Virus record (IMG/VR): IMGVR_UViG_3300010885_077086
Location: 16,776-80,775 of that record
DNA: 64,000 bases
DNA from: a virus
Direction: 5' to 3' (one strand)
In this document: piece by piece, positions 1-64,000 of the stretch
Numbering within the stretch: the stretch's first letter is position 1
Layout: each line of letters begins with the position of its first letter
Made by a program: the position numbers and the translations under genes
The notes under the pieces: generated by a model
Told to the model about the DNA's origin: nothing
Databases searched by the model: none
Seen by the model: the letters and a program-made list of their open reading frames with translations, nothing else

Positions 1-67
1 AAGATCCGGCCCGATAGTGAAAGAAATAAGATTTGCTTAACATTTTTTTCCTCTTCAAAATATTTTA

Positions 68-283
68 CTATTTTGAAAGATGTTCCCCAATTCTATTATA
101 AAGATCTTCTAATTGCTCTTCTGTCAGATCATCAATTAATGATTCAAATACTTCATCTACTTGAATATCAGATTCTGAAAATCCATCCTCAAAGTCTTCA
201 TCATCATAACCATCGTCAAATTCACTGTAAGATTCTTCGTCATCTGAAAAGAAGTCATCATCGTCATCATCATAACTTGGCAT
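68..283 (-). CDS. Small, extremely acidic protein (possible DNA mimic)
   Basis: 71-aa ORF preceded by AGGAG; about half the residues are D/E; directly downstream of uvsE. Confidence 0.7.
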   Translation of the reverse strand: MPSYDDDDDDFFSDDEESYSEFDDGYDDEDFEDGFSESDIQVDEVFESLIDDLTEEQLEDLYNRIGEHLSK

Positions 284-310
284 AAACTATCTCCTTGTAA
301 TTTATTTTAT

Positions 311-1240
311 CTATGTAGTAGATTTTTGTCTATTATAATAATTAATTACAGCGAGATCTTTCATTTTTGCCTCTACCATAACATCTACTTCCATTCCGTA
401 GGTGTTAATTTCTTTTCTGATGTAATCGGAATGTGCTTGTGGCTTGATCTTTGGATCACCAACTTCTTCAGAGAGTGACTCTGAATAATGAATTACAGGC
501 CTAATTCCTGCTGGCCATGTTGTAGCAGCAAGTCTCATGGCCTCTTCTTGTGTTAGGCCACCATCACAGAATAGATGATGGTGCTGATCATGAACTACAG
601 GAATTCCGGTGTGTGGGAAAAGATCTTCAACAAGCTCTTTTGTTGAATAAAGAGAAGCCTTATCATCATTCTCGATGGTAAGTCTCTTGCTTACAGCATC
701 GGGCAGTCTTTTGAAGTTCTTGATAAATCTTGCGATTGCCACCTCTTTTTCACCATATGCACCACCAAGATGGATGTTAATTTTTGCATAATGTGTATTT
801 GGTAGACCTAGAAGATCAAAAACCTCTCCGTGAATCTTTAGATCTGTAATTGTATTGTTTACTACAGATTCTGACTCAGAACAGAGTTTATTGAATGGCC
901 CTGGATGACTTGTAATTCTAATGCCATTATCCCTTGCAAAATCTCCAGCCTCTTTTAGTGCAAGGGAAATACCCTGATAATCCTTTAGACTTTCAATTTC
1001 ATACTCTGAGGCCCAAGGAAAAAGATTAGATGAAAGTCTAAAGAAAAATATATTATTTTGAACATTTGACTTTAGAATAGGAAGAAGGTCTTTGCAATTC
1101 TGCAAGGCAAGATCTGATGCGTAATTTACACCCTTCTGATCAAAAGTCTTTCTGATCATTGTTCTGTTTGTTGTTGGAGCCGACTTGCCGAGCTTTTGCT
1201 CTAGAAAAGACGAAATACAGGCGTAACCGTAGCGAACCAT
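311..1240 (-). CDS. uvsE: UV DNA damage endonuclease (UvsE/UVDE family)
   Basis: GYACI start, FFRLSSNLFP, RITSHPG, INIHLGG, RLTIENDD, IHYSES, AHSDYI, MVEAKMKD motifs; AGGAGG precedes ATG at 1240. Confidence 0.93.
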   Translation of the reverse strand: MVRYGYACISSFLEQKLGKSAPTTNRTMIRKTFDQKGVNYASDLALQNCKDLLPILKSNVQNNIFFFRLSSNLFPWASEYEIESLKDYQGISLALKEAGDFARDNGIRITSHPGPFNKLCSESESVVNNTITDLKIHGEVFDLLGLPNTHYAKINIHLGGAYGEKEVAIARFIKNFKRLPDAVSKRLTIENDDKASLYSTKELVEDLFPHTGIPVVHDQHHHLFCDGGLTQEEAMRLAATTWPAGIRPVIHYSESLSEEVGDPKIKPQAHSDYIRKEINTYGMEVDVMVEAKMKDLAVINYYNRQKSTT

Positions 1241-1257
1241 GCTGCCTCCTTGCCCCG

Positions 1258-1288
1258 ATAAGCTAATCACGGTGAGGCCCTTCGTCTA
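1258..1288 (-). promoter_or_regulatory. Class-1 (putative early) promoter, variant copy
   Basis: Minus strand TAGAC-N13-GTGATTAGCTTAT upstream of the uvsE RBS; matches the repeated motif with deviations. Confidence 0.6.
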
Positions 1289-1327
1289 TAGCTGGCTTAA
1301 AAACTATGAATTTTTTTTCTATCAAGA

Positions 1328-1876
1328 GTGAAATCACCAAAAAATAATCATCCATTTCTCAGCGAGATAAACCATAGGGTTGAGATTATAGGGGCTGCAA
1401 AATCTTTTTTAGAGAAAAATTTTGAATTAAAAATTAATCAAGCCCTAATTGGACATCTTTTTTTCGGACAAAGAGCGTTTGCCCTACCAGGAAGAGATAT
1501 AGGCCTTATGTATGGTGAAGAGACCAAATATTATCCAGAAGGATTTGAAGAAACAATTTTTCCTGGGCCAGTAGTTCTTATTGATGAAACTGGAACATCT
1601 TTTGATATTGGAATTGGTGAGATATTAAAAGATGATATTGGATTTTATTTTAAAAATATTCTAATAAATATCAGGATAAATAAAAATGATTCACATGATA
1701 TGAGTGGATTCTTTTCTGATAATTTTTTTATTCAAATCTATAAAATAGATAGCTACGGACTATTAAAAGAAGTTAATTTAACTGCTGTTTTAGAAACAAA
1801 AAAATTGTGCTCAGATTTTATCCTAAACACAATTTTTTTTAATTTAGAAAAGCTTTCCAGTTCTAGAGTTGTATGA
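1328..1876 (+). CDS. Hypothetical protein, possibly a divergent 'W-x-L-F-N' family member (ends ...ILNTIFFNLEKL)
   Basis: 182-aa ORF; C-terminus resembles the family motif. Confidence 0.55.
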   Translation: MKSPKNNHPFLSEINHRVEIIGAAKSFLEKNFELKINQALIGHLFFGQRAFALPGRDIGLMYGEETKYYPEGFEETIFPGPVVLIDETGTSFDIGIGEILKDDIGFYFKNILINIRINKNDSHDMSGFFSDNFFIQIYKIDSYGLLKEVNLTAVLETKKLCSDFILNTIFFNLEKLSSSRVV

Positions 1877-2086
1877 CGAAATTCCATATCTCTCTTTGTT
1901 TATTGGCTTTGGCTTCCAGCCCGCCCAATCTTCGAGATATTTCTCTGGAATCTCAGAGAGATCTTCTACCTTTCTACAATATGTAAATCTATCTTCTTCA
2001 AACTTCTCAAACCAAAATCCTCCAAAGATAAAAAACTGATCTCTTATCTCTGGACCCTTTCTTTTCTTTTTATCTAAAAGTCCCAT
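1844..2086 (-). CDS. Hypothetical protein
   Basis: 80-aa ORF with GAGG RBS. Confidence 0.55.
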   Translation of the reverse strand: MGLLDKKKRKGPEIRDQFFIFGGFWFEKFEEDRFTYCRKVEDLSEIPEKYLEDWAGWKPKPINKERYGISSYNSRTGKLF

Positions 2087-2307
2087 TTTAACCTCACTCT
2101 TCTTCTGCTTTTATTAAGAATTTTTCGGAATAGCTGACTACTTTTATTATACCGGATAGGCTCTTTAAACCAACTAAATTTGTTACGCCAGAATCATCAA
2201 TCCATTCAACTGTGAAAAATTCCCCAGAATAAAGAACTACATCACCTACTTTTATTTTTTTCATTGAGAATCCCTGCTATTATTTTTTTATTTAATAGAG
2301 GAATTTT

Positions 2308-3057
2308 ATGGATAAAATAAAGAGGGGCCTTGGCTATATAAACATTATAGTATCAATTCTTATTTTAATCATTTTTAACAAAGAGCTTTTAATTCCAAAA
2401 GATGGCCCAGTCAGTATCTTAGAGGAAAAAAGAAATTTTGCAGAGAAAAGAACAGTTTTAGTTGAGTGGAAAACTGCAAGCTGGAGCGGCGTTCTTTTTG
2501 ATTCAAATAATAAGTCATCAAGAATTTTAACCATAATTCATGAAGATTCTATGAAAAAAATAAAAGAATCTGGAAATATTAGTCTAAAAATTTCAGATCG
2601 AGAAGGCAAAAAGCATACTGCATCAATAAAGGGTTGGAATAGTTGCAATGAATTAGCAATGTTAGAAATTACAAATGGCTCAATAGCTTATAATAGCTCT
2701 TTAAACATTGAGCAAAGACAAGAAAACCTTTCGCAGAGCTTATTTTCATTTGGCCATCCACTTGGACTAAATCTACATTATGCAGAAGGATATCTTAGTT
2801 CTACTGGAAATAAAATAAAACCATGTGGAATGATAACAAATGGCTTTTCTGGAGGAACAATTCCTGGTCAAACAGGGTCTGGGGTCTGGAATACAAATGG
2901 AGAGCTTGCTGGACTTATAGTTGCAACATCTGCCATGCCAGTAAAGTCATATGATTCAAGTGGTAATCAGTCTGGAATATCTGTTATTCCCGTTACATTT
3001 CTTGGAAGATTTGTTCCTGCTTCAGAAATAAAAGTATTTTTAAAAAAATTACTTTAA
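2308..3057 (+). CDS. Membrane-anchored trypsin-like (S1) serine protease domain protein
   Basis: N-terminal TM; ILTIIH, ELAML, FGHPLGL, PGQTGSGVWNTNGELAGL (the usual G-N-S-G-G appears as GQTGS, so activity is uncertain). Confidence 0.7.
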   Translation: MDKIKRGLGYINIIVSILILIIFNKELLIPKDGPVSILEEKRNFAEKRTVLVEWKTASWSGVLFDSNNKSSRILTIIHEDSMKKIKESGNISLKISDREGKKHTASIKGWNSCNELAMLEITNGSIAYNSSLNIEQRQENLSQSLFSFGHPLGLNLHYAEGYLSSTGNKIKPCGMITNGFSGGTIPGQTGSGVWNTNGELAGLIVATSAMPVKSYDSSGNQSGISVIPVTFLGRFVPASEIKVFLKKLL

Positions 3058-3264
3058 AGGTTTTGAATTTAAATCATAAAGATAGACTATAACGTAGTAT
3101 TTTAAATTTTCTGCATAATCTAAAATATAATCTATGTCTTGTGCCTCAAAGCCTCTTATTATCTTATGCTCTTCTGAAAGTTTTAAATTTGAAAATATTT
3201 CAACTACAGCATCACACTTTGCAGTATTTCTATAAAATCTATTATCTATCACTTTCTTTATCAT
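3049..3264 (-). CDS. Hypothetical protein
   Basis: 71-aa ORF in minus-strand array. Confidence 0.5.
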   Translation of the reverse strand: MIKKVIDNRFYRNTAKCDAVVEIFSNLKLSEEHKIIRGFEAQDIDYILDYAENLKYYVIVYLYDLNSKPLK

Positions 3265-3409
3265 TAAATTTTAAAAAATATATTATTAGAAATAATGCAT
3301 TAAAAGTAAAAAATATTGACCATGCTGTCAGAAATCTTTCTTTATCAAATATAATCCAAAATATAAAGTTAAATACTGGATTAAGTATTTCAAAAAGAAA
3401 GTCTTCCAT
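3242..3409 (-). CDS. Small membrane protein (55 aa, not in ORF track)
   Basis: Hand translation MEDFLFEILNPVFNFIFWIIFDKERFLTAWSIFFTFNALFLIIYFLKF...; start overlaps upstream stop. Confidence 0.5.
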   Translation of the reverse strand: MEDFLFEILNPVFNFIFWIIFDKERFLTAWSIFFTFNALFLIIYFLKFNDKESDR

Positions 3410-3576
3410 CACATTCTATCTATCTTTATAAATTCCAAAAGATGGGCCGGAACATAAAGCTCTTCTTGCTCTATCCCTATCCACTCAATTGGATGTACTT
3501 TGTACAGGTTTCCAACTCTTTCTAATACATTAACCAAGATCCATGATTTATCAGGACAAATATATCTAGCTTGCAT
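3409..3576 (-). CDS. Small hypothetical protein (55 aa, not in ORF track)
   Basis: Hand translation MQARYICPDKSWILVNVLERVGNLYKVHPIEW...; AGGAG RBS; abuts neighbours. Confidence 0.55.
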   Translation of the reverse strand: MQARYICPDKSWILVNVLERVGNLYKVHPIEWIGIEQEELYVPAHLLEFIKIDRM

Positions 3577-3888
3577 TTATTCTCCTTTTTTAAGATCTAT
3601 CAGTGCTTTTGCTAATAGGCTCATTCCATGAGCTTTTCTTTTCTCTAATTCTTCAAAATATTCGGAAAGGTTCATTCCAAGTATTTTTAATGATTCGGAC
3701 TCCGTTATTCCAAATATAGAATTTGAAGAATCAAATTTAATAAGAATTCCATTATTTAGTTTCTTTTTTATTTGAAACTTAGATCCTGCTGGAAATCTAG
3801 GATTCTTTCTTTCTGTTGGAATAAGAAACCCGCGAGATCCAAGCGGAAGCACAGAGCAATTTACAAGAATTTCATTTAGCTTATTCAT
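3577..3888 (-). CDS. Hypothetical protein
   Basis: ORF; likely start MNKLNEI at 3888, after the upstream terminator. Confidence 0.55.
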   Translation of the reverse strand: MNKLNEILVNCSVLPLGSRGFLIPTERKNPRFPAGSKFQIKKKLNNGILIKFDSSNSIFGITESESLKILGMNLSEYFEELEKRKAHGMSLLAKALIDLKKGE

Positions 3889-3915
3889 TTTATTCTGCCT
3901 AAAAAATGGTACTGC

Positions 3916-3954
3916 AAAAAGAAGAGCCACCAAGAGATTTATTTCTTGGTGGCT
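3916..3954 (-). terminator. Rho-independent terminator
   Basis: Inverted repeat AGCCACCAAGA/TCTTGGTGGCT followed by a T-rich run on the minus strand. Confidence 0.75.
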
Positions 3955-3976
3955 AAACTTACTTAAGTTATTTAAG

Positions 3977-4090
3977 TTACTCTGCGCTATCTACAGCTGA
4001 TGCGCTATCTGCACTGTCTGACTTTCCACCAGTGCAAGCTGCGAGTGTTGCTACTGCTGCTACGAGAACCATTGTTACTACTTTTTTCAT
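3977..4090 (-). CDS. Tiny lipoprotein (37 aa, not in ORF track)
   Basis: MKKVVTMVLVAAVATLAA-CTGGKSDSADSASAVDSAE*; lipobox LAAC, GAGGAG RBS, terminator downstream. Confidence 0.75.
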   Translation of the reverse strand: MKKVVTMVLVAAVATLAACTGGKSDSADSASAVDSAE

Positions 4091-4341
4091 TTTGTCTCCT
4101 CTGTACTCTTGATTTCTTTTATTCTCATTCCGCTGGAAGCAAATCTCCACATTCTTGGCCAGCCCATTTCAAAAAAATAATGAGCAACATAGCCAATAAT
4201 ATTAGAGATTATTGTTAATCCAACTACAACCGTAAAGGAATGAAAATATATATAGTTTACTAACATTGTCAATGGCATTGAGAATAAAACTCTCCATACC
4301 AATACTTTCCAAAATATTTCTTTTTCATAGGAATGCTTCAC
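4087..4341 (-). CDS. Small two-TM membrane protein (DUF2061-like)
   Basis: K-x-L-x-W-R, two hydrophobic segments, HYFFEMGW motif. Confidence 0.65.
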   Translation of the reverse strand: MKHSYEKEIFWKVLVWRVLFSMPLTMLVNYIYFHSFTVVVGLTIISNIIGYVAHYFFEMGWPRMWRFASSGMRIKEIKSTEETK

Positions 4342-4412
4342 TCTATATAAAGAAATATTAGTCGGTGTCGTCCGACTAACGCTGACATTTTAATTCTTCA
4401 GTGAATTCTTTT

Positions 4413-4685
4413 TTAGTGAGCTGCGGTTGAGCTTGAGCTGGAAGTGCTGCTGCTTGACTGAGTTGCTGGTGCAGTGGTTACAGTTGAGGTGGTTCCAGCG
4501 GTGCTCTCAGTTGTAGAGGTTACTACTGAGGTAGCTGCTGCTGCATCAGTGGTTACTGTTGCCTCGGTGGTTACTGCAGTTGTCTCAGTTGAAGTTGGTG
4601 TGGTTGCAGCCTCAGTTGCGGCTGGAGCCTCTACCTTCTCTGCTGTTGAGCAAGCAAGTAGTGCAGATAGTACTAATGTTAACAT
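4413..4685 (-). CDS. Thr/Ala/Ser-rich low-complexity lipoprotein
   Basis: MLTLVLSALLA-C lipobox after AGGAG RBS; mucin-like tail. Confidence 0.75.
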   Translation of the reverse strand: MLTLVLSALLACSTAEKVEAPAATEAATTPTSTETTAVTTEATVTTDAAAATSVVTSTTESTAGTTSTVTTAPATQSSSSTSSSSSTAAH

Positions 4686-4778
4686 TTTAACTCCTATTTG
4701 TCGTTTAAATCGCTGCAACGATGAATTTCGTTGGGCAGCATAATAATACCCTTGTCGAGTAATACTGTCTAAAAATTC

Positions 4779-4997
4779 TTATATCCTTTTTTGATCTGTA
4801 TTATGAAAGACGACTGTTCTCCATCCTTCATAATTTAAAGGAATAAGCTTTCTAATTTCTTGCGATGATTCTTTTCCTTGCACATAAACTTCCAAAACAG
4901 AACCCCCATCATCGGAAGAAGTTTTTGTTGTGATATCTCTATCTCCAAATTCTCCTAATATTAATTTTTCTATTTCCTCTGGCGAAGGCTTTTTCAA
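4779..4997 (-). CDS. Hypothetical protein
   Basis: 72-aa ORF coupled to upstream gene. Confidence 0.55.
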   Translation of the reverse strand: MKKPSPEEIEKLILGEFGDRDITTKTSSDDGGSVLEVYVQGKESSQEIRKLIPLNYEGWRTVVFHNTDQKRI

Positions 4998-5263
4998 ACC
5001 GTAAATACCTTTATTTTGTGGGCCATTATTTTTTCACCTTGTTCTAACTTTATCTTTACGGGTTCTGGCTCATATTGCTTTAATAAAACAATAACTGGAG
5101 AGCTTGTCTTTTGATCTAGAAAAACCTCAATTAGTTTTCCTTTTATATTTTGACCAAAAGAATCTTTTATAGATATTTCTATAAAATCAGAATCATCTAA
5201 AGATGATTTTAATTTTTCAACAAAAGCTTCGGATTTTGAATTAATAATTTTTTCTAACTTCAT
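4994..5263 (-). CDS. Hypothetical protein
   Basis: 89-aa ORF. Confidence 0.55.
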   Translation of the reverse strand: MKLEKIINSKSEAFVEKLKSSLDDSDFIEISIKDSFGQNIKGKLIEVFLDQKTSSPVIVLLKQYEPEPVKIKLEQGEKIMAHKIKVFTV

Positions 5264-5329
5264 GATAGTGAAAAAATATATAAGTAGAAAATTAATATGG
5301 TAATAATAATTTTTTAACTGGAGGTTAAT

Positions 5330-5512
5330 ATGTCAGAGCAAGTAAAGATAAAGATTCCTTTTGGTAAAGTTGCTGCTTTTGCTGCAAGCTTAGTAGTAAA
5401 AGCTCGCGGCGGATTCACAAAAGATGAAGGACATCAGATTCTAGCTGAGTTTATGGAATTACTAGCCGATGTTCTCGCTGAAAATGCAAGCACAGTTGCT
5501 GGAAAAAAGTAA
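5330..5512 (+). CDS. Small hypothetical protein (putative late gene)
   Basis: GGAGG RBS; terminator downstream. Confidence 0.65.
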   Translation: MSEQVKIKIPFGKVAAFAASLVVKARGGFTKDEGHQILAEFMELLADVLAENASTVAGKK

Positions 5513-5532
5513 TTTTTTAAAAAAATAAAATT

Positions 5533-5556
5533 GGAGGGTTTCTGCCCTCCTTTTTT
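5533..5556 (+). terminator. Rho-independent terminator, possibly bidirectional
   Basis: GGAGGG...CCCTCC + T6 between convergent genes. Confidence 0.75.
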
Positions 5557-5557
5557 A

Positions 5558-5830
5558 TTAGCTTAATCTTTGAATTTCTCTCTGAATATACCAAAGAGCT
5601 TTTTGTAAATCTTCTACTTCAGTACTCTTATCTTTTAGTCCAGCTCTTGCAATATATTTTATTGCATTTCCTCTGCTAAAGTTTAGGTTCCAATCTTCAA
5701 TTGCATCAATAACTTCAATTTTACCTGAGTTATAATGAGCAGGATGATCTACTCTCACTGACTCTTTATTGCTTTTTTGTACTATTTTCTTTTGTGAGCT
5801 ATCATCTTCAAAAATATCATCTGAAGCCAT
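5558..5830 (-). CDS. DUF3310-family protein
   Basis: VDHPAHYNSGKIEVIDAI...GNAIKYIARAG.K...EDLQKALWYI signature. Confidence 0.88.
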   Translation of the reverse strand: MASDDIFEDDSSQKKIVQKSNKESVRVDHPAHYNSGKIEVIDAIEDWNLNFSRGNAIKYIARAGLKDKSTEVEDLQKALWYIQREIQRLS

Positions 5831-5883
5831 TTTGCACCTCTAGGATGATATTACCAACAGCAATAGTTTGCTTAAATTAAATA

Positions 5884-7398
5884 TTAATTTATTGTTTCTT
5901 TCATTATTTTAAATGCTTCTGATGGGGTTGATGGTGGTGGCTCTGTTTTTGATAGAGCATTTAGTATCGGCCTAACATCTTGCTCTGTTAGGTACTTTAC
6001 TTCTTTTCCTGTAAGATGTGTCAAATATTTGTGAATCATATCTTTATCTGGATATTTCATTACTGAGTTAGGAGATATTGTATCTTCTTTTAAGTTAATG
6101 TGGTTTGGATTTTCTGGAAGAAGTATTCCTCTGGCAGCTAATAAGCTGCCCATTCTATCTATTATGATTCCTTTTACATTTTCTTTGTCTTGTACTTTTG
6201 TCCAACCAGATATTTCTTTTGCAAAAAGATCTGAAGACAAATTTCCTGATTCATCTTTTATATTTGAAATAAACCGTACAAGATTTCTATGTCCAAAATT
6301 AAAAGATAATCTAGTTAGAGCATCATATAGAGACCTTGGAATTTTTGCATTACTATCTAACCCAGCATTATCAATTGCGTGATTTATTATATCATCTGCC
6401 TTTATTCTTTCTGCATCTTCTTTTTTTAATTTTTTCTTCCAGTTTATTTTTCTACCATTTTTAAGCTTAATTATGCCGGTTTTAAATTCATCTTCGGTTA
6501 TTTTATGACCGTATCCTATTGTCCATCCGGTTTTTACCCTATCTTTATCTCTTTTCCAATTAAGAGATTTATTATCATTATATGGAGTATCTTGAAATCC
6601 TTCATCTGATTTTAATCCACTTATTGCAATATCTGAAAAATCCATTTCACCAACTGTTCCAACTTCATCTACAAAATAATCATTTCCAATTCTTCTTGCA
6701 AATTTTGCCATTATCTCTTTTAGATCTGGATAGGCAACCTGTGCTCTTTCGGTATGTGGAAATAATTCAGTTTGTTTTAGCTGTAAACCAGATTCTTCAA
6801 ATGTAAGATTTTGATTATATTCTTTTAAAAACTCAATAATTATATCTTTTTTATCTTCAACCTGAATATCTGGATATATTTCTTTTATTATGGTATCGGT
6901 TTGTGTTCCAATTGGAAATTCTTTTTTTAACTTTATTAAGTTTGGTGATTCTTCAAGAGAAAAATCAGCAATTTTTTCTTCAAGAATTTCTTTTCCACCA
7001 AGATTATATCCCAATGCTCCAGCAAGGCCCAATCCCAAGAAAGCACTAAGAAGCATTGACTTTATGCTGCTCTTTATTGCCGCAGCCTCTTTTCTAAATC
7101 CAAATCCCTGTAGTGCAGCCTTAACTGACTTTAGCTTTGATAGCCTTTTCTTTAGTGCGCTATTTCTTTCGCCATAATCAAGGTTCTTTCTGAAAAATTC
7201 TGGAACATCACCTTTTCCACCGCGAGGAAAAACATGACTATCATCCGAAGAGTTTTGGTGTTTGAAATATTCTATCTGACGAAGTCTTTTTTTTGCACCG
7301 GCCATTGTTTTATAGGTTCCCATGTTTCTTCCCTTTTCGGAAAAAACACGAAATTTTTCTTTACCAATTTGTTTTATATAAGATTCTTTGATAAACAT
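5884..7398 (-). CDS. Multidomain protein with TM helix and C-terminal phage lysozyme (GH24-like) domain
   Basis: LKSDEGFQDTPYND...WTIGYGHKI and DALTRLSFNFG motifs; hydrophobic LLSAFLGLGLAGALG; basic N-terminal domain (KGRNMGTYKT...AKKRLRQIEYFKH). Confidence 0.75.
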   Translation of the reverse strand: MFIKESYIKQIGKEKFRVFSEKGRNMGTYKTMAGAKKRLRQIEYFKHQNSSDDSHVFPRGGKGDVPEFFRKNLDYGERNSALKKRLSKLKSVKAALQGFGFRKEAAAIKSSIKSMLLSAFLGLGLAGALGYNLGGKEILEEKIADFSLEESPNLIKLKKEFPIGTQTDTIIKEIYPDIQVEDKKDIIIEFLKEYNQNLTFEESGLQLKQTELFPHTERAQVAYPDLKEIMAKFARRIGNDYFVDEVGTVGEMDFSDIAISGLKSDEGFQDTPYNDNKSLNWKRDKDRVKTGWTIGYGHKITEDEFKTGIIKLKNGRKINWKKKLKKEDAERIKADDIINHAIDNAGLDSNAKIPRSLYDALTRLSFNFGHRNLVRFISNIKDESGNLSSDLFAKEISGWTKVQDKENVKGIIIDRMGSLLAARGILLPENPNHINLKEDTISPNSVMKYPDKDMIHKYLTHLTGKEVKYLTEQDVRPILNALSKTEPPPSTPSEAFKIMKETIN

Positions 7399-7421
7399 GC
7401 CCTATTTTGAAAAAGTAATAG

Positions 7422-7450
7422 AAAAGGCGGGAAGTTTTCTCTTCCCGCCT
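7422..7450 (-). terminator. Rho-independent terminator
   Basis: AGGCGGGAAG/CTTCCCGCCT inverted repeat + TTTT on the minus strand. Confidence 0.75.
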
Positions 7451-7459
7451 ATCTATTGG

Positions 7460-8422
7460 CTAGTAGCGATAGCGTCCTTTCCAATCGCTATAATCACCAT
7501 CCTTCCTTGCTATACACTGCTCAACCAAGCGATTAAGACCAAGCTTCGATGCTACAGGAGCAGCAAACATTAGGTCTTGACGCCTTAGGTGAGGCAGAAT
7601 CATCTGCTGAACACCGTAATCATCGCAGGAAGCAAACTTTCCAATGACGGACTGAGGATAAGCAATTCTTTCAGTAATGACTTCATCTGGAATTGATAGA
7701 CGCTTTGCCTCTTCAATCTTATTGACAAAGATTCTGACAAGCGATTGCTTATTCTTTGCGTGGCCAGAAGAAATTAGCTCAGAAATAATATCCTCTGGAA
7801 AGATAGGACACTTCTCTGCGCAGCCAATAACATTACTCCTCTTGTCGGTATATCCCTTGCTACGCTCAATCCTAGACCATACCATAGAATAGAAGGCCGG
7901 ATCTACTGAACTGGAGAGTCCAGAATCCATCCAGAATCTGATATTCTCTTTGTTGTTCTCAATATAAGCTTGAGTTAGACGCTTTGTATAGTCAATTGTA
8001 AACTTAGGATCAGACAAAAGAGTCGAGATTGTTACTTTTGCTTGCTTTATCTCAACAGAATCAGAATCATCTGGCAGCTTATCCCAAATCTCAGAAAAAA
8101 GATTCTGAATAAACATCTTATTTTCTGAGCCAATGCCATTCTTAAACTTGGGAGAATAATAATCTGTCCAAGTGTAATAGCGACAATAAAGATCAAAAAT
8201 TCCCTTTCTATTCTCAGAAAAATTATTCCAAGTCCAAGCAAGGGCATTTGTATTCATCAGAATAGCAAACTCGTTACCTCGCTCGCCACGACTATAATAT
8301 GAATTGCTATCACAAAAAGTAGTCTTAACAGAGGCAGTAAAGAGGGCCATTAGAGTTTCATGGTCTGGCTCCCAATTGGATTCAACAGAAACAGTAGACA
8401 AAATATCCTTAAGCTGCGACAT
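7460..8422 (-). CDS. Helical (HEAT-like) repeat hypothetical protein
   Basis: 320-aa ORF, AGGAG RBS; C-terminus loosely resembles 15050..15895 and 17430..18230. Confidence 0.7.
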   Translation of the reverse strand: MSQLKDILSTVSVESNWEPDHETLMALFTASVKTTFCDSNSYYSRGERGNEFAILMNTNALAWTWNNFSENRKGIFDLYCRYYTWTDYYSPKFKNGIGSENKMFIQNLFSEIWDKLPDDSDSVEIKQAKVTISTLLSDPKFTIDYTKRLTQAYIENNKENIRFWMDSGLSSSVDPAFYSMVWSRIERSKGYTDKRSNVIGCAEKCPIFPEDIISELISSGHAKNKQSLVRIFVNKIEEAKRLSIPDEVITERIAYPQSVIGKFASCDDYGVQQMILPHLRRQDLMFAAPVASKLGLNRLVEQCIARKDGDYSDWKGRYRY

Positions 8423-8430
8423 TTTAACTC

Positions 8431-8809
8431 CTAATAGTTAAGAACTTCTTTTACCCAATTACCATCAGAATCAACATAGTGAATCCTCTTAATTCCTGCA
8501 CGACGAATATGAGTCATGCAGTAATGACAAGGACGAGAAATGCAGAGAGAACCATCCTTTCGGAAACGAGCAACCCAAAGAACATCCCTTGAGTTAGCCT
8601 TTGCCTTCTCAATTGCCTGCATTTCAGCATGACAGCAATAGGCAATTTCCTTCTTGTCTGCAAAGAACCTGCGAAACTTAGGAGAGGACTTTTCTCCGTT
8701 CGTTCCATAAATAACCGAATTACCTCGCGGAATCCACGCAATAAGGTGGAAAGGCTGGCCGTTAGAAAGGGCCGTTTCGCGAAGGAACTCCTAGAGACAC
8801 CCTTGGCAT
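8431..8809 (-). pseudogene. Zn-dependent cytidine/dCMP-deaminase-like gene split by a +1 frameshift near its 5' end
   Basis: HAE and SRPCHYC motifs lie in a frame open from 8790 to 8431 with no ATG/GTG/TTG before HAE; the AGGAGG+ATG at 8809 is one base out of frame. Confidence 0.7.
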
Positions 8810-8846
8810 GAAAACCTCCTTATATCTTTGAGCACCGTGCTCACCT

Positions 8847-8876
8847 ATAATGTACGCACCGGGAGGATAAGGTCAA
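8847..8876 (-). promoter_or_regulatory. Class-1 promoter
   Basis: TTGAC-N12-GTGCGTACATTAT. Confidence 0.75.
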
Positions 8877-8920
8877 TTGGCTAAGTGAGATTTTTTATAT
8901 TTGGTGTGTAGCGGGATATA

Positions 8921-9562
8921 CTAGGATATGTTAGTTGAAATAATTTTGTTTGATTTTTTCATATTTTCTATTTTTTCTAATGGCCTAAGATTTTCAAGGC
9001 ACCAGGCCTTTATAAAATTTTCATGCTCCATGCCATCATACTCTAGCAAAGAGTGTGGATAAATATGATCGACATGCCAATAAGAACCATAATTATTCCA
9101 ATTCATTTCTTCATCAAAATGAGATTCAAGATGTTGTTTAAGCTGAGGCAAAGTAAATGGCAAATATGACATACAAGAGCCTGACTTTTGATTGCCTTTT
9201 AGCATTTTTCTTATGGTTCGAGAAATATTTGTTCTTAATTTATAAGCACTATTATTATTTCTTTTTTCTATTTCTTTTTTATTTTTACAAGATCTACATA
9301 CGCTAGTTAAACCACTTGGCTGTATTTTATTTTTATAAAACTTATCTTTTTCTAATAAGAGATTGCAATTAGGGCACCACTTGTGGGTTTCTGTATTTAA
9401 TCTTGTACCCTTAAATTTTAGCTCATTCAATGGCTTTGCTTTTCTAATTGATTCGCATCTTTTACATTGGCTAGCGTAACCAGAAGCCGTATCATTTCTA
9501 GTGTAAAAGTTATAAATTGGCAAATTTTGATTACATTTTGAACAATTCTTATTTTCTAACAT
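8921..9562 (-). CDS. Free-standing HNH-type endonuclease with N-terminal CxxC zinc-finger repeats
   Basis: Two CxxC...CxxC units; MNWNNYGSYWHVDHIYP...CLENLRPLEKIENMKKSN HNH-like C-terminus; start ATG at 9562 after GGAG. Confidence 0.8.
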   Translation of the reverse strand: MLENKNCSKCNQNLPIYNFYTRNDTASGYASQCKRCESIRKAKPLNELKFKGTRLNTETHKWCPNCNLLLEKDKFYKNKIQPSGLTSVCRSCKNKKEIEKRNNNSAYKLRTNISRTIRKMLKGNQKSGSCMSYLPFTLPQLKQHLESHFDEEMNWNNYGSYWHVDHIYPHSLLEYDGMEHENFIKAWCLENLRPLEKIENMKKSNKIISTNIS

Positions 9563-9622
9563 TTTGGCGGAACTCCAAACCATATAAAAAAATTAGTATA
9601 TGATTTTGATTTCCGCCAAAAT
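9561..9622 (-). promoter_or_regulatory. RBS-sequestering hairpin with putative late promoter (TACTAAT) at its apex
   Basis: ATTTTGGCGGAA (9561-9572) and TTCCGCCAAAAT (9611-9622) are perfect complements; inner CATATA/TATATG; TACTAAT at 9598-9592. Confidence 0.75.
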
Positions 9623-9625
9623 TAA

Positions 9626-9994
9626 TCAATAAAGCTTCTTTCCGTTGTGGTTCCCATTACCACCAAACTCACCCACCATCTTTCCTCCAAATGAATCAGT
9701 ATGCATGATGTTTGTTGAGCCCAAATGGCAGCTCTTACCCTTATTAAACCCGGTAGAGTTTTTGTAAGCCTTCATATAAGCATTGGCATTAGTCTTATTA
9801 TCAAAGCGCATTACGGTGATCATGGTGGTCTTTCCATCCCCTGCTCCAACACCAATTGAGACGGGGGCCTTTTCTGTCTTGAGAGAGACAACGCAATCGG
9901 AACACTCGTTGATTTTTCCGCCAACCATAATCTTCTGAGCGGACTTTGTATCAAACTCTTCGCCACAATGAACGCAGGACTTAATCATTTGCAC
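9626..9994 (-). CDS. Hypothetical CxxC zinc-ribbon protein
   Basis: CVHC and CSDC; class-1 promoter upstream. Confidence 0.7.
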   Translation of the reverse strand: MQMIKSCVHCGEEFDTKSAQKIMVGGKINECSDCVVSLKTEKAPVSIGVGAGDGKTTMITVMRFDNKTNANAYMKAYKNSTGFNKGKSCHLGSTNIMHTDSFGGKMVGEFGGNGNHNGKKLY

Positions 9995-10004
9995 CTCGAC
10001 CCTA

Positions 10005-10034
10005 TTAATATATCCACCGTAGGGCGAAGATCAA
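10005..10034 (-). promoter_or_regulatory. Class-1 promoter within an imperfect hairpin
   Basis: TTGAT-N12-GTGGATATATTAA; flanks TCGACCCTAT/GTAGGGCGA pair with one bulge. Confidence 0.65.
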
Positions 10035-10051
10035 GTGGGGAACAAAAATTT

Positions 10052-10477
10052 CTAAGTTTTTTTCACGGCGTCAATTAGCCAAGAGGAAGATTGGGTCTTT
10101 CCACCGCCAACATTCCACAACATTTCTATTCCAAGCTCGGCACAAACCTCGCCCTCTGGTGTATTTCCAGCCTTTCTATCACCACCATTTGCAAAATAAT
10201 CTGGACAAATACGACGAAGGGCTTCACAAACAGTTCCATCTGAATCATCAACTGGAATTACGGATACAACTCCTTTAAATGCCATAATAATCTCTGCCCT
10301 TTCCTCCCAAGACATAAATTTATAGCCCTTCTTCCTCATGAGCCAATCGTCAGAATTAAGGATGACTACTACATCGCCATAGGTTGCTGCCTCAAGAATC
10401 ATTTTGACATGACCAGAGTGACATGGATCACAACCACCCGATACAGCTACTATTTTTCTTTTATTATCAATATTCAT
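10052..10477 (-). CDS. Cytidylyltransferase-family nucleotidyltransferase (HxGH class)
   Basis: VSGGCDPCHSGH, VILNSDDWL, FANGGDR, GGGKTQSSS motifs. Confidence 0.88.
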   Translation of the reverse strand: MNIDNKRKIVAVSGGCDPCHSGHVKMILEAATYGDVVVILNSDDWLMRKKGYKFMSWEERAEIIMAFKGVVSVIPVDDSDGTVCEALRRICPDYFANGGDRKAGNTPEGEVCAELGIEMLWNVGGGKTQSSSWLIDAVKKT

Positions 10478-10630
10478 ATTATATATCCTGTTGGAAGTAT
10501 TATCTATTAACTTAGTTACTATATATAGAGGGTTTTATATATATACTGCAAAATTTTTAAAAAGCTTAACCAAAAATAATTTTTTCTATTATTTTATTGA
10601 GAAGTGTATAAACAGTTTTATGGAGATTTT

Positions 10631-12580
10631 ATGAGAAAAGTAGATAACAGAAGTGGCATCTCAAAAAGAGCATTACTAACACCAACTTCCGCAGCAGACA
10701 TTGTTTACGCTATAGTTGGTGGCGATAGAACAGGATCTATGACTGGTGCATTTTCAAATTTAGTAAGAAATAATCCAGCAGAATTTAACAGAATTTATAA
10801 TACACTAAGTTCTGCAGAGAGAACTGCTCTTGGCAGTCATATGTCAGAAACCGGACTACTTAGAGAAATTGGATTTAGACCAGCAACAACCACTATGCCA
10901 ATTTCATATAGACCCGGAACAACAGCACTTAGGGGTGCAGGAACAGCATTGACAGGAACTGCAGAGACAGCAACTGTTGCTGCTCCTGTCGCAACAGAGG
11001 CGGCAACAGTTGCAGCGGCACCTGTCGCAACAGAAGTAGCGGCAGCAGGAGCAGGAACTGCCGCAACAGGAGCAGGAGTAACAGCCGCAGGAGCAATATC
11101 AATAGGTGCGGCAGCAGCAGCATTATTGGCATATCCAAAGATTGGACAGTTAATATATGGCGGAATTGATGAGGATCAGTTAAAAACAGGAGACCCATCT
11201 GATATATTAAGAACTGGCTTAATCAGAACTGTTCAGAATTATTGGCAGCCAATAATTGAGTGTGATGTAGCAGACTGGGACTACGGTGGAGATCTTTCAG
11301 ACATTGCAGATTTTGAAAATGCAAGAATAATAAAAAATTATGCTGACATTCTTCATGCCTCAACAACAAGCATTAGAATGAGAGATTATGCATTAAAGCA
11401 GATAACACTTGACAATATTTCTAGAGAGCTTGCCAATGCACAAGATCAGAGTGGTGGAAGTTGGGCCGCAAGATTTATAGTCGGAGGAAGAGACGATAGA
11501 TCTTATGATATGATAAGGAAAAGCCCCTGCGTAGCAAAGGGTGTGGCAGATTTCACAGGATGGGTTGCGCAGTATATTTCCACACTAAAGAGCCATGATC
11601 CTATCTTGGCAGCAAAGAGTGGTGGTGGAGAAGATAAACCAAATGTTCCACAGGGCGGTGGTAACGGCGGTGGTAATGGTGGCGGTGGAGGAGGAGTTCC
11701 AAGAACAACAAGAAACGAGAGTCTTGATTATGTTGGTGCATCAGAGATAATGATTGAAAAGGGATTCCTCGATACAGTTCAAACAAGCTGGACTCCAAAA
11801 TTCGATAGTGCATTTAGAGGCTTTGTTGATGCTGCAACAAAAGCAGCAGAAAATATTAATGATACAAAATTAGTTTCAGGTCAAACTTGGGGAGAGGCTT
11901 CTGATGAAATTGGATTCACACCAGATGCTCGCGGTGGAATAATTGCAGTAAAGAGATTGGCAAAGTTTATTGGAACAGAAAAAGTACCATCTACAACTGG
12001 AGAAGATAAGCCTGCTACACCAGAAGCACCAAAGGGAGAGGCTCCAGCAGTATCTGGAAAGGTAAATGTCTTAGCAGAGATGATTGGAATTCTTTATAAC
12101 GAAAGACTTGTTGAGGGAGGCGGATTCTTATCTTATGAAAAGAAACAAACTCAGAGTCTCGTTGATGCAATTGGTGGCGCTGGACCTTCTGGATTTCCAA
12201 ATGCTGCCAAGGTTCTTCTAAAGAGAAATCCTCAATTAGAATCAGTTGTTCCAGACAAACTAGCTACTCCAATCACAAAGAAGACAATAAAGGGAACAGA
12301 ATTGGCTACAGCCTTTAAGATGGTTCAGCAGACAATTCACGACATTTATGAGTCAGCAAATCCAGGTATGATAAATCCAGGAAAGAACAAGGCAACTGAA
12401 AATGTTAAGAAGTACCTCGGAACAATGGCTGGTGGTAGCTGGAAAGAAGCAAGCTTTTCTCAGAACCGTTTTGTAAAATTAGCCGAAGAGCGTAGAGAAA
12501 GAATTAGAAGAGAAATCGAGGCTAATTTAACTCCAGCTGAAAGAGCAGCAATGAGAAGACTAAGAGTTAGAGGAGCATAA
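10631..12580 (+). CDS. Large low-complexity protein, probable virion/internal head protein
   Basis: GGAG RBS + ATG 10631; Ala/Thr-rich stretch, hydrophobic segment, Gly linker; C-terminal domain paralogous to next gene; TTCTATTA upstream. Confidence 0.7.
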   Translation: MRKVDNRSGISKRALLTPTSAADIVYAIVGGDRTGSMTGAFSNLVRNNPAEFNRIYNTLSSAERTALGSHMSETGLLREIGFRPATTTMPISYRPGTTALRGAGTALTGTAETATVAAPVATEAATVAAAPVATEVAAAGAGTAATGAGVTAAGAISIGAAAAALLAYPKIGQLIYGGIDEDQLKTGDPSDILRTGLIRTVQNYWQPIIECDVADWDYGGDLSDIADFENARIIKNYADILHASTTSIRMRDYALKQITLDNISRELANAQDQSGGSWAARFIVGGRDDRSYDMIRKSPCVAKGVADFTGWVAQYISTLKSHDPILAAKSGGGEDKPNVPQGGGNGGGNGGGGGGVPRTTRNESLDYVGASEIMIEKGFLDTVQTSWTPKFDSAFRGFVDAATKAAENINDTKLVSGQTWGEASDEIGFTPDARGGIIAVKRLAKFIGTEKVPSTTGEDKPATPEAPKGEAPAVSGKVNVLAEMIGILYNERLVEGGGFLSYEKKQTQSLVDAIGGAGPSGFPNAAKVLLKRNPQLESVVPDKLATPITKKTIKGTELATAFKMVQQTIHDIYESANPGMINPGKNKATENVKKYLGTMAGGSWKEASFSQNRFVKLAEERRERIRREIEANLTPAERAAMRRLRVRGA

Positions 12581-12581
12581 T

Positions 12582-14042
12582 ATGAGTAGCTTGAGATTGG
12601 CAAAATTAGCACAGTTAATGAAGGAAGCAAAAGAACAATATTTTAATCTATATAATAATATGGATGACCCAATATATGTAAACCAGAAGGGTCGCACAAT
12701 AAGCGATGTTGAGGTTTTGCCAGGAAAAACACTATCTGGCTGCATTACAAGTTCCGATCTAACTGTCTATTATAGAAACTTGATGAAAGGAAAAGACTCA
12801 AAGGTTATTAGCTCAAATGAACTAATAGCACTACTCCCATCCTTAACTACAAAAAAGGGCGAGCTAAGTCCAACTTTAAATGTATCTAAAGTTCTAATTA
12901 ATGTTGTTATTGAGAAATATAACTCTGCTAATAAATTGGCTGGAATGAGAAAAGTTGCTGAAGATGGGCAAAGCTATGATGATACAGAATATCCAGAAGT
13001 AACTGCCGCAGAAACAAAAGAAAGTTATATTGCAAGAGCAAAAGGATTAGGATCATCACAAAGTGATGCTCAACTTGGGGCAAATTATGATAGATCTGTT
13101 GCTTCTTATTCTGCACAAAATTCTGGTTCAAGTAATAGTACAACCAAAAAGATTCAGACAACAAGAAAAGCACCAGCAAGAGCATATTCTGATGTAATAA
13201 AAAGAGATCTTTGGAAAAAAACAGTAAAAGATAATGCTGGATATACATTTGTAATAGGTGCAGATGGAAAAAGCCTAACATATAGCAAAAATAACTCTCC
13301 GGCAAAAACACTAAATCAGTCCTATGGAAATTGGCCTCAGTTAGTTAAAAATATAGATGGACTTACTCCTGTTGCTGGATCAGATTCTGCTGCAGCAACA
13401 ACTGGTGCTACAGATGCTGCAAGGCCAGCAGAAGCGGCAACACCAGCAAAGACTGAAGAGGCAAAGCCAGCTGCAACAGACTTTAGCGCAAAAGAAACAG
13501 TTTTAGGCCAAGTACTACAAAAAATGTATGACAATAAGCTTGTTGGAACGCCAGGCATTGATTTTGTAAAAGAGTCAAGAAGAGCAAAGATAATTATGGA
13601 TGGTGCAGGATCTGGCCCAGGAACTGGAAAATCTGCTGCATATGCAGTTGCAAAGCTGATTTTAAATGAGAATGCAGGATTAGAGGCCTCAATTCCTAGT
13701 TCATATGCAGAGGCAATATCAAGCAAACAATTTCTAACTCCTCTTCAAGAGGCTATAAATGCATTTTATGATAATGCATTTAAATGGTCAAGAACAGCAG
13801 CAGGCCCAGAACATGCAGGATTCTGGAAGAGATTAGGAGGAAGAACTCTTGATGATAAGGCGGCAACAACAATATTGGCCGGATATATAAGAAGTGGTCT
13901 TGGCGCAAGAATAACAAGATCATCAAGCCACGTTGATCCAAAGATAAAAAAGCTTGCAACACTTCGCAGACTAAGGGTTCGCTCTCAGATGGAAGCTGCA
14001 ACAGAATCATCAACCAGATTTGGTCGCTCTAGAATTTCTTAA
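12582..14042 (+). CDS. Large protein paralogous in its C-terminal half to 10631..12580; probable virion protein
   Basis: AGGAG RBS; shared domain and RRLRVR terminal motif; multiple K-x-A sites. Confidence 0.7.
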   Translation: MSSLRLAKLAQLMKEAKEQYFNLYNNMDDPIYVNQKGRTISDVEVLPGKTLSGCITSSDLTVYYRNLMKGKDSKVISSNELIALLPSLTTKKGELSPTLNVSKVLINVVIEKYNSANKLAGMRKVAEDGQSYDDTEYPEVTAAETKESYIARAKGLGSSQSDAQLGANYDRSVASYSAQNSGSSNSTTKKIQTTRKAPARAYSDVIKRDLWKKTVKDNAGYTFVIGADGKSLTYSKNNSPAKTLNQSYGNWPQLVKNIDGLTPVAGSDSAAATTGATDAARPAEAATPAKTEEAKPAATDFSAKETVLGQVLQKMYDNKLVGTPGIDFVKESRRAKIIMDGAGSGPGTGKSAAYAVAKLILNENAGLEASIPSSYAEAISSKQFLTPLQEAINAFYDNAFKWSRTAAGPEHAGFWKRLGGRTLDDKAATTILAGYIRSGLGARITRSSSHVDPKIKKLATLRRLRVRSQMEAATESSTRFGRSRIS

Positions 14043-14301
14043 TCTTTAAGATTAGCTCTCCAGAGCCCTTAACCAAACGATGCCACTCACCCTTACGGAT
14101 TGAGTGGCAATCTCCTTTCATAAGTAATACGGGAAGGGCATTGTCTCTCTGAAACTCCCAACCATCGCCAGCGACTAGGCTAATCTCCCTGTCCTCTCCA
14201 TCCCTGTGCCATGTAAGCTCTTCGTCGTGAACACTATCAGAAAAGCGACGGATAAACCACCCGTCGCCCTCTTCAACCTCTTTAAAAGGTAAGCCTACCA
14301 T
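14029..14301 (-). CDS. Small cupin-like phage protein
   Basis: ELTWHRD.EDR...W.FQ.DN.LP...I.KGEWHRL.KG pattern. Confidence 0.7.
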   Translation of the reverse strand: MVGLPFKEVEEGDGWFIRRFSDSVHDEELTWHRDGEDREISLVAGDGWEFQRDNALPVLLMKGDCHSIRKGEWHRLVKGSGELILKIKKF

Positions 14302-14957
14302 CTACCCTCAAACTTTAGGCCTAGCTGCTTCTTATAGCGGTGTAGATTGCAAGACCAATATCTTGCACCGGTCTTTGGGCCGGGATTATCGCAGTTATGT
14401 CTGGCAAGGAATGACTTTCTTCTCTCTGGATTATTTGCCTTAACAGAAAGATTTGCATCACCAAAGGTTATTGTTTTTACGTTGCCTGTTGCAGGATTTT
14501 TAACGTGAACAATAAATTTCTTTTTGCCGTGACCAGGATCATTCTTTCCAATTCTTCTTGGAGAATTTAATCTTCCTGGGCTTTTCTTTTTCTTTTTATC
14601 AGCAGCTGTCTTAACATAATAAGATTCATCGTCATCAATCTCTATTGGAAGATCGAGAGGAACCTCAACTCCATCTAGCATGGCAGTCTTGCCAATGTCG
14701 GTATTTAGGAGCCATTCGTCCTCTTCGCAAACAGAGAGTGCTCCCATCTTCCAAAGATCCCTTGCCTCATTGAATAGTGAGAGATACTCTGAAGAGTGAA
14801 TACGGAATGTATTTGAAGCAAGCTTAATTCTGTTGTCAAGATGATACTTTAAAGCTGCTGATACTTGAAGCTCTGGAATAAGCAGAACTGCTCCCTTGCT
14901 CTTTTCAATTTTATCTGAAAGTGATGCTATTTTTTGAATTCTTTCTGCCCTATCCAT
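14295..14957 (-). CDS. Conserved viral protein with basic C-terminal domain (DUF5754-like)
   Basis: KKF.VHV...KTITFGD...RRKSFLARH.C...ARYWSC; TACTAAT upstream; N-terminal QKIAS. Confidence 0.7.
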   Translation of the reverse strand: MDRAERIQKIASLSDKIEKSKGAVLLIPELQVSAALKYHLDNRIKLASNTFRIHSSEYLSLFNEARDLWKMGALSVCEEDEWLLNTDIGKTAMLDGVEVPLDLPIEIDDDESYYVKTAADKKKKKSPGRLNSPRRIGKNDPGHGKKKFIVHVKNPATGNVKTITFGDANLSVKANNPERRKSFLARHNCDNPGPKTGARYWSCNLHRYKKQLGLKFEGRW

Positions 14958-14994
14958 TCTTTCTCCATTTAAAATTATAGAGAAGTATTAGTAC

Positions 14995-15020
14995 AAAAAA
15001 GGCGGGGTCAATGCCCCGCC
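14995..15020 (-). terminator. Rho-independent terminator
   Basis: GGCGGGG/CCCCGCC + T6 on the minus strand. Confidence 0.8.
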
Positions 15021-15049
15021 AAATTAATTCTTTTAGAATTTAAATTAAA

Positions 15050-15895
15050 TCAACTACTTGATCCAAGTAGCCGATTATTCAGAATCTCCTTTGCGCGCTT
15101 CTTCTTAAGGTGGGTACTACCAAGCATCATCGGAATAAGAGCTGCATCAATCTTTTGAAGAGCCTGACAGAAAATATCTGCGGAACGGTCATTTATAAAG
15201 GAAGCAAGTCGAGCATCGCCAGCAGCAAGAATATTGATAGCATAACGCCTTACGGGGGCATGAGGATCTTTAATCATCTTGTCCACATTTGATACGGGGC
15301 CAAGCTTAATATAGGCAGCAAGCCGAACCTTATCGTAATCTGAATCCAAAAAAATTGGAGCATCAGAAGGATCGCAAAGCTCCAAAGCATGAGACTGCAT
15401 ATTTAGCGGAAGAGATAGGATCATCTTGTTTTTTACGGACTCAAAAAGAAAGTCCATATTTATTAGATTTCTAGATACAATCCTAGCCTTAATATCGTCG
15501 CTGGTTGTTTTAGAAAAAAGAGCCTTCTTTGCAAGCTCTGGCTTTGAGACAAGCCAAGAAGATATATTCTCTAGCAGCTGCCAATCCATATACCTTGAGT
15601 TATTATTTCCCTGTAGTGCCCCAGATACAAGCAAAAAAGAATTAACATTAAAAAGCATTGAGATATAATGTGCTTCGGTTAATAGTGTTTGCTGATAGAG
15701 AACGTCTCCACTATTAATATAAACATACCTACTTGGATTACCAGCTGCGACATTTGCAGCCCTCTGCTTTGTCTCAAGGTTTGATCGAATTGTTGAAAAG
15801 TTATTCCAAATTCTAGAATATTCATTGTTGTCAATTTGAACGAGCTGAGGATTAAAGGTATCAAGAAGAACATCGTTAACAGTTAGGCTGTGCAT
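15050..15895 (-). CDS. HEAT-like repeat protein
   Basis: D-x-x-x-x-V-R repeats (DSDYDKVRLAAY, DPHAPVRRYAI, DRSADIFCQAL). Confidence 0.7.
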   Translation of the reverse strand: MHSLTVNDVLLDTFNPQLVQIDNNEYSRIWNNFSTIRSNLETKQRAANVAAGNPSRYVYINSGDVLYQQTLLTEAHYISMLFNVNSFLLVSGALQGNNNSRYMDWQLLENISSWLVSKPELAKKALFSKTTSDDIKARIVSRNLINMDFLFESVKNKMILSLPLNMQSHALELCDPSDAPIFLDSDYDKVRLAAYIKLGPVSNVDKMIKDPHAPVRRYAINILAAGDARLASFINDRSADIFCQALQKIDAALIPMMLGSTHLKKKRAKEILNNRLLGSSS

Positions 15896-16134
15896 TACTT
15901 ATTTTCTCCTAAAATAATGTTCATAAGCTTATTGTAGAATTTAATATCGGCAAGAGCTTCTTTAAAAATATATATTGTAACAATGAAATTTAAAATTGGC
16001 ATTAGGGTGAATGGAAAAAGTCCTTCTGCATCGTCCCTAGTCATAACATTTCTTTGACAAGCCCTACGAAGAGCTAGCCAAAGCGTAAGCATTGGCAAAA
16101 GGTAAAAGAATCCAATTACTGAAAATATAATCAT
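15895..16134 (-). CDS. Small two-TM membrane protein
   Basis: Two hydrophobic segments; translationally coupled. Confidence 0.6.
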   Translation of the reverse strand: MIIFSVIGFFYLLPMLTLWLALRRACQRNVMTRDDAEGLFPFTLMPILNFIVTIYIFKEALADIKFYNKLMNIILGENK

Positions 16135-16550
16135 TTATCACCAACTTTTGTAACATTCACTCCAAATTCTCTTAGAAGATCTATTCCAGAAGAATCTCTA
16201 TAATCCTCTAGATAGAATACCTCATCAATTGAAGCATTTAGAATTAACTTTGCACAGGCCAAGCAGGGAGAGAGTGTAACATACATCTTTTTTCCCTTTG
16301 GATTATTATAGTCCATTTTAATCAGCGCATTATTTTCTGCATGAATAAAGCCAGACTTTCCCGGTTCATCGGACTCAACTATGTTCTTTCCGCCACGATG
16401 ATTTCCATTGTAGCCAACGGCAAGAACCTGTGTATTGTCGTCAGTTACGATAACTGCGCCAACCTTAAATCTAGGGTCATAAGACCTCTGCGCTATGATC
16501 TTTGCAAAGTCGGACCAAATCTGATCCCAAGTGGGTCGTTCCATGCTCAT
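16131..16550 (-). CDS. dCMP deaminase
   Basis: RPTWD, KVGAVIV, GYNG, HAENNAL, TLSPCLAC motifs. Confidence 0.93.
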   Translation of the reverse strand: MSMERPTWDQIWSDFAKIIAQRSYDPRFKVGAVIVTDDNTQVLAVGYNGNHRGGKNIVESDEPGKSGFIHAENNALIKMDYNNPKGKKMYVTLSPCLACAKLILNASIDEVFYLEDYRDSSGIDLLREFGVNVTKVGDK

Positions 16551-16578
16551 AACTTATGCACCGCTGGAGAAAAGTCAA
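16549..16578 (-). promoter_or_regulatory. Class-1 promoter abutting the dCMP deaminase start
   Basis: TTGAC-N12-GTGCATAAGTTAT. Confidence 0.7.
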
Positions 16579-17114
16579 TCCCTAGTATCAACTTTTTCAA
16601 ATTTAAATAGAGAGTCCATATTATAATAGGTTGTATCTTGGATAAAATCGCTTTTATTTTCTCTAAGAAAAACCTTTGTATGGATTGAATAGAGTCCAGA
16701 TGAAGGCGGAATACCTACGGTAAACCTATACTCAACCTCTCCTCCACCATCTACATATGAATATTTCCAATCTGGAGGAAAAAGCGGTGTCTTATCTACT
16801 GCTTTAATTGGAAATTCTACCGCTTTAATACCATCAATATCTATTATCTTATATTCAGAATTAGATGGAAGATGTCTTACAAAAAACTCTGCTTTATCAA
16901 AATATAGTCTAACTGACCCGTTATTCTTTACCCTAACCCAAACAATAGCCACCAATCCTGTATTGGATCTTCTAATGGTTTTTATACCTGACTCTAGTTT
17001 TGGCTTTGGGTAAAGCTCTCTTTTTAAAAGAAAGTCTTTTAAGATCCAGATACCGGCAGCAAAAGAAGTAATTGTTGGAAAAAGCACCTTTGGATCAGAG
17101 AATATCTCTATCAT
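16575..17114 (-). CDS. Membrane-anchored beta-rich hypothetical protein
   Basis: N-terminal TM followed by beta-strand-rich domain. Confidence 0.65.
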   Translation of the reverse strand: MIEIFSDPKVLFPTITSFAAGIWILKDFLLKRELYPKPKLESGIKTIRRSNTGLVAIVWVRVKNNGSVRLYFDKAEFFVRHLPSNSEYKIIDIDGIKAVEFPIKAVDKTPLFPPDWKYSYVDGGGEVEYRFTVGIPPSSGLYSIHTKVFLRENKSDFIQDTTYYNMDSLFKFEKVDTRD

Positions 17115-17443
17115 GTTAGTTTTAGCTCCGACAGCCTAAATAATATCCAATCCATGCATTGTGGCGTGTTTTCTTGGGCATAGGCAAACCATTCTTGCTT
17201 TGATGACTCAATCATTTCTTCATCTTTGAAGGTGTAGAATATTAGTTCATTTCCAGAGGCATGATAATGCTCTAAAAGCCAAATTATCTCTTTTCCATCC
17301 CACCACCCAAGAGAAGCAACATCAGAAGTTCCTTTTATTGGTATAAAAAAGAACATTCTGTGCTCTGGAAAATCAAAGCTATCGCTATCCCAAAAATTCC
17401 AAGGTAATGGCAAAGGCTCTAAGATTGAGTCAGGCATTACCAT
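17111..17443 (-). CDS. Hypothetical protein, 'W-x-L-F-N' family
   Basis: Ends FAYAQENTPQCMDWILFRLSEL. Confidence 0.7.
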   Translation of the reverse strand: MVMPDSILEPLPLPWNFWDSDSFDFPEHRMFFFIPIKGTSDVASLGWWDGKEIIWLLEHYHASGNELIFYTFKDEEMIESSKQEWFAYAQENTPQCMDWILFRLSELKLT

Positions 17444-18230
17444 TTCCTGTCAATTTTGCAAGAAAGATCTTCTTTGTTTCCTTATCATACTGAGAGAGCT
17501 TATTAAATAGATCAAGATAAAATGGAATTTCATCTGCAGAAAGATGATATGCTAGCTTATTAAAGATATCTCGCTCATAAAATGGAATTTTGTCACCGGC
17601 CTCCTTCTTTTGAACAAGCTCTCTGATCTCTTCGGCGTTAAACTCATCATTAAGAAATGCTCGGCTTCTATTGTAGCGATAGCCGGACGACTTCTCTACG
17701 TCAAGCATATTGATGTAGCCAATGCGGATAGAGAGCCTATTTAGAATAGCTGCATTCTTTTCTGTGTTTACTATTTCAAGAAGATCCTTAACGGGAAGAA
17801 TATTTACTGCAAGCTTCCTAGCGCGAGTGTCGCGTGACTTAAGGCCAATCCTTGCAGCCTTAAGCTTATCCTTGCCAAGTGCTGAGTTAATAGTTGCAAT
17901 ACGAAATACCCCAGCAGAAAGTGTAATAAGATCCTTCTTATGCTTTGCTGATGTATAAATAAGCTTCTTTACTGCCTTAGAAATTATAGAATAATAATTC
18001 TTAAGGTTTACAACTGGCGGTGTATTATAGCTACAGGTATATATCGGATAAGAGTTCCAATGGCGATCAGAAATTACTGCACGAAATTCTGTTGTGTTGA
18101 GAGACTTCATGTGCTCAAAAAGCTTATCTGATGTACCCCCAAGTGCATCACTATTAGAATAACGACTCCTTCCAATTTCTGGATAATTTGTGGAAAGATG
18201 ATCGTAAAAATCTGAGATATGCTTCTTCAT
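17430..18230 (-). CDS. HEAT-like helical protein
   Basis: LKSRDTRARKLAVNIL repeat unit; start MKKHISD after GAGG. Confidence 0.7.
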   Translation of the reverse strand: MKKHISDFYDHLSTNYPEIGRSRYSNSDALGGTSDKLFEHMKSLNTTEFRAVISDRHWNSYPIYTCSYNTPPVVNLKNYYSIISKAVKKLIYTSAKHKKDLITLSAGVFRIATINSALGKDKLKAARIGLKSRDTRARKLAVNILPVKDLLEIVNTEKNAAILNRLSIRIGYINMLDVEKSSGYRYNRSRAFLNDEFNAEEIRELVQKKEAGDKIPFYERDIFNKLAYHLSADEIPFYLDLFNKLSQYDKETKKIFLAKLTGNGNA

Positions 18231-18278
18231 TCTCGCCTCGCCATTTAGGGTTGCGCCGAATATGCTCTTCCGGCCTGC

Positions 18279-18308
18279 ATAATCTAAGCACAAAAAGAAG
18301 AAGGTCAA
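18279..18308 (-). promoter_or_regulatory. Class-1 promoter
   Basis: TTGAC-N12-GTGCTTAGATTAT. Confidence 0.8.
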
Positions 18309-18361
18309 GTGGCAGTCTGATTTTTTTCAGCTAATATCTATTGAAAATAAGAAGAGGAACT

Positions 18362-19621
18362 ATGAAGTTTGGTACCGATGGACTAAGAGGAAAATTTGGC
18401 GAAGTAATCACAACCGATCTTGCCTACGATTTTGGGCTTGCCTTTGCTGTCTCTAGAATAGCCTCCAGCGCATCCGTTACGCTGGCCGTAGCGAAAGATA
18501 CCCGAACCTCTGGCGACCGCCTAGAGGCTTACCTAGTGGCCGGAATGAGGCGTACCGGGGCCAATGTGATCTCTATAGGAGTTACTCCAACGGCAGCTCT
18601 AAGTCATTTTGTCCTAGAGAAAGGATTGCAGGGAGGCATAATGATAACAGCCTCTCACAACCCACCAGAAGATAATGGGCTGAAGCCACTAAATCATCTT
18701 GGCGAAAAGTTAAGCGCACAAGAAAGAGCGTCAGTTGAGGACTACTTTGGATTTAAACCAGGAAATACTAGCTTATCGGGCACTTCTCATGAAATTTCAT
18801 CAGGCTGGATACCTTGGATGACAAAGATTTGGTCATTCATAAAGGAATCTGGCGCAGAAAACTCTCTAATTGGAGAGAAGATAGTTGTAGATGGTGCAAA
18901 TGGAGCAGGAAGATTCCTTATTGGACAAGCTCTTTCTCCATTTGGCGCAAAGATATTAAGCATTGGAACGGGAGATGGAGAGAGGATTAATGTTGGTTGT
19001 GGCTCACTTCATCCAGAGAAGATGGTCAATACCGTATTAGCATCGGGCGCGATTGCCGGAATAGCCTTGGATGGGGATGGAGATCGTATTCAGATCTGCG
19101 ATAGATGGGGCAAATTATACGATGGTGACGACATACTTTGGCTACTAAAAGGAAAATCAAAAGTAATTGTAGGTACAGTAATGAGCAATGAAGGACTCTT
19201 TCAATCATTACGTGGAAATGGAGTCTCTCTTCATAGAGCTGCAGTTGGTGATGCAAATGTTGCTATATCAATGAAAGAGCTTGGTGCAAGAATAGGAGGC
19301 GAACCATCTGGCCATATCTTAATTGACGGTGGTATGCCAACAAGCTGTGGTGTATTTACTGCTGCAAAATTATTGACATTAGATCCAAAAAAATGGATGA
19401 ATAGCCTGGAAGGATTTAGCAAAACTTATCAGTCAATAGAAAAAATTAAATTACAAGATATATCACATTTAGACAAAAAGATTGCCGAACTTTCAGTACA
19501 TGGATTAAGAGTTGTAATTAGAGAAAGTGGAACAGAACCAGTAATTAGAATCCTTGTTGAAGGAGAAAAATCTATTTGTATTTCTGCAATGAATGATCTA
19601 TTAAGTATGGTGAAAAAATGA
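18362..19621 (+). CDS. glmM: Phosphoglucosamine mutase
   Basis: FGTDGLRG, KDTRTSG, ITASHNP (phospho-Ser), DGDGDR, VGD, GGEPSGH, SGTEP. Confidence 0.9.
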   Translation: MKFGTDGLRGKFGEVITTDLAYDFGLAFAVSRIASSASVTLAVAKDTRTSGDRLEAYLVAGMRRTGANVISIGVTPTAALSHFVLEKGLQGGIMITASHNPPEDNGLKPLNHLGEKLSAQERASVEDYFGFKPGNTSLSGTSHEISSGWIPWMTKIWSFIKESGAENSLIGEKIVVDGANGAGRFLIGQALSPFGAKILSIGTGDGERINVGCGSLHPEKMVNTVLASGAIAGIALDGDGDRIQICDRWGKLYDGDDILWLLKGKSKVIVGTVMSNEGLFQSLRGNGVSLHRAAVGDANVAISMKELGARIGGEPSGHILIDGGMPTSCGVFTAAKLLTLDPKKWMNSLEGFSKTYQSIEKIKLQDISHLDKKIAELSVHGLRVVIRESGTEPVIRILVEGEKSICISAMNDLLSMVKK

Positions 19622-20175
19622 AAAATGAAAAATTATTTCAAATATTTGCTTCTTCAAAAGAAAAATGGCAGCACATTAAGCTGCCAGTAAAAAAAGAGGG
19701 ATTATCTCCAGTGATGTCTAAAGAAACCTTGGATTATCACTGGGGCAAGCTATACAAGGGATATGTTGAAAAAGCAAATAACGGTATTGGTGGAGACTTT
19801 CAAAAGGCTGGTGCTTTTCTACATACAATATTTTTTGATCAATTTAAGGAGCCAAGCGGAAAAAATAATCCGACCGGATTAATTTCTGAATTAATTGACA
19901 GAGAATTTGGTGCTCTTAATAATCTAAAAGACAAAATGAAAGAAGAAGCTATGAAGATCCAAGGCTCTGGCTGGGTTTATCTTTCGCAATCAGGAAAAAT
20001 AAAGGTCATAAAAAATCATGAAATAAAAAATGATATATTGTTGCTGATAGATTGGTGGGAACATGCTTGGGCTTTGGATTACCAATCTGATAAAGAAGCT
20101 TATTTTGATAATATCTGGAAGATTATCGATTGGGATAAGATAAATAAAAAGATAGGGAAAAAAGATGAACAATAA
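19618..20175 (+). CDS. Fe/Mn superoxide dismutase
   Basis: TLDYHWGK, FLHTIFF, QGSGWVYL, DWWEHAWALDY metal-ligand motifs. Confidence 0.9.
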   Translation: MKNEKLFQIFASSKEKWQHIKLPVKKEGLSPVMSKETLDYHWGKLYKGYVEKANNGIGGDFQKAGAFLHTIFFDQFKEPSGKNNPTGLISELIDREFGALNNLKDKMKEEAMKIQGSGWVYLSQSGKIKVIKNHEIKNDILLLIDWWEHAWALDYQSDKEAYFDNIWKIIDWDKINKKIGKKDEQ

Positions 20176-20800
20176 GATTAGAGCATTAATTAAAATTTTA
20201 AAGACATCAGGAATGATTGATGTTGCAAATAATATAATAAAAATTGCACAAGACAGATCTTCTGGAATCTTTTATCACGGATCTCCAAAGAAATTTGATA
20301 CATTTGATAGAAGTAGAAGTAACTATAGGGGATTGACTTACTTTACGCCAAAAAGAGAATTTGCAGTTGCATTTGCAGGAGGAAGAGGGCTTGATAAAGG
20401 ATATGTTTACAGCATTTCATTTGCAAAGCCACTTAATCTTTTTGATGCAACAGATTTAACCAATATAGAGTCGCTTAGGCCAATAATAAAATCGCTTGTT
20501 GATGGTGGAGTAAAAGATTCTGTTACGGGAGTTGACTTTAATCCAGCTGGAAAAACAATAAATTTAAATGGTGAAGAAATAAAAAATCCAAACTCAGATC
20601 AAATGACAGAATGGATGATATGGAGGATTAAGAATAAATCCTGGAGAATTTTAGAAGGAGAAGCCGTAACCAGCTTCATAGAAGGAGCTGGTTACGACGG
20701 CATTGTAACTCAAGAAAGCGCAATAGACAATATTGGAGTTTTTGATACTTCTTTAATTAAGATAGAAAATATTGAGGAAATAGAGGTAGATCCAGATTAA
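20165..20800 (+). CDS. ADP-ribosyltransferase-like protein (polyvalent-protein ART type) with N-terminal leader
   Basis: FYHGS...F..FD, TYFTP..EFA..FA, YVY, GYDGI, IGVFD pattern; leader MNNKIRALIKIL...IIKIAQ. Confidence 0.7.
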   Translation: MNNKIRALIKILKTSGMIDVANNIIKIAQDRSSGIFYHGSPKKFDTFDRSRSNYRGLTYFTPKREFAVAFAGGRGLDKGYVYSISFAKPLNLFDATDLTNIESLRPIIKSLVDGGVKDSVTGVDFNPAGKTINLNGEEIKNPNSDQMTEWMIWRIKNKSWRILEGEAVTSFIEGAGYDGIVTQESAIDNIGVFDTSLIKIENIEEIEVDPD

Positions 20801-21927
20801 TCCCAATCTGGTCGAACATGAAGTCCTACGGGGAATCTTGGGCGTCCCTCATCTGTAAGTCCTTGATATCTTACGGTAAGTGGTTTGCCAATATAAGACT
20901 CTAGATTAGCCCACATTTCACTTCGCTCTTCAACAGAGCCGCGAGGTCTAACATCAAACTCCAATCCAGAGTCCATCTTGCACTTAAAGATTACAGTGCC
21001 AGACTCTCTACCCTGTCCTTCTTTGCCGCCAATAATCTCAAACTCCGCATCATCGAAAGACTTTATTTTTAAAAGTGACGTGCTACGATATTTGAAAGAA
21101 TATAGTCCATCAAGATTTCTTATCATTGCTCCTTCGTAGCCAGCCTCTATTGCCTCTGCTTGACCTGCCAGAGCCTCCTCTGAAGAAGAGACGATTTTAG
21201 TTGGACAAATAACAATTCTTGTGGTTCCCGCCACAAAGAGAATGTCAGAAGTTAGCTCTCTTGATTGTGGAGAGAATCTATCTAGAAAACGCTCCTTAAA
21301 AGTTTTGGTTGTAGATGGGGCATCGTAAATATAATAATGAAGGTTTGGAGTATCTGAATTACGCTTCTTGATTGCGGAGCCAATTCTCTGAAATGTCCAT
21401 CCGTGATGGTAAAGCTCTCCGTCAAGAGATTCTCCTTCACTTAGGATCTTAGAGAGTTCTTCTTTGATTTCGATTGGAATGTCAAGAGACTTTCCTTTTC
21501 TAGACCAAAGATGAACGACTCCATCTTCTTTTTTAGAAAGACATCTGAACCCATCCAGCTTGTTCTGAAGTGCAGCTTTATACTTTATTTTAGAGCTATG
21601 GTCAGACCACTTGTGAGCCAGCATTGGAAGAAAGAATCCAGAAGATTCATCTTTGATGTCCTCAACTTTCTCCGCATAGCCTTCGTCCCTCTTCTTGTTG
21701 AGGTCAGAGCGAGCTTCAGATAGAGCCTGCTCATAAGGAGTGGTCTCATTTATCTTGCCAATATTCTTACCAGACTGAATTATTCTATCATCAGTCTGCT
21801 TTTTTCCATCATCATAACCATGTTGAATACGAAGAGTGGCGGTTCCATCTGAATTTTGAATAACTTCAGCTGACCACATCTTGATCTTGCCAAGAGTGGA
21901 CTTTCCATATAGGATCGGCAGTTGCAT
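20797..21927 (-). CDS. lig: ATP-dependent DNA ligase
   Basis: PMLAH, KLDGFRC (adenylated Lys), LDGELY, YIYDA, YEGAMIR, LLKIK, RFPV. Confidence 0.93.
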   Translation of the reverse strand: MQLPILYGKSTLGKIKMWSAEVIQNSDGTATLRIQHGYDDGKKQTDDRIIQSGKNIGKINETTPYEQALSEARSDLNKKRDEGYAEKVEDIKDESSGFFLPMLAHKWSDHSSKIKYKAALQNKLDGFRCLSKKEDGVVHLWSRKGKSLDIPIEIKEELSKILSEGESLDGELYHHGWTFQRIGSAIKKRNSDTPNLHYYIYDAPSTTKTFKERFLDRFSPQSRELTSDILFVAGTTRIVICPTKIVSSSEEALAGQAEAIEAGYEGAMIRNLDGLYSFKYRSTSLLKIKSFDDAEFEIIGGKEGQGRESGTVIFKCKMDSGLEFDVRPRGSVEERSEMWANLESYIGKPLTVRYQGLTDEGRPRFPVGLHVRPDWD

Positions 21928-21946
21928 TTTATTACTCCATTATTAG

Positions 21947-22705
21947 TTAGGAAATTCCGAGAATATCATAAACAGTTGATTCTGTTGACACTTCAACTGC
22001 ATAAATTACAAGATTACCCCCAGTTGAGGCAGATCTTTGAATCTTTACAAATAAAAGATCATCTTTAGAATCAAATGAAATATTTGCAGAAAGTGTTATT
22101 TTTCTTCTTGTATTATCTACAAATGATGTTGATGCAGCGGTGGATATAGTTCCAGTTACTGATGGTGATGTTGATGTTCCAATTTTTGATACTTTTGTAT
22201 AAATAAGATTTATTGGATAGCTTGTAAATGTTGTTGCATTTTCAAACTCACATGTTATAATTACAGATATTTTAGACCCTTTATTCAGCAGCTCATGAGC
22301 AGGTATGGTTATTGAGTCAAAAGATGCCTGCATTAGAAGTCCTGGGGTATCAAAGGTAAATGACGCAGATGTAGTATCTGCAACATTTATTACAGGCTGA
22401 AAGAGAGGGGAAACTGCAGCAGAAGAATATCCGTTTGAGTCAAGCCACTCCAATAGGGACATTGGAACTTGCCTTGTTACAATAATAGAAGAGCTAGAAA
22501 AATCAATAACTCCAGATGGAGTTGATATAGAGACATCTCCAGAAAAATCTGCAGTTCCAGAAAAGGACATTGATCCTCCACCAGATAAATCTAGATTAGT
22601 GCTAGATAGAAGTCCAGTAACAACTAAATCTGAGTCAACTGTCAGAGTTCCACTGCCATTACCAACGACTATTTTATGATCATCAGAATATCTATCGGTT
22701 GCCAT
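21947..22705 (-). CDS. Ser/Thr-rich beta-structured protein, probable virion/tail-associated
   Basis: Beta-repeat-like N-terminus (GTLTVDSDLVVTG...); downstream of the late gene 22720..24876. Confidence 0.55.
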   Translation of the reverse strand: MATDRYSDDHKIVVGNGSGTLTVDSDLVVTGLLSSTNLDLSGGGSMSFSGTADFSGDVSISTPSGVIDFSSSSIIVTRQVPMSLLEWLDSNGYSSAAVSPLFQPVINVADTTSASFTFDTPGLLMQASFDSITIPAHELLNKGSKISVIITCEFENATTFTSYPINLIYTKVSKIGTSTSPSVTGTISTAASTSFVDNTRRKITLSANISFDSKDDLLFVKIQRSASTGGNLVIYAVEVSTESTVYDILGIS

Positions 22706-22719
22706 ATTTTTATCCTAAT

Positions 22720-24876
22720 TTAAATTAATTTTTTTAATTCTGAGTTATTTATACCTAAAGATTTTAGAACAGATATTAGTCTTGCAACTTTAAATATCTT
22801 CCTGTCAAGAGATGCTGTAGTTGTATCTGGTGGTGCTGGGGGTAATGGAGGCAGCTGACGCGGAGGCACAACAGAACCTATCGGCTGAAAATCTCTTGCA
22901 ATTATCCAGTTATTATCTATATAAATCATTGGCTCTATTGCTGGATTGTTTTTTATATTTTCAATAATTTCATTTATTGAAAGCTTGCTCATTGCACCAT
23001 CAATATAATAATCGAATTTTGCACTTTGAATGCAAAGGTCATCAGCATATGAGAGTATCTCTTTTGCAACTTGCTTTTTATCATCTTCTGCTTGTTTAAA
23101 TATAAATCTGTTAAGATTTAACTCACTGCAGAATTTATCTATGCCCAAAGAGTTGCTCAAAGATAATATTAAGTTTTTTATATTTTGAATAACATCACTT
23201 GAAATTAAATTTGAAGGTACTTTTTCGTCAAATAAAAATCCTATTTCACTTAATTTAGATATGCTTTTTATGCTTGATATTGCGACAGGTACTAGCTCAG
23301 GGTAAACCTCTGTAATTGATTTATTTTTTGAAAAAACTCTGTTTTCAAAACTTGAAGATATATCTGGAACAAAATTGACTTTAGTAAAAAAATCAATTGG
23401 ATAATTTTTTGCAATAAATTCAGCGTTATCTTTATATAATTTTTTTATTTCTTCTTCAGATAACATATATGATATTTTTTCTTGATTTGATTCTCTAGAG
23501 GCAAATGAACTAAGATTTTTTTGATTTTCAGGATAACTAAGTGCATTAAGAAAATTTTCTTTTAATTCTTTAGAGCCATAACCAAAGGCGCTACAGTCGA
23601 GAGAAAATATTGAAGCGTGCGGAGGATCAAAATAGTTTGTTTGAACTAAATTTCTATTATCATCTCTCCATTTTAAATATGAATCAATAAATATTTTTGC
23701 ATTCTCAGGATAGTGAAGTATTTTTCCAATATAGCTTAAATCTACTTTTGCAATTTTATCAAATAATTCTTTTAATAAATCAACATTTTGATGATTAGGA
23801 TCTGATAATCTTGTATTTACAAAATTATTCATCATATCATGGTCAACTTTTTTTTCAGATTTTATTTTTAATTCTATAATTTTTAAAAAATGTTCTTTTT
23901 CAGTATCAAAGGCTTTATTGCTTCGCAGGCTATTTGTTAATGCTTCATCATCCAATATGATGTCAAGATTTTTTCTCGTTCTTCCTCTTACTTGCTCTTC
24001 GCCGCCTTTCTGGTTATACTCACCAGAATACGTCATATAATCAGATTGATCTGACGGATTCCAGCTGGTATTTTCACTAGAACCAAAATCAATATTTTCT
24101 TTTATTTGCCCTGTTTCTTTATCAAAATAACTATAGCTTAATATTTTTAAACTATCGTAATCATAAATTACAGCAACGTCTCCATCACGAGAGCCATTGA
24201 AGAGCAGTCCTCTTACCTTTGGATACAACATATTCCAAACATTAAGTGCAACATTTGAAGTATGTTCTGGCTCATAATATGGAAGTTGCTCTTCAAACTG
24301 CCAGCCTATATCTTTTAAGCCCAATAGCTTTGCTTGTGCAGCAAGAATACTTTTATATGATCCATATCTGAAGTACTTTTTAGATGGATCATATTTTCTG
24401 AATGATAATTCCTCTTTTGTTAGCGGTATATTAGTTTTTGATACCGGAACGGATCTTCCATCTTCAAAAAATACCTTAGGACTATTATCATATGGAGGAA
24501 TTAATGAAGATCCATCTTCATTATCAATTCCAACATATTTTTCAAAATTTTCTTTTGAAATTTCTTCTCTGTTTAGCTCTTTTAATAGCTGAGGATAAAG
24601 AACAGATATTGTATCTACATTAAAAGAAAAGAATCCGGTTGTATCAATTGCAAGTTTATAAATGTAGCTTCCATAGTTTCCTGCAAAAGTATTATACACT
24701 TTTTTATTATAAACTGAATATATACCAGGACCGTACATATTACCTGCACCAAGTCCGGTTATAAAATTACCAGAGGTAAGTTGCTTTTTAAAGTCATCAG
24801 GAAGAGTCTTTCCACCAGTATATACTGTTCCTAGTCTTCCATATATTTCAGCAAATTTTGATATTGGTCTATTCAT
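22720..24876 (-). CDS. Large protein with N-terminal ART-like domain and C-terminal K-x-A module
   Basis: GAGNMYGPGIYSVY, YGSYIYK, GLLFNGSRDGDVAVIYD; ends PPAPPDTTTASLDRKIFKVARLISVLKSLGI; TACTAAT upstream. Confidence 0.65.
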   Translation of the reverse strand: MNRPISKFAEIYGRLGTVYTGGKTLPDDFKKQLTSGNFITGLGAGNMYGPGIYSVYNKKVYNTFAGNYGSYIYKLAIDTTGFFSFNVDTISVLYPQLLKELNREEISKENFEKYVGIDNEDGSSLIPPYDNSPKVFFEDGRSVPVSKTNIPLTKEELSFRKYDPSKKYFRYGSYKSILAAQAKLLGLKDIGWQFEEQLPYYEPEHTSNVALNVWNMLYPKVRGLLFNGSRDGDVAVIYDYDSLKILSYSYFDKETGQIKENIDFGSSENTSWNPSDQSDYMTYSGEYNQKGGEEQVRGRTRKNLDIILDDEALTNSLRSNKAFDTEKEHFLKIIELKIKSEKKVDHDMMNNFVNTRLSDPNHQNVDLLKELFDKIAKVDLSYIGKILHYPENAKIFIDSYLKWRDDNRNLVQTNYFDPPHASIFSLDCSAFGYGSKELKENFLNALSYPENQKNLSSFASRESNQEKISYMLSEEEIKKLYKDNAEFIAKNYPIDFFTKVNFVPDISSSFENRVFSKNKSITEVYPELVPVAISSIKSISKLSEIGFLFDEKVPSNLISSDVIQNIKNLILSLSNSLGIDKFCSELNLNRFIFKQAEDDKKQVAKEILSYADDLCIQSAKFDYYIDGAMSKLSINEIIENIKNNPAIEPMIYIDNNWIIARDFQPIGSVVPPRQLPPLPPAPPDTTTASLDRKIFKVARLISVLKSLGINNSELKKLI

Positions 24877-24892
24877 AATATTTTCTATAACT

Positions 24893-24916
24893 ATTAGTAT
24901 TTTTTTAACTACTAAT
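24893..24916. promoter_or_regulatory. Back-to-back class-2 (putative late) promoters
   Basis: ATTAGTA (24893-24899) and TACTAAT (24910-24916) between divergent genes. Confidence 0.65.
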
Positions 24917-24931
24917 TTTAGATTAATTGTT

Positions 24932-25636
24932 ATGACCACAATAACTAAAGATCAAAAGAAAGTAATTGACTCTGTACTCTCAATATTTGAAACAGGGAGA
25001 GTGCCTACACCAGCATCGTATTCTACATGCGCCATACTTACTGATGGAGCCGGTATTTCCTATGGAAAACATCAGGCAACAGACCGCGCAGGATCCTTAG
25101 ATAAGATTGTTGACCTTTATATTCAGCAGGGTGGAAAGCATGGCGAGGAGCTAAAGCAATTCGTTCCAAAGCTTGCTAGCAATGAAACAGCAAAGGTAGA
25201 TCCAAGGAATCCACCATCTTGGGCAAGATATCTTATGGGTGTGTTAAAAGAAGCTGGTAAAGACACTGTTATGCAGGAGGCACAGGACGCAATCTTTGAC
25301 TCAGGCTATTGGATACCAGCAGTTGGCCTAGCATCAAACATAGGATTGAAGACTGCCTTAGGACACCTTGTTATTTATGATTCCTGTATTCACTCTGGAC
25401 CCGGTGGAGTTGCAGTAATAAGAGCACGTTTTCCAGAGGCTTCTCCAGCAAACGGTGGAGACGAAAAGACCTGGGTAAAAGCTTATATTTCTGCCAGAAG
25501 AATTTGGTTAGCAGGAAATGCGAATCCATTAGTGCAAAAAACAGTATATAGAATGGATGCACTAATGGAGATTGTAAAGACTGACAACTGGGATCTTAAA
25601 ACACCGCTAGTTGTCAGAGGCGTCAAGATCGCTTAG
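24932..25636 (+). CDS. Chitosanase-like (GH46/lysozyme-fold) glycoside hydrolase, probable endolysin
   Basis: SIFETG, DGAGISYGKHQAT, MQEAQDAIFDSGYW.PA, IYDSCIHSG. Confidence 0.8.
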   Translation: MTTITKDQKKVIDSVLSIFETGRVPTPASYSTCAILTDGAGISYGKHQATDRAGSLDKIVDLYIQQGGKHGEELKQFVPKLASNETAKVDPRNPPSWARYLMGVLKEAGKDTVMQEAQDAIFDSGYWIPAVGLASNIGLKTALGHLVIYDSCIHSGPGGVAVIRARFPEASPANGGDEKTWVKAYISARRIWLAGNANPLVQKTVYRMDALMEIVKTDNWDLKTPLVVRGVKIA

Positions 25637-25810
25637 CTTTTTCCTAATGATTTCTTCAAACAAATCATCCTCTAGATAATATGGATCACTAGAGAAATTA
25701 GTGCCTATTGCAAGATTTGAAACTATTTGGCATAGTCTCATATCTGGATTCTGCTCCCAATATGACTCAAGCATAGATATTAGACGAGGAATTCTAGATG
25801 GATCTCTCAT
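25607..25810 (-). CDS. DUF1040/YihD-like small protein
   Basis: MRDPSRIPRLI..L..YW...PDMRLCQ pattern. Confidence 0.7.
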   Translation of the reverse strand: MRDPSRIPRLISMLESYWEQNPDMRLCQIVSNLAIGTNFSSDPYYLEDDLFEEIIRKKLSDLDASDN

Positions 25811-25914
25811 TTTTATCACCTTCTTTTTTTGGTCTAAGCACAATTTCCAATGCACAAAATGCCGCTATTAAGAGTGCTAATCCAATGCCAAATGTTTTTT
25901 CTTTAAGGGATCTT

Positions 25915-26145
25915 TTAGCCATTTTGGTTTGGCGCAGGATAGCGATAAATAATTCTTCCTTTGGATAGATCGTATGGAGAAACCTCTACCTTAACACGAT
26001 CACCAAGGACGATGCGGATATTATTCATCTTTTGACGGCCAGCAAGGTATCCAAGAACCTTGCCATTTGGAGTTTGAATTACAAAGCGTTCGCGCTGAAC
26101 ATCAACAACTTCACCATCAATTTCAATGAGATCTGATTTTGCCAT
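25915..26145 (-). CDS. infA: Translation initiation factor IF-1
   Basis: [14 protein letters not shown]...[32 protein letters not shown]. Confidence 0.95.
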
Positions 26146-26229
26146 TTTTCCTCTTACTAATATTATTTTATTATATACAGTTGCAGTTAAAATAAGTTAA
26201 TTAAAAACTAAATAAAACACGGACTTATT

Positions 26230-26571
26230 TTGAAGCCAACACCATTTACAATAGGTGGTAAAAAATATTACCTTCATGATGTTATAAGTATAACAAATAG
26301 TTATGCTGATGTTAACTTTTTTGAATTTCAAATTTTAAAACCAGGAGAATATGAGCCAGATAAGATTTTAGTTTGGGTATCTGGCAAAACAAAACACGAA
26401 AGAAAGTGGACTTGGTTTATATATTTGAAAAGAGAAGGCCCAATAAAGGGAATATCATATCATTACTCTGACATAATATCTCCAGAAAGAGACACGGGGT
26501 TGTTTTTAAGGTACGTCAGAAGAAAAACTCCAGATGCCATTCCACATATCCTTTTTAATTATTTGATTTAG
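26230..26571 (+). CDS. Hypothetical protein, 'W-x-L-F-N' family
   Basis: Ends FLRYVRRKTPDAIPHILFNYLI. Confidence 0.6.
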   Translation: MKPTPFTIGGKKYYLHDVISITNSYADVNFFEFQILKPGEYEPDKILVWVSGKTKHERKWTWFIYLKREGPIKGISYHYSDIISPERDTGLFLRYVRRKTPDAIPHILFNYLI

Positions 26572-26645
26572 CCGTTTAATCGGTGACGCTGCTCGGCTTC
26601 CCTATAATAAAGAGGGAGAAGCAGCAGAAATCCCTCACCGGCTCC
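26570..26645. other. Structured intergenic element (long imperfect hairpin)
   Basis: CGGTGA/TCACCG, GCTGCT/AGCAGC and TCCCT/AGGGA nested pairings between convergent genes. Confidence 0.5.
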
Positions 26646-26657
26646 TAAAATTATACT

Positions 26658-26954
26658 TCAAGGATATTCGGTTGGTGGATTAAACTTTCCATCCCTCATA
26701 GATTTTTGAATCCATGGAGTAATTGGAGCAAAAAATGCAAGCGAATCACTAATTGCTGCAAAATATTCTGCGCCATTCTTATGGTATGGAGCAAGAAATT
26801 CTCCTTCGCAGCACTGAAGAAGTCTCATCTTTTGAATTGGAATCATAAGATGATCTCCATCCATTTTGTATGCAAAGTGGGAATGAGAGTAGGAAACAGG
26901 GTTTGGAAGGCTACCACAATGAGGACAGCAATATGTTGACTTTATATTTTGCAT
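26658..26954 (-). CDS. Hypothetical zinc-ribbon protein
   Basis: CPHCG and CC. Confidence 0.6.
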   Translation of the reverse strand: MQNIKSTYCCPHCGSLPNPVSYSHSHFAYKMDGDHLMIPIQKMRLLQCCEGEFLAPYHKNGAEYFAAISDSLAFFAPITPWIQKSMRDGKFNPPTEYP

Positions 26955-27685
26955 TTTATTTCTGGCTCAAAATTTAGAAGAAGATCAAATCCCTTTCCAT
27001 AAACAAGATAGAATGATCTATCTTCATGCTGAATTAGTACCTGCTTATAGGTTAGAAGATTAGTTTTTTCTGGCTCAATAGACAAAAGAGTCGGCAGAGC
27101 CTCAGCAATCCTAAAGATATCATACCTTGCTGCATTAATATCTCTTGACATATCAATTATAGATTCTATTATTTCAGACTCTACAACGGAGTCCATATCG
27201 TGAACTACCGTAAGCCAACCTCTCCTAACATTATTACTCTTAACCGGAGTTGTTGAGCTAACGGTAAAGCTTTTCCCTCCAAACTTATTCCAAATCTTTG
27301 TCGGGAGGCTACTTATTGTTGGCTCATGCTGAAAGAGGTTGTAGTCATATGGTTCAATTGAAAAGATTTCTTTTCTCTTTTTTGAATAGTGATAGATTTT
27401 TTTATCTACGACTTCTTTTAGAGCAGTTTCAACAATTGAAAGATATTCATCTTCTTTTTTATCCAAATCAACAAGAATAGAATAAACCTTATCAAAAATA
27501 TAGCTTTTGCTAAAGCCAACCGAAGAAAGGCCTGACTTCTTAACCTTTTCCTGCACCATCTCAAAGGTTGCAGGATCAGAAAGTGGAGACTCTATATCTG
27601 GAAGAAGAGAGATTGGTATGGACTTTAGCTTCAGCAGTATATTAAAATAATTCTGCGGAATAAAGAATAAACCAACACCGCTCAT
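26942..27685 (-). CDS. Hypothetical protein
   Basis: 247-aa ORF in coupled operon. Confidence 0.7.
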   Translation of the reverse strand: MSGVGLFFIPQNYFNILLKLKSIPISLLPDIESPLSDPATFEMVQEKVKKSGLSSVGFSKSYIFDKVYSILVDLDKKEDEYLSIVETALKEVVDKKIYHYSKKRKEIFSIEPYDYNLFQHEPTISSLPTKIWNKFGGKSFTVSSTTPVKSNNVRRGWLTVVHDMDSVVESEIIESIIDMSRDINAARYDIFRIAEALPTLLSIEPEKTNLLTYKQVLIQHEDRSFYLVYGKGFDLLLNFEPEIKCKI

Positions 27686-28041
27686 TCTGAAGCCTCCTGC
27701 CTAATCTCATCAAAAATAGGCCAAGCGTTTAGAAGATCGTCGCGGATTCTTTTTACTACAAGATTATTCCTTCCGCCGATATTCCACTCCTTAATTTTCT
27801 CTACAGGAAGCCCATCGTCTCCAAGATAATTTTTGCCATTCTTCCAATTATAAAGCGTTCCAACCTGACCATCTTCCCACTTGATAATCCACTCTGCATC
27901 AATCTTATATCCATCACTAGTGGTTGGCTCACCATATTTAGTTACGATAGTCTTGTAGTCTACGCTGACATAACCCTGTAGACAGGTTCCATCGGCATCG
28001 GCTTGATTAATTGACTTAATTCTTGGCATCTTAAGCTCCAA
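27682..28041 (-). CDS. Conserved phage hypothetical protein
   Basis: TCLQGY...YGEP...DGYKIDAEW...TLYNWK...WNIGG pattern. Confidence 0.7.
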   Translation of the reverse strand: MELKMPRIKSINQADADGTCLQGYVSVDYKTIVTKYGEPTTSDGYKIDAEWIIKWEDGQVGTLYNWKNGKNYLGDDGLPVEKIKEWNIGGRNNLVVKRIRDDLLNAWPIFDEIRQEASE

Positions 28042-28489
28042 TATTAAAAAGAATATGCTTTACAAAAAAGTCTCGCAGCTCTGGTGTGGCCTCTTCCATG
28101 AATTGGTCTGGGCCAGATTGCTTTTTGATAAATTCATCATTAGGAATACGGTGTGGATGAACCAAAGTTGTACCATATTGAGGGTCGAGAGAGACACCAC
28201 TTATAAAATAAAGAGCACCAATACCAGTCCTATCTCTCCAATCGGTATAGTTCCTATCGGAAAGAACAAGGTTGACAGACTCAGATAGTCGCTTTTCTCC
28301 AGAAGAAACCCAAAAAGCCTCCATACCACAATCAAGAATCTGATGAATTTTTGGCCCATCATATTTCTTTGATAGAGTATGGGTAAAACTTAAAGTTTGA
28401 CGCCAATGGCCGCTACACTTTCCCCAATTATTTCCAAGCTCCATAAGAATTTCGTTGTAGTTAGAAAGGACTAGGTGTGGCCTTGCCAT
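28031..28489 (-). CDS. Hypothetical protein, 'W-x-L-F-N' family (divergent)
   Basis: Ends FMEEATPELRDFFVKHILFNIGA. Confidence 0.65.
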   Translation of the reverse strand: MARPHLVLSNYNEILMELGNNWGKCSGHWRQTLSFTHTLSKKYDGPKIHQILDCGMEAFWVSSGEKRLSESVNLVLSDRNYTDWRDRTGIGALYFISGVSLDPQYGTTLVHPHRIPNDEFIKKQSGPDQFMEEATPELRDFFVKHILFNIGA

Positions 28490-29359
28490 TTAGACTCCAA
28501 AAAGCTCTTGCTTTAGTTGCAGCAGACGATCAGAATTATAGTTAAACTTTTCTTCTGGAGTAATAAGATTCTTTTTATCTGGATCGGAATTCCTCAGAAA
28601 ACGATCCCGCTCTGAGATGTTTTTTCTTACCTCCGTAAGCTTTTCATTCAGCTCCTCGGCTTGATGGTATAGCTCATCTGAAGTATGAATAAGCTCTTGG
28701 TATTTAATGTCAGAAACATAAAGAATTGGCATCCTGTTCTTTTCGTATTCTGATTTTAGCTCGGTAACTCTTTTTTCAAAGTTAGACTTTTTATCCGCAA
28801 GGTCAAGAGATTCAATGTATTTTTCTAGAAGTGAGGGAAATTTTTCTACATAAAGTTGAATATTGTAAGAAAAGTCCTCTACTCCACCGCCACTTCCAGT
28901 ACCAAGACCGGCAATCAATCTAACAAAGTCACCAAAGAGAGGCCTCTTTGATTTGAGAGATTCAGAAAGATAATGCGAACAACCCTTTGGAACGTCAATC
29001 CCATCAAACTCTGATATTACACCTCTGGTAATCTTTCCAGATACATCAAATGTAATTACTAAATTGTTGTAGTGGTCTTTTCTTGGGAATGAGCCATTAA
29101 ACTTAGTAAAGATAAGCTCTAATCCAAGTATTTTTGCTACTGCAATAAGGTGAGAATGAATTTCTGTCTGCTTAAAGGAAGTCAGGTTTTCAACCATATA
29201 GTTTGATACCTTAGAAGAAATCGCATTAAATTTGGCTTCTTTCTCCTCCTTAAGCTCTTGGGTGCGATGCTTTTTAAGACACTTTAGGATATCTCCTTGC
29301 TCCTTAGAGATACCACCGCACTTGTGGCACTCAAAGACTTCGACCTTAGTTATTTCCAT
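28490..29359 (-). CDS. Hypothetical protein with N-terminal Zn finger and C-terminal coiled coil
   Basis: FECHKCG...C...H; heptad-rich C-terminus. Confidence 0.7.
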   Translation of the reverse strand: MEITKVEVFECHKCGGISKEQGDILKCLKKHRTQELKEEKEAKFNAISSKVSNYMVENLTSFKQTEIHSHLIAVAKILGLELIFTKFNGSFPRKDHYNNLVITFDVSGKITRGVISEFDGIDVPKGCSHYLSESLKSKRPLFGDFVRLIAGLGTGSGGGVEDFSYNIQLYVEKFPSLLEKYIESLDLADKKSNFEKRVTELKSEYEKNRMPILYVSDIKYQELIHTSDELYHQAEELNEKLTEVRKNISERDRFLRNSDPDKKNLITPEEKFNYNSDRLLQLKQELFGV

Positions 29360-29537
29360 TGGAAGCACCATGAGTAGAGTTTAGGGAGTTAGCGCAAACA
29401 ACATGAGGGCCACCTTCGCGCCTCCAGCATTGAAGGTCTGGTCGAGGAGACTTAATCTCGACCCATCCATTCCTTTCTGCATAAGACTCAACCTTAGTTG
29501 GAACACAGGCAAGAAGAAAAATAAGAACGGCAATCAC
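29346..29537 (-). CDS. Small lipoprotein
   Basis: MIAVLIFLLA-C lipobox. Confidence 0.6.
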   Translation of the reverse strand: MIAVLIFLLACVPTKVESYAERNGWVEIKSPRPDLQCWRREGGPHVVCANSLNSTHGASNGNN

Positions 29538-29815
29538 CTTGTAGTCTCCTTATCTTCAATGGCTCGGGTCAAATAATCTCGCAGAAGCTTTCCTTGCTTA
29601 ATGTCGATTGCCGTACAGTCCCAATGACCATAACGGCACTCGTAACCGAAAAGATACTTAGCCGCAACAACCAAACGCTGCCAAAAAGAGCGATGCTGGT
29701 GAAGCTGAACCTGTGTCCAACAGATTTCATCACCATCCATATCATCCATGTGGCTAAACTGAAGGACATGATCTGGAGAATGGCACTCACAAATAACGTG
29801 ATGAGTCTCTTTCAT
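29534..29815 (-). CDS. Conserved phage hypothetical protein
   Basis: ICECHSPDH...FWQRL..A.KYLFGY..RYGHWD. Confidence 0.7.
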   Translation of the reverse strand: MKETHHVICECHSPDHVLQFSHMDDMDGDEICWTQVQLHQHRSFWQRLVVAAKYLFGYECRYGHWDCTAIDIKQGKLLRDYLTRAIEDKETTR

Positions 29816-30138
29816 TCTTCCTCCTCGTCAAAGTCAAAGCGAGTCTTAGTTGGTGCCTCTTCCTCGACCTCTTCTTCGACAACAATGCCGGAGATAAGAT
29901 CGGAATGTTCATCCATTTCAACAAAGAGGTTCATTGAAGAGGTATAAATCTGAGCCAACTTAATTGTCTTTTTTGTGAAGAAACGCTTTGCGGTTGTTGG
30001 ATCGGCAGAAATAGAGTTTGCAATATCAACCCAAGCAATCTTAATATCGCTTTCAAGAGATTCGACAAACTTAGCAGACATAAGGTTGGCGGTTTGCTCT
30101 ACTAGGCTTTGAGGATCTGTTGTATCTGAATCAGACAT
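29812..30138 (-). CDS. Hypothetical protein, acidic C-terminus
   Basis: 108-aa coupled ORF. Confidence 0.65.
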   Translation of the reverse strand: MSDSDTTDPQSLVEQTANLMSAKFVESLESDIKIAWVDIANSISADPTTAKRFFTKKTIKLAQIYTSSMNLFVEMDEHSDLISGIVVEEEVEEEAPTKTRFDFDEEEE

Positions 30139-30337
30139 CTTTTACTCCAGAATTATCGAGATAATGGCGGATAGCATCCTCAAAAAAGATCTGAAACCGC
30201 TCAGAAAATAATGGAGAGGAATAATCAATTTGAAGTGCATCTTGAAGCTCCTTTAAAGTCTCTTCACTGAGATCAAAGATAATTGTTGTGTGACCATCGC
30301 CACCCTCAATGATTTCCATATTTGAAAAGTCTATCAT
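30131..30337 (-). CDS. Hypothetical protein
   Basis: 68-aa coupled ORF, GGGAGG RBS. Confidence 0.6.
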   Translation of the reverse strand: MIDFSNMEIIEGGDGHTTIIFDLSEETLKELQDALQIDYSSPLFSERFQIFFEDAIRHYLDNSGVKDV

Positions 30338-30568
30338 TTAAGCCTCCCTGTCATTAAAATAACCTTCTTCAAACCTTTCCCATTCCAGCAGCAAAGACTC
30401 TATTGCCTCCCGCTGGTTGTCAAATGGCCCCCACGGTGGGCTATCAGAAACTTGAACATACCATCCTTCGCCACCAGAAGGCACGATATAATCTCCCTCC
30501 TCACTAAAGAACGATGGAAAGGAATCATAATACGAGATAAGATAATCATTCTTCATGGTATGCTCCAA
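30338..30568 (-). CDS. Hypothetical acidic protein
   Basis: First ORF after class-1 promoter; GWY...WGPF...EA pattern. Confidence 0.6.
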   Translation of the reverse strand: MEHTMKNDYLISYYDSFPSFFSEEGDYIVPSGGEGWYVQVSDSPPWGPFDNQREAIESLLLEWERFEEGYFNDREA

Positions 30569-30580
30569 CGGATATAGGGC

Positions 30581-30627
30581 GACCCTGCCCCACGGCTATA
30601 ATCTAGGCACCGGGAGGGCAGGGTCAA
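30581..30627 (-). promoter_or_regulatory. Class-1 promoter embedded in a 10-bp perfect inverted repeat
   Basis: TTGAC-N12-GTGCCTAGATTAT; GACCCTGCCC (30581-30590) / GGGCAGGGTC (30616-30625). Confidence 0.8.
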
Positions 30628-30655
30628 TTGGCAGGGATTTATTTTTTAGAAGAAA

Positions 30656-31315
30656 TCAAAGGGAGAAAAGAGACTTCGAAGAAAGATCCTGCATGAGTTC
30701 TTTTCTTTTTTTAAGATCTAATTCCATTTTTTCAAGATCGGAAATCTGCATTGAAATATCAAGTGGAATCTCCAGCTTTCTTATGGCAGAGTAAATATCA
30801 TCCATGTTACCATAAGATGATGAAATTCTTACTCTGCTATAGCTAAATGATATGTAGACCATTCCATATGAAAAAGATGAAACATCCCATCTTTCAGAAA
30901 TTGACATAAAATCTCTAAAGTTTTTTATATCATTTGCAGGCTTTGATCTCCATCCTTTTTTCATCATTGACTTGGCTCTATATCTAGAGCCATTCTTTGA
31001 AATTCCCCTTAGAGGATTTGAGGTATTAAGTGCAGCTGCAGTTTTTGATAAAATTATTCCACCGCTCTTTTCTTCATCACCTACAATCTCAAGAAAAATT
31101 TCTTGAATTTTAGATTCTCTTTTTTCATAGTAATCATTATCAGCACTAGATAGTTTCCACTTATGTGCTCCTAGTGCAGTTTTTAATTTTGACCTTAGGA
31201 CCCTTTCAACTCCAAGATTTACCTTATTTGAAACGGCCCTTAGCTGCTTCTGAAGCAGATCTTTTTGCTTTAGAAGCTCTTCAATCTTTGGATCTTTTGA
31301 AATAATATCTTTCAT
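30656..31315 (-). CDS. Hypothetical coiled-coil protein
   Basis: 219-aa ORF. Confidence 0.65.
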   Translation of the reverse strand: MKDIISKDPKIEELLKQKDLLQKQLRAVSNKVNLGVERVLRSKLKTALGAHKWKLSSADNDYYEKRESKIQEIFLEIVGDEEKSGGIILSKTAAALNTSNPLRGISKNGSRYRAKSMMKKGWRSKPANDIKNFRDFMSISERWDVSSFSYGMVYISFSYSRVRISSSYGNMDDIYSAIRKLEIPLDISMQISDLEKMELDLKKRKELMQDLSSKSLFSL

Positions 31316-31322
31316 TTAATTC

Positions 31323-32012
31323 TCAGACAATGATATCTGCAATTCCCATCTTTACAGCTTCCTCTGCTGAAAGATAAACATTTACTTTGCGATTAATCAC
31401 TCTCTTTAGCTGAGCAACAGACATGTTTGACTCATCAGAAAGTGCCCTTAGGTAAGCCTCCTGCATATATCGCATTTCTGCCATCTCATTTTCTAGATTA
31501 TGGAATGAGCCAGATGTTCCGCCAATTACAGAGTGAATCATTACTCTACAATTCTTTCCAATCTTACGCTGACCCTTTGTTCCTGCCGCAAGAAGGAGAA
31601 CACCGGCAGACATTACCTTTCCAATTCCAAATGTAACAATTGGGCACTTTTCCTTTACAACACGCATAATGTCGTAAAGAGCAAACATATCATCTGCTGA
31701 GCCGCCTGGAGTTGAGAGAAGAAACTCAATAGGAAGAACCTCTACTTCAACCTCTTTCTTTTCCTCCTCTCCATCCTTACCTTCGGCTATTTCTGCATCA
31801 GACTCTACCTCTGCGGTTTCAGCCATATCAAGCATCATGCCGATAATCTGAGCAACCTTATTCTCTTCAACCTCACCAAATAGTCCGATGATGCGAGAAT
31901 CTTCATCTTTTGGAAGCAGAATCATCTTTGGATCTAGGGATCCTTCTGACTCTACCTCTTCTTCGTCGCCGTGATCATGACCATCGTTTAGTTTCTTAGA
32001 TTTAAATAACAT
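31323..32012 (-). CDS. clpP: ClpP-like ATP-dependent protease proteolytic subunit
   Basis: LSTPGGS, GKVMSAG (Ser), RVMIHS (His), YLSAEEAVKMGIAD. Confidence 0.9.
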   Translation of the reverse strand: MLFKSKKLNDGHDHGDEEEVESEGSLDPKMILLPKDEDSRIIGLFGEVEENKVAQIIGMMLDMAETAEVESDAEIAEGKDGEEEKKEVEVEVLPIEFLLSTPGGSADDMFALYDIMRVVKEKCPIVTFGIGKVMSAGVLLLAAGTKGQRKIGKNCRVMIHSVIGGTSGSFHNLENEMAEMRYMQEAYLRALSDESNMSVAQLKRVINRKVNVYLSAEEAVKMGIADIIV

Positions 32013-32020
32013 TTTTTCTC

Positions 32021-32437
32021 CTAGTATGAATCGTCAAGTTCTATATCGTATCTGAATCCAATCGTTGCCTGAGGTATGCCGTTATGTTTTGTTAAAAATT
32101 TTAATATCGTCTTTTTGTCGTCAGACATTGTTGAAAACTGTCCATTATTATCAACCCATATATTTAATTCTGGAAATAGAGAAGAATATTTTAAAAACTT
32201 GTGGTGACAATCTCTTACTAGACTGAAATTTGCAACCCAAATTATTGTATTTTTTCTTTCAAAAAGATTTTGTATTCCAAGCATCATAATGCTTGTTGTC
32301 TTACCAAGCCTTCTTTTATAACCTATTACATTTTTTACTTTTTCATGGTCTGAAAACAATGCAGAAGTTATTACCTCTGTTTTGAATTCATCGGGGTCTT
32401 TTAGACCGCATCGTCTGTAAATTTCCTTCAATTCCAT
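32021..32437 (-). CDS. Small P-loop protein resembling a terminase/helicase N-terminal fragment
   Basis: GYKRRLGKTT Walker-A-like motif; only about 138 aa. Confidence 0.5.
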   Translation of the reverse strand: MELKEIYRRCGLKDPDEFKTEVITSALFSDHEKVKNVIGYKRRLGKTTSIMMLGIQNLFERKNTIIWVANFSLVRDCHHKFLKYSSLFPELNIWVDNNGQFSTMSDDKKTILKFLTKHNGIPQATIGFRYDIELDDSY

Positions 32438-32459
32438 GGTAATATTATACCAATTGAAT

Positions 32460-33185
32460 ATGAACAACAGAATTCAAATTTTAAAGAGGGCTCTTATAAA
32501 AATGGGAAAGGATACCGAGTCTGATAGACTAGAGGCCATAGAGGATAAGGTTCATCCCGGCGCAGTTATTGCAATTGGTGGAGCAGAGGACAAAACTTAT
32601 CATGGAAAAATTCTAAAAAGAGTTTTTGACCTTGCTGGTGGTAAGGATATTGATATTACCGTAATTCCTTGGGCATCAAAAAAGAAAGATGCTGGAGAAA
32701 TTTACAAAAAAATATTTGAACACTTTGGGGCAAAAAAAGTTTTCTTGCTCAAAGAGAGAGATAGAAAGGAAGCTCTTGACGCCTTTGAGAGAACAGCTCT
32801 AATATTTTTTGTAGGTGGAGATCAAAAAAGACTTCTAGATGCATTAGAAGATCTAGATCTTATTAATGAAATAAGAAGAAACAACAAGAAAGGATTAGTT
32901 GTTGCTGGAACATCTGCTGGAGCCTCAATACTTGGAGAGCATATGCCATATTATTCTGAGGAAGAAGAGAAGGTTCTTTATTACAAAGGCCTAAATCTAG
33001 TTCCAAACTCAATAATTGACCAGCATTTTTCTCAAAGACACAGAATAAAGAGGCTTCAAGATGCTGTCAAGAGGTTTGACGGTGCAACAGGTTATGGTAT
33101 TGATGAAGATACCGCAATTGGATTCCAAGATGGAAAGGAAACATTCCAAATGGGAAGCGGCAGAATTAAAATTCTTCCAGAGTAG
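32460..33185 (+). CDS. cphB: Cyanophycinase (peptidase S51) with N-terminal leader
   Basis: AIGGAEDK, FFVGGDQ, AGTSAGA (Ser), IIDQHF (His), GIDEDTA (Glu). Confidence 0.85.
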   Translation: MNNRIQILKRALIKMGKDTESDRLEAIEDKVHPGAVIAIGGAEDKTYHGKILKRVFDLAGGKDIDITVIPWASKKKDAGEIYKKIFEHFGAKKVFLLKERDRKEALDAFERTALIFFVGGDQKRLLDALEDLDLINEIRRNNKKGLVVAGTSAGASILGEHMPYYSEEEEKVLYYKGLNLVPNSIIDQHFSQRHRIKRLQDAVKRFDGATGYGIDEDTAIGFQDGKETFQMGSGRIKILPE

Positions 33186-33374
33186 TCATTCTTTATCTGG
33201 CGTCCAAAGGTGATAGCCAGAGCAAAGCGGACAGTGATAAAACTTTTTTATCTCACTATAATCACGCTTTGCTCTCGCTACTGCACGTTCTGCTTTCTCT
33301 CTTGTTCCGTAGCGCTTCTTTGTAAGGCAGCCTCTATCTATCCACTTTCCACCGGCTACCTTCTTTCCCTTCAC
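33186..33374 (-). CDS. Small basic Zn-binding phage protein
   Basis: C..KKRY.T...A...YHCPLCSGYHL. Confidence 0.7.
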   Translation of the reverse strand: MKGKKVAGGKWIDRGCLTKKRYGTREKAERAVARAKRDYSEIKKFYHCPLCSGYHLWTPDKE

Positions 33375-33709
33375 TTTATCTTATCCAAATGAAAGGTTAT
33401 ATCTTCTACTGCGGAAGGTCTAAATACCCTTATCTTTGTCTTTAGAAGAGCTTCAGTCCATTCATCCCTTGAGACTCTCTTTCCATAAAGATCGAGCACC
33501 ATTCCGTTACGATAGTGACTGGGAGAAGATTCAATAACTTTTATTGCGTTGCGAATAGCCGTAAGGGCAGCAGCTTTGCTTTGATAAATCTTGCCAACTC
33601 TAGAATTAACAATTGATGATTGAAAACCAACCTTAATTCTAATTGGCTTATCAAATTGATCTAAAATTTGATAAAGTTCTTGAATCTTTTCTTTCTTTGC
33701 CCCAGCCAT
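33371..33709 (-). CDS. Hypothetical protein
   Basis: 112-aa coupled ORF. Confidence 0.6.
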   Translation of the reverse strand: MAGAKKEKIQELYQILDQFDKPIRIKVGFQSSIVNSRVGKIYQSKAAALTAIRNAIKVIESSPSHYRNGMVLDLYGKRVSRDEWTEALLKTKIRVFRPSAVEDITFHLDKIK

Positions 33710-35016
33710 TAGAAGCCAGTACCAGATCTTGTTGACTTAATGTCTTTACCAAGATTTGATAGGAATTCAGAAAGTGACAGCTCAATATCTTCATCTGAGA
33801 TAATCTGAGAGGAGCGGGCAAATGCCTTGTTGGCAGCTGCAAGGTAAATTCCCTTAACAAAAGCAAGGGAGTGTCCTTTTGCTGCATCTGCAATACGATC
33901 AACCATAGAGTCTGAGATTGAATCTTCTTCTGATAGTTTACGCATAAAAGATCTGATTCCATCACGGCTTGGTGCTTCAAAAGGAATTCTCAAGTCAAAT
34001 CTACCGGGACGGAATAGAACCTGCGAATCGATCTTCTCTGGGTTATTTGCAGTAGCAATAAGAATTGAATTCTTACGCTGAGCAACACCATCAAGTGCGT
34101 TTAGAATTGCTGAGAAGGAAACAGGAGTTTTAAAACCCTCTTCTTTTGAGAAGAAACGATCAATATCCTCTAGAAGAAGAACTCTAATTCTTGGATTTGA
34201 TTCCTCTTCTTCATCACCAATATCAAAGATACGAGAATGTCTTAATGGCCTTGGATTCTCGTCATACATATCATCTTCATGATCTCCTCCGCTCACCCAA
34301 GATAGAAATGCAGAATCTGGATCTTCATAGCGGCCTGTGAAAGAGAATTGGCTTGGTGATGAATGAAAAAACTTTGATATTGCTCTGATTGCAGAGGTTT
34401 TTCCATTTCCGGGTGGGCCATAAAGAAGATAAGAGCGAGAGTAAGGAAGATCTCTTTTGTCAAACCATTCCTTTGACTTTGAGAAGAAAAGAACGTCATT
34501 CTTAAGGCTTTCTGTCTTTGAATCCCAGAATACTTTATCAAGAGATTTTTCGTTGTATAGCGATGGAGAAAGCTGAACCTTAGAGATTAAGAGTCTAATC
34601 TTTGACCAATCTCTCTTGCGAGCAACAAATCCAAAGTCGGTATTGAAAAATACAACGTCTTCTCCTGGAATTCTAAAGATTGAACCTTTTCTTTCTTTCC
34701 AGCGATTTCCAGAAACAGAAAATGTTCTTACCAAGAATAGATCTTCCACTTCCTCTAGTTTTGAGATAAGTGGTGATAGTTCTTCAGACAAAGAAAATAC
34801 TATTGCTTCATCCCAATTTACACCAAGAATTCTTTTAATCTCGTCTCTATCTGCAAAAAGAAACTTTGCAACAGAGACTGGTGGCCTATATACAAAACTA
34901 TCAACTGAGCCATGTCCAGATATTGCCGGATTAATTAAGCCTTTTTCCTCATCAGCTTGCTGATCGATAATCTTTCTTATTGAAAGAATTGCATCGTTAT
35001 TTGAAAATTTATTCAT
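33709..35016 (-). CDS. AAA+ ATPase (BCS1/FtsH-type module, no protease domain)
   Basis: LLYGPPGNGKT, LLLEDID, LNALDG, TAN.PEKID..LFRPGRFD. Confidence 0.9.
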   Translation of the reverse strand: MNKFSNNDAILSIRKIIDQQADEEKGLINPAISGHGSVDSFVYRPPVSVAKFLFADRDEIKRILGVNWDEAIVFSLSEELSPLISKLEEVEDLFLVRTFSVSGNRWKERKGSIFRIPGEDVVFFNTDFGFVARKRDWSKIRLLISKVQLSPSLYNEKSLDKVFWDSKTESLKNDVLFFSKSKEWFDKRDLPYSRSYLLYGPPGNGKTSAIRAISKFFHSSPSQFSFTGRYEDPDSAFLSWVSGGDHEDDMYDENPRPLRHSRIFDIGDEEEESNPRIRVLLLEDIDRFFSKEEGFKTPVSFSAILNALDGVAQRKNSILIATANNPEKIDSQVLFRPGRFDLRIPFEAPSRDGIRSFMRKLSEEDSISDSMVDRIADAAKGHSLAFVKGIYLAAANKAFARSSQIISDEDIELSLSEFLSNLGKDIKSTRSGTGF

Positions 35017-35027
35017 GGTATCTCCAA

Positions 35028-35252
35028 TTAGTGCTCTGTATGCCAGTCCCAAAAATGATCTGTTAAGATTTTTTCCCATTCTTTATCTGAGAGTCCAGAC
35101 TCTTTTGCAAGTTTATGGGCTTCTTCTTCCATCTTTTTATCAAGAAGTCTGTAGATCTTATCATAAATATCTACCATTAAGTATCCCACTCCTTTGTGAT
35201 CAAGAGCAAAACAGTTGCAGTCCAAGTGATCCAAGCCAAATATTTTAGCCAA
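35028..35252 (-). CDS. Hypothetical protein
   Basis: 74-aa ORF. Confidence 0.55.
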   Translation of the reverse strand: MAKIFGLDHLDCNCFALDHKGVGYLMVDIYDKIYRLLDKKMEEEAHKLAKESGLSDKEWEKILTDHFWDWHTEH

Positions 35253-35271
35253 TCCATTAGTTCAAGGCTAG

Positions 35272-35592
35272 TCATAGGTGGGCCACGTTAAATAATACCC
35301 ATTCCAAAACATCCGGAGAATTCTCCTTTACAAAATCAATAAAGTATTCTTTTGTAGAAGATAACCGCGAACAATGGCTAAATCTTACAGAATAAGATGT
35401 TTCTTGAACAGAGCCATTGTCTGTTACGACCCAAACTGCCGATGGAAATATTCCATCGAAAAAGTAATATTCAACCTTATTTACGATCCATCCGTTATCC
35501 TCTCCCTCTTTGTATCTCGTTACATAAATGCCGCGAGGGAAAATTTTATCAGAATATAATTGATCGTAAGTTATTTCTTCTATCTTTTGCAT
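35272..35592 (-). CDS. Hypothetical protein, 'W-x-L-F-N' family
   Basis: Ends FIDFVKENSPDVLEWVLFNVAHL. Confidence 0.75.
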   Translation of the reverse strand: MQKIEEITYDQLYSDKIFPRGIYVTRYKEGEDNGWIVNKVEYYFFDGIFPSAVWVVTDNGSVQETSYSVRFSHCSRLSSTKEYFIDFVKENSPDVLEWVLFNVAHL

Positions 35593-36110
35593 TAGTCAAG
35601 CCTAATTTTAAGGCCCATATCCTGCATCTTTAGTATTGCTTCGGCATTACCCTTTGCATCGTCAAGAGCATTATGAGAATGATTGGTTTCTCTTAGATGC
35701 TTCCACTTTGCAAAGGTATCAAGCTTTGCTCCGCAGTAAAGATCTCCAATCCTACGACTAGAGAATCCAAATGGATTTCTTCCTAGGAAAGCATGAAAGT
35801 AATAGTTGATGAAGGCAAAGTCAAATCCTGGATTGTCCGCAATAAAGATTGGGCGACCCTTGGAGTTTGCATTAATCCATTCCTCAAAGCGAGTCATAAC
35901 AGGAATAGGATCTTCAAAGCGAATCATCTGCTCTCTAGTAAACCCAGAGACAGCAAGAGACTCTGGAATCCATCGGTCAGAAATGGGCTTTAGTTCTGCA
36001 TAGAATGTTCTATTGAGACCGGCCTCTACAACTACTGCTCCAAAGGAAACCATAGAGTAAAGACCGGGAGCTGGCCCGTCTGCCTCAATATCAACAGAAA
36101 AGTAGCTCAT
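35592..36110 (-). CDS. DEDDh 3'-5' exonuclease (Rv2179c-like exoribonuclease)
   Basis: SVDIEADGP, FDFAF, HNALDDA. Confidence 0.88.
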   Translation of the reverse strand: MSYFSVDIEADGPAPGLYSMVSFGAVVVEAGLNRTFYAELKPISDRWIPESLAVSGFTREQMIRFEDPIPVMTRFEEWINANSKGRPIFIADNPGFDFAFINYYFHAFLGRNPFGFSSRRIGDLYCGAKLDTFAKWKHLRETNHSHNALDDAKGNAEAILKMQDMGLKIRLD

Positions 36111-36370
36111 TAAAACTCCGTATCCTCATCAAGCATAGAATAGTGCGGCTCTTCTTTTGTCATTTTTTGCTTAAATGCAGAAGAAAAGTAATGACGATTA
36201 AGGGAATCTACTCGCTCAATAGCTTCTTTACAGGCATTTGTCCAGCCGGATTTGTTAATTACATCTGTAGAGTCTGGAACAATATGAGATATAAGTTTTC
36301 TAATAAAATAGAGATCCTCCTCAGTAACCGGTGGAAATCCATCGATCTTAACGGTATTCTTCTTGCTCAC
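36110..36370 (-). CDS. Hypothetical protein
   Basis: GTG start after GGAGG. Confidence 0.6.
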   Translation of the reverse strand: MSKKNTVKIDGFPPVTEEDLYFIRKLISHIVPDSTDVINKSGWTNACKEAIERVDSLNRHYFSSAFKQKMTKEEPHYSMLDEDTEF

Positions 36371-36392
36371 TTTTATCCTCCGCTCCATCAAC

Positions 36393-36422
36393 AGAATATA
36401 ACCACCTATTCAGAAAAGTCAA
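36393..36422 (-). promoter_or_regulatory. Class-1 promoter
   Basis: TTGAC-N12-GTGGTTATATTCT. Confidence 0.75.
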
Positions 36423-36452
36423 GGAGGAGGTTACACCGGCCTGTTTTTAGTT

Positions 36453-36665
36453 TTAAAGCCTTGAGTTAAACTTTAGATCACCAATGTATTTCATACAAAG
36501 TTCGACAGATTCACCAAATCCAGACTCAGAATAAATTCCAAATGTTTCGTATCGAAATGGATAAGAATTCTTTGGTGTGCCCCAAATAAACCCAAGCACA
36601 TCGCCTTCTTCTGAGGTTATAATCCAACCGACATTTCCATAGATCTTTGCTTCAATTTTTTTCAT
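36453..36665 (-). CDS. Hypothetical protein
   Basis: 70-aa coupled ORF. Confidence 0.55.
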   Translation of the reverse strand: MKKIEAKIYGNVGWIITSEEGDVLGFIWGTPKNSYPFRYETFGIYSESGFGESVELCMKYIGDLKFNSRL

Positions 36666-36963
36666 CTTTTACCTTCTTAAAAATAACGGTTTCATCTGAT
36701 TCGTTGCCACGCATAAAAGCGGAAGGATTTAGCCATTCTTCGGCAATCTTTTTCTCAGAGTTATCATCTGATTCTGGCCAGCCTCTAGACTCCCAATCTT
36801 TAATCATGGCCCTCCAAACCTTTATTGGAATTTGAATCATTGCAGATTTATTATTTACTTCAAATTCGTGTCCTGATATTTCAAAATAAACATTTGAAAC
36901 ATCAAATATTTCCTGATAAAGATGATGATCTTTGCTGTATGAAATTGAAACTTTTGTGCTCAC
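36652..36963 (-). CDS. Hypothetical protein
   Basis: MSTK.SI....HLYQE.FD pattern; coupled. Confidence 0.6.
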   Translation of the reverse strand: MSTKVSISYSKDHHLYQEIFDVSNVYFEISGHEFEVNNKSAMIQIPIKVWRAMIKDWESRGWPESDDNSEKKIAEEWLNPSAFMRGNESDETVIFKKVKDEKN

Positions 36964-37595
36964 TCTATCTCCAATATTATTGGTTTATTAACAGGACGAT
37001 ACTTTCTATCGCAAGAAGAGGCATTAACAAATGTAATTCCATCAACCACTTTTGTTCCGTACCCTTCATGGATATGGCCTGATATATGGTACTTTGGCTT
37101 AATCCTATTTTGAATTTCATGCAAAAGAATATTGCATCCTGCCTTCACACCCTCCTCTGTTTCATCTAGAATTCCAAAAGGAGGGCCATGAGTTACAAGA
37201 ATATCTATTCCCTCTGGAATAGAACTCCATACTTCAATTAGTTTATCTGGATCTGCATTAAAAGCCCAGTCATAAAATCTTGGAGTCCAAGGAGAACCCC
37301 AGATTCTAAGGCCCATTACCGTAGCCTCAGAGTTCTCAATATATGTAATTGAGGGATGCTCAGAAAGAAGCATCCTTGTAAGACTTGGGTTAGTCTCTGG
37401 CAAAAAGTCATGGTTGCCAAAGCAAAGAACTTTATGCTTTGCTGGCTGCTGAGAAAACCAAAAAAGAAATGAAGTAATTTCTTGAAGAGTTCCCCGACCT
37501 GTTGCATCGCCAGCATGAATAAGAATGTCGCACTCTGGAATTTTTATTTTAGAGTGCAAATTATGTGTATCGGATATACAAACTATTTTTGGCAT
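36960..37595 (-). CDS. Metallophosphoesterase (calcineurin-like)
   Basis: ISDTH, HAGD, GNHD, THGPP, GHIHE. Confidence 0.92.
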   Translation of the reverse strand: MPKIVCISDTHNLHSKIKIPECDILIHAGDATGRGTLQEITSFLFWFSQQPAKHKVLCFGNHDFLPETNPSLTRMLLSEHPSITYIENSEATVMGLRIWGSPWTPRFYDWAFNADPDKLIEVWSSIPEGIDILVTHGPPFGILDETEEGVKAGCNILLHEIQNRIKPKYHISGHIHEGYGTKVVDGITFVNASSCDRKYRPVNKPIILEIE

Positions 37596-37610
37596 GTGGC
37601 CTCCAAGGAA

Positions 37611-37982
37611 TTATACTCTATCCGACGAATTCCAAAGATCCTGATTAAAAAGAAGCCACTCGGTTGCTGGATGATTTATATCTATTGTACGACTACAAAA
37701 TTCATCAAGGTTAGTGTAGAGAAGCTGGCCTCTTTCGTATGGAATATTTGAAGCAAGATAGGTTGCATTTAAGGCAACCATCTTTAGATTTTTATCAGAA
37801 AAAATAAAAATTGCAAAATATGGAATAGAATCATTTAACCAAAAATAAAGCTTATTAGACTCTAGAGAATCATCATACTGACAAAAATCAGCATAATAAA
37901 GCCCCGTTGGACTATGATTTTTTCCATGATAAATTGCCTCAAGTGAGTCTCGAAACAATCCAAGATAAACTGGCTCAATCAT
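37611..37982 (-). CDS. Hypothetical protein, 'W-x-L-F-N' family (tandem paralog)
   Basis: Ends INHPATEWLLFNQDLWN. Confidence 0.75.
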   Translation of the reverse strand: MIEPVYLGLFRDSLEAIYHGKNHSPTGLYYADFCQYDDSLESNKLYFWLNDSIPYFAIFIFSDKNLKMVALNATYLASNIPYERGQLLYTNLDEFCSRTIDINHPATEWLLFNQDLWNSSDRV

Positions 37983-38004
37983 GATTCCAAAGATCCTGAT
38001 TAAA
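37629..38004. repeat. 21-bp direct repeat ATTCCAAAGATCCTGATTAAA at the 3' ends of two tandem paralogs
   Basis: Copies at 37629-37649 and 37984-38004. Confidence 0.85.
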
Positions 38005-38358
38005 TAGTAGCCAGCCTGTTGCAGGGTGTTGGTTTAAAAGGAATCGATCTATAAATGTCTGAATGGGAACATAGACTAGATTATTTTCAGTGGCTAAATA
38101 CATTTTAGGCATAATTAGATTGTTGTTAATGGCGATTTTTATGGATGAATAATGATCTATTTCTCTTGGCATATAATATATAATAAATTCAACAAAAGAA
38201 TCTCCGGCATAAAACCAAATCTCATCAAACTTACCATTTGGATTATATTTGGATGAAGGAGTTTCAATCAATGCATGATATAAGCCAACTTTAGAAATAC
38301 AAGTTATTGCATAATAGCTGCTGCTAAATGTTCCGATGTTTATTGGTTCCATCTTCAT
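37975..38358 (-). CDS. Hypothetical protein, 'W-x-L-F-N' family (tandem paralog)
   Basis: Ends NQHPATGWLLFNQDLWN. Confidence 0.75.
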   Translation of the reverse strand: MKMEPINIGTFSSSYYAITCISKVGLYHALIETPSSKYNPNGKFDEIWFYAGDSFVEFIIYYMPREIDHYSSIKIAINNNLIMPKMYLATENNLVYVPIQTFIDRFLLNQHPATGWLLFNQDLWNHD

Positions 38359-39644
38359 CCCATCATAGGAAAGAATGTTACCTCACGAAGAGACTTCTTG
38401 TTGGCAAGAATACAAATCAATCTTTCCACGCCAAGCCCAAGGCCGCTACATGGGGGACAGCCGTACTCCAGAGCCTCTAGGAAGCCTTCATCAAGCATCA
38501 TAGCCTCCTCGTCCCCTCCAGCCTTCTGTGTCGCTTGCTCCTCCAGCAGAGTGCGCTGGAGAACGGGATCGACAAGCTCAGTATAACACTTGACGATTTC
38601 CCACCCACCAACAATAAGCTGCCATTGTTCGACAGTATTAGGATCGTCTGCCTTTCTTGCCGCCATAGGAGACATATGGGCTGGATAATCCTCAACATAG
38701 ATTGGCTGGATTAGAGTGGGTCGAATCTTCTTCTTAAAGATTTCATCTGCATCAGAAGCAGACATTGAATCTGGAGAGGGCAGTCCAGCGCGAGAGAAAA
38801 GCTCTCGATACTTTACAGTTGGAATGATATTAAAATCTAGAGTAACTCCATCCCATTCTACACTTCTTGCGTCAAATCCAAGTCGCCAAAGAAGTCCTGC
38901 AATAAAGTTGCCAAAATATTCCTTGTTGTCCTGATAATCAGCGTAAGCCCGATACCATTCCATTGAATTAAATTCCTGCAAATGAGAGCGATCCAGACCC
39001 TCATTTCGGAAAGACTTATTCAGCTCAAAAATCTTATCAAATCCGCCAACCATCATCATCTTAAGATGAGTCTCTGGTGCTATACGGAGATAAAGATCCT
39101 TATCAAGAGCGTTGTGGTGAGTAACGAACGGTCGAGCTATTGCCCCAGATGCTTGGGCAGTAAGCATCGGAGTATCAACCTCCAAATAATCATCCTCTGT
39201 AAGAATCTGTCGAATGGTCGAGATTACCTTGGAGCGAAGTCGAAAGATTGCGGCAGCTTCAAGATCAATTGAAGTCTCCAGATAACGCTTACGAAGCCTT
39301 ACCTCATCATCAGAGACGCCATAAAAGGTACTTGGGATTCCTCGCATTGGTCGATTGAGAACCTTTGCCTGATGAGCTAAAATAGACTTTTCACCAGTAG
39401 AGGTATACCAAATTACACCACAAATATGAATATGACAGCCGATGATTATTTGGGATACAGTTGACTTGTAGTCCTCTGTTACTCCATTCTTTAGTACAAT
39501 TTGGATTTTTGATTCAGAATTTTGCAAATGTAAAAAAGAAATATTTCCCATCTTACGAAAGCTAACAACTCTTGCTGCCAGATTTGCAGATTCCCAATTT
39601 GAGGTCTCAACAAGGTTCTTTATGGAATCGTTATTTTGGTGCAT
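38355..39644 (-). CDS. lysS: Lysyl-tRNA synthetase, class II (compact)
   Basis: OB fold (RKMGNISF), RLRKRYL, EVDTPML, ARPFVTHHNALD..LYLRIAPE, FRNEG...H..EF, motif 3 GLGLGVERL; AAGGA RBS before ATG 39644. Confidence 0.92.
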   Translation of the reverse strand: MHQNNDSIKNLVETSNWESANLAARVVSFRKMGNISFLHLQNSESKIQIVLKNGVTEDYKSTVSQIIIGCHIHICGVIWYTSTGEKSILAHQAKVLNRPMRGIPSTFYGVSDDEVRLRKRYLETSIDLEAAAIFRLRSKVISTIRQILTEDDYLEVDTPMLTAQASGAIARPFVTHHNALDKDLYLRIAPETHLKMMMVGGFDKIFELNKSFRNEGLDRSHLQEFNSMEWYRAYADYQDNKEYFGNFIAGLLWRLGFDARSVEWDGVTLDFNIIPTVKYRELFSRAGLPSPDSMSASDADEIFKKKIRPTLIQPIYVEDYPAHMSPMAARKADDPNTVEQWQLIVGGWEIVKCYTELVDPVLQRTLLEEQATQKAGGDEEAMMLDEGFLEALEYGCPPCSGLGLGVERLICILANKKSLREVTFFPMMG

Positions 39645-39678
39645 TTTAAATTCCTTGAATTTATAATACTTAAAATTA

Positions 39679-40620
39679 CTAAGGATCTTGCTCTTGAATT
39701 TGCTTTTGCATTCTTGCCTCAGCACGTTGAGCCTTTCTTTTTTCATTTCTATTTTTATTATTTTTATCCCTCAAGGTCTTCTTTCTTTCTGCGAGAGCAA
39801 TAAGTTCTTCTTCTGATAAGAGATTTTTCTTTGCCCTATTTTGCTCAGCAACTCTTTTTTGTGCCTCACTCATTCTTTTTCTTGCTTCATCAGACCTCTT
39901 TGTTGGTCCATTCAAAATACGGTTTTGTCGCATGGTATTTGCCATTTTTTTCAAAGTTTCTTCAGAATGAGGAGGTCTGGCTAGCTTTTTTTCTCTAATT
40001 TTATTTTTAGTTTCTTCGGTATGACTGCTTCCAATTCTATTTTTGGAAGCTTCCTTTGCCATTAGTAACAGTTCTCCAAGTGCGGCCGGATTTTCTGCTA
40101 GTCTTTTTTTCTGAGCAATGCTCATATTCAATCTTGCTTCGTCAGAGAATTCTGCTGGAGGATTTTCTATATTTCTCTTTATTTGGGCAGCACTCATATT
40201 TCTTTTTGCCTCATCGGAGTGCTTTCTTCCAGAATTAATCAATCTTAATTTTTCTCTTGTCTCTTCTGAAACTATTCTGCCACGCATCTTTTGCTTTTGC
40301 TCATCTGTTCTTTTTGTTCCAGCCATCGATCTAACTATTAGACCAACATTAAAACCACTATCTGTGGCATCAAGAGTATCTGCCCAATATTGTTCCTTTT
40401 CCGTTAAGACTTCTTGAGAGCATATTTCTATGATCTCAAAACTAAAAACATCACCACCATATTTTGTATAAGAATTCTGTAATTTTTGGTTGTAATGTTC
40501 ATTTCTCTCTAGCATATTTTTATGAGCTATAAATCTTTTAAAGATATTAATGCTCTGTCCAACGTAAAATTGGTCATCCTTTCTTATGCAATATATACCG
40601 CAAAGCTTGCTCTTCTTCAT
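39679..40620 (-). CDS. Free-standing GIY-YIG homing endonuclease with NUMOD3-like repeats
   Basis: CGIYCI...FYVGQS.NI.KR...H...EQYW; repeated H/S-E-E-T/A-K/R-x-K-M-S units. Confidence 0.9.
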   Translation of the reverse strand: MKKSKLCGIYCIRKDDQFYVGQSINIFKRFIAHKNMLERNEHYNQKLQNSYTKYGGDVFSFEIIEICSQEVLTEKEQYWADTLDATDSGFNVGLIVRSMAGTKRTDEQKQKMRGRIVSEETREKLRLINSGRKHSDEAKRNMSAAQIKRNIENPPAEFSDEARLNMSIAQKKRLAENPAALGELLLMAKEASKNRIGSSHTEETKNKIREKKLARPPHSEETLKKMANTMRQNRILNGPTKRSDEARKRMSEAQKRVAEQNRAKKNLLSEEELIALAERKKTLRDKNNKNRNEKRKAQRAEARMQKQIQEQDP

Positions 40621-40672
40621 AATAATATGAAGAAATATTAGCATAAAATTACTTGATTATTAGCATATTATT
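40621..40672 (-). promoter_or_regulatory. Hairpin abutting the GIY-YIG start codon, with two TGCTAAT motifs
   Basis: AATAATATG/CATATTATT 9-bp inverted repeat; TGCTAAT at 40643-40637 and 40665-40659. Confidence 0.55.
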
Positions 40673-40686
40673 GAATAGTCTGGTTC

Positions 40687-40953
40687 TTAAGCATTTTCTT
40701 CCTCCGTGTCGCAATCTTGCCACTTTTCTTCTTCGTAATTCCAATGGCGATTATCGTAAATATCTATTCCAAGAAAATAAGACATTACCTCAAAGGTAAA
40801 GCTGATTCCGGCATGATGAGTTTTTCGAGTCCATTTTAGTGACAGCTCAAAATAACTCCATCCATCCTTAAATTTATCAAGCTGGACTTCAAGGTACTTA
40901 TTTTTAAGTAGCGGAAAATACTTGCGATGAAATAGTGGAACACAAAAGTTCAT
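40687..40953 (-). CDS. Conserved phage hypothetical protein
   Basis: GGGAGG RBS; HAG...IYDNRHWNYE pattern. Confidence 0.7.
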   Translation of the reverse strand: MNFCVPLFHRKYFPLLKNKYLEVQLDKFKDGWSYFELSLKWTRKTHHAGISFTFEVMSYFLGIDIYDNRHWNYEEEKWQDCDTEEENA

Positions 40954-40975
40954 TGTAAATCCTCCCGCTACGCCT

Positions 40976-41005
40976 AGAATATAAGCACAGAATACGCCTA
41001 GTCAA
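40976..41005 (-). promoter_or_regulatory. Class-1 promoter (flanked by direct repeat TACGCCTAG)
   Basis: TTGAC-N12-GTGCTTATATTCT. Confidence 0.8.
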
Positions 41006-41189
41006 TCGGCCTTCTAAAATATTTTACCGCTAATTAAAGAAAAGTGTAAAGATTGCTTCTTCTTCCTTCTCTGGAGAAAGACCCATGATAGAAGGCTCTG
41101 CCTCAATCACCTTTTGTGGTAGAATAACATCTACTTCAAGGATTTCTGCCCTAATCGAATCAACGTAAAATTCAAGTGGGTCAAGAAAA

Positions 41190-41549
41190 TCATTCTTCAT
41201 TGGATACCTCTTCGGGCTTTGGGTTGGCTGTTTCAAACTCTGACTTTGCTACAAAAAGCTTTGCAAACTTGCCTTGGTTTAGGCTAAATTCAATGTTATC
41301 GATCTTAATGAGTTGATTGGAGGGAACTCCATTTTCAGCATACTGCACAGTCAGGTAGGACTGATAATTATATTTGTCCCTAAATCCCTTATAATAAACC
41401 CTAACTGTCTTTGGACAATTCTTTATCTCTGTTACAAGGCTTAGAGATAGGATTGGTGTTCTATAATCTACTCTGGCAATTACAATTGTATCTCCGACAA
41501 CTACTTCTTCGCCCTTTAGATCAATTAGCTTAAACTTTGCATCCTGCAT
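41190..41549 (-). CDS. Hypothetical protein
   Basis: D..G.E..VGD pattern; AGGAG RBS. Confidence 0.65.
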   Translation of the reverse strand: MQDAKFKLIDLKGEEVVVGDTIVIARVDYRTPILSLSLVTEIKNCPKTVRVYYKGFRDKYNYQSYLTVQYAENGVPSNQLIKIDNIEFSLNQGKFAKLFVAKSEFETANPKPEEVSNEE

Positions 41550-41873
41550 TTAGGACTCCTTCACGCTAATTATCATAACATCATGCTTGCAGTCTTTTGT
41601 CTGACAGGCACCATAGGCTAAAAACTTTGCGTTACCAGACCACTGATTAACAACTTCTATAATCTCGGATGGAAGCTTTCCTTTTGATAGAGCCTTCTCT
41701 TGATCTGGTGTAAAATAAAATGAGCCTGACTTATTTAGTGAGACTGACTTTCCCTCTCCCCACTTTGGAAGCGGAATGGAAAGATCAATTATAGCAGAGG
41801 AAACTTCGCCACAACCCGATGTTGTGATCGGATTACCATTCTTATCAGAACCCTGACAAACAAACCTAAACAT
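41550..41873 (-). CDS. Hypothetical protein
   Basis: AGGAG RBS before ATG 41873; first gene after promoter. Confidence 0.65.
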   Translation of the reverse strand: MFRFVCQGSDKNGNPITTSGCGEVSSAIIDLSIPLPKWGEGKSVSLNKSGSFYFTPDQEKALSKGKLPSEIIEVVNQWSGNAKFLAYGACQTKDCKHDVMIISVKES

Positions 41874-41890
41874 AAAGCTCCTTATAGCAG

Positions 41891-41935
41891 GACTCCCCGC
41901 TACGGATAATATAAGCACCGTGAGCGGGGAGTCAA
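41891..41935 (-). promoter_or_regulatory. Class-1 promoter embedded in an 11+4-bp inverted repeat
   Basis: TTGAC-N12-GTGCTTATATTAT; GACTCCCCGCT-ACGG / CCGT-g-AGCGGGGAGTC. Confidence 0.82.
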
Positions 41936-41953
41936 CAGGCTGTGTTTAAAAGA

Positions 41954-42190
41954 TCAATCGCCAGTGTGACGGAAGCCTTCCGTTGAACAAGTAACCGGAG
42001 GAACGTATGATGGTAGACTTGGAAAAAGAGGAAGCTGAGTTGGCAAATTTGGAGTTACCTTTGTCAAAACAAGATTAAGATGACTCTTAATCTCTTCAAC
42101 CTGTCGCTCATTCAAGTCCTTTGGGCCATTTAGATGTTGAGAAAGCTCAAGATATCCCTGAAGCCAAAAAACAAACTGATCGCTAGTCAT
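41954..42190 (-). CDS. Conserved phage hypothetical protein
   Basis: MT..QFVFWLQGYLE...IK.HL.LV..KVTP. Confidence 0.7.
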   Translation of the reverse strand: MTSDQFVFWLQGYLELSQHLNGPKDLNERQVEEIKSHLNLVLTKVTPNLPTQLPLFPSLPSYVPPVTCSTEGFRHTGD

Positions 42191-42191
42191 T

Positions 42192-42524
42192 TCAGCCTCC
42201 TACCTTTTCTAGCTCAGAGTTTAGCCAAGCATCAAGAGCACCCTTTGCCATATTGCCAGACTTACGAGCAACCTCTACTCCATTGTGAAATAGAACCATA
42301 GTTGGAACGCCCATTATCTTTAAGGATTGGGCGGCAGATGGACTATCATCAATATCAAGATCAAACACAGGAAGAGAGGCTAACCTCTCTTCAGCTACTT
42401 TTTCTAGTGTTGGTGCCAATGCTCTACAGGGATTACACCAGGTAGCACCAGCCTTTACAAGAGCAGTTTTATTAGTTCCAATAGAATTCTTTAGAGTTTT
42501 ATCAGTTGCAGTTTTAACAAACAT
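42192..42524 (-). CDS. trxA: Thioredoxin
   Basis: ATWCNPCR active site, IMGVPTM. Confidence 0.92.
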   Translation of the reverse strand: MFVKTATDKTLKNSIGTNKTALVKAGATWCNPCRALAPTLEKVAEERLASLPVFDLDIDDSPSAAQSLKIMGVPTMVLFHNGVEVARKSGNMAKGALDAWLNSELEKVGG

Positions 42525-42533
42525 TTTATCTCC

Positions 42534-42971
42534 TTATTTTAGCTCAAAACCGTGATCTTCTTTAAGTTTGCTTTTAATATGACAGGCACTGCAGATGTTT
42601 CTAATCCAGCCCTTTGTCTGATAGGTGGCTTTATCTCCACAGGTCTCACAAATCTTGCCAGACATCGCTTCTGCCATATGAATTAATCCATCGGTATAGT
42701 CATCACCACCAGATCTGTAGAAGCGAAGTGTTCCAAATTTTTCTTTAACCTGCGTTGCAATCAGCTGAAGAGCTTCTTTTGCTTCATCCGTTTTAAGATC
42801 CCTACTTTTAAAATCAATATGACCTTGGATATTTCTGCATAATACATCTAGAAGATCATACCATCCATCGCCACACTCTATACCATAGGTTGTATATGGC
42901 TCGGAAAGATCGGATGTTCCAAATATTTTAGGATACTTATCTTTTAAGGCCTTTTCTTTTTCTGGTGACAT
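42534..42971 (-). CDS. Conserved phage hypothetical protein
   Basis: GIECGDGWYDL...QVKEKFGTLRFY...CETCG...C..C. Confidence 0.75.
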   Translation of the reverse strand: MSPEKEKALKDKYPKIFGTSDLSEPYTTYGIECGDGWYDLLDVLCRNIQGHIDFKSRDLKTDEAKEALQLIATQVKEKFGTLRFYRSGGDDYTDGLIHMAEAMSGKICETCGDKATYQTKGWIRNICSACHIKSKLKEDHGFELK

Positions 42972-42985
42972 AATATTATACCTTG

Positions 42986-43249
42986 TTAATCCGTTGGGTT
43001 TATTGATAGTAAATATATTGGATCTTTTATGTCTAGATAGGCGCTACAGTAATGGCCTGTTTCATCGCCCAATCCATCTCTGCCATTAACACCGTTACAG
43101 ATAAGACATTCGTCTGCATAAGTTCCACCAACATCATTTAGCCATGGATTTTCTTTTGCAAAGCTGGCGCTAGAAACAATCATTTTATGATGCGATTGGT
43201 AGTGGTGACCACAAATACATTGTCCAGAAAAATACTGCTTAGTAAGCAT
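42986..43249 (-). CDS. Cys/His-rich small protein
   Basis: CICGH...H, CLIC, C. Confidence 0.6.
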   Translation of the reverse strand: MLTKQYFSGQCICGHHYQSHHKMIVSSASFAKENPWLNDVGGTYADECLICNGVNGRDGLGDETGHYCSAYLDIKDPIYLLSINPTD

Positions 43250-43279
43250 ATTTTGTTGCTTCTTCTTTTTCTGGGAACA

Positions 43280-43786
43280 TTACTCTACCTTGGCGTCAAT
43301 TTTGTTATCTTCTAGAATCTGCTTCTTTAGCTCATAAGAATGTCTGTAGTCTGTCTTGCCATTCTGATGGTAGAAAGCAATATAGGATGAGAAGTAGCTT
43401 TTTTCTACAGCATGATTCTCAACAAAGAACCAGGTTCCTTCTGCTAGATTTTTCTGAATCTCATCAAAGAGAGAGATAGGATCTTCGTCATAGTAATCCT
43501 CATCTTCCTCTTCTTCATCTAGCTCTTCGTCACCCTCTTCAGAAGATTCTTCATTAAGTGCTGAGGCTCTGATCTCTGGACCGGAATCACAGAATCCATC
43601 ACCAATAAATTTGAAGGTTCTATCGCCATATTCATAGAGCTTGATATAGGCATCGCTAGCTAGATAGCCAGACTGAAGATTTCCTTCCTCGGCTAGAAGA
43701 TCAACGATCTTATTAATATACTCTACTGCTGCATCATCTTTTAGAATGAACTTTGAGGTGGTATAGCGATCAACTGTAACAGACAT
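43280..43786 (-). CDS. Hypothetical protein with acidic tract
   Basis: AGGAG RBS; EESSEEGDEELDEEEEDED. Confidence 0.7.
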   Translation of the reverse strand: MSVTVDRYTTSKFILKDDAAVEYINKIVDLLAEEGNLQSGYLASDAYIKLYEYGDRTFKFIGDGFCDSGPEIRASALNEESSEEGDEELDEEEEDEDYYDEDPISLFDEIQKNLAEGTWFFVENHAVEKSYFSSYIAFYHQNGKTDYRHSYELKKQILEDNKIDAKVE

Positions 43787-43914
43787 TGTTATTTCTCCTA
43801 TGGTTTAAATTGAGCAATAAAGGCAGATGTGGCACAGATATCAATTCCCTCTGAACACCTTGATATTATTATCAGCCATGATAAATTATACGCCTAGCTG
43901 GAGATTGAACGAGA

Positions 43915-44280
43915 TTAATCTTTTAGCTGCTTCTTTCTTTCTTCAAATCGCTTCTGCCAACGCTTAACATCGTCAAGAAGATGAAGGTTTTCTGTCTTGT
44001 AATTCCCAAGGTGACCAAAGAATAGATGGCAGTTTACGCCATACTTCTTTGTCTCGCAGAGTGAGATTAAATTGGAAGGCTCCAGCTCAAGCTCTGGTGC
44101 AATATGAAATGGCTTTATGTGATGAACTTCGACATCAACATTACAGCCACAAACAGCACAGACCGGAAACTCTTTTAGATGGGCTTCTCTTACTTTTGGC
44201 CAATCTTTAGATCTTTTTTGGCTCCAGTCTCTCTTTTTGTCAATAAGGACTTCTTTTATTTCTTTTATTTTAGATATCAC
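43915..44280 (-). CDS. HNH endonuclease (small)
   Basis: CAVCG...EVHHI.P...NLISLC...CH; TACTAAT upstream. Confidence 0.85.
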   Translation of the reverse strand: MISKIKEIKEVLIDKKRDWSQKRSKDWPKVREAHLKEFPVCAVCGCNVDVEVHHIKPFHIAPELELEPSNLISLCETKKYGVNCHLFFGHLGNYKTENLHLLDDVKRWQKRFEERKKQLKD

Positions 44281-44304
44281 AACTATATGCTATGATATTA
44301 GTAA

Positions 44305-44505
44305 CTACCTTGTAGTTCCAACTCTTCCAATCTTTCCATCAGAAAGAATCTTTTTTATATCCTTTCCAAGATCTTCCACTCCAGCTCGAAACGGTTCTAT
44401 AAAAACGAACGCGGCTGCAACGATTGCAATAACAATTACTGAGATTAGTAGCATATATTCTACGGTGGATTGACCCTCTTCGTCTTTTAAAAGCTCTTTT
44501 AACAT
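44305..44505 (-). CDS. Flp/Fap-type (Tad) pilin
   Basis: Class III signal peptide DEEG|QSTVEY + hydrophobic helix; 66 aa. Confidence 0.85.
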   Translation of the reverse strand: MLKELLKDEEGQSTVEYMLLISVIVIAIVAAAFVFIEPFRAGVEDLGKDIKKILSDGKIGRVGTTR

Positions 44506-44762
44506 TATTTTATCTCATCAACAGACTGATCAATCTCTGGATTCCAGTCAGTTCTCAATTTGATGAGAGGATTAAAGTTTGCCTTCTTTCTCTCTAAGAC
44601 AAGCTGTGACTGCGGCTTCTGAAGAACGCCTTCTATCTCTAGCTCTTCAAAGTCAATCTCAGTTTTATTTTTATAAACTATTTTTGCTTCACCATCTTCG
44701 GCAGCATGAGCAGCATGTGGCGGAAGAAGGATTAGGGATAAAATTAAAGCTTTTCTTAGCAT
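44505..44762 (-). CDS. cglF: Adventurous gliding motility protein CglF/GltF-like secreted protein
   Basis: Signal peptide then VYKNKTEIDFEELEIEGVLQKP...RKKANFNPLIKLRTDWNPEI.QS, matching my recollection of the myxobacterial CglF family. Confidence 0.75.
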   Translation of the reverse strand: MLRKALILSLILLPPHAAHAAEDGEAKIVYKNKTEIDFEELEIEGVLQKPQSQLVLERKKANFNPLIKLRTDWNPEIDQSVDEIK

Positions 44763-44795
44763 TGAGCCTCCAGCAATATATAAATATATTACCAG

Positions 44796-45161
44796 CTACT
44801 CCTTGCTAGACTCTAGCCAATTTTCAATGTCTTCATCTGACATTGTTTGAAGCTGCTCAATTGTAAGAGAGTTAAGATCTCTCTTTCCGTCCCAAGGAGC
44901 CTTTTCATAAGGCCCATCAATATCAAAAATGGGATACTTCATACAATCTCTCAATATTCTTTCTAGATCCAGCTTTAGACCGTCTTTAACAGCCTCCTCT
45001 GTATCTCCCTCCTCAGCATCAGCATAAGATTCAACAGGCTCTTTGGTGCAAGAATGTGGAGCAAGAGGATCTTTATCATAATAAAGCTCTCCAACACCAT
45101 AAAATCTATGCTCTGGTTTTAGTTTATTTCTGTATCTTACAATTCCATAACGCCAACGCAT
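44796..45161 (-). CDS. Conserved phage hypothetical protein
   Basis: M.WRY.IV...YGV.ELYYD pattern; GGAGG RBS. Confidence 0.7.
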   Translation of the reverse strand: MRWRYGIVRYRNKLKPEHRFYGVGELYYDKDPLAPHSCTKEPVESYADAEEGDTEEAVKDGLKLDLERILRDCMKYPIFDIDGPYEKAPWDGKRDLNSLTIEQLQTMSDEDIENWLESSKE

Positions 45162-45169
45162 TATTCCTC

Positions 45170-45352
45170 CTAGCAGCTAACTCTTGGATCTGAAAGACTA
45201 TCCTCTCTTGACTTTATATCGGCGGATCTCAAAATAGACTCCCTTGAAAATGAGATTATAGATCCATCTTCAAGAATTCCTTTTATAGTAGGAGTATTCT
45301 CTGAGGTTTCGTCAATTTCTACTGTAAGAATTACCTTTACTTTCTTTTTCAT
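45170..45352 (-). CDS. Hypothetical protein
   Basis: 60-aa ORF. Confidence 0.5.
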   Translation of the reverse strand: MKKKVKVILTVEIDETSENTPTIKGILEDGSIISFSRESILRSADIKSREDSLSDPRVSC

Positions 45353-45355
45353 TTT

Positions 45356-46414
45356 TCACCCGTTGTATTTGCAAAATTCATCATAAGCAATAGATAGCGG
45401 CTCGATATTTAGCATGGCGCTAGACAGAACATGGCGAAGCTTTGGATGATTGATTGCAATATCCTTTCTTGACATGCCAGATCTGATCAACTCTTTTGTC
45501 TCTTCCCACTCGGATTCTACCGATGCCTTATATTTTACCCATCGTTCATCAATGGCATCAATCTTTTGATTTATCTCAGCAAAAAATTCATCTGGAATAC
45601 CATCCATTGAGAACTTTCCTGCTTCCTTTCTTTGCATCCAAAGATTAAAAATTCCAGAGTCAGATAGGCCGGTGACTACCTTATGAAGCTGAACATAAGT
45701 TTCGGTCTTAATCTTGCAGCGTTTTCCCTTAATATTTTTAAGAACGACACCTTCAAAGTTTGGATTAAGCTCCTTCTTGATTAGATCATAAGAAAACTCT
45801 TCTGCGGTCCAAAGCTTTGGCATTTGGAATCCAAAGCCGTCTGCATAAGACCTGATCTCTTCTTCGGTTGCTTCAGCGGCAGATTGAGTATCAACAATTC
45901 CAAGAAGGATTAGGGAATCCTTCTCATAATTTCTTACAACATTGATATTTGATGGGCCAACCAACTCAAAAAGATAGGTCTTTTTGTGATCCGCACCAGA
46001 AATAAAGCGTTTGCTGAGAAGATTTGGAGCGGAGAGAGCCTGGTCTGATGCCCAGCTTCCACGAGTAATAGTGTGCCAAGATCCTTCCCACCAAAATGCT
46101 ACAATTAGCGATCCATCTTCCTTAGTCCAAATCTCTGAGATTTTATCTGGAGAGAATTCTGAAGATGAGGCTCCAAGCTCTTCAAAATTAAAGAACTTCT
46201 CAAATGGTCTGGCAACAACCTTTCCTTCATTGGAGATTACGAGGCCACGACAAATAGAATTGACTTCGTTAAAAGCTTTTGAGAACTGAGTTTGCTCAGT
46301 GTAGTTATAAATAGAAAGCGGGAGGTTTGAGTGGGGAATTCTGCGAACTCTACCCAACTCAACCTCTACCGCTAAGTTTGCCAAAAATTCTGCGCTTAAC
46401 ATTAGTGTAGCCAC
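45356..46414 (-). CDS. T4 Rnl1-like RNA ligase
   Basis: CRGLV, ARPFEKFFN, KEDGSL, TRGS, FELVGP.N, FEGVVL, KIKT..Y. Confidence 0.9.
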   Translation of the reverse strand: MATLMLSAEFLANLAVEVELGRVRRIPHSNLPLSIYNYTEQTQFSKAFNEVNSICRGLVISNEGKVVARPFEKFFNFEELGASSSEFSPDKISEIWTKEDGSLIVAFWWEGSWHTITRGSWASDQALSAPNLLSKRFISGADHKKTYLFELVGPSNINVVRNYEKDSLILLGIVDTQSAAEATEEEIRSYADGFGFQMPKLWTAEEFSYDLIKKELNPNFEGVVLKNIKGKRCKIKTETYVQLHKVVTGLSDSGIFNLWMQRKEAGKFSMDGIPDEFFAEINQKIDAIDERWVKYKASVESEWEETKELIRSGMSRKDIAINHPKLRHVLSSAMLNIEPLSIAYDEFCKYNG

Positions 46415-46710
46415 TCCGAATTAAATAGAAACCATTCCATATACTCTGGATATTCTTTAGAAATATGTGATACAAACTCTTCTTGGGTACATCTCAAATC
46501 CCCAATATAAAAAAAGCTTTTATAACCTATTCTATCCTGCGGGCTGTCTATTTGCCACAAAATAGAATAATCATGATCTGGAGGCTTATATACTCTAATA
46601 TGTGATAGAGAAATTACTGAGCTATTTCTAATGAACACTTTATTTCCAACGTTTTCTTTTGCAATATCATTCCAATGCTCTAGGCCATTCAGTGTTATAA
46701 GCTTAATCAT
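46402..46710 (-). CDS. Hypothetical protein, 'W-x-L-F-N' family
   Basis: Ends FVSHISKEYPEYMEWFLFNSEWLH. Confidence 0.75.
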   Translation of the reverse strand: MIKLITLNGLEHWNDIAKENVGNKVFIRNSSVISLSHIRVYKPPDHDYSILWQIDSPQDRIGYKSFFYIGDLRCTQEEFVSHISKEYPEYMEWFLFNSEWLH

Positions 46711-46843
46711 CCTTGCCTTCCTTCTTGTGCTTTACCTTTCTAGAAGATCCTTTCTTTATAGAAAGGATCCTGTTTCGGTGAGGGCCAGCACCAGCACCAC
46801 CGCGAAGAGAATGTGCAACAGAGATTGGATTCTTCTTTTTCAT
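46703..46843 (-). CDS. 46-aa basic peptide, ArfA-like (not in ORF track)
   Basis: Hand translation MKKKNPISVAHSLRGGAGAGPHRNRILSIKKGSSRKVKHKKEGKDD; overlaps both neighbours. Confidence 0.6.
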   Translation of the reverse strand: MKKKNPISVAHSLRGGAGAGPHRNRILSIKKGSSRKVKHKKEGKDD

Positions 46844-47130
46844 AACTTTTCCAAATTGAATTGTGCAGAATAGACCGGAGCTTCTAGCACAGGAGAGACT
46901 TCTACCTCAACAACTTCAAGTCCTAAGACAAACTCAATGCTACCCTCAACCTTCATTCTTCTTGCTTCTTTTGAAGCATTTGTTATAAATGCTTTTGCTG
47001 GGCCAACATTACCAAAAAGCTTAGTCTTTCTTCCGAATGGAAAAAACTGATTTTTATAAGCTGGAGTATAAAAGCGTCCTGACTCAGAAAAAGTCTGAGT
47101 TGGACGATGATAAATTGCATAAAGTTTCAT
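46840..47130 (-). CDS. Hypothetical protein
   Basis: 96-aa ORF in operon. Confidence 0.6.
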   Translation of the reverse strand: MKLYAIYHRPTQTFSESGRFYTPAYKNQFFPFGRKTKLFGNVGPAKAFITNASKEARRMKVEGSIEFVLGLEVVEVEVSPVLEAPVYSAQFNLEKL

Positions 47131-47133
47131 GGC

Positions 47134-47376
47134 TTACTCTTGCGATAGATTTGTCAAAAACTCAACAAGAGTAGTGACAGGCACATCAGTTGAGTTTCCA
47201 TACCTTGGTTGATGATCTGAGATCCACCTTACGTTAATGTAATCTACACCGTCATAACTCTTCATATTTGGAACTCCAGATGACATTCCAAAATGACCAT
47301 CATAATAAACTAGCCCATTCTCTGGAACCTCCTCTAGTCTAGCGATCTTCGATGTTGCAAGAAGCTTTGTAGTCAT
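47134..47376 (-). CDS. Hypothetical protein
   Basis: AGGAG RBS. Confidence 0.6.
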   Translation of the reverse strand: MTTKLLATSKIARLEEVPENGLVYYDGHFGMSSGVPNMKSYDGVDYINVRWISDHQPRYGNSTDVPVTTLVEFLTNLSQE

Positions 47377-47635
47377 AATAACTCCTAAAGGTTGAATCCT
47401 TTCCTTCTCTAACTATTGTTCCATCTTCTGAAAGAAGAAGATAATAAATTTCATACCAAGATGTCTCTTTTCCGCCAATAAGCATATTTTTTGGCTTTAG
47501 ATAGGCAACAACAGGCATTTTAACTCCAGATTTTTTCTGGAAGTTAAACTGCTCAATTAGTCCTCTGCCAGCAAAGACTTGACTTTTATCTTCGCTTGCT
47601 ACTCCAGAGCCTTTTATAAACTCTTCAAGGTTCAT
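47339..47635 (-). CDS. Hypothetical protein
   Basis: 98-aa ORF. Confidence 0.55.
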   Translation of the reverse strand: MNLEEFIKGSGVASEDKSQVFAGRGLIEQFNFQKKSGVKMPVVAYLKPKNMLIGGKETSWYEIYYLLLSEDGTIVREGKDSTFRSYYDYKASCNIEDR

Positions 47636-47870
47636 TTTTCTCTGTATTTAGCTCCCACCAAACTCGGAGCCACCAATAAAGATACTGAATCTGCTTCTCC
47701 AGCAGAACACGAAGTATAATTGATCCGCCAATACCAAGGGCAAATGCAATTGGAATGTTTAGCGGGCCATAGATTAGCCCCATAGCTCCGCCAAGGATGC
47801 CGCAGAAAATTGCGGAAACAAAGATTCTAAAGATAAATAGAGAGGTTGGCTCTGAATCACGCTGCTGCAT
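47625..47870 (-). CDS. Two-TM membrane protein
   Basis: Two Gly-rich hydrophobic helices. Confidence 0.65.
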   Translation of the reverse strand: MQQRDSEPTSLFIFRIFVSAIFCGILGGAMGLIYGPLNIPIAFALGIGGSIILRVLLEKQIQYLYWWLRVWWELNTEKNEP

Positions 47871-48402
47871 TTGTGAGACTCCTATTGTGAAGAATAAACT
47901 GACGCTGATATTCGTTAAGAAAAACGGAACCTGTAACCATTGTATTTAGGCAGGCTCCGGGGCCATTCATTTGGATAAATACTGGCTCAGAGTTGTGAAT
48001 TACCTCGGCAGGAACACCGGTATATTCGTTGCCCATAACGAGAACAGTTGGCCTGTCAAATGAGAACTGATAATCTGTTAGCTCTGTGGCTCCATCGCAA
48101 AGTTCGGCGGATACAATATTATACCCATTTTCGCGACAATGCTGTAGGAAATCATGCGGCGTAGCAAACTGAATTATCTTAACATAATCAACAGTAGTTC
48201 CAGAACGAGGCCGAAGAAATGCATGGTCAGGTACTGATCCAATAACCATTACTGACTCTGCGCCATAACAAGCTGCCGTTCTGATTAGTAGGGCCAAATT
48301 TTCATCAATCCCAAAGTTTACTGCACAAAATGAAACAGGCATAAATTTTGCGGTAGCAGACTTTTTATCATAACGCTGGCGGCGAGTTTCTGTGCGGTGC
48401 AT
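47857..48402 (-). CDS. SpoU/TrmH-family (SPOUT) RNA methyltransferase
   Basis: N.ALLIRTA.CYG, LVMGNEYTGV, IQM.G...CLN. Confidence 0.88.
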   Translation of the reverse strand: MHRTETRRQRYDKKSATAKFMPVSFCAVNFGIDENLALLIRTAACYGAESVMVIGSVPDHAFLRPRSGTTVDYVKIIQFATPHDFLQHCRENGYNIVSAELCDGATELTDYQFSFDRPTVLVMGNEYTGVPAEVIHNSEPVFIQMNGPGACLNTMVTGSVFLNEYQRQFILHNRSLTNAAA

Positions 48403-48404
48403 AC

Positions 48405-48935
48405 TTACTCCGTGTCTCGCTTATTATTGACCCACTCAACGATGGTATTGAATGGAACCTCCTTTCCAATTAGTGAATTTAGCTCTTCTTTTGCTGCATA
48501 ATTAATATCGCAATCATAGCAGGATAGGTGATCTTCAAGAAGATATGCAATCTCTGGAGCGTGAATAGAGACTACCTCAATAAGCCTCTTGTATTCCTTG
48601 CTGTCAAGATATACGTTGTCAAACATATCTGTCCCAATCACTACTGTTTTAGACTTATCATAAGTATATGTATCAATAGAAGAGAAATTTATAATGGGGG
48701 AACAGATAGTAATATTCCTCTCCCCGCACTTTGGACAAGGAGGAAGCTTAGATAGTGCCCAATCCTTTGCGTTATCCTTTGCAATCTGCCTCTCTGTGTA
48801 GTGCTTATAAGAGTCACTAAAGCGGGCATAAGCAGCAAAGAATTCTGGTTCCATTCCAGAAATATCGTCGTTACCAACGGTTGATAGAAGGTTAATTGCA
48901 CGCTTGATTTCGGCTTGATTAATAGGCATCAACAC
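48405..48935 (-). CDS. Hypothetical zinc-ribbon protein
   Basis: CPKCG, CYDC; first gene after promoter. Confidence 0.7.
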   Translation of the reverse strand: MLMPINQAEIKRAINLLSTVGNDDISGMEPEFFAAYARFSDSYKHYTERQIAKDNAKDWALSKLPPCPKCGERNITICSPIINFSSIDTYTYDKSKTVVIGTDMFDNVYLDSKEYKRLIEVVSIHAPEIAYLLEDHLSCYDCDINYAAKEELNSLIGKEVPFNTIVEWVNNKRDTE

Positions 48936-48965
48936 TCCTTGGAGGGCTACCTACTCCCTCCGCGC

Positions 48966-48995
48966 ATAATCTATTCACCGCTTGCGGCTGGTCAA
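48966..48995 (-). promoter_or_regulatory. Class-1 promoter
   Basis: TTGAC-N12-GTGAATAGATTAT. Confidence 0.78.
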
Positions 48996-49013
48996 TCGGT
49001 TTGAAAATAAAAA

Positions 49014-49295
49014 TTAAGGTTTTTCTGAGCCTTCCCAAATTGCCCAGTTTACTGCAATGAAATCTTCTAGTGCCTCTTCTTGAGTTTGGTATTTGTGATC
49101 TCTGCTTTCTGCAGTCTTTATCTGCCTAATTATTGCTTCTTCGGCAGAGCAAGAAAAATAGGTGACATCGCCACATTTGCCAGGCTCTACCCAAACAAGA
49201 TACTTGTGTAATTTACAGTTGCAATTATGCCAATCTGAGTGCCAACCGCAACCATCATCATGTTTTGGCTCTAAAACTTGTTCCATATTAACCAC
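49014..49295 (-). CDS. Hypothetical Cys/His-rich protein
   Basis: ALEDFIAVNWA C-terminal pattern. Confidence 0.6.
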   Translation of the reverse strand: MVNMEQVLEPKHDDGCGWHSDWHNCNCKLHKYLVWVEPGKCGDVTYFSCSAEEAIIRQIKTAESRDHKYQTQEEALEDFIAVNWAIWEGSEKP

Positions 49296-49672
49296 TCCGC
49301 AAATAAGGGGTACTCCATAAGCTTTTCTAATGATTCAGACTTAGAAAGAAATGTATTTGGAGAGGCAAAATCACTCAAGAATCTTGAATCATTAAAATAA
49401 AGGCTTAATGTCGTATCAAATGGACCTTGTTCTGCATAAAAAGAAAATTCTCCTATGTAATTTCTTTCATAAAAAGAAAGTACCACAAGATCTCTAGATT
49501 GTAATCCTGCAAGTGCTGGAAAGTGCTCAAATAGAACTTTTATTGAAGAGTTCTCACTAAGAAGTATTTCTCCAAGGAATCCTCTTCCATAAAAAGTGCT
49601 TGGCCTTACCGAAACAAGGTTTTTATAATCCAGAATATCTAATAATTTTTTATCAGTAAAGCTTGGTTTCAT
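49271..49672 (-). CDS. Hypothetical protein, 'W-x-L-F-N' family
   Basis: Ends LEKLMEYPLFAEWLIWNKF. Confidence 0.7.
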   Translation of the reverse strand: MKPSFTDKKLLDILDYKNLVSVRPSTFYGRGFLGEILLSENSSIKVLFEHFPALAGLQSRDLVVLSFYERNYIGEFSFYAEQGPFDTTLSLYFNDSRFLSDFASPNTFLSKSESLEKLMEYPLFAEWLIWNKF

Positions 49673-49701
49673 ATTTTTGTGGTAATTATTTTTATAATAT
49701 T

Positions 49702-50847
49702 ATGATTAACTTACTATATTTTATTTTAGCCTGCTCTGATTATGAACTAAAGCCAAATGAACCAGATCCAATTGGCGAAACCCCAGCAATAGAAGTTACT
49801 CCAGACAGTATTTTATTTTCAGAAATTCCAAATGGATCAACAGTAACTGAAAATGTAACAATAAAATCTGTTGGCGGAACTACTCTAAATGTAGTAAGCA
49901 TAGAGCTTGATTCCGGATTTAACTTTGAGCTTATAAATGTTGGTCCGGTTTCTTTGGCACCAGCAGAGGAATCTAATTTTATAGTAAAATGGATCTCAGA
50001 AGGTGTTGAGGATTCCGATTCAATCATAATAACCTCAAATGATCCTGCTAACTCTAGAGTCGTCGTTCCCATAAATGGTACTCCAGAGGAAGAGGAAATT
50101 ACTGATACAGGAGACTCTGGAACTCCAATTTCTCAACCTGTCGCAGTTTGCTCCGTTGACCCAGCAGAAGTAGAGGCTATTCACGGAACGGCAGACTGGA
50201 TTGGATCATCTTCTTATGATCCAAGCGGTGGAACAATAACAAATTATGATTGGAGCCTTATTTCTGTCCCATCAGGTTCGCCAGATTCTATGCCTAGTGG
50301 TGGAGCAAATAGAAGAAATTTCTCTCCAACGATAGTTGGTGAATATATCGGGCAGCTAATAGTAACAAGCTCAACAGGATTATCTTCAGAACCCTGTTAT
50401 GCTACACTTAGCGCAATTCCCGGTGGAAACCTTTGGATTGAAATGTTTTGGCAACATTCTGGAGACGATATGGATCTTCATCTTGTAAAACCAAGTGGAT
50501 CTCTAACATCATCTGGAGACTGTTATTATGCAAATTGCACTAGCGGAACACTTGATTGGGGTATTGCAGGAGACAGGAGGGATAATCCAATTTTAGATCT
50601 TGATGATATTCCAGGAACAGGTCCAGAGAATATTAATATTGATGCTCCAATGAATGGTCTTTATACGGTTTATGTTCATGATTATCCTGGCTCAGTATAC
50701 AGCGGAAGAAATGATGTTACCGTTAATATTTATATTGGCGGACTATTAGAGTGGACTGACACTAGGAATGTTGATTCAGAAGGATATTACTCTCCATTCT
50801 GCGAAATAGATTGGATTTCAGGATCTGGATCAGTAATTTCTTTATAA
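49702..50847 (+). CDS. Myxobacterial-type surface lipoprotein: Ig-like (choice-of-anchor D) + PKD-like + YfaP/DUF2135-like domains
   Basis: MINLLYFILA-C; IEVTP...F...I.S.G...L...I.SNDP; G..SYDP.G...Y.W; DMDLHL...CYYANC...LDLDD..G.GPENI. Confidence 0.8.
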   Translation: MINLLYFILACSDYELKPNEPDPIGETPAIEVTPDSILFSEIPNGSTVTENVTIKSVGGTTLNVVSIELDSGFNFELINVGPVSLAPAEESNFIVKWISEGVEDSDSIIITSNDPANSRVVVPINGTPEEEEITDTGDSGTPISQPVAVCSVDPAEVEAIHGTADWIGSSSYDPSGGTITNYDWSLISVPSGSPDSMPSGGANRRNFSPTIVGEYIGQLIVTSSTGLSSEPCYATLSAIPGGNLWIEMFWQHSGDDMDLHLVKPSGSLTSSGDCYYANCTSGTLDWGIAGDRRDNPILDLDDIPGTGPENINIDAPMNGLYTVYVHDYPGSVYSGRNDVTVNIYIGGLLEWTDTRNVDSEGYYSPFCEIDWISGSGSVISL

Positions 50848-51167
50848 ATTCCCTCAAATATTTCTGGATTCCAGAGAAAGAATTCAAAATCATCGGGATA
50901 TAGTCGCATAATCTTTTCTAAAAAGATATCTTTTGGATAATCAAAGAACCTATTCTGCTCATCAAAAATAGAATATACGCATTTTATTGTCCAAATTGAC
51001 CAAGATATATCGCCAGCTTCATCATAACACGTAATATCTAAATCTGGCTTATTTCCGCCAATTATCTTGGTTACACCTTCTAGAATTATAATCTTATTGA
51101 ATACGCCGCCCCTCTCCATAAGATTAAATGGAGCGTTATTCTCAAAAAAGATTATTTCTTTTTTCAT
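50787..51167 (-). CDS. Hypothetical protein, 'W-x-L-F-N' family
   Basis: FLEKIMRLYPDDFEFFLWNPEIF. Confidence 0.7.
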   Translation of the reverse strand: MKKEIIFFENNAPFNLMERGGVFNKIIILEGVTKIIGGNKPDLDITCYDEAGDISWSIWTIKCVYSIFDEQNRFFDYPKDIFLEKIMRLYPDDFEFFLWNPEIFEGIYKEITDPDPEIQSISQNGE

Positions 51168-51169
51168 TT

Positions 51170-51574
51170 CTACTTTTTTATTTTACCAAAATTTATTAGG
51201 GCTTGCCTATTAAATTCACCATACGGCCCAGCAATTAATTCTTCTGCCGTTGCCCAAACAGCATCACCTTCATCTGGGTTTTTTTGAAGCCTCTTGCAAG
51301 ACTCTTCATCTAAATCCGCAGAAAATATCCAAACAGTAAACTCATCCTTTTCGTCCTTTGCTATGAAAGGATCCAGCATATGAAGAAATACTGTCCATCC
51401 AGTTTCTTCTAAACACTCTCTGTGCGCTGTTTGATGTGGTAATTCTTCATCATCTGACTTTCCACATGGTAGAGAAACGCCAGAGCTTCCACTCTTTTTT
51501 CTTTTGAAGGCAAGATATAGGCTTGGATCATTCGGATGCTGAACCAAAACTCCTGCCGCAACCTTTTCTTCCAT
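51170..51574 (-). CDS. NUDIX hydrolase
   Basis: LPCGK...E....TAHRECLEETGW Nudix box. Confidence 0.88.
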   Translation of the reverse strand: MEEKVAAGVLVQHPNDPSLYLAFKRKKSGSSGVSLPCGKSDDEELPHQTAHRECLEETGWTVFLHMLDPFIAKDEKDEFTVWIFSADLDEESCKRLQKNPDEGDAVWATAEELIAGPYGEFNRQALINFGKIKK

Positions 51575-51589
51575 TTATATTATCCCCAT

Positions 51590-51619
51590 AAAAAGAATAG
51601 CACCATTTTGGTGCTATTC
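51590..51619 (-). terminator. Rho-independent terminator
   Basis: GAATAGCACCA/TGGTGCTATTC + T5 on the minus strand. Confidence 0.75.
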
Positions 51620-51641
51620 AATATCTTATTTTAAAAATAAA

Positions 51642-51944
51642 TTATGGTCCACAGGTATCATCGCAAAGAAGCCAAAATGCTTGGTATCTCTTTACCTTTT
51701 TTGGGTCAAATGAATGATCTTTTTTCTTATTATAAGCAATTGTTGTTTCCATATCGGCACCACCATGACTTTGCTTGTGGCCAATTACAAATCTTTCAAA
51801 TGTGTCGCCACCAGTGGTGCACTGATGTTGTGACCAATGTGGCTTCATTGCAATTTTTCTTATTATCTGATCAATCTGATCTGCTTCCTTTGTAAACCCA
51901 GCGGCATCTAACTGCTCTGCAATCTTAACTAAATTCTTTATCAT
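51642..51944 (-). CDS. Small late protein: K-x-A leader module + short C-terminal domain
   Basis: MIKNLVKIAEQLDAAGFTKEADQIDQIIRKIA; TACTAAT at 51983-51977; AGGAGAGG RBS. Confidence 0.75.
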   Translation of the reverse strand: MIKNLVKIAEQLDAAGFTKEADQIDQIIRKIAMKPHWSQHQCTTGGDTFERFVIGHKQSHGGADMETTIAYNKKKDHSFDPKKVKRYQAFWLLCDDTCGP

Positions 51945-52154
51945 AACCTCTCCTAATATCTATATTTTAAACAAAGATTAGTAGTTATTATTTTTCAGGA
52001 AAGATCTTTAAAGTAATTCTTGAAAAAAGAGTCATCCAATTAAAATAAATACGATAAAGATCCTCATCTTCTGCAACAACTTTCATTACTTTTGCAACCA
52101 TTGGATGCGGAGTAATCTTCATTGTCTTTCCAAGTTTTATTTTAAATGGCAGAA

Positions 52155-53429
52155 TCACCAAGATCCCATTAAAATATCTGGAATATCAAATCCACCGCTT
52201 TCGTTCTGGTAAAGCTCCATTATTGCCGCAACACATCTTCCTACTGCAAGACCAGATGCGTTAAGAGTATGAAGGAACTCATTCTTTCCAGATGAAGATT
52301 TATACTTAAGATTCGCACGACGAGCCTGAAAATCCCAAAATAGAGTTGCAGAGGAAATCTCTCGATAGGCTCCCTGTCCAGCCATCCAAACCTCAATGTC
52401 ATATCCCTTGTAACCGCCAAAGCCAAGGTCTGCGGTACAACGCTCAATTACTCGATATGGCAGGCCAAGAGCCTGTAATACTGACTCAGCATCAGCAGTA
52501 ATCTTTTCAAGCTCTGCCAAAGAATCAGATGGGTTACAGAAAGATACAAGCTCTACCTTATGAAACTGATGAAGTCTAATTAGACCCTTAATGTCTCGAC
52601 CAGCTGATCCTGCCTCTGCTCTAAAGCAAGGAGTAAATGCAGCATGACGAATTGGAAGTGAATCTTCTGGCAGAATAACATCACGATATAGGTTTGTAAC
52701 AGGAACTTCTGCGGTTGGAATTAGAAATGCATCTTCTCCACCCAACTTTGCAGTTACTTTGAATAGATCCTCTTCAAACTTTGGAAGCTGACCTGTTCCA
52801 GTCATTGTTGTGCGAGTTACAATGTAAGGTACTGCAACCTCAGTATAGCCTCTTGCGGTATGCCAATCAAGAAAAAAGTTTGTTAAGCGACGATCTAGCT
52901 TTGCTGCATCGCCCTTCATAACCATAAATCTTGAGCCAGAAAGCTTTGCTCCATCCTCTCCAGATAGAGTTCCTGTATTCTCTCCAATCTGATCGTGAGT
53001 TAAGGCTTTCTTTACAGCAAGATGATCTCCCCAAGACCTTACTACAGGATTGTCAGAGTCGCCCTCTCCATCTGGTGTTGAATCAGATGGAATATTTGGG
53101 ATGTGGAGTAGTAGCTCCTCTTCTTTTTCTTGAAAGTGAGAAAGAGAAGCTTCTAAATTTTGAATTCTATGCTTAAGATCTGATAGCGATGACTGCTCAG
53201 AAGCTCTTTCTTCTGGAGAAAGTCCTTTTGCCTTAAGTCCAAACTCTTTACTTCTTACATTCATTTCTGCTCTAAATTTATCTAGAATAGATTGAGTATC
53301 TTTTCTAGATCTAATTAGTATTCCAATCTCAGAAAGATATGTGGCAATTTCTTCGTTGTTGCCAACCTTTCTCTTTATTTTTGCTACCGTTGCATCGTAG
53401 TCTTTTGTAAATAGATTTTTATCTAACAT
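52155..53429 (-). CDS. serS: Seryl-tRNA synthetase
   Basis: N-terminal coiled coil, IPNIP, GTGQLPKFEEDLF, LIPTAEVP, CFRAEAGS.GRD.KGLIRLHQF.KVE, YREISS, HTLNASGLAVGR. Confidence 0.96.
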   Translation of the reverse strand: MLDKNLFTKDYDATVAKIKRKVGNNEEIATYLSEIGILIRSRKDTQSILDKFRAEMNVRSKEFGLKAKGLSPEERASEQSSLSDLKHRIQNLEASLSHFQEKEEELLLHIPNIPSDSTPDGEGDSDNPVVRSWGDHLAVKKALTHDQIGENTGTLSGEDGAKLSGSRFMVMKGDAAKLDRRLTNFFLDWHTARGYTEVAVPYIVTRTTMTGTGQLPKFEEDLFKVTAKLGGEDAFLIPTAEVPVTNLYRDVILPEDSLPIRHAAFTPCFRAEAGSAGRDIKGLIRLHQFHKVELVSFCNPSDSLAELEKITADAESVLQALGLPYRVIERCTADLGFGGYKGYDIEVWMAGQGAYREISSATLFWDFQARRANLKYKSSSGKNEFLHTLNASGLAVGRCVAAIMELYQNESGGFDIPDILMGSW

Positions 53430-53904
53430 TGGAATACTTCCTTAGAGCCTTTATTAAATTTGATATTTTCTTATTTTGAAAAAGAGAAAGCTGTTCGATT
53501 GGAACAATTGGAGATTCTATACTTGGTTCTGGCTTTTCAAAAGATTTTTTCCATCTTCTTAGATGTTCTTCTCTTTCTTTTTTTGGTAAATCTAAAAATG
53601 GTTGTATTTCATCCATTCTTAGATCAGACGGAATCTCTTCTCCGCCCCAAGTATTTGTCATTTTTATGGGAGAAAATTCTGGAATATTAGATGGTACTGC
53701 TCTAGTAATGGGAGATTCTTCTACAATCCCCCTTAACTCTTTTTTTTCTTTTTCTTTATAAAGATTCCATTGTTTTACAAGTCTATCTCTTTCTAAAGAA
53801 GATAATGCCTTAAACTCTGCTCTGGCCTTCCCCCAAATAGATGGATGATGCCGTGATGGGTCTATTTTTTTATATTCTTCCAAATACCATCGTATTAATC
53901 CCAT
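53419..53904 (-). CDS. Hypothetical late protein
   Basis: TGCTAAT upstream; internal repeat (F..L...ER..L...W); ends KKISNLIKALRK. Confidence 0.65.
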   Translation of the reverse strand: MGLIRWYLEEYKKIDPSRHHPSIWGKARAEFKALSSLERDRLVKQWNLYKEKEKKELRGIVEESPITRAVPSNIPEFSPIKMTNTWGGEEIPSDLRMDEIQPFLDLPKKEREEHLRRWKKSFEKPEPSIESPIVPIEQLSLFQNKKISNLIKALRKYSNVR

Positions 53905-53938
53905 AATATCCTCTGTTTATTAAGAGGATATTAGCAGC

Positions 53939-54241
53939 TCATACATCTTTTATGATTTCCTTCCAAGAAGATTCTGCCCACTTATGAAGAGAGCCTACAA
54001 TTCTTTTACCAAAAGAAGATGCTGGATCTAATCCAGAAAAGGCAACATAATATGGAGACTTCATCCTTCGACCATCAGCAACCTTTCTTCCAAACTCTTT
54101 GGAGAACTGATCTTTATTATGACAAAAAGAAACTCCAACTACCATAAGCAGTGATGCATCACTTTCTTTGGTTGTTACCTCATATGATAGCGTAATTGGA
54201 TGACGATGACCAGGAACTTTTACATATTGATATCGTGGCAT
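53939..54241 (-). CDS. Conserved phage hypothetical protein
   Basis: GVSFCHNKDQFSK..GR..A.GR. Confidence 0.7.
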   Translation of the reverse strand: MPRYQYVKVPGHRHPITLSYEVTTKESDASLLMVVGVSFCHNKDQFSKEFGRKVADGRRMKSPYYVAFSGLDPASSFGKRIVGSLHKWAESSWKEIIKDV

Positions 54242-54278
54242 TTTAACTCCTTTTTCTATTATTTTTTACCAAACAAAT

Positions 54279-55001
54279 ATGATTAAAAACAAAATATTTA
54301 ATTTACATGATGCTCTTATCTCAAATGGCTTTGAAAAAGAAGCCTTTGAGATAATAAAGCTTGCAGCACAAGATATTGCAGATGATCTTTTGTCAGAAGC
54401 AAGATTAAATATGGGTGTATCTGGCGCTTCTAACTGGAGAACGATAGTAAGTAAAACAAAAAGCATTTCTGTTGGAGAGATAAAATCAACACTATTGTCA
54501 CTTGGTGCAGACTTCATTAAACCATCTGGTCAGAATACTGACCATGATAAATATAGGGCCGAATCAATTATAGTTGTGGCTGATTCTTTGAAAAATAAAT
54601 CCAAATCAAGCATGATTCCATCTGAAGCCGCAGAATACTTCAATCAGACTTTCTCTCAATGTAGCGAAAGAACTTTCTTTACAGTTCAGAGGGCGGCAAA
54701 TTCATATGTTCCGGCAACTAGTTTTACTAGTAGCTTTTGGAAGTTTGTAAAGTGTCTTGCTGCTGCAAAGATAATATCTGAGTTATATCTAACATCAAAT
54801 GTGTCTATCAAGAGTCCTTCAGAAAGTCAATCAGATGATTACAAAACTATGCTTTTTGGCCTACTGTTAGAAAGAAAAGACAGAATTGAAAGAGATGCAG
54901 ATAATGCATATCAAGAGTCTGATAACGAAAGATTAATGGCACTCATTGATGAGAAAGAAGCGATTGAGTCTGAAATAAATAGCTTTTGGAGAACTATTTA
55001 G
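54279..55001 (+). CDS. Hypothetical late protein with K-x-A leader
   Basis: MIKNKIFNLHDALISNGFEKEAFEIIKLAAQ; TTCTATTA upstream. Confidence 0.7.
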   Translation: MIKNKIFNLHDALISNGFEKEAFEIIKLAAQDIADDLLSEARLNMGVSGASNWRTIVSKTKSISVGEIKSTLLSLGADFIKPSGQNTDHDKYRAESIIVVADSLKNKSKSSMIPSEAAEYFNQTFSQCSERTFFTVQRAANSYVPATSFTSSFWKFVKCLAAAKIISELYLTSNVSIKSPSESQSDDYKTMLFGLLLERKDRIERDADNAYQESDNERLMALIDEKEAIESEINSFWRTI

Positions 55002-55467
55002 CAATATAGTCAGAAATTCGCATTACAAGCTTCTTCATTTCACCCTTCTTATGACCAAGCCATTCATAGTGAGGCATACCATCAAGGTATTCTGATACGG
55101 CAGGAATCTTGCCCATATCCTCAATGATGTGGTGCTCCGCTACATCACGAACATATACTCTGTCACCGTCCGAATTACGGAATGAGGTCTGATTATCAGA
55201 GTGAGAAGAAGCAATTAGCCCTCTGATTGCAGAGATTTCATCTTCGCTCCATCCAAACTTTTCAGAAAGTGATGCCAGCTTATTTTCATCCACTCCAAAA
55301 ATCTTCTCGGCAATATATGGGCCAAGAGAATTATGAAGAATTGCCCTATGACGAATATCTGAGTAAGCCATTTTAGAAATATCAAGAAAGTTGTGAATCG
55401 GAAGATAATCCTCCGGCTCACCACCCCACTTACGAGCCGAATTTACGGCATGAATATGTGGCTTCAT
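54994..55467 (-). CDS. DUF6915-like conserved protein
   Basis: HA..SARKWGG.PEDY..IH.F.D...RHRA.LH...G...VR..AE.H..ED.G.IP. Confidence 0.75.
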   Translation of the reverse strand: MKPHIHAVNSARKWGGEPEDYLPIHNFLDISKMAYSDIRHRAILHNSLGPYIAEKIFGVDENKLASLSEKFGWSEDEISAIRGLIASSHSDNQTSFRNSDGDRVYVRDVAEHHIIEDMGKIPAVSEYLDGMPHYEWLGHKKGEMKKLVMRISDYIAK

Positions 55468-55468
55468 T

Positions 55469-55849
55469 TTAGGCCAGCAGCTCCACTTCAATTACTTCGT
55501 AGAAATTAAGGTGAAAATAGTTCATAATCTCAACAAGAATCTGATCATCAATCTCATGAGGTGGCTTCTGATAATCAAGATCCGAATCTAGAAAGTGACT
55601 CTCTAGAAAAGCCTTATAATCTTCATCTTCCTTATCGTAATCCCAGCTTGAAACATAATCACCAAGTCCGCTAGTACCCATAGCGCGCATTTCTGCTACA
55701 TTCTTTTCGTCGCAAAGCCTACTTGCAAGCTCTGGAAAGGTAAAGGCGGAGACAGGACGACTACCATCTGACTCTGGACGATAATAGCGTGAATCATCGT
55801 ACTCCCAGCCATAGCGAGAGATAACCCAAACCTTTGCAATACCGCTCAT
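55469..55849 (-). CDS. Hypothetical protein
   Basis: AGGAG RBS; WEYDD.RY; first gene after promoter. Confidence 0.7.
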   Translation of the reverse strand: MSGIAKVWVISRYGWEYDDSRYYRPESDGSRPVSAFTFPELASRLCDEKNVAEMRAMGTSGLGDYVSSWDYDKEDEDYKAFLESHFLDSDLDYQKPPHEIDDQILVEIMNYFHLNFYEVIEVELLA

Positions 55850-55885
55850 TTTATCTCCTGTGATGCGGCTATATCCACCGCACCC

Positions 55886-55915
55886 ATAATATAATCACGC
55901 TAGGCCACCTGTCAA
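55886..55915 (-). promoter_or_regulatory. Class-1 promoter
   Basis: TTGAC-N12-GTGATTATATTAT. Confidence 0.8.
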
Positions 55916-56281
55916 GTCGCCAAGTTTAGCATGATAAACGAAGGTGCTAAAAATATCTTCTTCGGAAGTTTTTGATCGGTCAAATAGAAAGGTTATTCCA
56001 ATTAAGTCTGTTGTGTCTAGTGCATAACATGGCTTAATCTTAAAGTTTAGTGGTGTACCATCCTCTCTTTTAATCCAAATATTTTTAAATGAAGTTTCAT
56101 GATGAGGAGTTGTTTGATTTCTTGAAAGAAAATTCCATATTGAAAATAGAAGATCTCTTTCTCCTGGTGAAAACCAGAACTTATCGTCAGCTGACCACTC
56201 CTGACGAGAAATTATTTCTTCTAGAAAGTTAGAATAAGCCTGCATCATCACTCCTTTTTGGTTTAAAAAAACTATCGCCAA
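55895..56281 (-). CDS. Hypothetical protein
   Basis: ORF; true start probably the internal MMQAYS after AGGAG. Confidence 0.55.
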   Translation of the reverse strand: MAIVFLNQKGVMMQAYSNFLEEIISRQEWSADDKFWFSPGERDLLFSIWNFLSRNQTTPHHETSFKNIWIKREDGTPLNFKIKPCYALDTTDLIGITFLFDRSKTSEEDIFSTFVYHAKLGDLTGGLA

Positions 56282-56756
56282 CTAAATCAAAAAGCTCTCC
56301 ATCAAAATGGAGCATATCATCAAATTTTTGAATCAAAATTGGGTTTGGAAAGAACCAATCATAGCCAGATTGACCATTTATTGTAAGCTCTCCAACTTTT
56401 TTTGTTGCACCAATTGCCCCATATCTTGACGTTAAGGATATTATACCAGCTGCGGAAGATCTTGAGATACCTGCAAAACAATGCACCAAGAGAATTGTAT
56501 CTTCATCAAAGTCCTTTCCAAAGTTGTATATAGTATCGGCTATAGCTCTTGTTGGTACTTCGTTCTCATCAAGGCTATCTGCCGCAGATTGTATGGTAAC
56601 GTCATAGAAGTTTAGCCTCAGAACTTTTGAATCTAAAAATACAGAATCAAATGGAGCTTCTTTTCCTGGATCTGAAATAGATATAATGTGAGTTGGCTTT
56701 ATTTTTTTTGCCAAAGATTTTGCATCTTTTTGCGATGAGATAAAAAACTGCATCAA
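56229..56756 (-). CDS. Protein-tyrosine/dual-specificity phosphatase
   Basis: LVHCFAGISRSSA (HCxxGxSRS), F.PN. Confidence 0.88.
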   Translation of the reverse strand: MMQFFISSQKDAKSLAKKIKPTHIISISDPGKEAPFDSVFLDSKVLRLNFYDVTIQSAADSLDENEVPTRAIADTIYNFGKDFDEDTILLVHCFAGISRSSAAGIISLTSRYGAIGATKKVGELTINGQSGYDWFFPNPILIQKFDDMLHFDGELFDLVGDSFFKPKRSDDAGLF

Positions 56757-56942
56757 TTATCCTGCCAATAGGCCTTTTCCTCTTCATATACTACCTGCTG
56801 TGCAGATGGAATAGCCAGAATTGTAGCCTCATCTATCAACTCAAACTCTTCTTCTTCGCGACGATCTTCTTCAACTTCTTCATAATATTCGTTTGTCATA
56901 ATATCTCCTTACTAATTTTTATGATTATTATTTGAGGTAGAA

Positions 56943-57248
56943 ATGTCTATAGCAAAAACAATAGAAAAGACACCAATGCAATCTAAGAAATTCTTGGCCT
57001 ATCTTTTGAGCAATATAGTGAATAAGGCACTTATATTTTGGATGGTTCAAAAGGGAGTTGGGGGAACTACTATAGCTTGGACAGTAACTGCGGCTGCCTT
57101 TATTGATATTGGATATATCTTAGGGCAAGCCGCATTAGATGGTTTTGTGAGAATGGCTCATGTAAAAGGATCTTCTATTATAAAGTCAGCAAAAAATATT
57201 AAGACTGACTCCATCGAGGAAAGCGGCGACCAGCCGACTCTTCCCTAG
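56943..57248 (+). CDS. Holin-like two-TM membrane protein
   Basis: SKKF + hydrophobic helices + YILGQ; TACTAAT upstream; near a GH73 hydrolase. Confidence 0.55.
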   Translation: MSIAKTIEKTPMQSKKFLAYLLSNIVNKALIFWMVQKGVGGTTIAWTVTAAAFIDIGYILGQAALDGFVRMAHVKGSSIIKSAKNIKTDSIEESGDQPTLP

Positions 57249-57522
57249 ATTCCCATTCATCAATATCTTCTTCATCTGGATCTTCTTGGCCAAACTCTGC
57301 TGCTTGATATCTATTTAGATCTTCAATCTCTTCTTCTGAAAGCTCTTCATCTGCACCTTCAAGAAGTGACTCAATATCTTCTTCTGTTGCATATCCAACA
57401 TCAGATTCGGTATCATCAGTCTGTGATGCAACGCGCCTGATAATTACGTCTACAATATCTGACTCCTTCTTAAATCCTGCCTTATCAAGCTCTTGTGCAA
57501 TTTTTACTAAGTTTTTTAACAT
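57199..57522 (-). CDS. Small late protein: K-x-A leader + acidic tail
   Basis: MLKNLVKIAQELDKAGFKKESDIVDVIIRRVAS, then D/E-rich. Confidence 0.75.
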   Translation of the reverse strand: MLKNLVKIAQELDKAGFKKESDIVDVIIRRVASQTDDTESDVGYATEEDIESLLEGADEELSEEEIEDLNRYQAAEFGQEDPDEEDIDEWESREESAGRRFPRWSQS

Positions 57523-57565
57523 TGAAACCTCGCTTTACTAATATGAATATGATTAATAGAGTTTT

Positions 57566-58600
57566 ATGAATAAAATTATAAGAAAAAATAAACTTAACTA
57601 CCTTTTTAAGATTGCCAGCGACAATCTTATGTCAATTTGGTCTGTTTCAAGACCTCAAAGATTTTCAGAAGATGAATCTGGTCTAAATTCTTGGATTAAT
57701 GATATAAAATCAAAGATTGGAACAGATGATGAAACAATTTTGGCAGGAATATTAAGGGATGAACTTAATCCAATTGTACTATCCTCAATGGAAGATTGGC
57801 AAGATTTTTCTGTTATATTTCCAAAGGGAGAGGAAATAAGAAAGGCTTGGAAGAAAAATGGAGATAAAACATTTTTTTCTTTCTTGGATTGGACAAAAAA
57901 ATCTGGCGTATCAAACTTGCAGGCTGCATTAGATAAGATAAATAGCCTTCAGTCTAAGCCAATGGAGCCTGTGAGTATTAAGGCTCCAGCTAAGCCAGAA
58001 AATGTCCAAAATATGGTAGAGAAAAGTACCTCAAATGGTGCTAAATCTACCGGTGATACTTGGCTAATGGAAATTTCTGATGCCGTTAAGTCTATCTCTA
58101 ATGCAAATGGTATTCCAGAGGGAATTATTTTTGCACAAGGAGCATTAGAATCAAGCTATGGTAAAAATCACATTGGCGGATTTAATTATTTTGGAATGAA
58201 GGGAGAAGGCACCGCTGGCTCTATTTCTGCAAAAACAAAAGAAGAATTTAAGCCAGGAGAAATGTCAACAATAAAAGATAAGTTTAAAAGATTTAACAAC
58301 ATAGAAGAGGGCTTTCAGTCTTATGCAAATCTATTAAAACAAAGCAATAGATTCTCCTATGCAACACAAGCCTTCTCAGATGATCCTGCAAAATTTGCAA
58401 TATGGATTTGGGGCAGAGGCTATGCTACCGACTCCAAATATCCAGATAAACTTTCTTCTATTTCAAAAAATATTGCTCAAAAGCTGGGCAGACCAGATTT
58501 AGCTTGGGATTATGATGCAGAAGAAAGAAGAATTATAGATACTCTATCTTCTATGCGACCAGAAGATAGAGTATCTAAGACTGTTGAGTTATTAAAATAA
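57566..58600 (+). CDS. Glucosaminidase (GH73/FlgJ-like) peptidoglycan hydrolase with N-terminal extension
   Basis: AQGALESSYG, NYFGMKG, TKEE, FKRF, GYATD..Y..KL; TACTAAT at 57536. Confidence 0.85.
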   Translation: MNKIIRKNKLNYLFKIASDNLMSIWSVSRPQRFSEDESGLNSWINDIKSKIGTDDETILAGILRDELNPIVLSSMEDWQDFSVIFPKGEEIRKAWKKNGDKTFFSFLDWTKKSGVSNLQAALDKINSLQSKPMEPVSIKAPAKPENVQNMVEKSTSNGAKSTGDTWLMEISDAVKSISNANGIPEGIIFAQGALESSYGKNHIGGFNYFGMKGEGTAGSISAKTKEEFKPGEMSTIKDKFKRFNNIEEGFQSYANLLKQSNRFSYATQAFSDDPAKFAIWIWGRGYATDSKYPDKLSSISKNIAQKLGRPDLAWDYDAEERRIIDTLSSMRPEDRVSKTVELLK

Positions 58601-58608
58601 CTTAACTA

Positions 58609-58914
58609 CTACTCGGAGGGCTTCTTTTCTGCCTCAGCCTTCTTCTCTAGAATCTTTACTCGACCAGAACACTTGTCGGCAAGAGCGGCAATCTCTAGTG
58701 GAGGAAGCCCATCGACAAAGAAAGAGAAGAAACGACGCTTATGCTCCTCGTAAAGAGCGGCACGAGCCTTCTCAAGAGTCTCTTCAAGATCGTTGATCTT
58801 GATCGTATCTCGCAAAAGACCCTGACAAGCCTTCATCATTTCAATATCATTTGAGCTTTCAATGATGCTGCGAACTTCCTCAAAACGATTAAATGGCTTC
58901 TTTTCCTTAGACAT
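58609..58914 (-). CDS. Hypothetical coiled-coil protein
   Basis: AGGAG RBS. Confidence 0.65.
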   Translation of the reverse strand: MSKEKKPFNRFEEVRSIIESSNDIEMMKACQGLLRDTIKINDLEETLEKARAALYEEHKRRFFSFFVDGLPPLEIAALADKCSGRVKILEKKAEAEKKPSE

Positions 58915-58924
58915 TTTTTTACTC

Positions 58925-59278
58925 CTAGATTGGAATTAGAGAACGAAAAATTGGCTTATAATTCTTTTCTAAAAAATCGCCGTATTCTGGAAAATGCTTT
59001 TTTACATCAAGCAAAAAAGATCTTGGATCATTTAATGGATTTACGCTATAATATGTTCTTCCTAGGCAAGCACCATAAAAGAATCCTGTGTTTGTTGCAG
59101 AAAAATAAAAACCATATGTTTCGTATGGATAAATCTTATCAAGCTCTGGAATATCTCCAGAAAAAATTGTCAATGACGCTTGAAAAGATATTTTATCTTC
59201 TGGTTCTTTTAAAATCTTAAAGCTTGTCTGCCAGACAGATTGCCAATCAGCAGATGAAAGATAGGTTGGTTCTAACAT
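58925..59278 (-). CDS. Hypothetical protein, degenerate 'W-x-L-F-N' family member
   Basis: Starts MLEPTYL; FLLDVKKHFPEYGDFLEKN. Confidence 0.6.
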   Translation of the reverse strand: MLEPTYLSSADWQSVWQTSFKILKEPEDKISFQASLTIFSGDIPELDKIYPYETYGFYFSATNTGFFYGACLGRTYYSVNPLNDPRSFLLDVKKHFPEYGDFLEKNYKPIFRSLIPI

Positions 59279-59694
59279 TACTCCTCTAAAGGCTCCAAAT
59301 CTTCTGGCATAATTAGATCAAATCTAGATGCTTCCCATTCTTCATAGCGATATTCTACACGACACATTTCAGAGATAAGGTGTGGTAGAACTTGACGAAG
59401 GAAAAGCTCAATCTCTCCTTCATAATTCTTTAGTGAACAGCATACATGCCACTCAGTACCTCTAATTCCAGCAGAATTTGACTCTTCATCCCAATCATCT
59501 GAAAGATAGGCTATTGCACCAAAAGGAATGAATTGTCTGCGATGCATATTGAGCCAATCGGAAGAGATTGGAATGATTCCTGATACTGCACCCCAAAAGT
59601 CAGAACATTCATAGTCGTTATAAAACTTTTGGAGAACGTCTGCCACTAATGGCTTTAGCTTTGCCTTAAATCTAAGGCCGGTATACATTCCCAT
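59278..59694 (-). CDS. Conserved phage hypothetical protein
   Basis: MGMYT.L...SLKNY..EIE.FL...RYEE. Confidence 0.72.
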   Translation of the reverse strand: MGMYTGLRFKAKLKPLVADVLQKFYNDYECSDFWGAVSGIIPISSDWLNMHRRQFIPFGAIAYLSDDWDEESNSAGIRGTEWHVCCSLKNYEGEIELFLRQVLPHLISEMCRVEYRYEEWEASRFDLIMPEDLEPLEE

Positions 59695-59743
59695 TTAATC
59701 ACCTATTTTGCCGTTTATTTTAGCAGGGTCTTGACCTGCACCT

Positions 59744-59773
59744 AGAATATAAGCACAATTCAGCGGAAGTCAA
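59744..59773 (-). promoter_or_regulatory. Class-1 promoter
   Basis: TTGAC-N12-GTGCTTATATTCT. Confidence 0.8.
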
Positions 59774-60069
59774 TCCTCAGACTTAGTTTCCTCAGATGAT
59801 TCCACTTGAACCTTTGGAGGGCGACTCAGCTTCCATGTCATATGGCCAGCATCCTCAATTGAAAACCCACAACCCCTAAGAAACTCTTGATAATGAGGAA
59901 ATACTTGACCAATCAAAAAGGTAAAGTCTCTACCTTCTTTGTCCATAACATCTTCGTAATATTTTTTTGTTTCCCTAATTTCTCTTAGCCTTATATAATA
60001 TTCGGCTTTTTCCTTATCTTTCTGCTTTTGTTCTGGAGTTTTTTCTATAACCTCTTTTTCTTTAGCCAT
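59770..60069 (-). CDS. Hypothetical protein
   Basis: GGAGG RBS. Confidence 0.65.
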   Translation of the reverse strand: MAKEKEVIEKTPEQKQKDKEKAEYYIRLREIRETKKYYEDVMDKEGRDFTFLIGQVFPHYQEFLRGCGFSIEDAGHMTWKLSRPPKVQVESSEETKSED

Positions 60070-60089
60070 TTAGAGCCTCCAATTAAGCG

Positions 60090-60135
60090 GACTCCTCCCG
60101 CATCCCTAATATAAGCACGATGCGGGAGGAGTCAA
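60090..60135 (-). promoter_or_regulatory. Class-1 promoter embedded in a perfect 15-bp inverted repeat
   Basis: GACTCCTCCCGCATC (60090-60104) / GATGCGGGAGGAGTC (60119-60133); the 14-nt loop is the GTGCTTATATTAGG element. Confidence 0.85.
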
Positions 60136-60155
60136 TTAACTATCTAAACTTTATT

Positions 60156-60356
60156 TTACCTTGACAAACCACAGTAGCAAGTCTCTTCATATTTGACAGA
60201 GCCTGCTGGGCATACCTTATTGCAAGTTGGATCGTTCTTTTTTAAAAGAGATTCTCCACTCCAAAATCCAAGACCAAAGGATATTAGGCCAGCTATTACA
60301 AATAGTGACATTAATATTCTTGTTGTTTCAGAAGGTAATCTTTCATGCTGTATCAT
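60156..60356 (-). CDS. Small membrane protein with Cys-rich tail
   Basis: TM + C..VCP...C.C. Confidence 0.55.
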   Translation of the reverse strand: MIQHERLPSETTRILMSLFVIAGLISFGLGFWSGESLLKKNDPTCNKVCPAGSVKYEETCYCGLSR

Positions 60357-61336
60357 TTATATCTCTTTGATGTAGAGCCTAACCAAGTTGAAATTGACTC
60401 AGCTTGAGCATCAGTTAGCTCTTTTCCTAGCTGATGATGTGCCATCATTTTGACTGCCTCCGGAAGAGTTTTTGCAGATCCATCATGAAAGTATGGTGCA
60501 GTTAGTGCAGAGTTGCGAAGAGATGGAACTTTAAATACCATCTTATCACCCTCTAGTTTTGTTACATTAAACTTGCCAAAGTCTGTTTGATTTGGCCAAG
60601 GCACCGCAATACCAACCTTCATAAATGTTTGGCCTCCAATAAGCTGACCATTATGACATGCTCCACAGCCAGCAGAAGTAAACTCTTTAAATCCTTTCTT
60701 CTCCTCTTCTGTTAGTGCTGACTGATCTCCAGCCAAAAATGCATCCCATCTAGATGGTGTAACTAGAGTTCTTTCGTAAGCACCAATTGCAACACCTACA
60801 TTCTTAAAGGTAAGAGGATCTTTCTCACCTGGAAATGCTGACTTAAATCCTTCAATATATTTAGGATCTTCCTTCAGAACCCTAACTACAGTATCTTCAT
60901 TTGGCATACCCATTTCTCCGGCAGCGAGAATTGGGCCAAGAGCCTGTGACTCAACATCTGGTGCTCTACCATCCCAAAACTGAGCAGTATGTCCAGCTGC
61001 ATTAAATACAGTTGGAGAGTTTCGAACAGTTTGTGCTCCACGGTGACCATCTGAAAACTGCTTACCATCCACACCACCTGTCTCTAGAGTGTGACAAGAG
61101 GCACATGAAATATCAGCATCAGCTGAAAGTAATCTTTCATTGAAAAGCTTTTCTCCAAGAGAAATTAACTCTGGTGAGGCTTGCTTTCCTTCTGGAAAAA
61201 AGTTAGCTGGTAGTGCAGAAAATGCTGCCAATTCCTGTGGGGTAACTTGAGTTACCGCATCAGTAATCTGAGGATTTACTGGCTCAGAAACTTTCTCGCT
61301 GCTGGAACATGCCAGTAATGCTAATAGCGCAATCAT
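60353..61336 (-). CDS. Di-haem cytochrome c peroxidase (lipoprotein)
   Basis: MIALLALLA-C; CASCH and CGACH; RNSPTVFN, QFWDGRA, FKVPSLRN, APYFHDGS. Confidence 0.93.
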   Translation of the reverse strand: MIALLALLACSSSEKVSEPVNPQITDAVTQVTPQELAAFSALPANFFPEGKQASPELISLGEKLFNERLLSADADISCASCHTLETGGVDGKQFSDGHRGAQTVRNSPTVFNAAGHTAQFWDGRAPDVESQALGPILAAGEMGMPNEDTVVRVLKEDPKYIEGFKSAFPGEKDPLTFKNVGVAIGAYERTLVTPSRWDAFLAGDQSALTEEEKKGFKEFTSAGCGACHNGQLIGGQTFMKVGIAVPWPNQTDFGKFNVTKLEGDKMVFKVPSLRNSALTAPYFHDGSAKTLPEAVKMMAHHQLGKELTDAQAESISTWLGSTSKRYK

Positions 61337-61345
61337 TTTTTCTCC

Positions 61346-63238
61346 TTATTTTCTATTTAAAATTCGACCTGAACTAAAATCTGAACAAAACTCTCGTTCT
61401 TTTGATGAAACTGGATCATGTGTAAGATTTGGAAGCTCCTCAGCACCAAGCATAATTGAATTTGCTGCTTCTACAGCCTCTTTATCTGCGTTATTTGTAA
61501 CTGCATCAAAAAGACTATCTACATAAATCTTACGCTGAGTTATAAAATACTCAACAACCTTTTTATTGCTAAGATCTCCAGAGTCACGCTCTCTTTGGTG
61601 ACGAGAAGCAACTAGTGACATTACGGCAAGTTCTGCTCCAATGTCAACTAATCTACCAAGAATTCCCTGTCGCATTTCAAGCTTTGGACCCTTGAGCAAC
61701 ATCTGATGAAATAGAGTTCTTGCTAGACGGCGTGTTTTACCATCAATCCAGCTTAGATGATCTCTTAGGTCATAGTCAAAGTCAGAAAATGCTCTAAATG
61801 CTCCGCCAACAAGTGTCTTTAGATACCAAGCTGGATAAATAAGAGCGCACTTTCCAACAACATTTAGCTTATCCCAAAGACTTCCCTTTCGGAAAAGACC
61901 TCCAGCATTTCTAAGGTGACCATCGAGAGCTTCTCTTGCCAAGAAAAGATGCATAATGTCGGTGGTTCCCTCAACAATTCTGTTGATTCTGGTATCTCTT
62001 AGTGCTCGCTCCATTGGAAAGCCAACCTCTCCTCTTGCATTAAGAGAAGCCTCTGTCTCAAAGCCTCTTCCTGCACGAAGCTGAAGAGCGGTATCTGTTA
62101 ACTCCCAAGATCTCTCAGAATTCCACATTTTAGCGGCTGCTGCTTCCATTCTAATGTCAACATCGTGACGATCTGACATGGCTGCACCATAAAGAGCAAA
62201 GGTTTCCATAGCATAAGAAAGTGCTCCAATGTCTGCTAGCTTCTGAGCACCAGCTTCATGGCGACCAATTTCTTTGCCCCACTGAGATCTGGTCTTTGCC
62301 CAAGAAGCGGAGAATTTAAGAATGTCCTTTGAGGTAAAGGCAGCAACAGCTGGAATTCCAAGGCGGCCATCATTTAGTGTGGTAAGAGCCAACTTAAGAC
62401 CCTTTCCCTCACCAAGAATGACGTTTTCAGCTGGAATCTTAACTCCATTGAATCGGATCAACCCATTCTCAATGGCTCTAATTCCAAGAAATCTGCAACG
62501 ATGTACTACCTCCACTCCTTCCCACTTTGCCTCTACAACAAAGGCAGTAATTCCCTTCTTACCTTCGGCAGATACTGTTCTTGCCATAACGACATAAAGA
62601 TCGGCAAGAGTACCATTAGTACACCAAAGCTTCTCTCCTGTCAATACCCAACTTCCATCCTCCTGCTTTACGGCAGTAGTGCTCATGTTTGCTGGGTCAG
62701 AACCTGCTCCCGGCTCAGTTAGAGCAAAAGCAGTCAGTTCTCCAGCGGCAATACGAGGAAGATATTTCTTTTTCTGCTCTTCTGTTCCAAAAAGCTTTAG
62801 TGGCTGAGGAACACCGATTGACTGATGAGCAGAAAGAGTGGCGGCAGTAGATCCGCAGTATCCCGCTACAGTGCCGATAATTCTCATATAGTTGGTCTGA
62901 GACATACCAAGACCACCGTACTCCTTTGGAATCTTAATTCCAAAGAGTCCAAGCTCAGCAAGACCCTTCCAAACATGAGCTGGTATCTCTTGGGCCTTAT
63001 CAATGGCATCACCATCGAGATTCTTATCTGCCCAAGCCTTTACCTTTTCGATTACTTCATCGCCAGCCTTTTCATCATCTTTTGGCTGAAGAGGAAAAGG
63101 GTAAGCCAAAGAAAGATCTAAATCTCCCATAAACATTGAGGCCATAAATGACTTGGACTTCCAATCCATTTCGCGGCTTTCTTCTGCTACTTGAATTGAC
63201 TTTGCCTCATCTTGAGTGCGATTTTTATTCTCTATCAT
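61346..63238 (-). CDS. Acyl-CoA dehydrogenase (long, FadE10/VLCAD-like)
   Basis: AHQSIG, AFALTEPGAGSD, GEKLWCTNG, RD.RINRIVEGT. Confidence 0.93.
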   Translation of the reverse strand: MIENKNRTQDEAKSIQVAEESREMDWKSKSFMASMFMGDLDLSLAYPFPLQPKDDEKAGDEVIEKVKAWADKNLDGDAIDKAQEIPAHVWKGLAELGLFGIKIPKEYGGLGMSQTNYMRIIGTVAGYCGSTAATLSAHQSIGVPQPLKLFGTEEQKKKYLPRIAAGELTAFALTEPGAGSDPANMSTTAVKQEDGSWVLTGEKLWCTNGTLADLYVVMARTVSAEGKKGITAFVVEAKWEGVEVVHRCRFLGIRAIENGLIRFNGVKIPAENVILGEGKGLKLALTTLNDGRLGIPAVAAFTSKDILKFSASWAKTRSQWGKEIGRHEAGAQKLADIGALSYAMETFALYGAAMSDRHDVDIRMEAAAAKMWNSERSWELTDTALQLRAGRGFETEASLNARGEVGFPMERALRDTRINRIVEGTTDIMHLFLAREALDGHLRNAGGLFRKGSLWDKLNVVGKCALIYPAWYLKTLVGGAFRAFSDFDYDLRDHLSWIDGKTRRLARTLFHQMLLKGPKLEMRQGILGRLVDIGAELAVMSLVASRHQRERDSGDLSNKKVVEYFITQRKIYVDSLFDAVTNNADKEAVEAANSIMLGAEELPNLTHDPVSSKEREFCSDFSSGRILNRK

Positions 63239-63279
63239 TTTTCTCCTTATTTATTGGACAAATTATAGCTGCAATTACT

Positions 63280-64000
63280 CTAACAGAGTCTCTCCATAAC
63301 CTCGACATACCGGCTAAAATAGTTTTCTGCTAGCATTGACTTAAATTCAAACTTTTCAAATTCTATTTCAAGCTCTTCTGCCGAAAACATGCCATTATAA
63401 ATATGAAACTGAGACTCTACGGGCTTCATATCGGCAAACTTTACCAAATTATAGCTATGACTATACTGTTCTAAGCTGTCTTGTGAAGACATTTTCTTAT
63501 CCCAAAGGGCCTTATCCTTTAGCATCTTTACGGCACCAACCTTACCAACTCCTTTTACGCCAGGAATATTGTCGGTTTTATCTCCAGTAAGTGCTTTAAA
63601 CTTTGCATAGTCTACTTCAAGCTTCTCTCTAAACTGCTGAGAAACCGGATTCCAAAGCTTTACCTTGTCCGAAATGTCAAGAGCTTGAATAAAGTCTGTA
63701 TCAGATGATACAATTACATTATCTCCCTCTATGGTGGTTGCAAGATGGGCCAAAATATCATCGCACTCATAGTCTGGATGGTAAACTGTGGTGAATGGAA
63801 GGATCTCTTTTGCAAGGCGAATGATCTCTCTCTTCTGCTTATGAAAGGAAGCCCAATAAGTCTCCTCTTCTTCGGAAAGTCCCTCTTGCTTTCGGTTTGC
63901 TTTATACTCAGAGTCCATTTGGAGCCTTGCTTTTGGTGCTCCATCGAGAATAAAGTATACCTTTTTTGGAGAGAATTTCTCTAAAATTGGTCGAATTGAC
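63280..64000 (-). CDS. 5'-3' exonuclease / T4 RNase H-like flap nuclease (5'-partial)
   Basis: FILDG, YKANR, ECDD, SSDTD, GDKTDNIPGVKGVG; frame open to window edge. Confidence 0.9.
   Translation of the reverse strand, partial: SIRPILEKFSPKKVYFILDGAPKARLQMDSEYKANRKQEGLSEEEETYWASFHKQKREIIRLAKEILPFTTVYHPDYECDDILAHLATTIEGDNVIVSSDTDFIQALDISDKVKLWNPVSQQFREKLEVDYAKFKALTGDKTDNIPGVKGVGKVGAVKMLKDKALWDKKMSSQDSLEQYSHSYNLVKFADMKPVESQFHIYNGMFSAEELEIEFEKFEFKSMLAENYFSRYVEVMERLC

Follow-up and report, generated by a model that had tools for sequence, protein, structure and literature searches.

Huge phages hold large numbers of unexplained small genes, and the stretch of DNA analysed here (64,000 nucleotides, referred to as the window), which stems from an uncultivated huge phage of roughly 200 kb, contains several of them that at first sight resemble each other at one end. 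An earlier note had described about 11 dispersed small proteins with variable bodies and a conserved C-terminal F-x(6-8)-P-x(3)-[ED]-W-x-L-F-N motif. This raises the question of whether these ORFs are related over their full length or only in their tails, and what such proteins might do in an infected cell. All eleven ORFs are present where that note had placed them, each with the tail ascribed to it. For genes on the minus strand the number used as gene name refers to the 3' end, and the motif of 26230, which lies on the plus strand, is found near 26530-26565.

Seven related genes in the window

The loose expression P-x(3,4)-[WFHY]-x-[LIF]-[FW]-[NRH] occurs in 9 of the 142 genes of the contig, compared to 0.36 expected (2000 residue shuffles, maximum 4), which is far beyond chance. 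According to profile comparisons seven genes, i.e. 17111, 26230, 35272, 37611, 37975, 46402 and 50787, are one family (Table 1). In leave-one-out HMMs, 17111, 35272, 37611, 37975 and 46402 each ranked first among 297 ORFs (E 1e-4 to 3e-7), and the tandem genes 37611 and 37975 matched each other in BLASTP, too (E 4e-12). The genes 50787 and 26230 also ranked first, but weakly (E 0.01-0.1); as both fall in well-populated subfamilies once external homologs are added, their membership was confirmed.

Neither 49271 nor 28031 was matched by a leave-one-out HMM among the 297 ORFs, and comparison by hhalign and HMM did not support the membership of 58925 (P 0.09), 28031 (P 0.28) and 1328 (P 0.23). The alignment of 49271 to the family comprises the two tail helices only and is not significant: the HMM match spans 12 residues (E about 2), and hhalign aligns 32 columns with a probability of 23% (local P 9e-4). 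Thus, mutual profile matches exist among the core seven of the flagged ORFs and are lacking for the other four, of which 49271 is a possible distant member by virtue of its tail only.

Table 1. Members of the family in the window and one possible distant member (E, E-value in leave-one-out HMMs).
Gene	Coordinates	Strand	Length (aa)	Tail	E	Remarks
17111	17111..17443	-	110	TPQCMDWILFRL	1e-4	member; pI 4.3
26230	26230..26571	+	113	TPDAIPHILFNYLI	0.009-0.1	member; TTG start; pI 9.4
35272	35272..35592	-	106		3e-6	member; protein used for structure model
37611	37611..37982	-	123	HPATEWLLFNQDLWN	3e-6	member; second of tandem pair downstream of lysS
37975	37975..38358	-	127			member; first of tandem pair; start overlaps lysS stop
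46402	46402..46710	-	102	YPEYMEWFLFNSEWLH	3e-7	member; overlaps RNA ligase gene start
50787	50787..51167	-	126	YPDDFEFFLWNPEIFEGIY	0.014-0.04	member; downstream of NUDIX; acidic extension after tail
49271	49271..49672	-	133	YPLFAEWLIWNKF		possible distant member; family-like only in tail and preceding helix

The members in the window comprise 102-127 aa, a narrower range than the 100-180 aa given before. They are indeed rich in aromatic residues (16% FWY, compared to 10% in background genes), and the M-[ILM]-x-P N-terminus already pointed out is a feature of the family, P being present in 37 of the 61 filled alignment rows. The middle parts, which had been regarded as unalignable by eye, are aligned by the profile with conserved G-[LI]-Y, W-x-I and Y-x-I strands, and the C-terminal motif could be refined to [ST]-K-E-x-F-h-x-[FY]-V-x(4)-P-[DE]-x-h-[ED]-W-h-L-[FW]-[NH]. 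The conserved columns consist of G, Y, W, I, F, P and L; an invariant polar residue is absent. The median pI of the members is 4.96, and the pI is below 6 in 81% of them. The only basic member among the window genes is 26230; its subfamily is basic, which counts against a uniform picture of acidic binders. Longer or fused forms were searched for and none was found, which is weak evidence.

Predicted fold and the place of the C-terminal motif

With an alignment of 35 sequences, AlphaFold2 predicted 35272 as a single domain (pLDDT 91.9, pTM 0.83). In the model, a short N-terminal strand (M-I-x-P...) is followed by a five-stranded antiparallel sheet (strands 21-30, 36-45, 54-59, 64-70 and 76-79) and by a helix-Pro-helix hairpin (helices 81-91 and 93-103), the two C-terminal helices bearing the motif F..F....P...[ED]W.LFN. 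A model of 46402 based on a shallower alignment (17 sequences) exhibits a matching order of elements at low confidence (pLDDT 58). Since the 35-sequence model is a confident single domain with conserved strand positions, the "variable bodies" are predicted to have one fold in common and should not be taken as unrelated.

The two motif helices are the best-predicted part of the 35272 model (mean pLDDT 97 and 96 over 10-residue blocks), i.e. the motif is not predicted to lie in a flexible unstructured tail. On the second helix, hydrophobic and aromatic positions cover about 260 degrees of a helical wheel drawn from the alignment columns. This arc fits a buried core better than the exposed docking helix proposed before, and from secondary structure, pLDDT and helical wheel the motif looks like a helical core of the fold rather than a detachable docking peptide. 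A linear-motif reading, either of the sliding-clamp-binding QL[SD]LF type or as an AAA+ adaptor tail, was rejected in view of the packed helices predicted for the motif.

Residue identity is conserved for the W, F and N of the motif, which share one face of helix 2 in the helical wheel, and the other hydrophobic positions vary among aliphatics; this could equally signal a shared interface. The C-terminal hairpin would then dock the paralogs on one common hub (an AAA+ machine, RNA polymerase or the ribosome) and the variable sheet would recruit or block targets. That the tail is retained in many diverged paralogs, and that an AAA ATPase is encoded two genes from 35272 in three relatives, is consistent with such a hub. 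However, no other part of the compact single domain is packed as confidently as the hairpin, the hydrophobic arc is wider than a simple surface helix would have and conservation extends beyond the tail. We consider hub docking rather unlikely.

Genomic neighbours, distribution and evolution

The seven paralogs are scattered through a region of RNA and translation enzymes. The neighbours named previously (exoribonuclease, lysS, RNA ligase and NUDIX) were confirmed; a PHROGs search with ten large neighbouring proteins yielded a metallophosphoesterase as sole match. Most members are translationally coupled to adjoining genes. The start of 35272 overlaps the stop of the 3'-5' exoribonuclease gene (TAATG), with an AAA ATPase downstream, and 17111 overlaps the flanking genes on both sides. 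The 3' end of 50787 overlaps a convergent Ig/PKD-like gene (49663-50847). The lone plus strand gene 26230 adjoins IF-1 and has a promoter-like site of its own (26139-26166, promoter scan). The gene orders exoribonuclease-member-AAA and lysS-member-phosphoesterase are kept in the relatives L019 and L021, and the L021 ortholog of 37611 (79.5% identical) is located in the slot after lysS, too.

A HMMER profile search of 1.84 billion protein representatives revealed only 24 clusters, all of them unnamed metagenomic proteins of 91-130 aa which align end to end. Contigs of 316-384 kb carry P0016, P0027, P0039, P0042, P0085 and P0088. Judged from the representatives searched, only a clade of huge phages from freshwater and groundwater possesses the family. 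The INPHARED phage collection yielded neither a close match at the DNA level nor a tblastn match for P0027, nothing was found in GTDB genome contigs scanned with P0027, and IMG/VR scans revealed one close relative only (G001, 85-93% identical).

The seven window genes belong to seven separate subfamilies, each with orthologs elsewhere. The gene 35272 is part of the largest one (P0028, P0031, P0033-P0037), 17111 groups with P0029, P0030 and L024:776-1123 (support 100), and 46402 with P0038 and P0044. A subfamily marked by LW[NH]PEIF[DE]G comprises 50787, P0027, P0039, P0040, P0042 and much of a tandem array in L023. The gene 26230 has many orthologs of 113 aa, and the profile search detected the remoter members P0024, P0026 and P0032. 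On this sequence evidence the paralogs are old.

Orthologs in the two close relatives exhibit dN/dS values of 0.066-0.145 (0.11 for 17111, which is 77% identical to its G001 ortholog, and 0.08 for 26230), compared to a background median of 0.126. The members are kept by purifying selection on a par with their neighbours. By collinear blastn, 37975 is missing from G001, which has a single 37611-like gene there; 46402 has no ortholog at the matching position (indel), and three members of G001 are extra to the window set. Together, the two near-identical phages possess at least 10 members. Elsewhere, two metagenomic contigs carry tandem arrays, of about 17-20 genes on one strand in L023 and of 8-9 genes in L024. 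Gain and loss of genes thus alter the copy number, as does tandem amplification, which reaches about 20 copies. With seven genes in the window, at least 10 in the two-phage pan-genome and, on further contigs, arrays of about 9 and about 20 copies, the family is expanded, as had been proposed. The description as fast-diversifying applies in part: gene presence varies, and the syntenic slot of 35272 is only 33-36% identical in L019 and L021, where the flanking genes are 73-88% identical, but dN/dS equals the background and the paralogs are old.

In distant relatives members keep a stable place beside particular enzymes, and dN/dS is ordinary; together these features are more in line with housekeeping partners than with effectors of an arms race. 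Each member could serve one of the neighbouring phage enzymes (lysS, exoribonuclease, RNA ligase, NUDIX, IF-1) as a dedicated accessory subunit or regulator. Members overlap or abut the genes of these enzymes, and this, the persistence of both gene orders in L019 and L021 and a purifying selection matching that of the neighbours argue for such a role. On the other hand, no such enzymes lie alongside the 8-20 copy arrays of L023 and L024, 37975 and 46402 can disappear with lysS and RNA ligase retained, and adjacency is expected by chance because the whole region is dense in such enzymes. The probability of this explanation appears to be as low as that of hub docking. If the proteins were merely structural accessories of phage enzymes, they would still constitute a new domain deserving a database entry.

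Possible role and comparison with known systems

The earlier statement that no named family is recognisable agrees with searches of Pfam, PHROGs, PDB sequences and solved as well as viral predicted folds. In hmmscan against Pfam-A and PHROGs, ten window proteins and all 35 aligned members had no family common to more than one member (best E 0.007), and a profile search of PDB sequences gave 0 matches at E <= 10. Foldseek with the family model detected no recognisable relative (best E 0.035 in PDB, 0.01 in BFVD), and the best Z values in two VIA-align runs (4.8 and 4.7) are at noise level. No relevant literature turned up in searches by topic or motif. The ESM Atlas leads LPD28 (PF18843) and DUF7738 (PF24880), with cosines of 0.76 for 35272 and 0.91 for 37611 and few shared features, were rejected: the two paralogs point to different families, PF18843 had no hmmscan match, and PF24880 had neither an hmmscan match nor, in the six frames of the contig, any match at E <= 10. 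The family consists of previously undescribed single-domain proteins of about 100-130 aa.

Tandem arrays of diverged small acidic paralogs would also be expected of immunity-type proteins, i.e. diversified small inhibitors directed against toxins or effectors of competing phages or of host abortive-infection systems. TipC2, TriTu, AcrIIA11 and PieF are among the weak structural neighbours (Z 3.6-4.8, noise level), only TipC2 (Z 4.2) and TriTu (Z 3.6) being immunity proteins, and an Imm44 cluster emerged as an ESM feature lead only (0.84). However, no toxin domains adjoin the L023 and L024 arrays, the 35 members have no match to SMI1_KNR4 or Imm Pfam models at E <= 1, and the structural scores are inside the range for unrelated chains, so that we regard this explanation as very unlikely. 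That a short hydrophobic tail recurs by chance in ORFs without common origin may hold for 28031, 58925, 1328 and perhaps 49271, which look like chance or very remote matches, but is ruled out for the core seven by shuffle test, leave-one-out HMMs, external homologs and the confident common fold, leaving the absence of any family with a negligible probability.

The best explanation, to which we give about an even chance as a whole, is a single-domain family with a hairpin core whose members are non-enzymatic binders, each with a different protein partner. Hairpin and N-terminal segment would form the hydrophobic core holding the fold, and sheet and loops the diversified surface. Each paralog may bind a different partner in the infected cell, candidates being host factors, defence proteins or the phage's own RNA and translation enzymes, and would act by stoichiometric binding or inhibition instead of catalysis. 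Acidic pI, 16% aromatics, the lack of an invariant polar residue and the lack of fused forms are binder-like features. As putative non-enzymatic binding modules the proteins would probably function in host takeover or counter-defence.

Eleven loose look-alikes have thereby become a defined family with a profile, a refined motif, a confident predicted fold and a mapped distribution. Its evolutionary pattern, old paralog subfamilies with local amplification to about 20 tandem copies, is typical of proteins that bind a variety of partners when virus and host are in conflict. For this reason the family is a tractable candidate in the search for new activities in host takeover or counter-defence, or for a new adaptor principle.

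Among known folds, PipX consists of a five-stranded sheet followed by two C-terminal helices as in the family model; to our knowledge, it is restricted to cyanobacteria. Its VIA-align score (PDB 3n5b chain B, Z 3.6, 71/86 residues, rmsd 3.9) is within the tool's chance range, as are those of the beta-subunit lobe of RNA polymerase (e.g. 6yys chain C, 4kbj chain A; Z up to 4.7, rmsd 3.2-3.7 over 74-81 residues) and an Rpb2 domain 2 cluster in the ESM Atlas structure search (TM 0.43). Sequence similarity of the family to PipX or the beta lobe is absent.

Multi-copy sets of diversified small proteins occur in large DNA viruses and in conflict loci, e.g. the immunity-gene arrays of polymorphic toxin loci (SUKH/Imm families). 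Like these, the family comprises small, mostly acidic, non-enzymatic-looking single domains with many diverged paralogs per genome, tandem arrays and presence/absence differences between close relatives. Unlike these, it has no Pfam Imm or SMI1_KNR4 match in 35 members, no such structure above noise and no adjacent toxin genes, and several members reside in stable syntenic slots under ordinary purifying selection.

Poxvirus ankyrin/PRANC proteins and HIV Vif are viral adaptors in which a variable body is combined with a conserved docking element at the C-terminus. The paralogs of our family likewise retain one C-terminal element while the remainder diverges, and Vif chains are among the weak structural neighbours (Z 4.4-4.6, below the level of unrelated chains; 78-80 residues aligned, rmsd 3.2-3.4). 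In contrast to PRANC and Vif, the conserved element is located inside a compact predicted domain and is not an appended motif, and we know of no hub in bacteria for such a motif. It is quite unlikely that the paralogs are interchangeable adaptors, all docked by the W/F/N face of the hairpin on one host or phage machine (AAA+ unfoldase/protease, RNA polymerase or ribosome) with the sheet picking a client or defence protein. If so, the family would be to bacterial viruses what ANK/PRANC proteins are to poxviruses or Vif is to HIV, and its tandem arrays of about 20 copies would represent a rapidly re-targetable repertoire.

Family membership and predicted fold

All eleven ORFs (named by their lower window coordinate) which the earlier note had quoted as relatives sharing the C-terminal motif F-x(6-8)-P-x(3)-[ED]-W-x-L-F-N translate as given there. 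A loose form of this tail motif is present in 9 of the 142 contig genes, while shuffling of residues yielded a mean of 0.36 and a maximum of 4 (2000 trials). In a leave-one-out test, with HMMs built from all candidates minus one and run against 297 ORFs of at least 50 aa, 17111, 35272, 37611, 37975 and 46402 ranked first (E 1e-4 to 3e-7). This applies also for 50787 and 26230, but weakly, and 49271 and 28031 were not recovered. Pairwise BLASTP connected 37611 with 37975 (E 4e-12), 35272 with 17111 (E 5e-4) and 46402 with 35272 (E 0.002). The membership of the two weak genes is settled by external homologs, which fill the 50787 and 26230 subfamilies. With the enlarged profile, 49271 matched over its last 12 residues only (E about 2), and profile-profile comparison by hhalign gave a local P of 9e-4 and a probability of 23% for this ORF, confined to the two tail helices. 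The ORFs 58925, 28031 and 1328 scored at background with the enlarged profile, and their hhalign local P values were 0.09, 0.28 and 0.23, respectively. The HMM and hhalign results thus leave seven members secure, one possible and three unsupported; the proposed family exists, its count having been three or four too high. The 58925 gene is missing as a whole from G001, a close IMG/VR relative of the contig, indicating another indel-prone small gene.

The bodies of these proteins had been described as variable, with a presumed common docking helix at the C-terminus. The family alignment is conserved along its full length, beyond the tail alone: an N-terminal M-[ILM]-x-P is followed by the strands G-[LI]-Y, W-x-I and Y-x-I and finally by [ST]-K-E-x-F-h-[D]-[FY]-V-x(4)-P-[DE]-x-h-[ED]-W-h-L-[FW]-[NH]-x-[ED]-x-L. 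The AlphaFold2 model of 35272, calculated from a 35-sequence alignment, reached a pLDDT of 91.9 and a pTM of 0.83; for 46402, modelled before with fewer aligned sequences, the quality was poor. Strands are predicted at residues 21-30, 36-45, 54-59, 64-70 and 76-79. Two helices come after them (81-91 and 93-103), and these have the highest confidence in the model (block means 97 and 96). According to this model the motif is a helix-Pro-helix hairpin within one compact domain, which is at odds with a docking helix attached to a variable body. On a helical wheel drawn from alignment columns, hydrophobic and aromatic residues cover an arc of about 260 degrees in helix 2, so that most of this helix is probably buried. 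Its W, F and N residues, which lie on one face, could nonetheless form a conserved interface.

The family is acidic (median pI 4.96, 81% below 6), with the exception of the 26230 subfamily (pI 9.4), and rich in F, W and Y (16%, compared to 10% in similar-sized contig genes). Neither an invariant polar residue in the family alignment nor a fused form was found. In the window, most members overlap with an adjacent gene at its stop or start (lysS, exoribonuclease, RNA ligase or an unnamed gene); AT-rich, promoter-like upstream regions of their own are present instead at 26230 and 49271.

Distribution, selection and tandem arrays

A word-indexed search returned near-orthologs of single members only. 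Searching 1.84 billion cluster representatives in full with a HMMER profile detected 24 clusters at E <= 1e-3, every one 91-130 aa long and aligned end to end, which form separate subfamilies around 35272, 17111, the 37611/37975 pair, 26230, 50787 and 46402. All of these matches are unnamed and lack a Pfam domain, and several of them come from contigs of 316, 378, 379 and 384 kb. These data show a new, rare family confined to huge phages.

G001, a record of 72 kb, is collinear with the contig (84-95% nucleotide identity). It has kept orthologs of 17111, 26230, 35272, 37611 and 50787, lacks 37975 and 46402, and has three further members past the end of our contig, so that the pan-genome of this phage type comprises ten or more members over about 100 kb. 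For the five members with an ortholog in G001, the Nei-Gojobori dN/dS between the two records lies at 0.066-0.145 (median of 73 other genes 0.126), which marks them as real genes under normal purifying selection. Each of the seven window paralogs occupies a subfamily of its own in the maximum-likelihood tree, together with orthologs from other phages, indicating that the duplications are old. At greater distance the picture of divergence is mixed. In the metagenomic contigs L019 and L021 the exoribonuclease and AAA ATPase flanks are 73-88% identical to the window and the member in the 35272 slot 33-36%; in the same comparison the 37611 ortholog is 79.5% identical and the adjoining lysS 79%.

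Scanning metagenomes with the pattern of the 35272 subfamily yielded eight contigs. L023, a groundwater contig of 11.4 kb (46% GC), has an array of about 17-20 family genes between 710 and 9505, all on one strand and in head-to-tail order. L024 (13.5 kb) is syntenic with window 4-17 kb and contains 8-9 tandem members at 6878-9379 plus a 17111 ortholog. Array members cluster above chance in the tree, and the expansions are therefore partly lineage-specific. The neighbours of the arrays offer no informative domains, only an HTH protein, a TnpB-like protein and a GIY-YIG endonuclease. In L024, a distant relative, a TnpB/Cas12f-like gene is inserted between homologs of window 16131-16550 and 15050-15895.

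The source phage and its other genes

The source is an uncultivated huge phage. Its record is a single, linear sequence of 80.8 kb (window: bases 16776-80775; GC 33-42%), estimated by CheckV as about 40% complete, which suggests a genome of roughly 200 kb; the GenBank phage collection holds no close DNA match. It encodes RNA and DNA ligases, a 3'-5' exoribonuclease, a NUDIX enzyme, a SpoU methylase, an AAA ATPase, a metallophosphoesterase, a phosphoglucomutase, UvdE and a GIY-YIG endonuclease. Most of its other large proteins have no match in Pfam and PHROGs.

Features of the window and of contig L024 outside the secure family members
Feature	Position	Strand
Translation toolkit genes (IF-1, LysRS, SpoU-type RNA methylase, SerRS)	25915-26145, 38355-39746, 47857-48402, 52155-53429	
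Di-haem cytochrome c peroxidase (MauG/CCP) and 630-aa acyl-CoA dehydrogenase, adjoining	60353-63238	-
GIY-YIG/NUMOD3 homing-endonuclease gene, overlapping lysS 5' end	39679-40644	-
Two ~100-aa proteins, second small paralog pair	51642-51944 and 57199-57522	-
658-aa and 486-aa proteins, adjacent	10604-12580 and 12582-14042	+
Candidate host-interaction or otherwise fast-evolving proteins	22720-24939 and 30656-31315	-
ORF beginning MLEPTYL, degenerate F-x(7)-P-E-x(3)-F-L tail, not a significant family match	58925-59278	-
TnpB/Cas12f-like protein, 423 aa	L024:1584-2855	+

No tRNA genes accompany the translation toolkit in the 64 kb window. The peroxidase and the acyl-CoA dehydrogenase, auxiliary metabolic genes of a kind unusual in phages, are both kept in G001 (93-96% amino-acid identity). 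About 1.3 kb at the homing-endonuclease gene have no counterpart in the 93%-identical G001, so that this stretch looks like a recent mobile insertion. The ~100-aa pair shares a common N-terminal module (first 32 residues 66% identical, E 3e-11) and diverges beyond it. The 658-aa protein is a distant paralog of the 486-aa protein (27% identity over 121 aa, E 2e-5); neither has a match in Pfam or PHROG, and both have counterparts in L024. With their counterparts in G001, the two candidate fast-evolving proteins share 46% and 52% identity; neighbouring genes reach 85-97%.

Possible function and search for known relatives

A single confident fold, old constrained paralogs, variable copy number and large tandem arrays are shown by our data, and diversified binders or inhibitors are the reading we rank first. 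The members would be non-enzymatic binding modules; if the conserved hairpin holds the fold and the sheet surface diversifies, each paralog may have a distinct partner, such as a host factor, a defence protein or a phage enzyme. Rival readings are an adaptor role, with a common hub as a partner shared by all members, and an accessory role with phage enzymes as partners. A function in immunity is a further rival.

The earlier note had recognised no named family, and this is borne out by the searches for known relatives of these putative diversified binders. Pfam and PHROGs returned nothing in common for the members, and a sequence profile search of the PDB gave no match at E <= 10. The ESM Atlas pointed to LPD28 with one paralog and to DUF7738 with a second one; both failed in profile tests. 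Foldseek reached at best E 0.035 in the PDB and 0.01 in BFVD. The best VIA-align Z-scores, 4.8 among 48,161 representative chains and 4.7 among the top 1000 of Foldseek, are both under the level reported by the tool for unrelated chains. Its weak neighbours, i.e. PieF, Vif, TipC2, AcrIIA11, PipX and the RNA polymerase beta lobe, may at most serve as leads.

Follow-up and report, generated by a model that had tools for sequence, protein, structure and literature searches.

Our sequence comparisons indicate that a 33-residue module, carried by otherwise unrelated proteins, is an undescribed, virus-only domain family of huge phages, both large and portable. The window that we analyzed is a stretch of 64,000 nt from IMG/VR record IMGVR_UViG_3300010885_077086 (positions 16,776–80,775), in which two canonical copies and one divergent copy of the module appear to hold up, and nothing else; most of the carriers listed in a first-pass annotation of this DNA thus dropped out. 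In related huge phages, copies of the module lie inside the operon that encodes terminase, portal, protease and capsid protein, an indirect genomic link that would tie the module to head assembly.

A portable module of huge phages

When we searched 1.84 billion metagenomic representatives, 1,113 protein clusters matched the family profile at E≤1e-3, and an iterated HMM search run alongside reversed and shuffled decoys returned 195 matches and 0 decoys. The module (consensus MLKELIKLANELDKKGLTKEADYLDSIIKKVAS) fell within the first 12 residues in 171 of 190 carriers, with ~90% of copies beginning at residue 1; 37 of the 190 had more than one copy (two or three), and some copies were internal or C-terminal. 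Residues D13, G16, E20 and D25 were invariant at 95–100%, and the core of the family HMM comprised L5, A9, L12, D13, G16, K19, E20, A21, D22 and D25. The first-pass annotation had proposed a portable tag shared by many unrelated proteins, and this much was borne out, as a virus-specific N-terminal module, across metagenomic and IMG/VR relatives, in which the module was joined at the ORF start to acidic tails, LysM-like domains, zinc ribbons, coiled coils or domains of no known kind (180–700 aa). The tails of carriers were strongly acidic (median pI 4.55, median length 144 aa), Pfam LysM was found in 2 of 95 carriers, and in some carriers a hydrophobic segment directly followed the module.

The domain is undescribed: it is missing from Pfam and from PDB sequences (the latter searched at E≤10), with a single weak match among PHROGs. 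It occurred at one locus in 185,579 prokaryote species genomes, on an 8.4-kb MAG contig, and was not found in phage G, Tunturi_5 or the INPHARED collection. Related huge-phage contigs carried up to 23 copies (G004 23, G003 10, G005 6, G006 4, G007 3), often in tandem arrays, and their capsid protein resembled that of phage G. From these distributions, the module appears specific to an uncultivated clade of huge phages whose capsid protein is similar to the one in Bacillus phage G.

Both canonical copies in the window are encoded on the minus strand and sit, like the window's other carrier, among metabolic and translation genes. Gene 57199–57522 encodes a 107-aa protein with the module at aa 1–33 (coding segment 57424–57522) followed by a long acidic tail; in its orthologues (P0002–P0017) the first 33 aa were nearly invariant while the tail had diverged. 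Gene 51642–51944 encodes a 100-aa protein with the module at aa 1–32 (coding segment 51846–51944) and a Cys-containing, LysM-like C-terminal part in which Pfam LysM found no match; its homologues are L010, P0034 and P0053, and the syntenic relative L001 lacks the gene. The N-termini quoted in the first-pass annotation were present as written, and the two genes matched each other and the family profile with E values of 1e-19 to 1e-26 (57199–57522 against the family HMM, 2e-19 to 3e-25). Nucleotide identity between the two coding segments was 62%, and at 60% of the identical residues the codons differed; these synonymous differences indicate that selection acts on the protein. Paralogous copies showed the same pattern (nucleotide identity ~0.6, with 40–70% of codons for identical residues differing), and the family is sharply bounded in sequence and selected at the level of the protein.

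AlphaFold predicted the module to be a helix-turn-helix hairpin, with helices at residues 2–15 and 18–36 of the 57199 product separated by a turn (pLDDT ~90). A protein with two modules (P0055) was predicted to be compact (pTM 0.64, in a model made without an alignment). Foldseek found no match to the module model at E≤0.001.

Other candidate carriers in the window

Among the weaker carriers, a segment of the lysozyme fusion alone seems to gain support, by way of homology to a relative. This 504-aa protein (5884–7398, minus strand) combines a small N-terminal domain, a putative divergent internal module, a Gly/Ala-rich hydrophobic segment and a lysozyme domain (aa 264–412; Pfam Phage_lysozyme). 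In an ungapped PSSM scan, its aa 85–118 (7045–7146, minus strand) were the best non-canonical window of 20,748 (10.3 bits), and its first 115 aa aligned with a G005 protein (E 8e-7) such that the segment fell on the HMM-detected module of that homologue (L036_14398_15177). The family HMM by itself yielded E 0.19, which is no family match.

Two further candidates on the plus strand, both named in the first-pass annotation, scored well by one measure and poorly by another. The cyanophycinase begins with a virus-specific helical leader (32460–32555, starting from Met9 of ORF 32436–33185), which ranked third in the PSSM scan (6.3 bits) and is kept in the viral clade P0167–P0191, whereas cellular cyanophycinases are without it. 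The N-terminus of a 240-aa protein (54279–54374; MIKN…, GFEKEA, IIKLA), with a 77% identical orthologue in L001 and L002, ranked fourth (5.3 bits). PSSM ranks 2–4 beat 99.5–100% of 200 shuffles; however, the family HMM matched neither protein, and in the iterated HMM search both, together with the ART-PolyVal protein and a 411-aa protein, fell at E 2–10, as decoys did. Profile–profile alignment of the cyanophycinase leader with the module was not significant (hhalign score 11.8, equaled by ~5% of column permutations), and the leader is possibly a degenerate module. The remaining proposals fared worse. The 29-aa helical extension of the ART-PolyVal protein (20165–20251, plus strand; Pfam ART-PolyVal starts at aa 35) had a PSSM score of −0.2, inside the shuffle null, and drew no family HMM match, and the C-terminal module proposed for 22720–24876 was not among the top PSSM windows. 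The ART, short K-x-A, 54279 and 739-aa C-terminal candidates are indistinguishable from decoys.

Nearly all of the carriers had also been placed behind a class-2 promoter motif, TACTAAT, or in an operon behind it, and described as late. The motif does lie upstream of 51642–51944 (by 33 nt), the GH73 gene at 57566, 14295 and 24932, but 57199, 54279 and the genes for the lysozyme fusion and the cyanophycinase have none upstream. Late expression is not supported, the contig having no structural gene with which to calibrate promoter classes.

The head-operon link and the role of the hairpin

The link to the head is drawn from relatives, some of them distant, the window's own contig (~40% of its genome) being without any head gene. 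The G003 operon begins with terminase, portal, a 503-aa protein, a 179-aa module protein (i-E 2e-6), a 752-aa protein and a protease fusion (phrog_18299, homologous to phage G gp19); directly after the fusion comes an acidic protein of 179 aa whose C-terminal modules are degenerate (i-E 3e-3), then three more genes and the capsid gene. The G006 head operon is syntenic with that of G003. In G005, a K/E-rich protein of 117 aa that has its module at the C-terminus (E 2.4e-4) lies two genes past the protease fusion, and more module genes are interleaved with head genes. On the 8.4-kb MAG contig (L018), the module gene directly follows a phage G-type capsid gene. Other observations weigh against head docking: most arrays lie far from the head operon (33–42 kb in G003, 53–62 kb in G004), the tails are acidic, and the matches at the scaffold position are weak (i-E 2e-3 to 3e-3). 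The hydrophobic segment that follows the module in some carriers would fit a membrane-protein reading as well.

We tentatively favor, with somewhat less than even confidence, a reading in which the hairpin is a portable docking domain through which tagged proteins are brought to a component of head assembly. Its single partner would be encoded by the phage and belong to the head under assembly, whether to the shell interior, the scaffold core or the portal. The scaffold-position protein would use the hairpin for assembly, and other carriers would by this means enter the prohead and possibly be passed on to the host. A more specific version, which we hold with lower confidence, is that the hairpin is a capsid- or core-binding element shared by the scaffold-position protein and a large, rapidly diversifying set of head-packaged cargo, and so a natural encapsidation tag. 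On the favored reading the hairpin would act through binding rather than as a disposable leader cut at K-x-A. The interpretation in the first-pass annotation is partly supported: module copies in relatives' head operons speak for it indirectly, but K-x-A cleavage, a simple removable leader and most of its listed carriers lack support.

That annotation's full model, in which a prohead protease cuts a capsid-targeting leader after K-x-A and ART, cyanophycinase, GH73, SOD and others are the cargo, we consider improbable. Helix 2 of N-terminal copies does end in K-x-A, with [KR]-K-[VIL]-A-[SAQ] closing 64–85% of them, and relatives encode a maturation protease homologue. A longer pattern, h-x-K-h-A-[SQNEA], was enriched at N-termini in the window (9 versus 6, p ~1e-3), replicated weakly in other loci (p ~0.01), and occurs both as an alternative leader of viral cyanophycinases and near the N-termini of head-operon proteins adjoining the protease. 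However, this hexamer was defined after the examples had been seen, and the bare tripeptide K-[ILVFMT]-A showed no N-terminal enrichment (18/5,320 versus 48/20,444 residues, p=0.12); when every a-x-b pair was scanned without bias, K.A ranked 84th of 355. Most internal and C-terminal copies lack K-x-A, the hairpin-type cyanophycinase leaders end in K-V-H, and K-x-A is not conserved among cyanophycinase orthologues, all of which argues against a protease site at what is the end of helix 2. Nor does a removable leader sit well with multi-copy, internal and C-terminal modules or with near-invariance over 33 residues, which exceeds what a disposable leader needs. The weak carriers listed as cargo had decoy-level scores.

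A rival that we regard as unlikely is that the hairpin serves self-association or docking in general and has no tie to capsids. As a four-helix bundle it would dimerize small acidic proteins of a fast-evolving family, for example DNA mimics or further factors of host takeover or anti-defense, and the head-operon copies would be incidental. The short acidic tails, the packing together of hairpins in predicted two-module proteins, the distance of most arrays from head genes and the metabolic and translation neighbors of the window's carriers all suit it. A plain dimerization domain has no need of the residue-1 position that the module takes in 90% of carriers, however, and three genomes have copies in the head operon, with a fourth having one directly after a capsid gene; LysM, lysozyme and zinc-ribbon carriers, moreover, are not DNA mimics. 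Far less probable is a helix-extended-helix nucleic-acid-binding motif of the SAP, HeH or Rho_N kind. Such motifs share with the module two short helices, a Gly-containing turn, a length of ~35 residues and wide fusion to other domains, and by eye the L-x3-L-x3-G-[LF] spacing of helix 1 and the turn resemble SAP; but none of these Pfam profiles matched any of 11 module sequences at E≤10, PDB sequences and folds gave no significant match, the loop is shorter, and the invariant residues (D13, E20, D22, D25) are acidic, as are the tails. We give almost no credence to chance, or to a nucleotide cassette (promoter or recombination element) that is conserved at 5′ gene ends without a protein domain. 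The conserved part always takes in the gene start, and T4-type phages are reported to shuffle genes via 5′ regulatory cassettes (PMC2839356); the codon comparison of paralogous copies already contradicts a cassette, though, as do the internal and C-terminal copies, and chance would not yield so many clusters without a decoy match.

Comparison with known packaging systems

The capsid targeting sequence of T4 is ~10 residues long and is removed by gp21. It is the sole common feature of the internal proteins, a diverse and fast-evolving set that it places in the scaffold core (PMC3012670). Like that of IPI–III and Alt, the module is a short N-terminal element common to otherwise unrelated proteins of one phage, and its carrier genes are clustered with variable bodies. 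Unlike the T4 sequence, the module is a predicted 33-residue folded hairpin with no sequence similarity to it, occurs also internally, C-terminally and in tandem, and is attached to acidic tails, whereas T4 internal proteins are basic; the gp21-type protease (PF03420) was not found in five contigs, with control genomes likewise unmatched.

The scaffolding protein gp8 of P22 (PDB 2GP8) has a C-terminal helix-turn-helix coat-binding domain that, fused to foreign proteins, loads them into procapsids. The module resembles it as a small helical hairpin ending an elongated, charged, head-operon-encoded protein, and the gp8 layout (a C-terminal hairpin on a charged protein between protease and capsid genes) recurs in the 117-aa G005 and 179-aa G003 proteins noted above. 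It differs in matching no PDB sequence or Foldseek entry at the thresholds given, in having acidic conserved residues where the P22 domain is basic, and in that most copies are N-terminal, on non-scaffold proteins.

In SPN3US and phiKZ, propeptides are long, and a glutamate-ending motif marks the site of the cut. The heads of giant phages contain many proteins, among them the 21 'paralog B' proteins of SPN3US, and N-terminal propeptides of head proteins are cut by the prohead protease (PMC10052503). Large paralogue families and N-terminal elements on head proteins are thus common ground; the propeptides there are not one conserved module, however, and the phages here, with their phage G-like capsid protein, belong to another lineage.

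Should the hairpin prove to be a head-docking tag, sequence alone would suffice to list the proteins that this huge-phage clade packages and probably injects. That list would hold hundreds of uncharacterized small acidic proteins, cell-wall binders and enzymes; the tag would mark the injected arsenal of huge phages directly in sequence data, and its 33 residues would offer a natural means of loading proteins into large capsids. Even without a link to the head, a virus-only domain that is sharply conserved, spans over 1,100 clusters and reaches 23 copies per contig merits a family entry and a structure.

The hairpin module and its family

The two N-termini quoted in the first-pass annotation were found verbatim in the sequence, on the minus strand, and both copies of the module (genes 57199-57522 and 51642-51944) scored E-values of 1e-19 to 1e-26 with a two-sequence HMM and with broader family HMMs. 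Among the orthologues of 57199-57522, residues 1-33 are almost invariant and the acidic tail is free to diverge. The syntenic relative L001 (an IMG/VR locus of 71,983 bp) has the 57199-57522 gene and lacks the 51642-51944 gene. Against this 86–97% identical relative, 51642-51944 represents an insertion, or a loss (window 51945-51987 versus L001 15529-15561), and in the more distant related locus L017 another module-bearing gene, encoding 151 amino acids, fills the slot behind the seryl-tRNA synthetase gene.

The window covers bases 16776-80775 of an 80,775-bp IMG/VR virus record that CheckV scores as ~40% complete, so the whole genome would be about 200 kb. Genes in the record include those for an Asn/Asp-type tRNA synthetase, seryl-tRNA synthetase, acyl-CoA dehydrogenase, cytochrome c peroxidase, phosphoglucomutase, DNA ligase and RNA ligase, and by our own reading the part of the contig upstream of the window contains a GroEL-like N-terminus. 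The record yielded no gene for a capsid, portal or terminase protein, and 10 kb compared with cultured phages by megablast gave no match at the DNA level.

Searching 1.84 billion representative proteins with a profile built from three copies matched 1,113 clusters at E ≤1e-3 (33 at E ≤1e-10), and cluster look-up of the module proteins returned only metagenomic, unnamed members. The consensus is MLKELIKLANELDKKGLTKEADYLDSIIKKVAS, in which L5, A9, L12, D13, G16, K19, E20, A21, D22 and D25 are conserved at about 75–100%, with D13 and D25 essentially invariant. The first copy starts within 12 residues of the protein start in 171 of the 190 carriers; 37 of the 190 have two or three copies, and some copies are internal or C-terminal. 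The attached parts are mutually unrelated (acidic tails, LysM, zinc ribbons, coiled coils and unknown domains of 180–700 amino acids), and a Pfam search recognised almost none of them. They are also strongly acidic, with a median pI of 4.55 and a pI below 5 in 68% of cases, compared with 17% of the record's own proteins. The proposal of a portable tag on unrelated proteins stands. Because paralogous modules inside one genome share only about 60% DNA identity, and use different codons for 40–70% of their identical residues, selection acts on the protein and not on a DNA cassette; the codon differences rule out a cassette at the nucleotide level.

AlphaFold2, given an alignment of 51 sequences, predicted a helix at residues 2-15, a turn at G16 and a second helix at residues 18-36 (pLDDT about 90). 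The natural two-module protein P0055 was predicted from single-sequence input to be compact (pTM 0.64), a model compatible with hairpins packed against one another. A Foldseek search of the PDB returned nothing significant, only designed hairpins at E>5, and identity with the SAP/HeH motif was rejected because its Pfam profiles gave no match, even at E ≤10.

The module likewise had no match anywhere in Pfam or among PDB sequences, no usable match in the ESM Atlas, and a single weak match in PHROGs (phrog_27110, E 0.002). A tblastn search of the cultured-phage collection with a module protein was negative, and phage G, Tunturi_5 and the uncultured megaphage records LR745208 and LR756501 all lacked the module; a full-text literature search for its motif strings gave irrelevant results only. 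Among 185,579 prokaryote species genomes we found one module locus, on an 8.4-kb MAG contig. The large IMG/VR contigs from related huge phages had 23 copies (G004, 223 kb), 10 (G003, 232 kb), 6 (G005), 4 (G006) and 3 (G007). Many of these form tandem arrays, with some 14 matches in about 9 kb at 53-62 kb of G004 and nine arrayed genes that begin with the module at 28-46 kb of G003. In the 12.5-kb metagenomic contig MDTB01116585.1 (L014, 2283-12065), three genes with clear module copies, together with one for a 700-amino-acid protein with a degenerate copy, are accompanied by an adjoining gene for a 661-amino-acid protein with tail-fibre PHROG matches.

Weaker carriers and upstream motifs

For most of the other carriers listed by the first-pass annotation, homology was not established by family HMMs, by an iterated HMM with decoys or by hhalign with permutations. 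All of them scored E 0.2–10 with the family HMMs, the level reached by reversed and shuffled decoys. When 20,748 windows were scanned with an ungapped PSSM, weaker segments nevertheless came right behind the two true copies: one in the lysozyme fusion (5884-7398, minus strand; 10.3 bits), one in a 226-amino-acid protein whose gene lies upstream of the window (9.6 bits), the cyanophycinase leader from Met9 (6.3 bits) and the 54279(+) N-terminus (5.3 bits), with ranks 2–4 above 99.5–100% of shuffles. The ART-like gene 20165(+), at −0.2 bits, was not above the shuffle null; a related-locus search with its protein found none, and orthologues of both it and the cyanophycinase were absent from the two related records examined.

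The lysozyme segment, although at decoy level with the family HMM, is independently supported, because the first 115 residues of the fusion align with a G005 protein (E 8e-7) whose aligned part is an HMM-detected module. Residues 1-84 of the fusion (window 7147-7398, minus strand) form a small N-terminal domain (KFRVFSEKGRNMGTYKT..AKKRLRQIEYFK) that also occurs in the G005 protein L036_14398_15177 and, by eye, in L032_7606_8628, from another related locus. In all three the module follows this domain, and in the lysozyme fusion and L032_7606_8628 a hydrophobic segment lies past the module.

A viral clade (P0167-P0201) has conserved the cyanophycinase leader (ORF 32436-33185, leader from 32460), which cellular enzymes lack; the leader's profile–profile similarity to the module (hhalign with permutations) was not significant. 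More distant viral cyanophycinases have in its place one helix, whose end reads [FL]-[LY]-K-[IL]-A-[TK]. Members of the clade are 58–94% identical to one another and at most 46% identical to cellular enzymes, with two interchangeable types of N-terminal leader; two 371-amino-acid members have an extra N-terminal extension of 150 amino acids.

Carriers had also been proposed to lie behind the motif TACTAAT, 10 of whose 17 sites precede a gene start on the same strand by no more than 80 nt. The genes so placed include 51642, GH73 57566, 14295 and 24932. The motif is missing ahead of 57199, 54279 and the lysozyme and cyanophycinase genes. A different upstream motif, TTCTATTA[TC]TTTT, is common to 54279(+), the lysozyme fusion 7398(-) and the 658-amino-acid gene 10604(+), where it sits 10–25 nt ahead of the starts (window 54240-54278, 7399-7440 and 10560-10603); it could represent either a second class of promoter or a signal for translation.

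K-x-A and the head operon

K-x-A, which had been proposed as a prohead protease site, closes helix 2 of the N-terminal copies (K/R in 85%, A/S in 85%). Most internal copies lack it, and the bare tripeptide is not enriched at the N-termini of the record's proteins. The proposed cleavage site does not hold up, and bare K-x-A was rejected as a signal. The longer pattern h-x-K-h-A-[SQNEA], defined after seeing examples, was enriched at N-termini in the record (9 versus 6, p about 1e-3), replicated weakly in related loci (p about 0.01) and also occurs near the N-termini of head-operon proteins. It is a lead for a second leader type or a candidate protease site rather than evidence that cleavage occurs. 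Consecutive head-operon proteins in L036 (G005 140000-158007), L046 and L042 (G003) and L047 (G006) have another common N-terminal motif, with forms …EVMREF.KI…, …LVMREYARIAGEKNFVKTAAD, …EMMRNLAKLLDVDMVKTAAKK, …AQEFAKILGVKQDGIEKSASL and …AQEFSRLVGKSQSIKKVAQSE, that terminates in K-[TSV]-A-[ASQ] 25–40 residues from the start and could be a propeptide or protease-site signature.

In G003 the head gene order, which PHROGs and homology to phage G gp19 confirm, runs from the large terminase and portal through genes for a 503-amino-acid protein, a 179-amino-acid protein with an internal module (i-E 2e-6), a 752-amino-acid protein, a 1,070-amino-acid fusion with a head-maturation-protease domain, an acidic 179-amino-acid protein whose C-terminal end consists of two degenerate modules (i-E 3e-3), and three more proteins, to the capsid gene. 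The G006 operon is syntenic. In G005, additional module genes are interspersed among the head genes, and two genes past the protease fusion lies one for a 117-amino-acid protein that begins with a short helix, continues as a long K/E-rich stretch and carries the module at its C-terminus. A charged protein with a helical hairpin at its end, from a gene lying between those for the protease and the capsid, is laid out like a scaffolding protein, for example gp8 of P22; phage G gp20, at the equivalent position, is small and charged too but lacks the module. The one module locus in prokaryote genomes sits directly 3′ of a major head protein gene, whose product (phrog_2522) shares 49.5% identity with Bacillus phage G gp27 and belongs to a capsid family also present in G003, G005 and G006.

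Homology to phage G gp19 was the only route by which the maturation protease was found; neither PF03420 nor PF04586 gave a match, the PF03420 search covering five contigs and leaving the control genomes unmatched as well. The gp19-like domain makes up the N-terminal portion of proteins 1,070–1,156 amino acids long (G003 147332-150544; G005, L036 8557-12027; G006 33725-37066). The one tested, from G005, has a C-terminus similar to phage G gp21, an arrangement suggestive of gene fusion when compared with phage G.

Mainly because module genes occur within head operons, we favour a head-assembly component as the partner that the module would bind. This link is weakened by the position of most module arrays, far from the head operon. 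No motif common to the regions upstream of capsid and module genes was visible. Our preferred reading, held tentatively and at somewhat less than even confidence, is of a docking hairpin that would recruit tagged proteins to some component of head assembly. The module itself is a real, undescribed and virus-specific hairpin, with a putative docking role that is indirectly linked to head assembly.

Follow-up and report, generated by a model that had tools for sequence, protein, structure and literature searches.

Arrangement of gltF and flp

The window is the whole stretch of DNA that was analysed (64,000 nucleotides), and consists of bases 16776-80775 of the IMG/VR virus record IMGVR_UViG_3300010885_077086 (80,775 bases). 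Two short genes are located next to each other on the minus strand of the window. The upstream gene encodes a homologue of the gliding motility protein GltF (CglF), and the downstream gene encodes a protein that fits a Flp-type prepilin. The features of this locus are as follows.

44767..44771 (-), Shine-Dalgarno sequence GGAGG, 4 nt before the ATG of gltF
44505..44762 (-), gltF (cglF) homologue, 85 aa, open reading frame with a match to NF033764
44703..44762 (-), predicted type I signal peptide of GltF, residues 1-20, read from the translation
44503..44507 (-), TAATG junction, with the gltF stop codon at 44507..44505 and the flp start codon at 44505..44503
44305..44505 (-), Flp-type prepilin, 66 aa, open reading frame with the G/QSTVEY motif
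44473..44505 (-), putative leader peptide of Flp, residues 1-11 ending in Gly, assigned by the G/XXXXEY rule

The sequence across the junction is GAT GAG ATA AAA TAATG TTA AAA, in which the stop codon of gltF and the ATG of flp share the base at 44505. The overlap of these codons, which had been noticed in the preliminary description of this DNA, is thus confirmed as an overlap of one base. A ribosome-binding site comparable to the GGAGG of gltF is not found before flp. The one-base overlap and the lack of a comparable ribosome-binding site suggest that translation of flp is coupled to that of gltF. A scan for promoters and terminators around the pair gives nothing usefully above the shuffled background.

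The flp gene is found in 17 IMG/VR contigs, nine of which carry gltF within 5 kb. It is located downstream of gltF, with overlapping or abutting codons, in the window, L025, L026 and L030/L031, and directly upstream of gltF in L034. The distance between the two genes is 0.5, 2.3 and 4.7 kb in L032, L028/L029 and L033, respectively. Eight contigs contain flp without gltF (at most 10 kb on each side were examined, and several contigs end sooner), and five records, one of which is 96% complete, contain gltF without flp. The variation in order, spacing and single occurrence indicates that gltF and flp are frequent companions, not an obligate unit.

Identification of GltF

The 85-aa protein matches the NCBIfam model NF033764 (gliding_CglF) at model positions 9-88 of 88, with an E-value of 3.6e-16. 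Its score of 59 bits is lower than the curated equivalog cut-off of 90 bits for this model. A cellular orthologue (L003), which is 56% identical to phage GltF and is encoded between GltE and GltG, scores 57.6 bits and is also under the cut-off. The cut-off is reached only by Myxococcaceae-like genomes (91.2 bits for G189), suggesting that it separates the close relatives of M. xanthus and not the wider family. In G189, phage GltF matches the very copy that passes the cut-off. G189, G504, G340, G280 and G310 each contain at least two paralogues, and in all five the copy that phage GltF resembles most also has the highest CglF score. Phage GltF is nearer to the GltF copy in genomes where a second, Nfs-like paralogue is also present. 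GltF has a paralogue, NfsF, in the Nfs machine for sporulation. Phage GltF shows about 34% identity to the Myxococcaceae-type copy and 54-69% identity to the copies of the probable host order. Neither Pfam nor PHROGs provides a family for this protein, and a sequence-profile search of the PDB with it gives nothing meaningful. Metagenomic protein relatives of the phage genes are found at 70-95% identity.

The predicted signal peptide of phage GltF consists of a basic RK, the hydrophobic stretch ALILSLILL and A-H-A before the cleavage site, as read from the translation. The 85-aa protein contains neither a second hydrophobic stretch nor a Cys residue, and it is therefore not a lipoprotein. The AlphaFold2 model of the GltF monomer is of low confidence (pLDDT 59), with helices at residues 51-61 and 65-83. 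This low confidence is in line with the predicted model of the gliding machine, in which GltF is largely disordered (PMC11761067). In the same predicted model, GltG contacts a strand of GltF through its TonB-like C-terminal domain, and a groove of GltC receives the C-terminal helix of GltF, so that GltF bridges GltC, GltD and GltG (PMC11761067). GltC belongs to the outer-membrane side of the machine, and GltG/GltD are anchored in the inner membrane.

GltF of M. xanthus, which is identical to CglF (PMC4488436), is MXAN_4868, a protein of 89 aa with a signal peptide and without a membrane helix (PMC3169522). Individual glt mutations abolish gliding of M. xanthus, and GltF is essential for it; GltF sits at focal adhesions, the localisation of GltD depends on GltF, and processing of a GltF fusion was seen by Luciano et al. 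(PMC3169522). Phage GltF resembles this protein in its length class (85 vs 89 aa), its N-terminal signal peptide and its lack of a membrane helix, and shares with it the conserved blocks TEIDFE, FNPL and the acidic C-terminal helix. In addition, the cellular relatives of phage gltF are flanked by gltE and gltG, like the M. xanthus gene. Unlike M. xanthus GltF, the phage proteins of the window's clade have the clade-specific changes of E46 to V/I and F73 to W, and the other 10+ Glt/Agl genes of the M. xanthus system are all absent from the phage record. The full-length match to the CglF model and the glt synteny of the cellular relatives bear out the initial recognition of the gene: the 85-aa protein is a member of the GltF/CglF family, and is predicted from its sequence to be an exported periplasmic linker.

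Identification of Flp

The N-terminus of the 66-aa protein is MLKELLKDEEG/QSTVEY, followed by MLLISVIVIAIVAAAFVFI, a stretch of about 20 hydrophobic residues. The putative cleavage site follows the G/XXXXEY rule described for Flp prepilins (PMC12075869). The protein matches Flp1_like with an E-value of 0.0027 (17.5 bits, as against a gathering cut-off of 33.5), Flp_Fap with an E-value of 0.024 (14.8 bits, as against a gathering cut-off of 32.2), Class_IIIsignal with an E-value of 0.019, and DUF4244; all of these matches are sub-threshold. These four related Pfam families match one N-terminal stretch of the protein. PHROGs provides no family for it. More than 550 metagenomic relatives are found, the best 120 of which are 85-94% identical to it, and many among these 120 have been named 'Flp pilus assembly pilin Flp' by JGI. 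The prepilin cleavage motif is invariant in 18 aligned relatives; in this alignment, GQSTVEYM.LISV and the greater part of the helix do not vary.

The alignment-based AlphaFold2 model of Flp is all-helical, with a mean pLDDT of 80.1 and helices at residues 2-34 and 36-55. A Foldseek search of the PDB with this model gives no match, VIA-align detects only generic long helices and coiled coils (Z about 6), and a search of the PDB with the sequence profile gives nothing meaningful. The protein resembles the Flp/Fap pilins of Tad (type IVc) systems in its Gly-ending leader, its G/XXXXEY motif, its hydrophobic alpha1N segment, its size of 66 aa and its predicted all-helical shape. Unlike the Tad Flp/Fap systems, the phage record lacks genes for a prepilin peptidase, an ATPase and a platform protein. 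By motif, size and predicted shape the 66-aa protein fits a Flp-type pilin, with scores below the family HMM cut-offs. Its assignment as a Flp pilin thus stands as regards motif, size and predicted fold, but not as regards the Pfam scores, including that for Flp_Fap.

Gene content of the phage record

The record of 80.8 kb is about 40% complete according to CheckV, which suggests a genome size near 200 kb. The GC content of the phage is 38%, and it is even along the window (31-43%). The record contains phage-like genes, such as those for a T4 RnlA-like RNA ligase, a DNA ligase, HNH endonucleases and an endolysin domain. The genes assigned around the gltF/flp pair and elsewhere in the record are as follows.

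Adjoining the gltF/flp pair, T4 RnlA-type RNA ligase, HNH endonuclease and thioredoxin
52155..53429 (-) of the window, seryl-tRNA synthetase, phrog_16140, 448 bits
L075:4525-5355, upstream of the window, DHH phosphoesterase
L075:5366-6424 (G000:C1), upstream of the window, PurZ-like enzyme, phrog_1211, E 4e-63
L075:9684-11300, upstream of the window, full-length GroEL, phrog_5725, E 2e-146

A SpoU methylase is also encoded among the early or nucleic-acid genes around the pair. The genes for the PurZ-like enzyme, GroEL and the DHH phosphoesterase are all located within the 16.8 kb of the record that precede the window. The seryl-tRNA synthetase is 46% identical to the product of a gene annotated as serS in Acinetobacter phage MD-2021a. 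The window contains no tRNA genes, and typical bacterial chromosomal genes are not found among the open reading frames scanned. A capsid or terminase gene is not found on the record, which is about 40% complete.

Among the related records that carry gltF are a 203-kb genome, which is complete and has terminal repeats, a 289-kb record that is 96% complete and contains a terminase gene, and a 132-kb record from the window's own GltF clade, in which a terminase gene is also present. L025 is syntenic with the window and closely related to it, its proteins being about 90% identical. The contig is viral and comes from a giant phage of the virulent type, with a genome of about 200 kb; its origin from a virus, which had been assumed at the outset, is borne out by the IMG/VR record, the phage genes and the complete genomes of related phages.

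As a separate observation, the PurZ-like enzyme raises the possibility that the phage genome may contain 2-aminoadenine (Z-base). Such a genome might bear on how a phage with a GC content of 38% lives in a host with a GC content of roughly 70%.

Cellular and viral gltF genes

When one genome is scanned for each GTDB species, 23 gltF loci are found, and a scan of IMG/VR gives 26. GltG adjoins gltF at all 22 cellular loci (61-70% GC), and GltC, GltD and GltE are also encoded at these loci wherever the contig reaches far enough. The order at L003, for example, is GltC, a long TPR protein at the position of GltD, GltE, CglF and GltG. At the viral loci (37-57% GC), GltC, GltD, GltE or GltG is found beside gltF in none of 26 cases. 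The remaining locus of the genome scan, L002, is an 8.9-kb contig (JBBAUR010000108.1) from a metagenome-assembled genome (MAG) labelled Bdellovibrionota. It has no glt neighbours and carries MazG-like and phosphoesterase genes and small open reading frames on the same strand. L002 is probably a phage contig that has been mis-binned into a bacterial MAG.

Five contigs of 61-70% GC (L005, L011, L016, L023 and L024) are titled as MAGs of Klebsiella pneumoniae, Enterobacteriaceae or Enterobacterales. All of them carry myxobacterial-type glt genes beside gltF, and the three long ones carry the full set GltC-D-E-F-G. The organism names of these records are evidently wrong.

In the maximum likelihood tree of 52 distinct mature GltF sequences (59 columns), viral and cellular sequences are separated by a single virus/cell change, with a branch support of 73/44 and agreement of 76% of the bootstrap trees. 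This split is weakly supported because the alignment has only 59 columns. GltF of the window belongs to a viral clade of 13 rows, with a support of 95/90. The phage copies retain nearly all columns that do not vary among the cellular sequences, TEIDFE, FNPL and the C-terminal helix among them. Position 46 is Val or Ile in the window's clade, in contrast to Glu in all 29 cellular GltF sequences, and V48 to Q, F73 to W and M77 to I are further substitutions in this clade. From the sequences, the changes at E46 and F73 could mark an altered, even inhibitory, interface.

Cellular relatives of flp

The cellular orthologue of flp adjoins an aldehyde dehydrogenase gene at 14 of 18 loci, often together with a metallophosphoesterase gene. 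These loci are the following three and 11 further ones.

L059:5082-7165, cellular aldehyde dehydrogenase-flp locus
L060:9958-11862, cellular aldehyde dehydrogenase-flp locus
L061:7755-10454, cellular aldehyde dehydrogenase-flp locus

The order of aldehyde dehydrogenase, orphan flp and, in part, metallophosphoesterase is conserved across one order of Myxococcota. Tad genes are not found beside the cellular flp orthologue at its loci. Five genomes of the probable host clade contain two or three CpaB/RcpC (Tad) loci each, and a more divergent Flp paralogue is encoded at each of these loci.

The viral Flp copies group with the copy of genome G002 in one clade of the Flp tree (87/99), and the G002 copy is nested inside this clade. 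G002 Flp is 86% identical to phage Flp. The flp gene of G002 is native, as indicated by its conserved cellular locus and its GC3 of 0.95.

The gene for KilP, the major Kil pilin of M. xanthus, is mxan_5121, which lies in neither of the two kil clusters (PMC12075869). The cellular flp orthologues resemble kilP in that they are encoded away from the genes of the Tad machinery. A search of five Myxococcaceae-like genomes with the Flp profile gives no match at E <= 0.01; this profile is narrow (88% mean identity) and could miss distant relatives. A link to the Kil pilins of Myxococcus, and orthology with KilP, KilK or KilO, thus find no support in this search.

Sequence constraint and base composition

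In pairs of phage copies with unsaturated synonymous change, dN/dS ranges from 0.04 to 0.08 (gltF) and from 0.03 to 0.06 (flp). Most pairs are saturated at synonymous sites, with protein identity still at 70-94%. All 56 positions of the mature region of Flp are under strong constraint. Between divergent phages, GltF and Flp are the best-conserved proteins of the neighbourhood. The GC3 values of gltF and flp in the window are 0.33 and 0.27, respectively, and those of the phage's own genes are 0.26-0.39. This phage-like composition indicates that both genes have long resided in a phage genome of low GC content. These results indicate that gltF and flp are host-derived auxiliary genes that have long been kept under purifying selection.

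A different composition is observed for the flp gene of another phage (L076:10001-10198; 40% GC), which has a GC3 of 0.75 and is not adapted to the composition of that phage. This value suggests that the gene was gained recently from a high-GC genome, and provides an independent link of low-GC giant phages to high-GC hosts.

Probable host

The nearest cellular relatives of the phage genes are from one order of a Myxococcota-type phylum, with genomes of 61-73% GC. Of the 401 genomes sampled from the phylum of G002, 160 contain a match to phage GltF, with an identity of at most 69% over the mature part. The phage-type Flp is found in 23 of these 401 genomes, all of which also contain GltF matches. 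These 23 genomes include the ones with the highest identity to phage GltF, and the GTDB order of G002 accounts for at least 15 of the 23. Since G002 Flp is native and is nested with the viral copies, a G002-like lineage is the best candidate for the donor and the host. Judging from these relationships, the phage most likely infects an uncultured bacterium of high GC content from one order of Myxococcota.

When 20 kb of phage DNA is searched against 154 genomes of the candidate order, no CRISPR-spacer-like match is found; apart from weak homology at the gene level, the same search yields one chance match of 24 nt. This result and the large gap in GC content between the phage (38%) and the proposed host (61-73%) are points against the explanation favoured below. 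A host from Bdellovibrionota was also considered. Among 124 genomes of the phylum of the MAG that contains L002, only its own phage-like contig L002 is matched, and this candidate was rejected. The sequence relationships therefore agree with the Myxococcota-type affinity that had been proposed for the genes but not with a Bdellovibrionota affinity, and the suggestion of a Bdellovibrio host falls with the phage-like, probably mis-binned contig, the only match in that phylum.

Possible functions of the gene products

Homologues of GltC, GltD, GltE and GltG are not found anywhere in the 80.8-kb record, which is a fragment, and neither are TraA and TraB. Prepilin peptidase (PF01478) and secretion ATPase (PF00437) also give no match in the record, and the controls are matched. 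Lack of any other Glt or Tad part in the record indicates that both products must use the host machinery. The location of phage gltF outside any glt cluster is as expected for a captured gene.

The mechanism that we propose is as follows. A phage lineage would have taken up two small host genes long ago and kept them. The gltF and flp genes would be transcribed together, and Flp would probably be translated by coupling to gltF. GltF would then be exported through the Sec machinery and signal peptidase I of the host, and Flp, as the polymerising subunit of a Tad/Kil-like pilus, would be handled by the prepilin peptidase and the Tad machine of the host. The subunits made by the virus would enter the host machines during infection, and would keep these machines running or re-tune them. 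Both proteins are small parts, which may be needed in quantity or may be short-lived. Pilin is consumed as the filament grows. The machine that receives GltF may have a role other than gliding, as relatives of the Glt-type cluster include the Nfs sporulation machine, which performs another job at the envelope. That authentic subunits made by the phage supply or re-tune the host machines in this way has about an even chance of being the correct explanation. Host-type export signals, constraint over the whole length and the near-native sequence of Flp favour it, and conservation of nearly all cell-invariant columns of GltF favours a working subunit over a decoy. These features point to export, incorporation and support, rather than block, as the probable direction of the effect.

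The proposed mechanism resembles that of psbA (D1) of cyanophages, in that a phage of the virulent type carries one part of a host machine and obtains the rest from the host. Cyanophage psbA replaces a labile host subunit. It is, however, a gene of energy metabolism, whereas the targets of gltF and flp would be envelope machines for motility and for pilus formation.

As an extension of the supply reading, the giant phages may keep running or re-tune the surface machines of an infected predator, an uncultured aquatic myxobacterium, and thereby steer its movement, and possibly its predation, in favour of a long replication cycle. Gliding and the Kil pilus of Myxococcus act jointly in contact-dependent killing of prey. 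We regard this extension as tentative and rather doubtful.

A decoy or dominant-negative function of the two products is somewhat unlikely. According to this explanation, GltF still binds one partner, GltC or GltG/GltD, yet the machine is uncoupled, and Flp poisons or caps a Tad/Kil-like pilus, so that the infected cell stops moving or loses the receptor of other phages (superinfection exclusion). The radical replacement of the cell-invariant Glu46 by Val/Ile and the changes of Val48 to Gln and of Phe73 to Trp in the window's clade, the separate clade formed by viral GltF and the lack of partner genes in this record are consistent with such a function. Glu46 is, however, kept in 4 of 10 rows of the other viral GltF clades, and the cell-invariant positions are mostly kept across both predicted interaction elements; one interface would suffice for a decoy. 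For Flp, the 86% identity to native G002 Flp, the nesting of the two in the tree and the strong constraint on 56 of 56 mature positions argue against a poison. A precedent for interference is Aqs1 of phage DMS3, which is reported to disable type IV filaments of the host to exclude competitors (PMC13060843). The present case would resemble Aqs1 and Tip as a phage interaction with a surface filament of the host, but these two are inhibitors unrelated to pilus subunits, whereas the phage of the window carries the subunit itself.

It is improbable that the two products have new, phage-specific roles unrelated to host machines. In such roles GltF might serve in lysis or DNA entry as an anchor or adaptor in the periplasm, and the Flp-like helix might be a small membrane protein that acts like a holin, antiholin or spanin, or as an exclusion factor. 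The pair is located among early or nucleic-acid genes with no other envelope genes beside it, small hydrophobic phage proteins are often involved in lysis control, and gltF and flp are independent of each other in many phages, all of which would suit such roles. But the full host-type sequence, the prepilin motif and the conserved residues of GltF are kept, which is unexpected without host partners, and neither protein matches a lysis family of PHROGs.

That the genes are recent functionless passengers, or that the contig is cellular or an inactive prophage island, is very improbable: the GC3 of L076 flp shows that fresh uptake occurs, and the record is incomplete without a capsid or terminase gene found, but this explanation is largely refuted by the adaptation of the window's copies to phage composition, their dN/dS of 0.03-0.08, the spread over 26 (gltF) and 17 (flp) viral contigs of 37-57% GC, the separation of viral GltF from all cellular copies in the tree, the syntenic relative L025, the complete phages among the related records, and the lack of tRNA genes in the window and of typical chromosomal genes among the scanned open reading frames.

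Significance

A full-text literature search gives no published description of a phage-borne gltF or of this Flp. A 2026 preprint on myxobacterial viruses discusses auxiliary genes that modify the cell surface, and gltF and flp are not among them. No relative of either protein is found among the sequenced isolate phages in GenBank (INPHARED). The initial impression that no phage module of this kind has been described is thus in agreement with both the literature and the isolate genomes.

Host-derived auxiliary genes of phages are mostly metabolic. Each of those described here encodes one small structural subunit of an envelope-spanning machine, which transmits gliding-type force in one case and forms a Tad-type pilus in the other, and both genes have long been kept in many giant aquatic phages. 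If their products enter the host machines, a virus would directly control how a bacterial predator moves, adheres or preys. If they also steer the infected cell, they would represent a new class of auxiliary genes that control behaviour. The two genes may serve as a practical host marker that connects one uncultured order of Myxococcota with a widespread group of giant phages. In addition, the viral GltF variants provide a natural mutational scan of a linker, the interactions of which are known only from structure prediction.

Other small open reading frames

Two further small open reading frames of the window are as follows.

4413..4718 (-), 101 aa, with a lipoprotein-type signal (LSALLAC/S)
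44796..45161 (-), 121 aa, acidic, just upstream of gltF

The mature part of the 101-aa protein starts with a region rich in Ala, Thr, Pro and Glu. No Pfam family is found for this protein, and a simple hydrophobicity screen identifies it as the only other clearly exported small protein in the record. The 121-aa protein gives a weak match to phrog_21321. Its relatives in L025 (86% identity) and L027 (52% identity) are likewise encoded just upstream of gltF, and this acidic open reading frame may travel with gltF.
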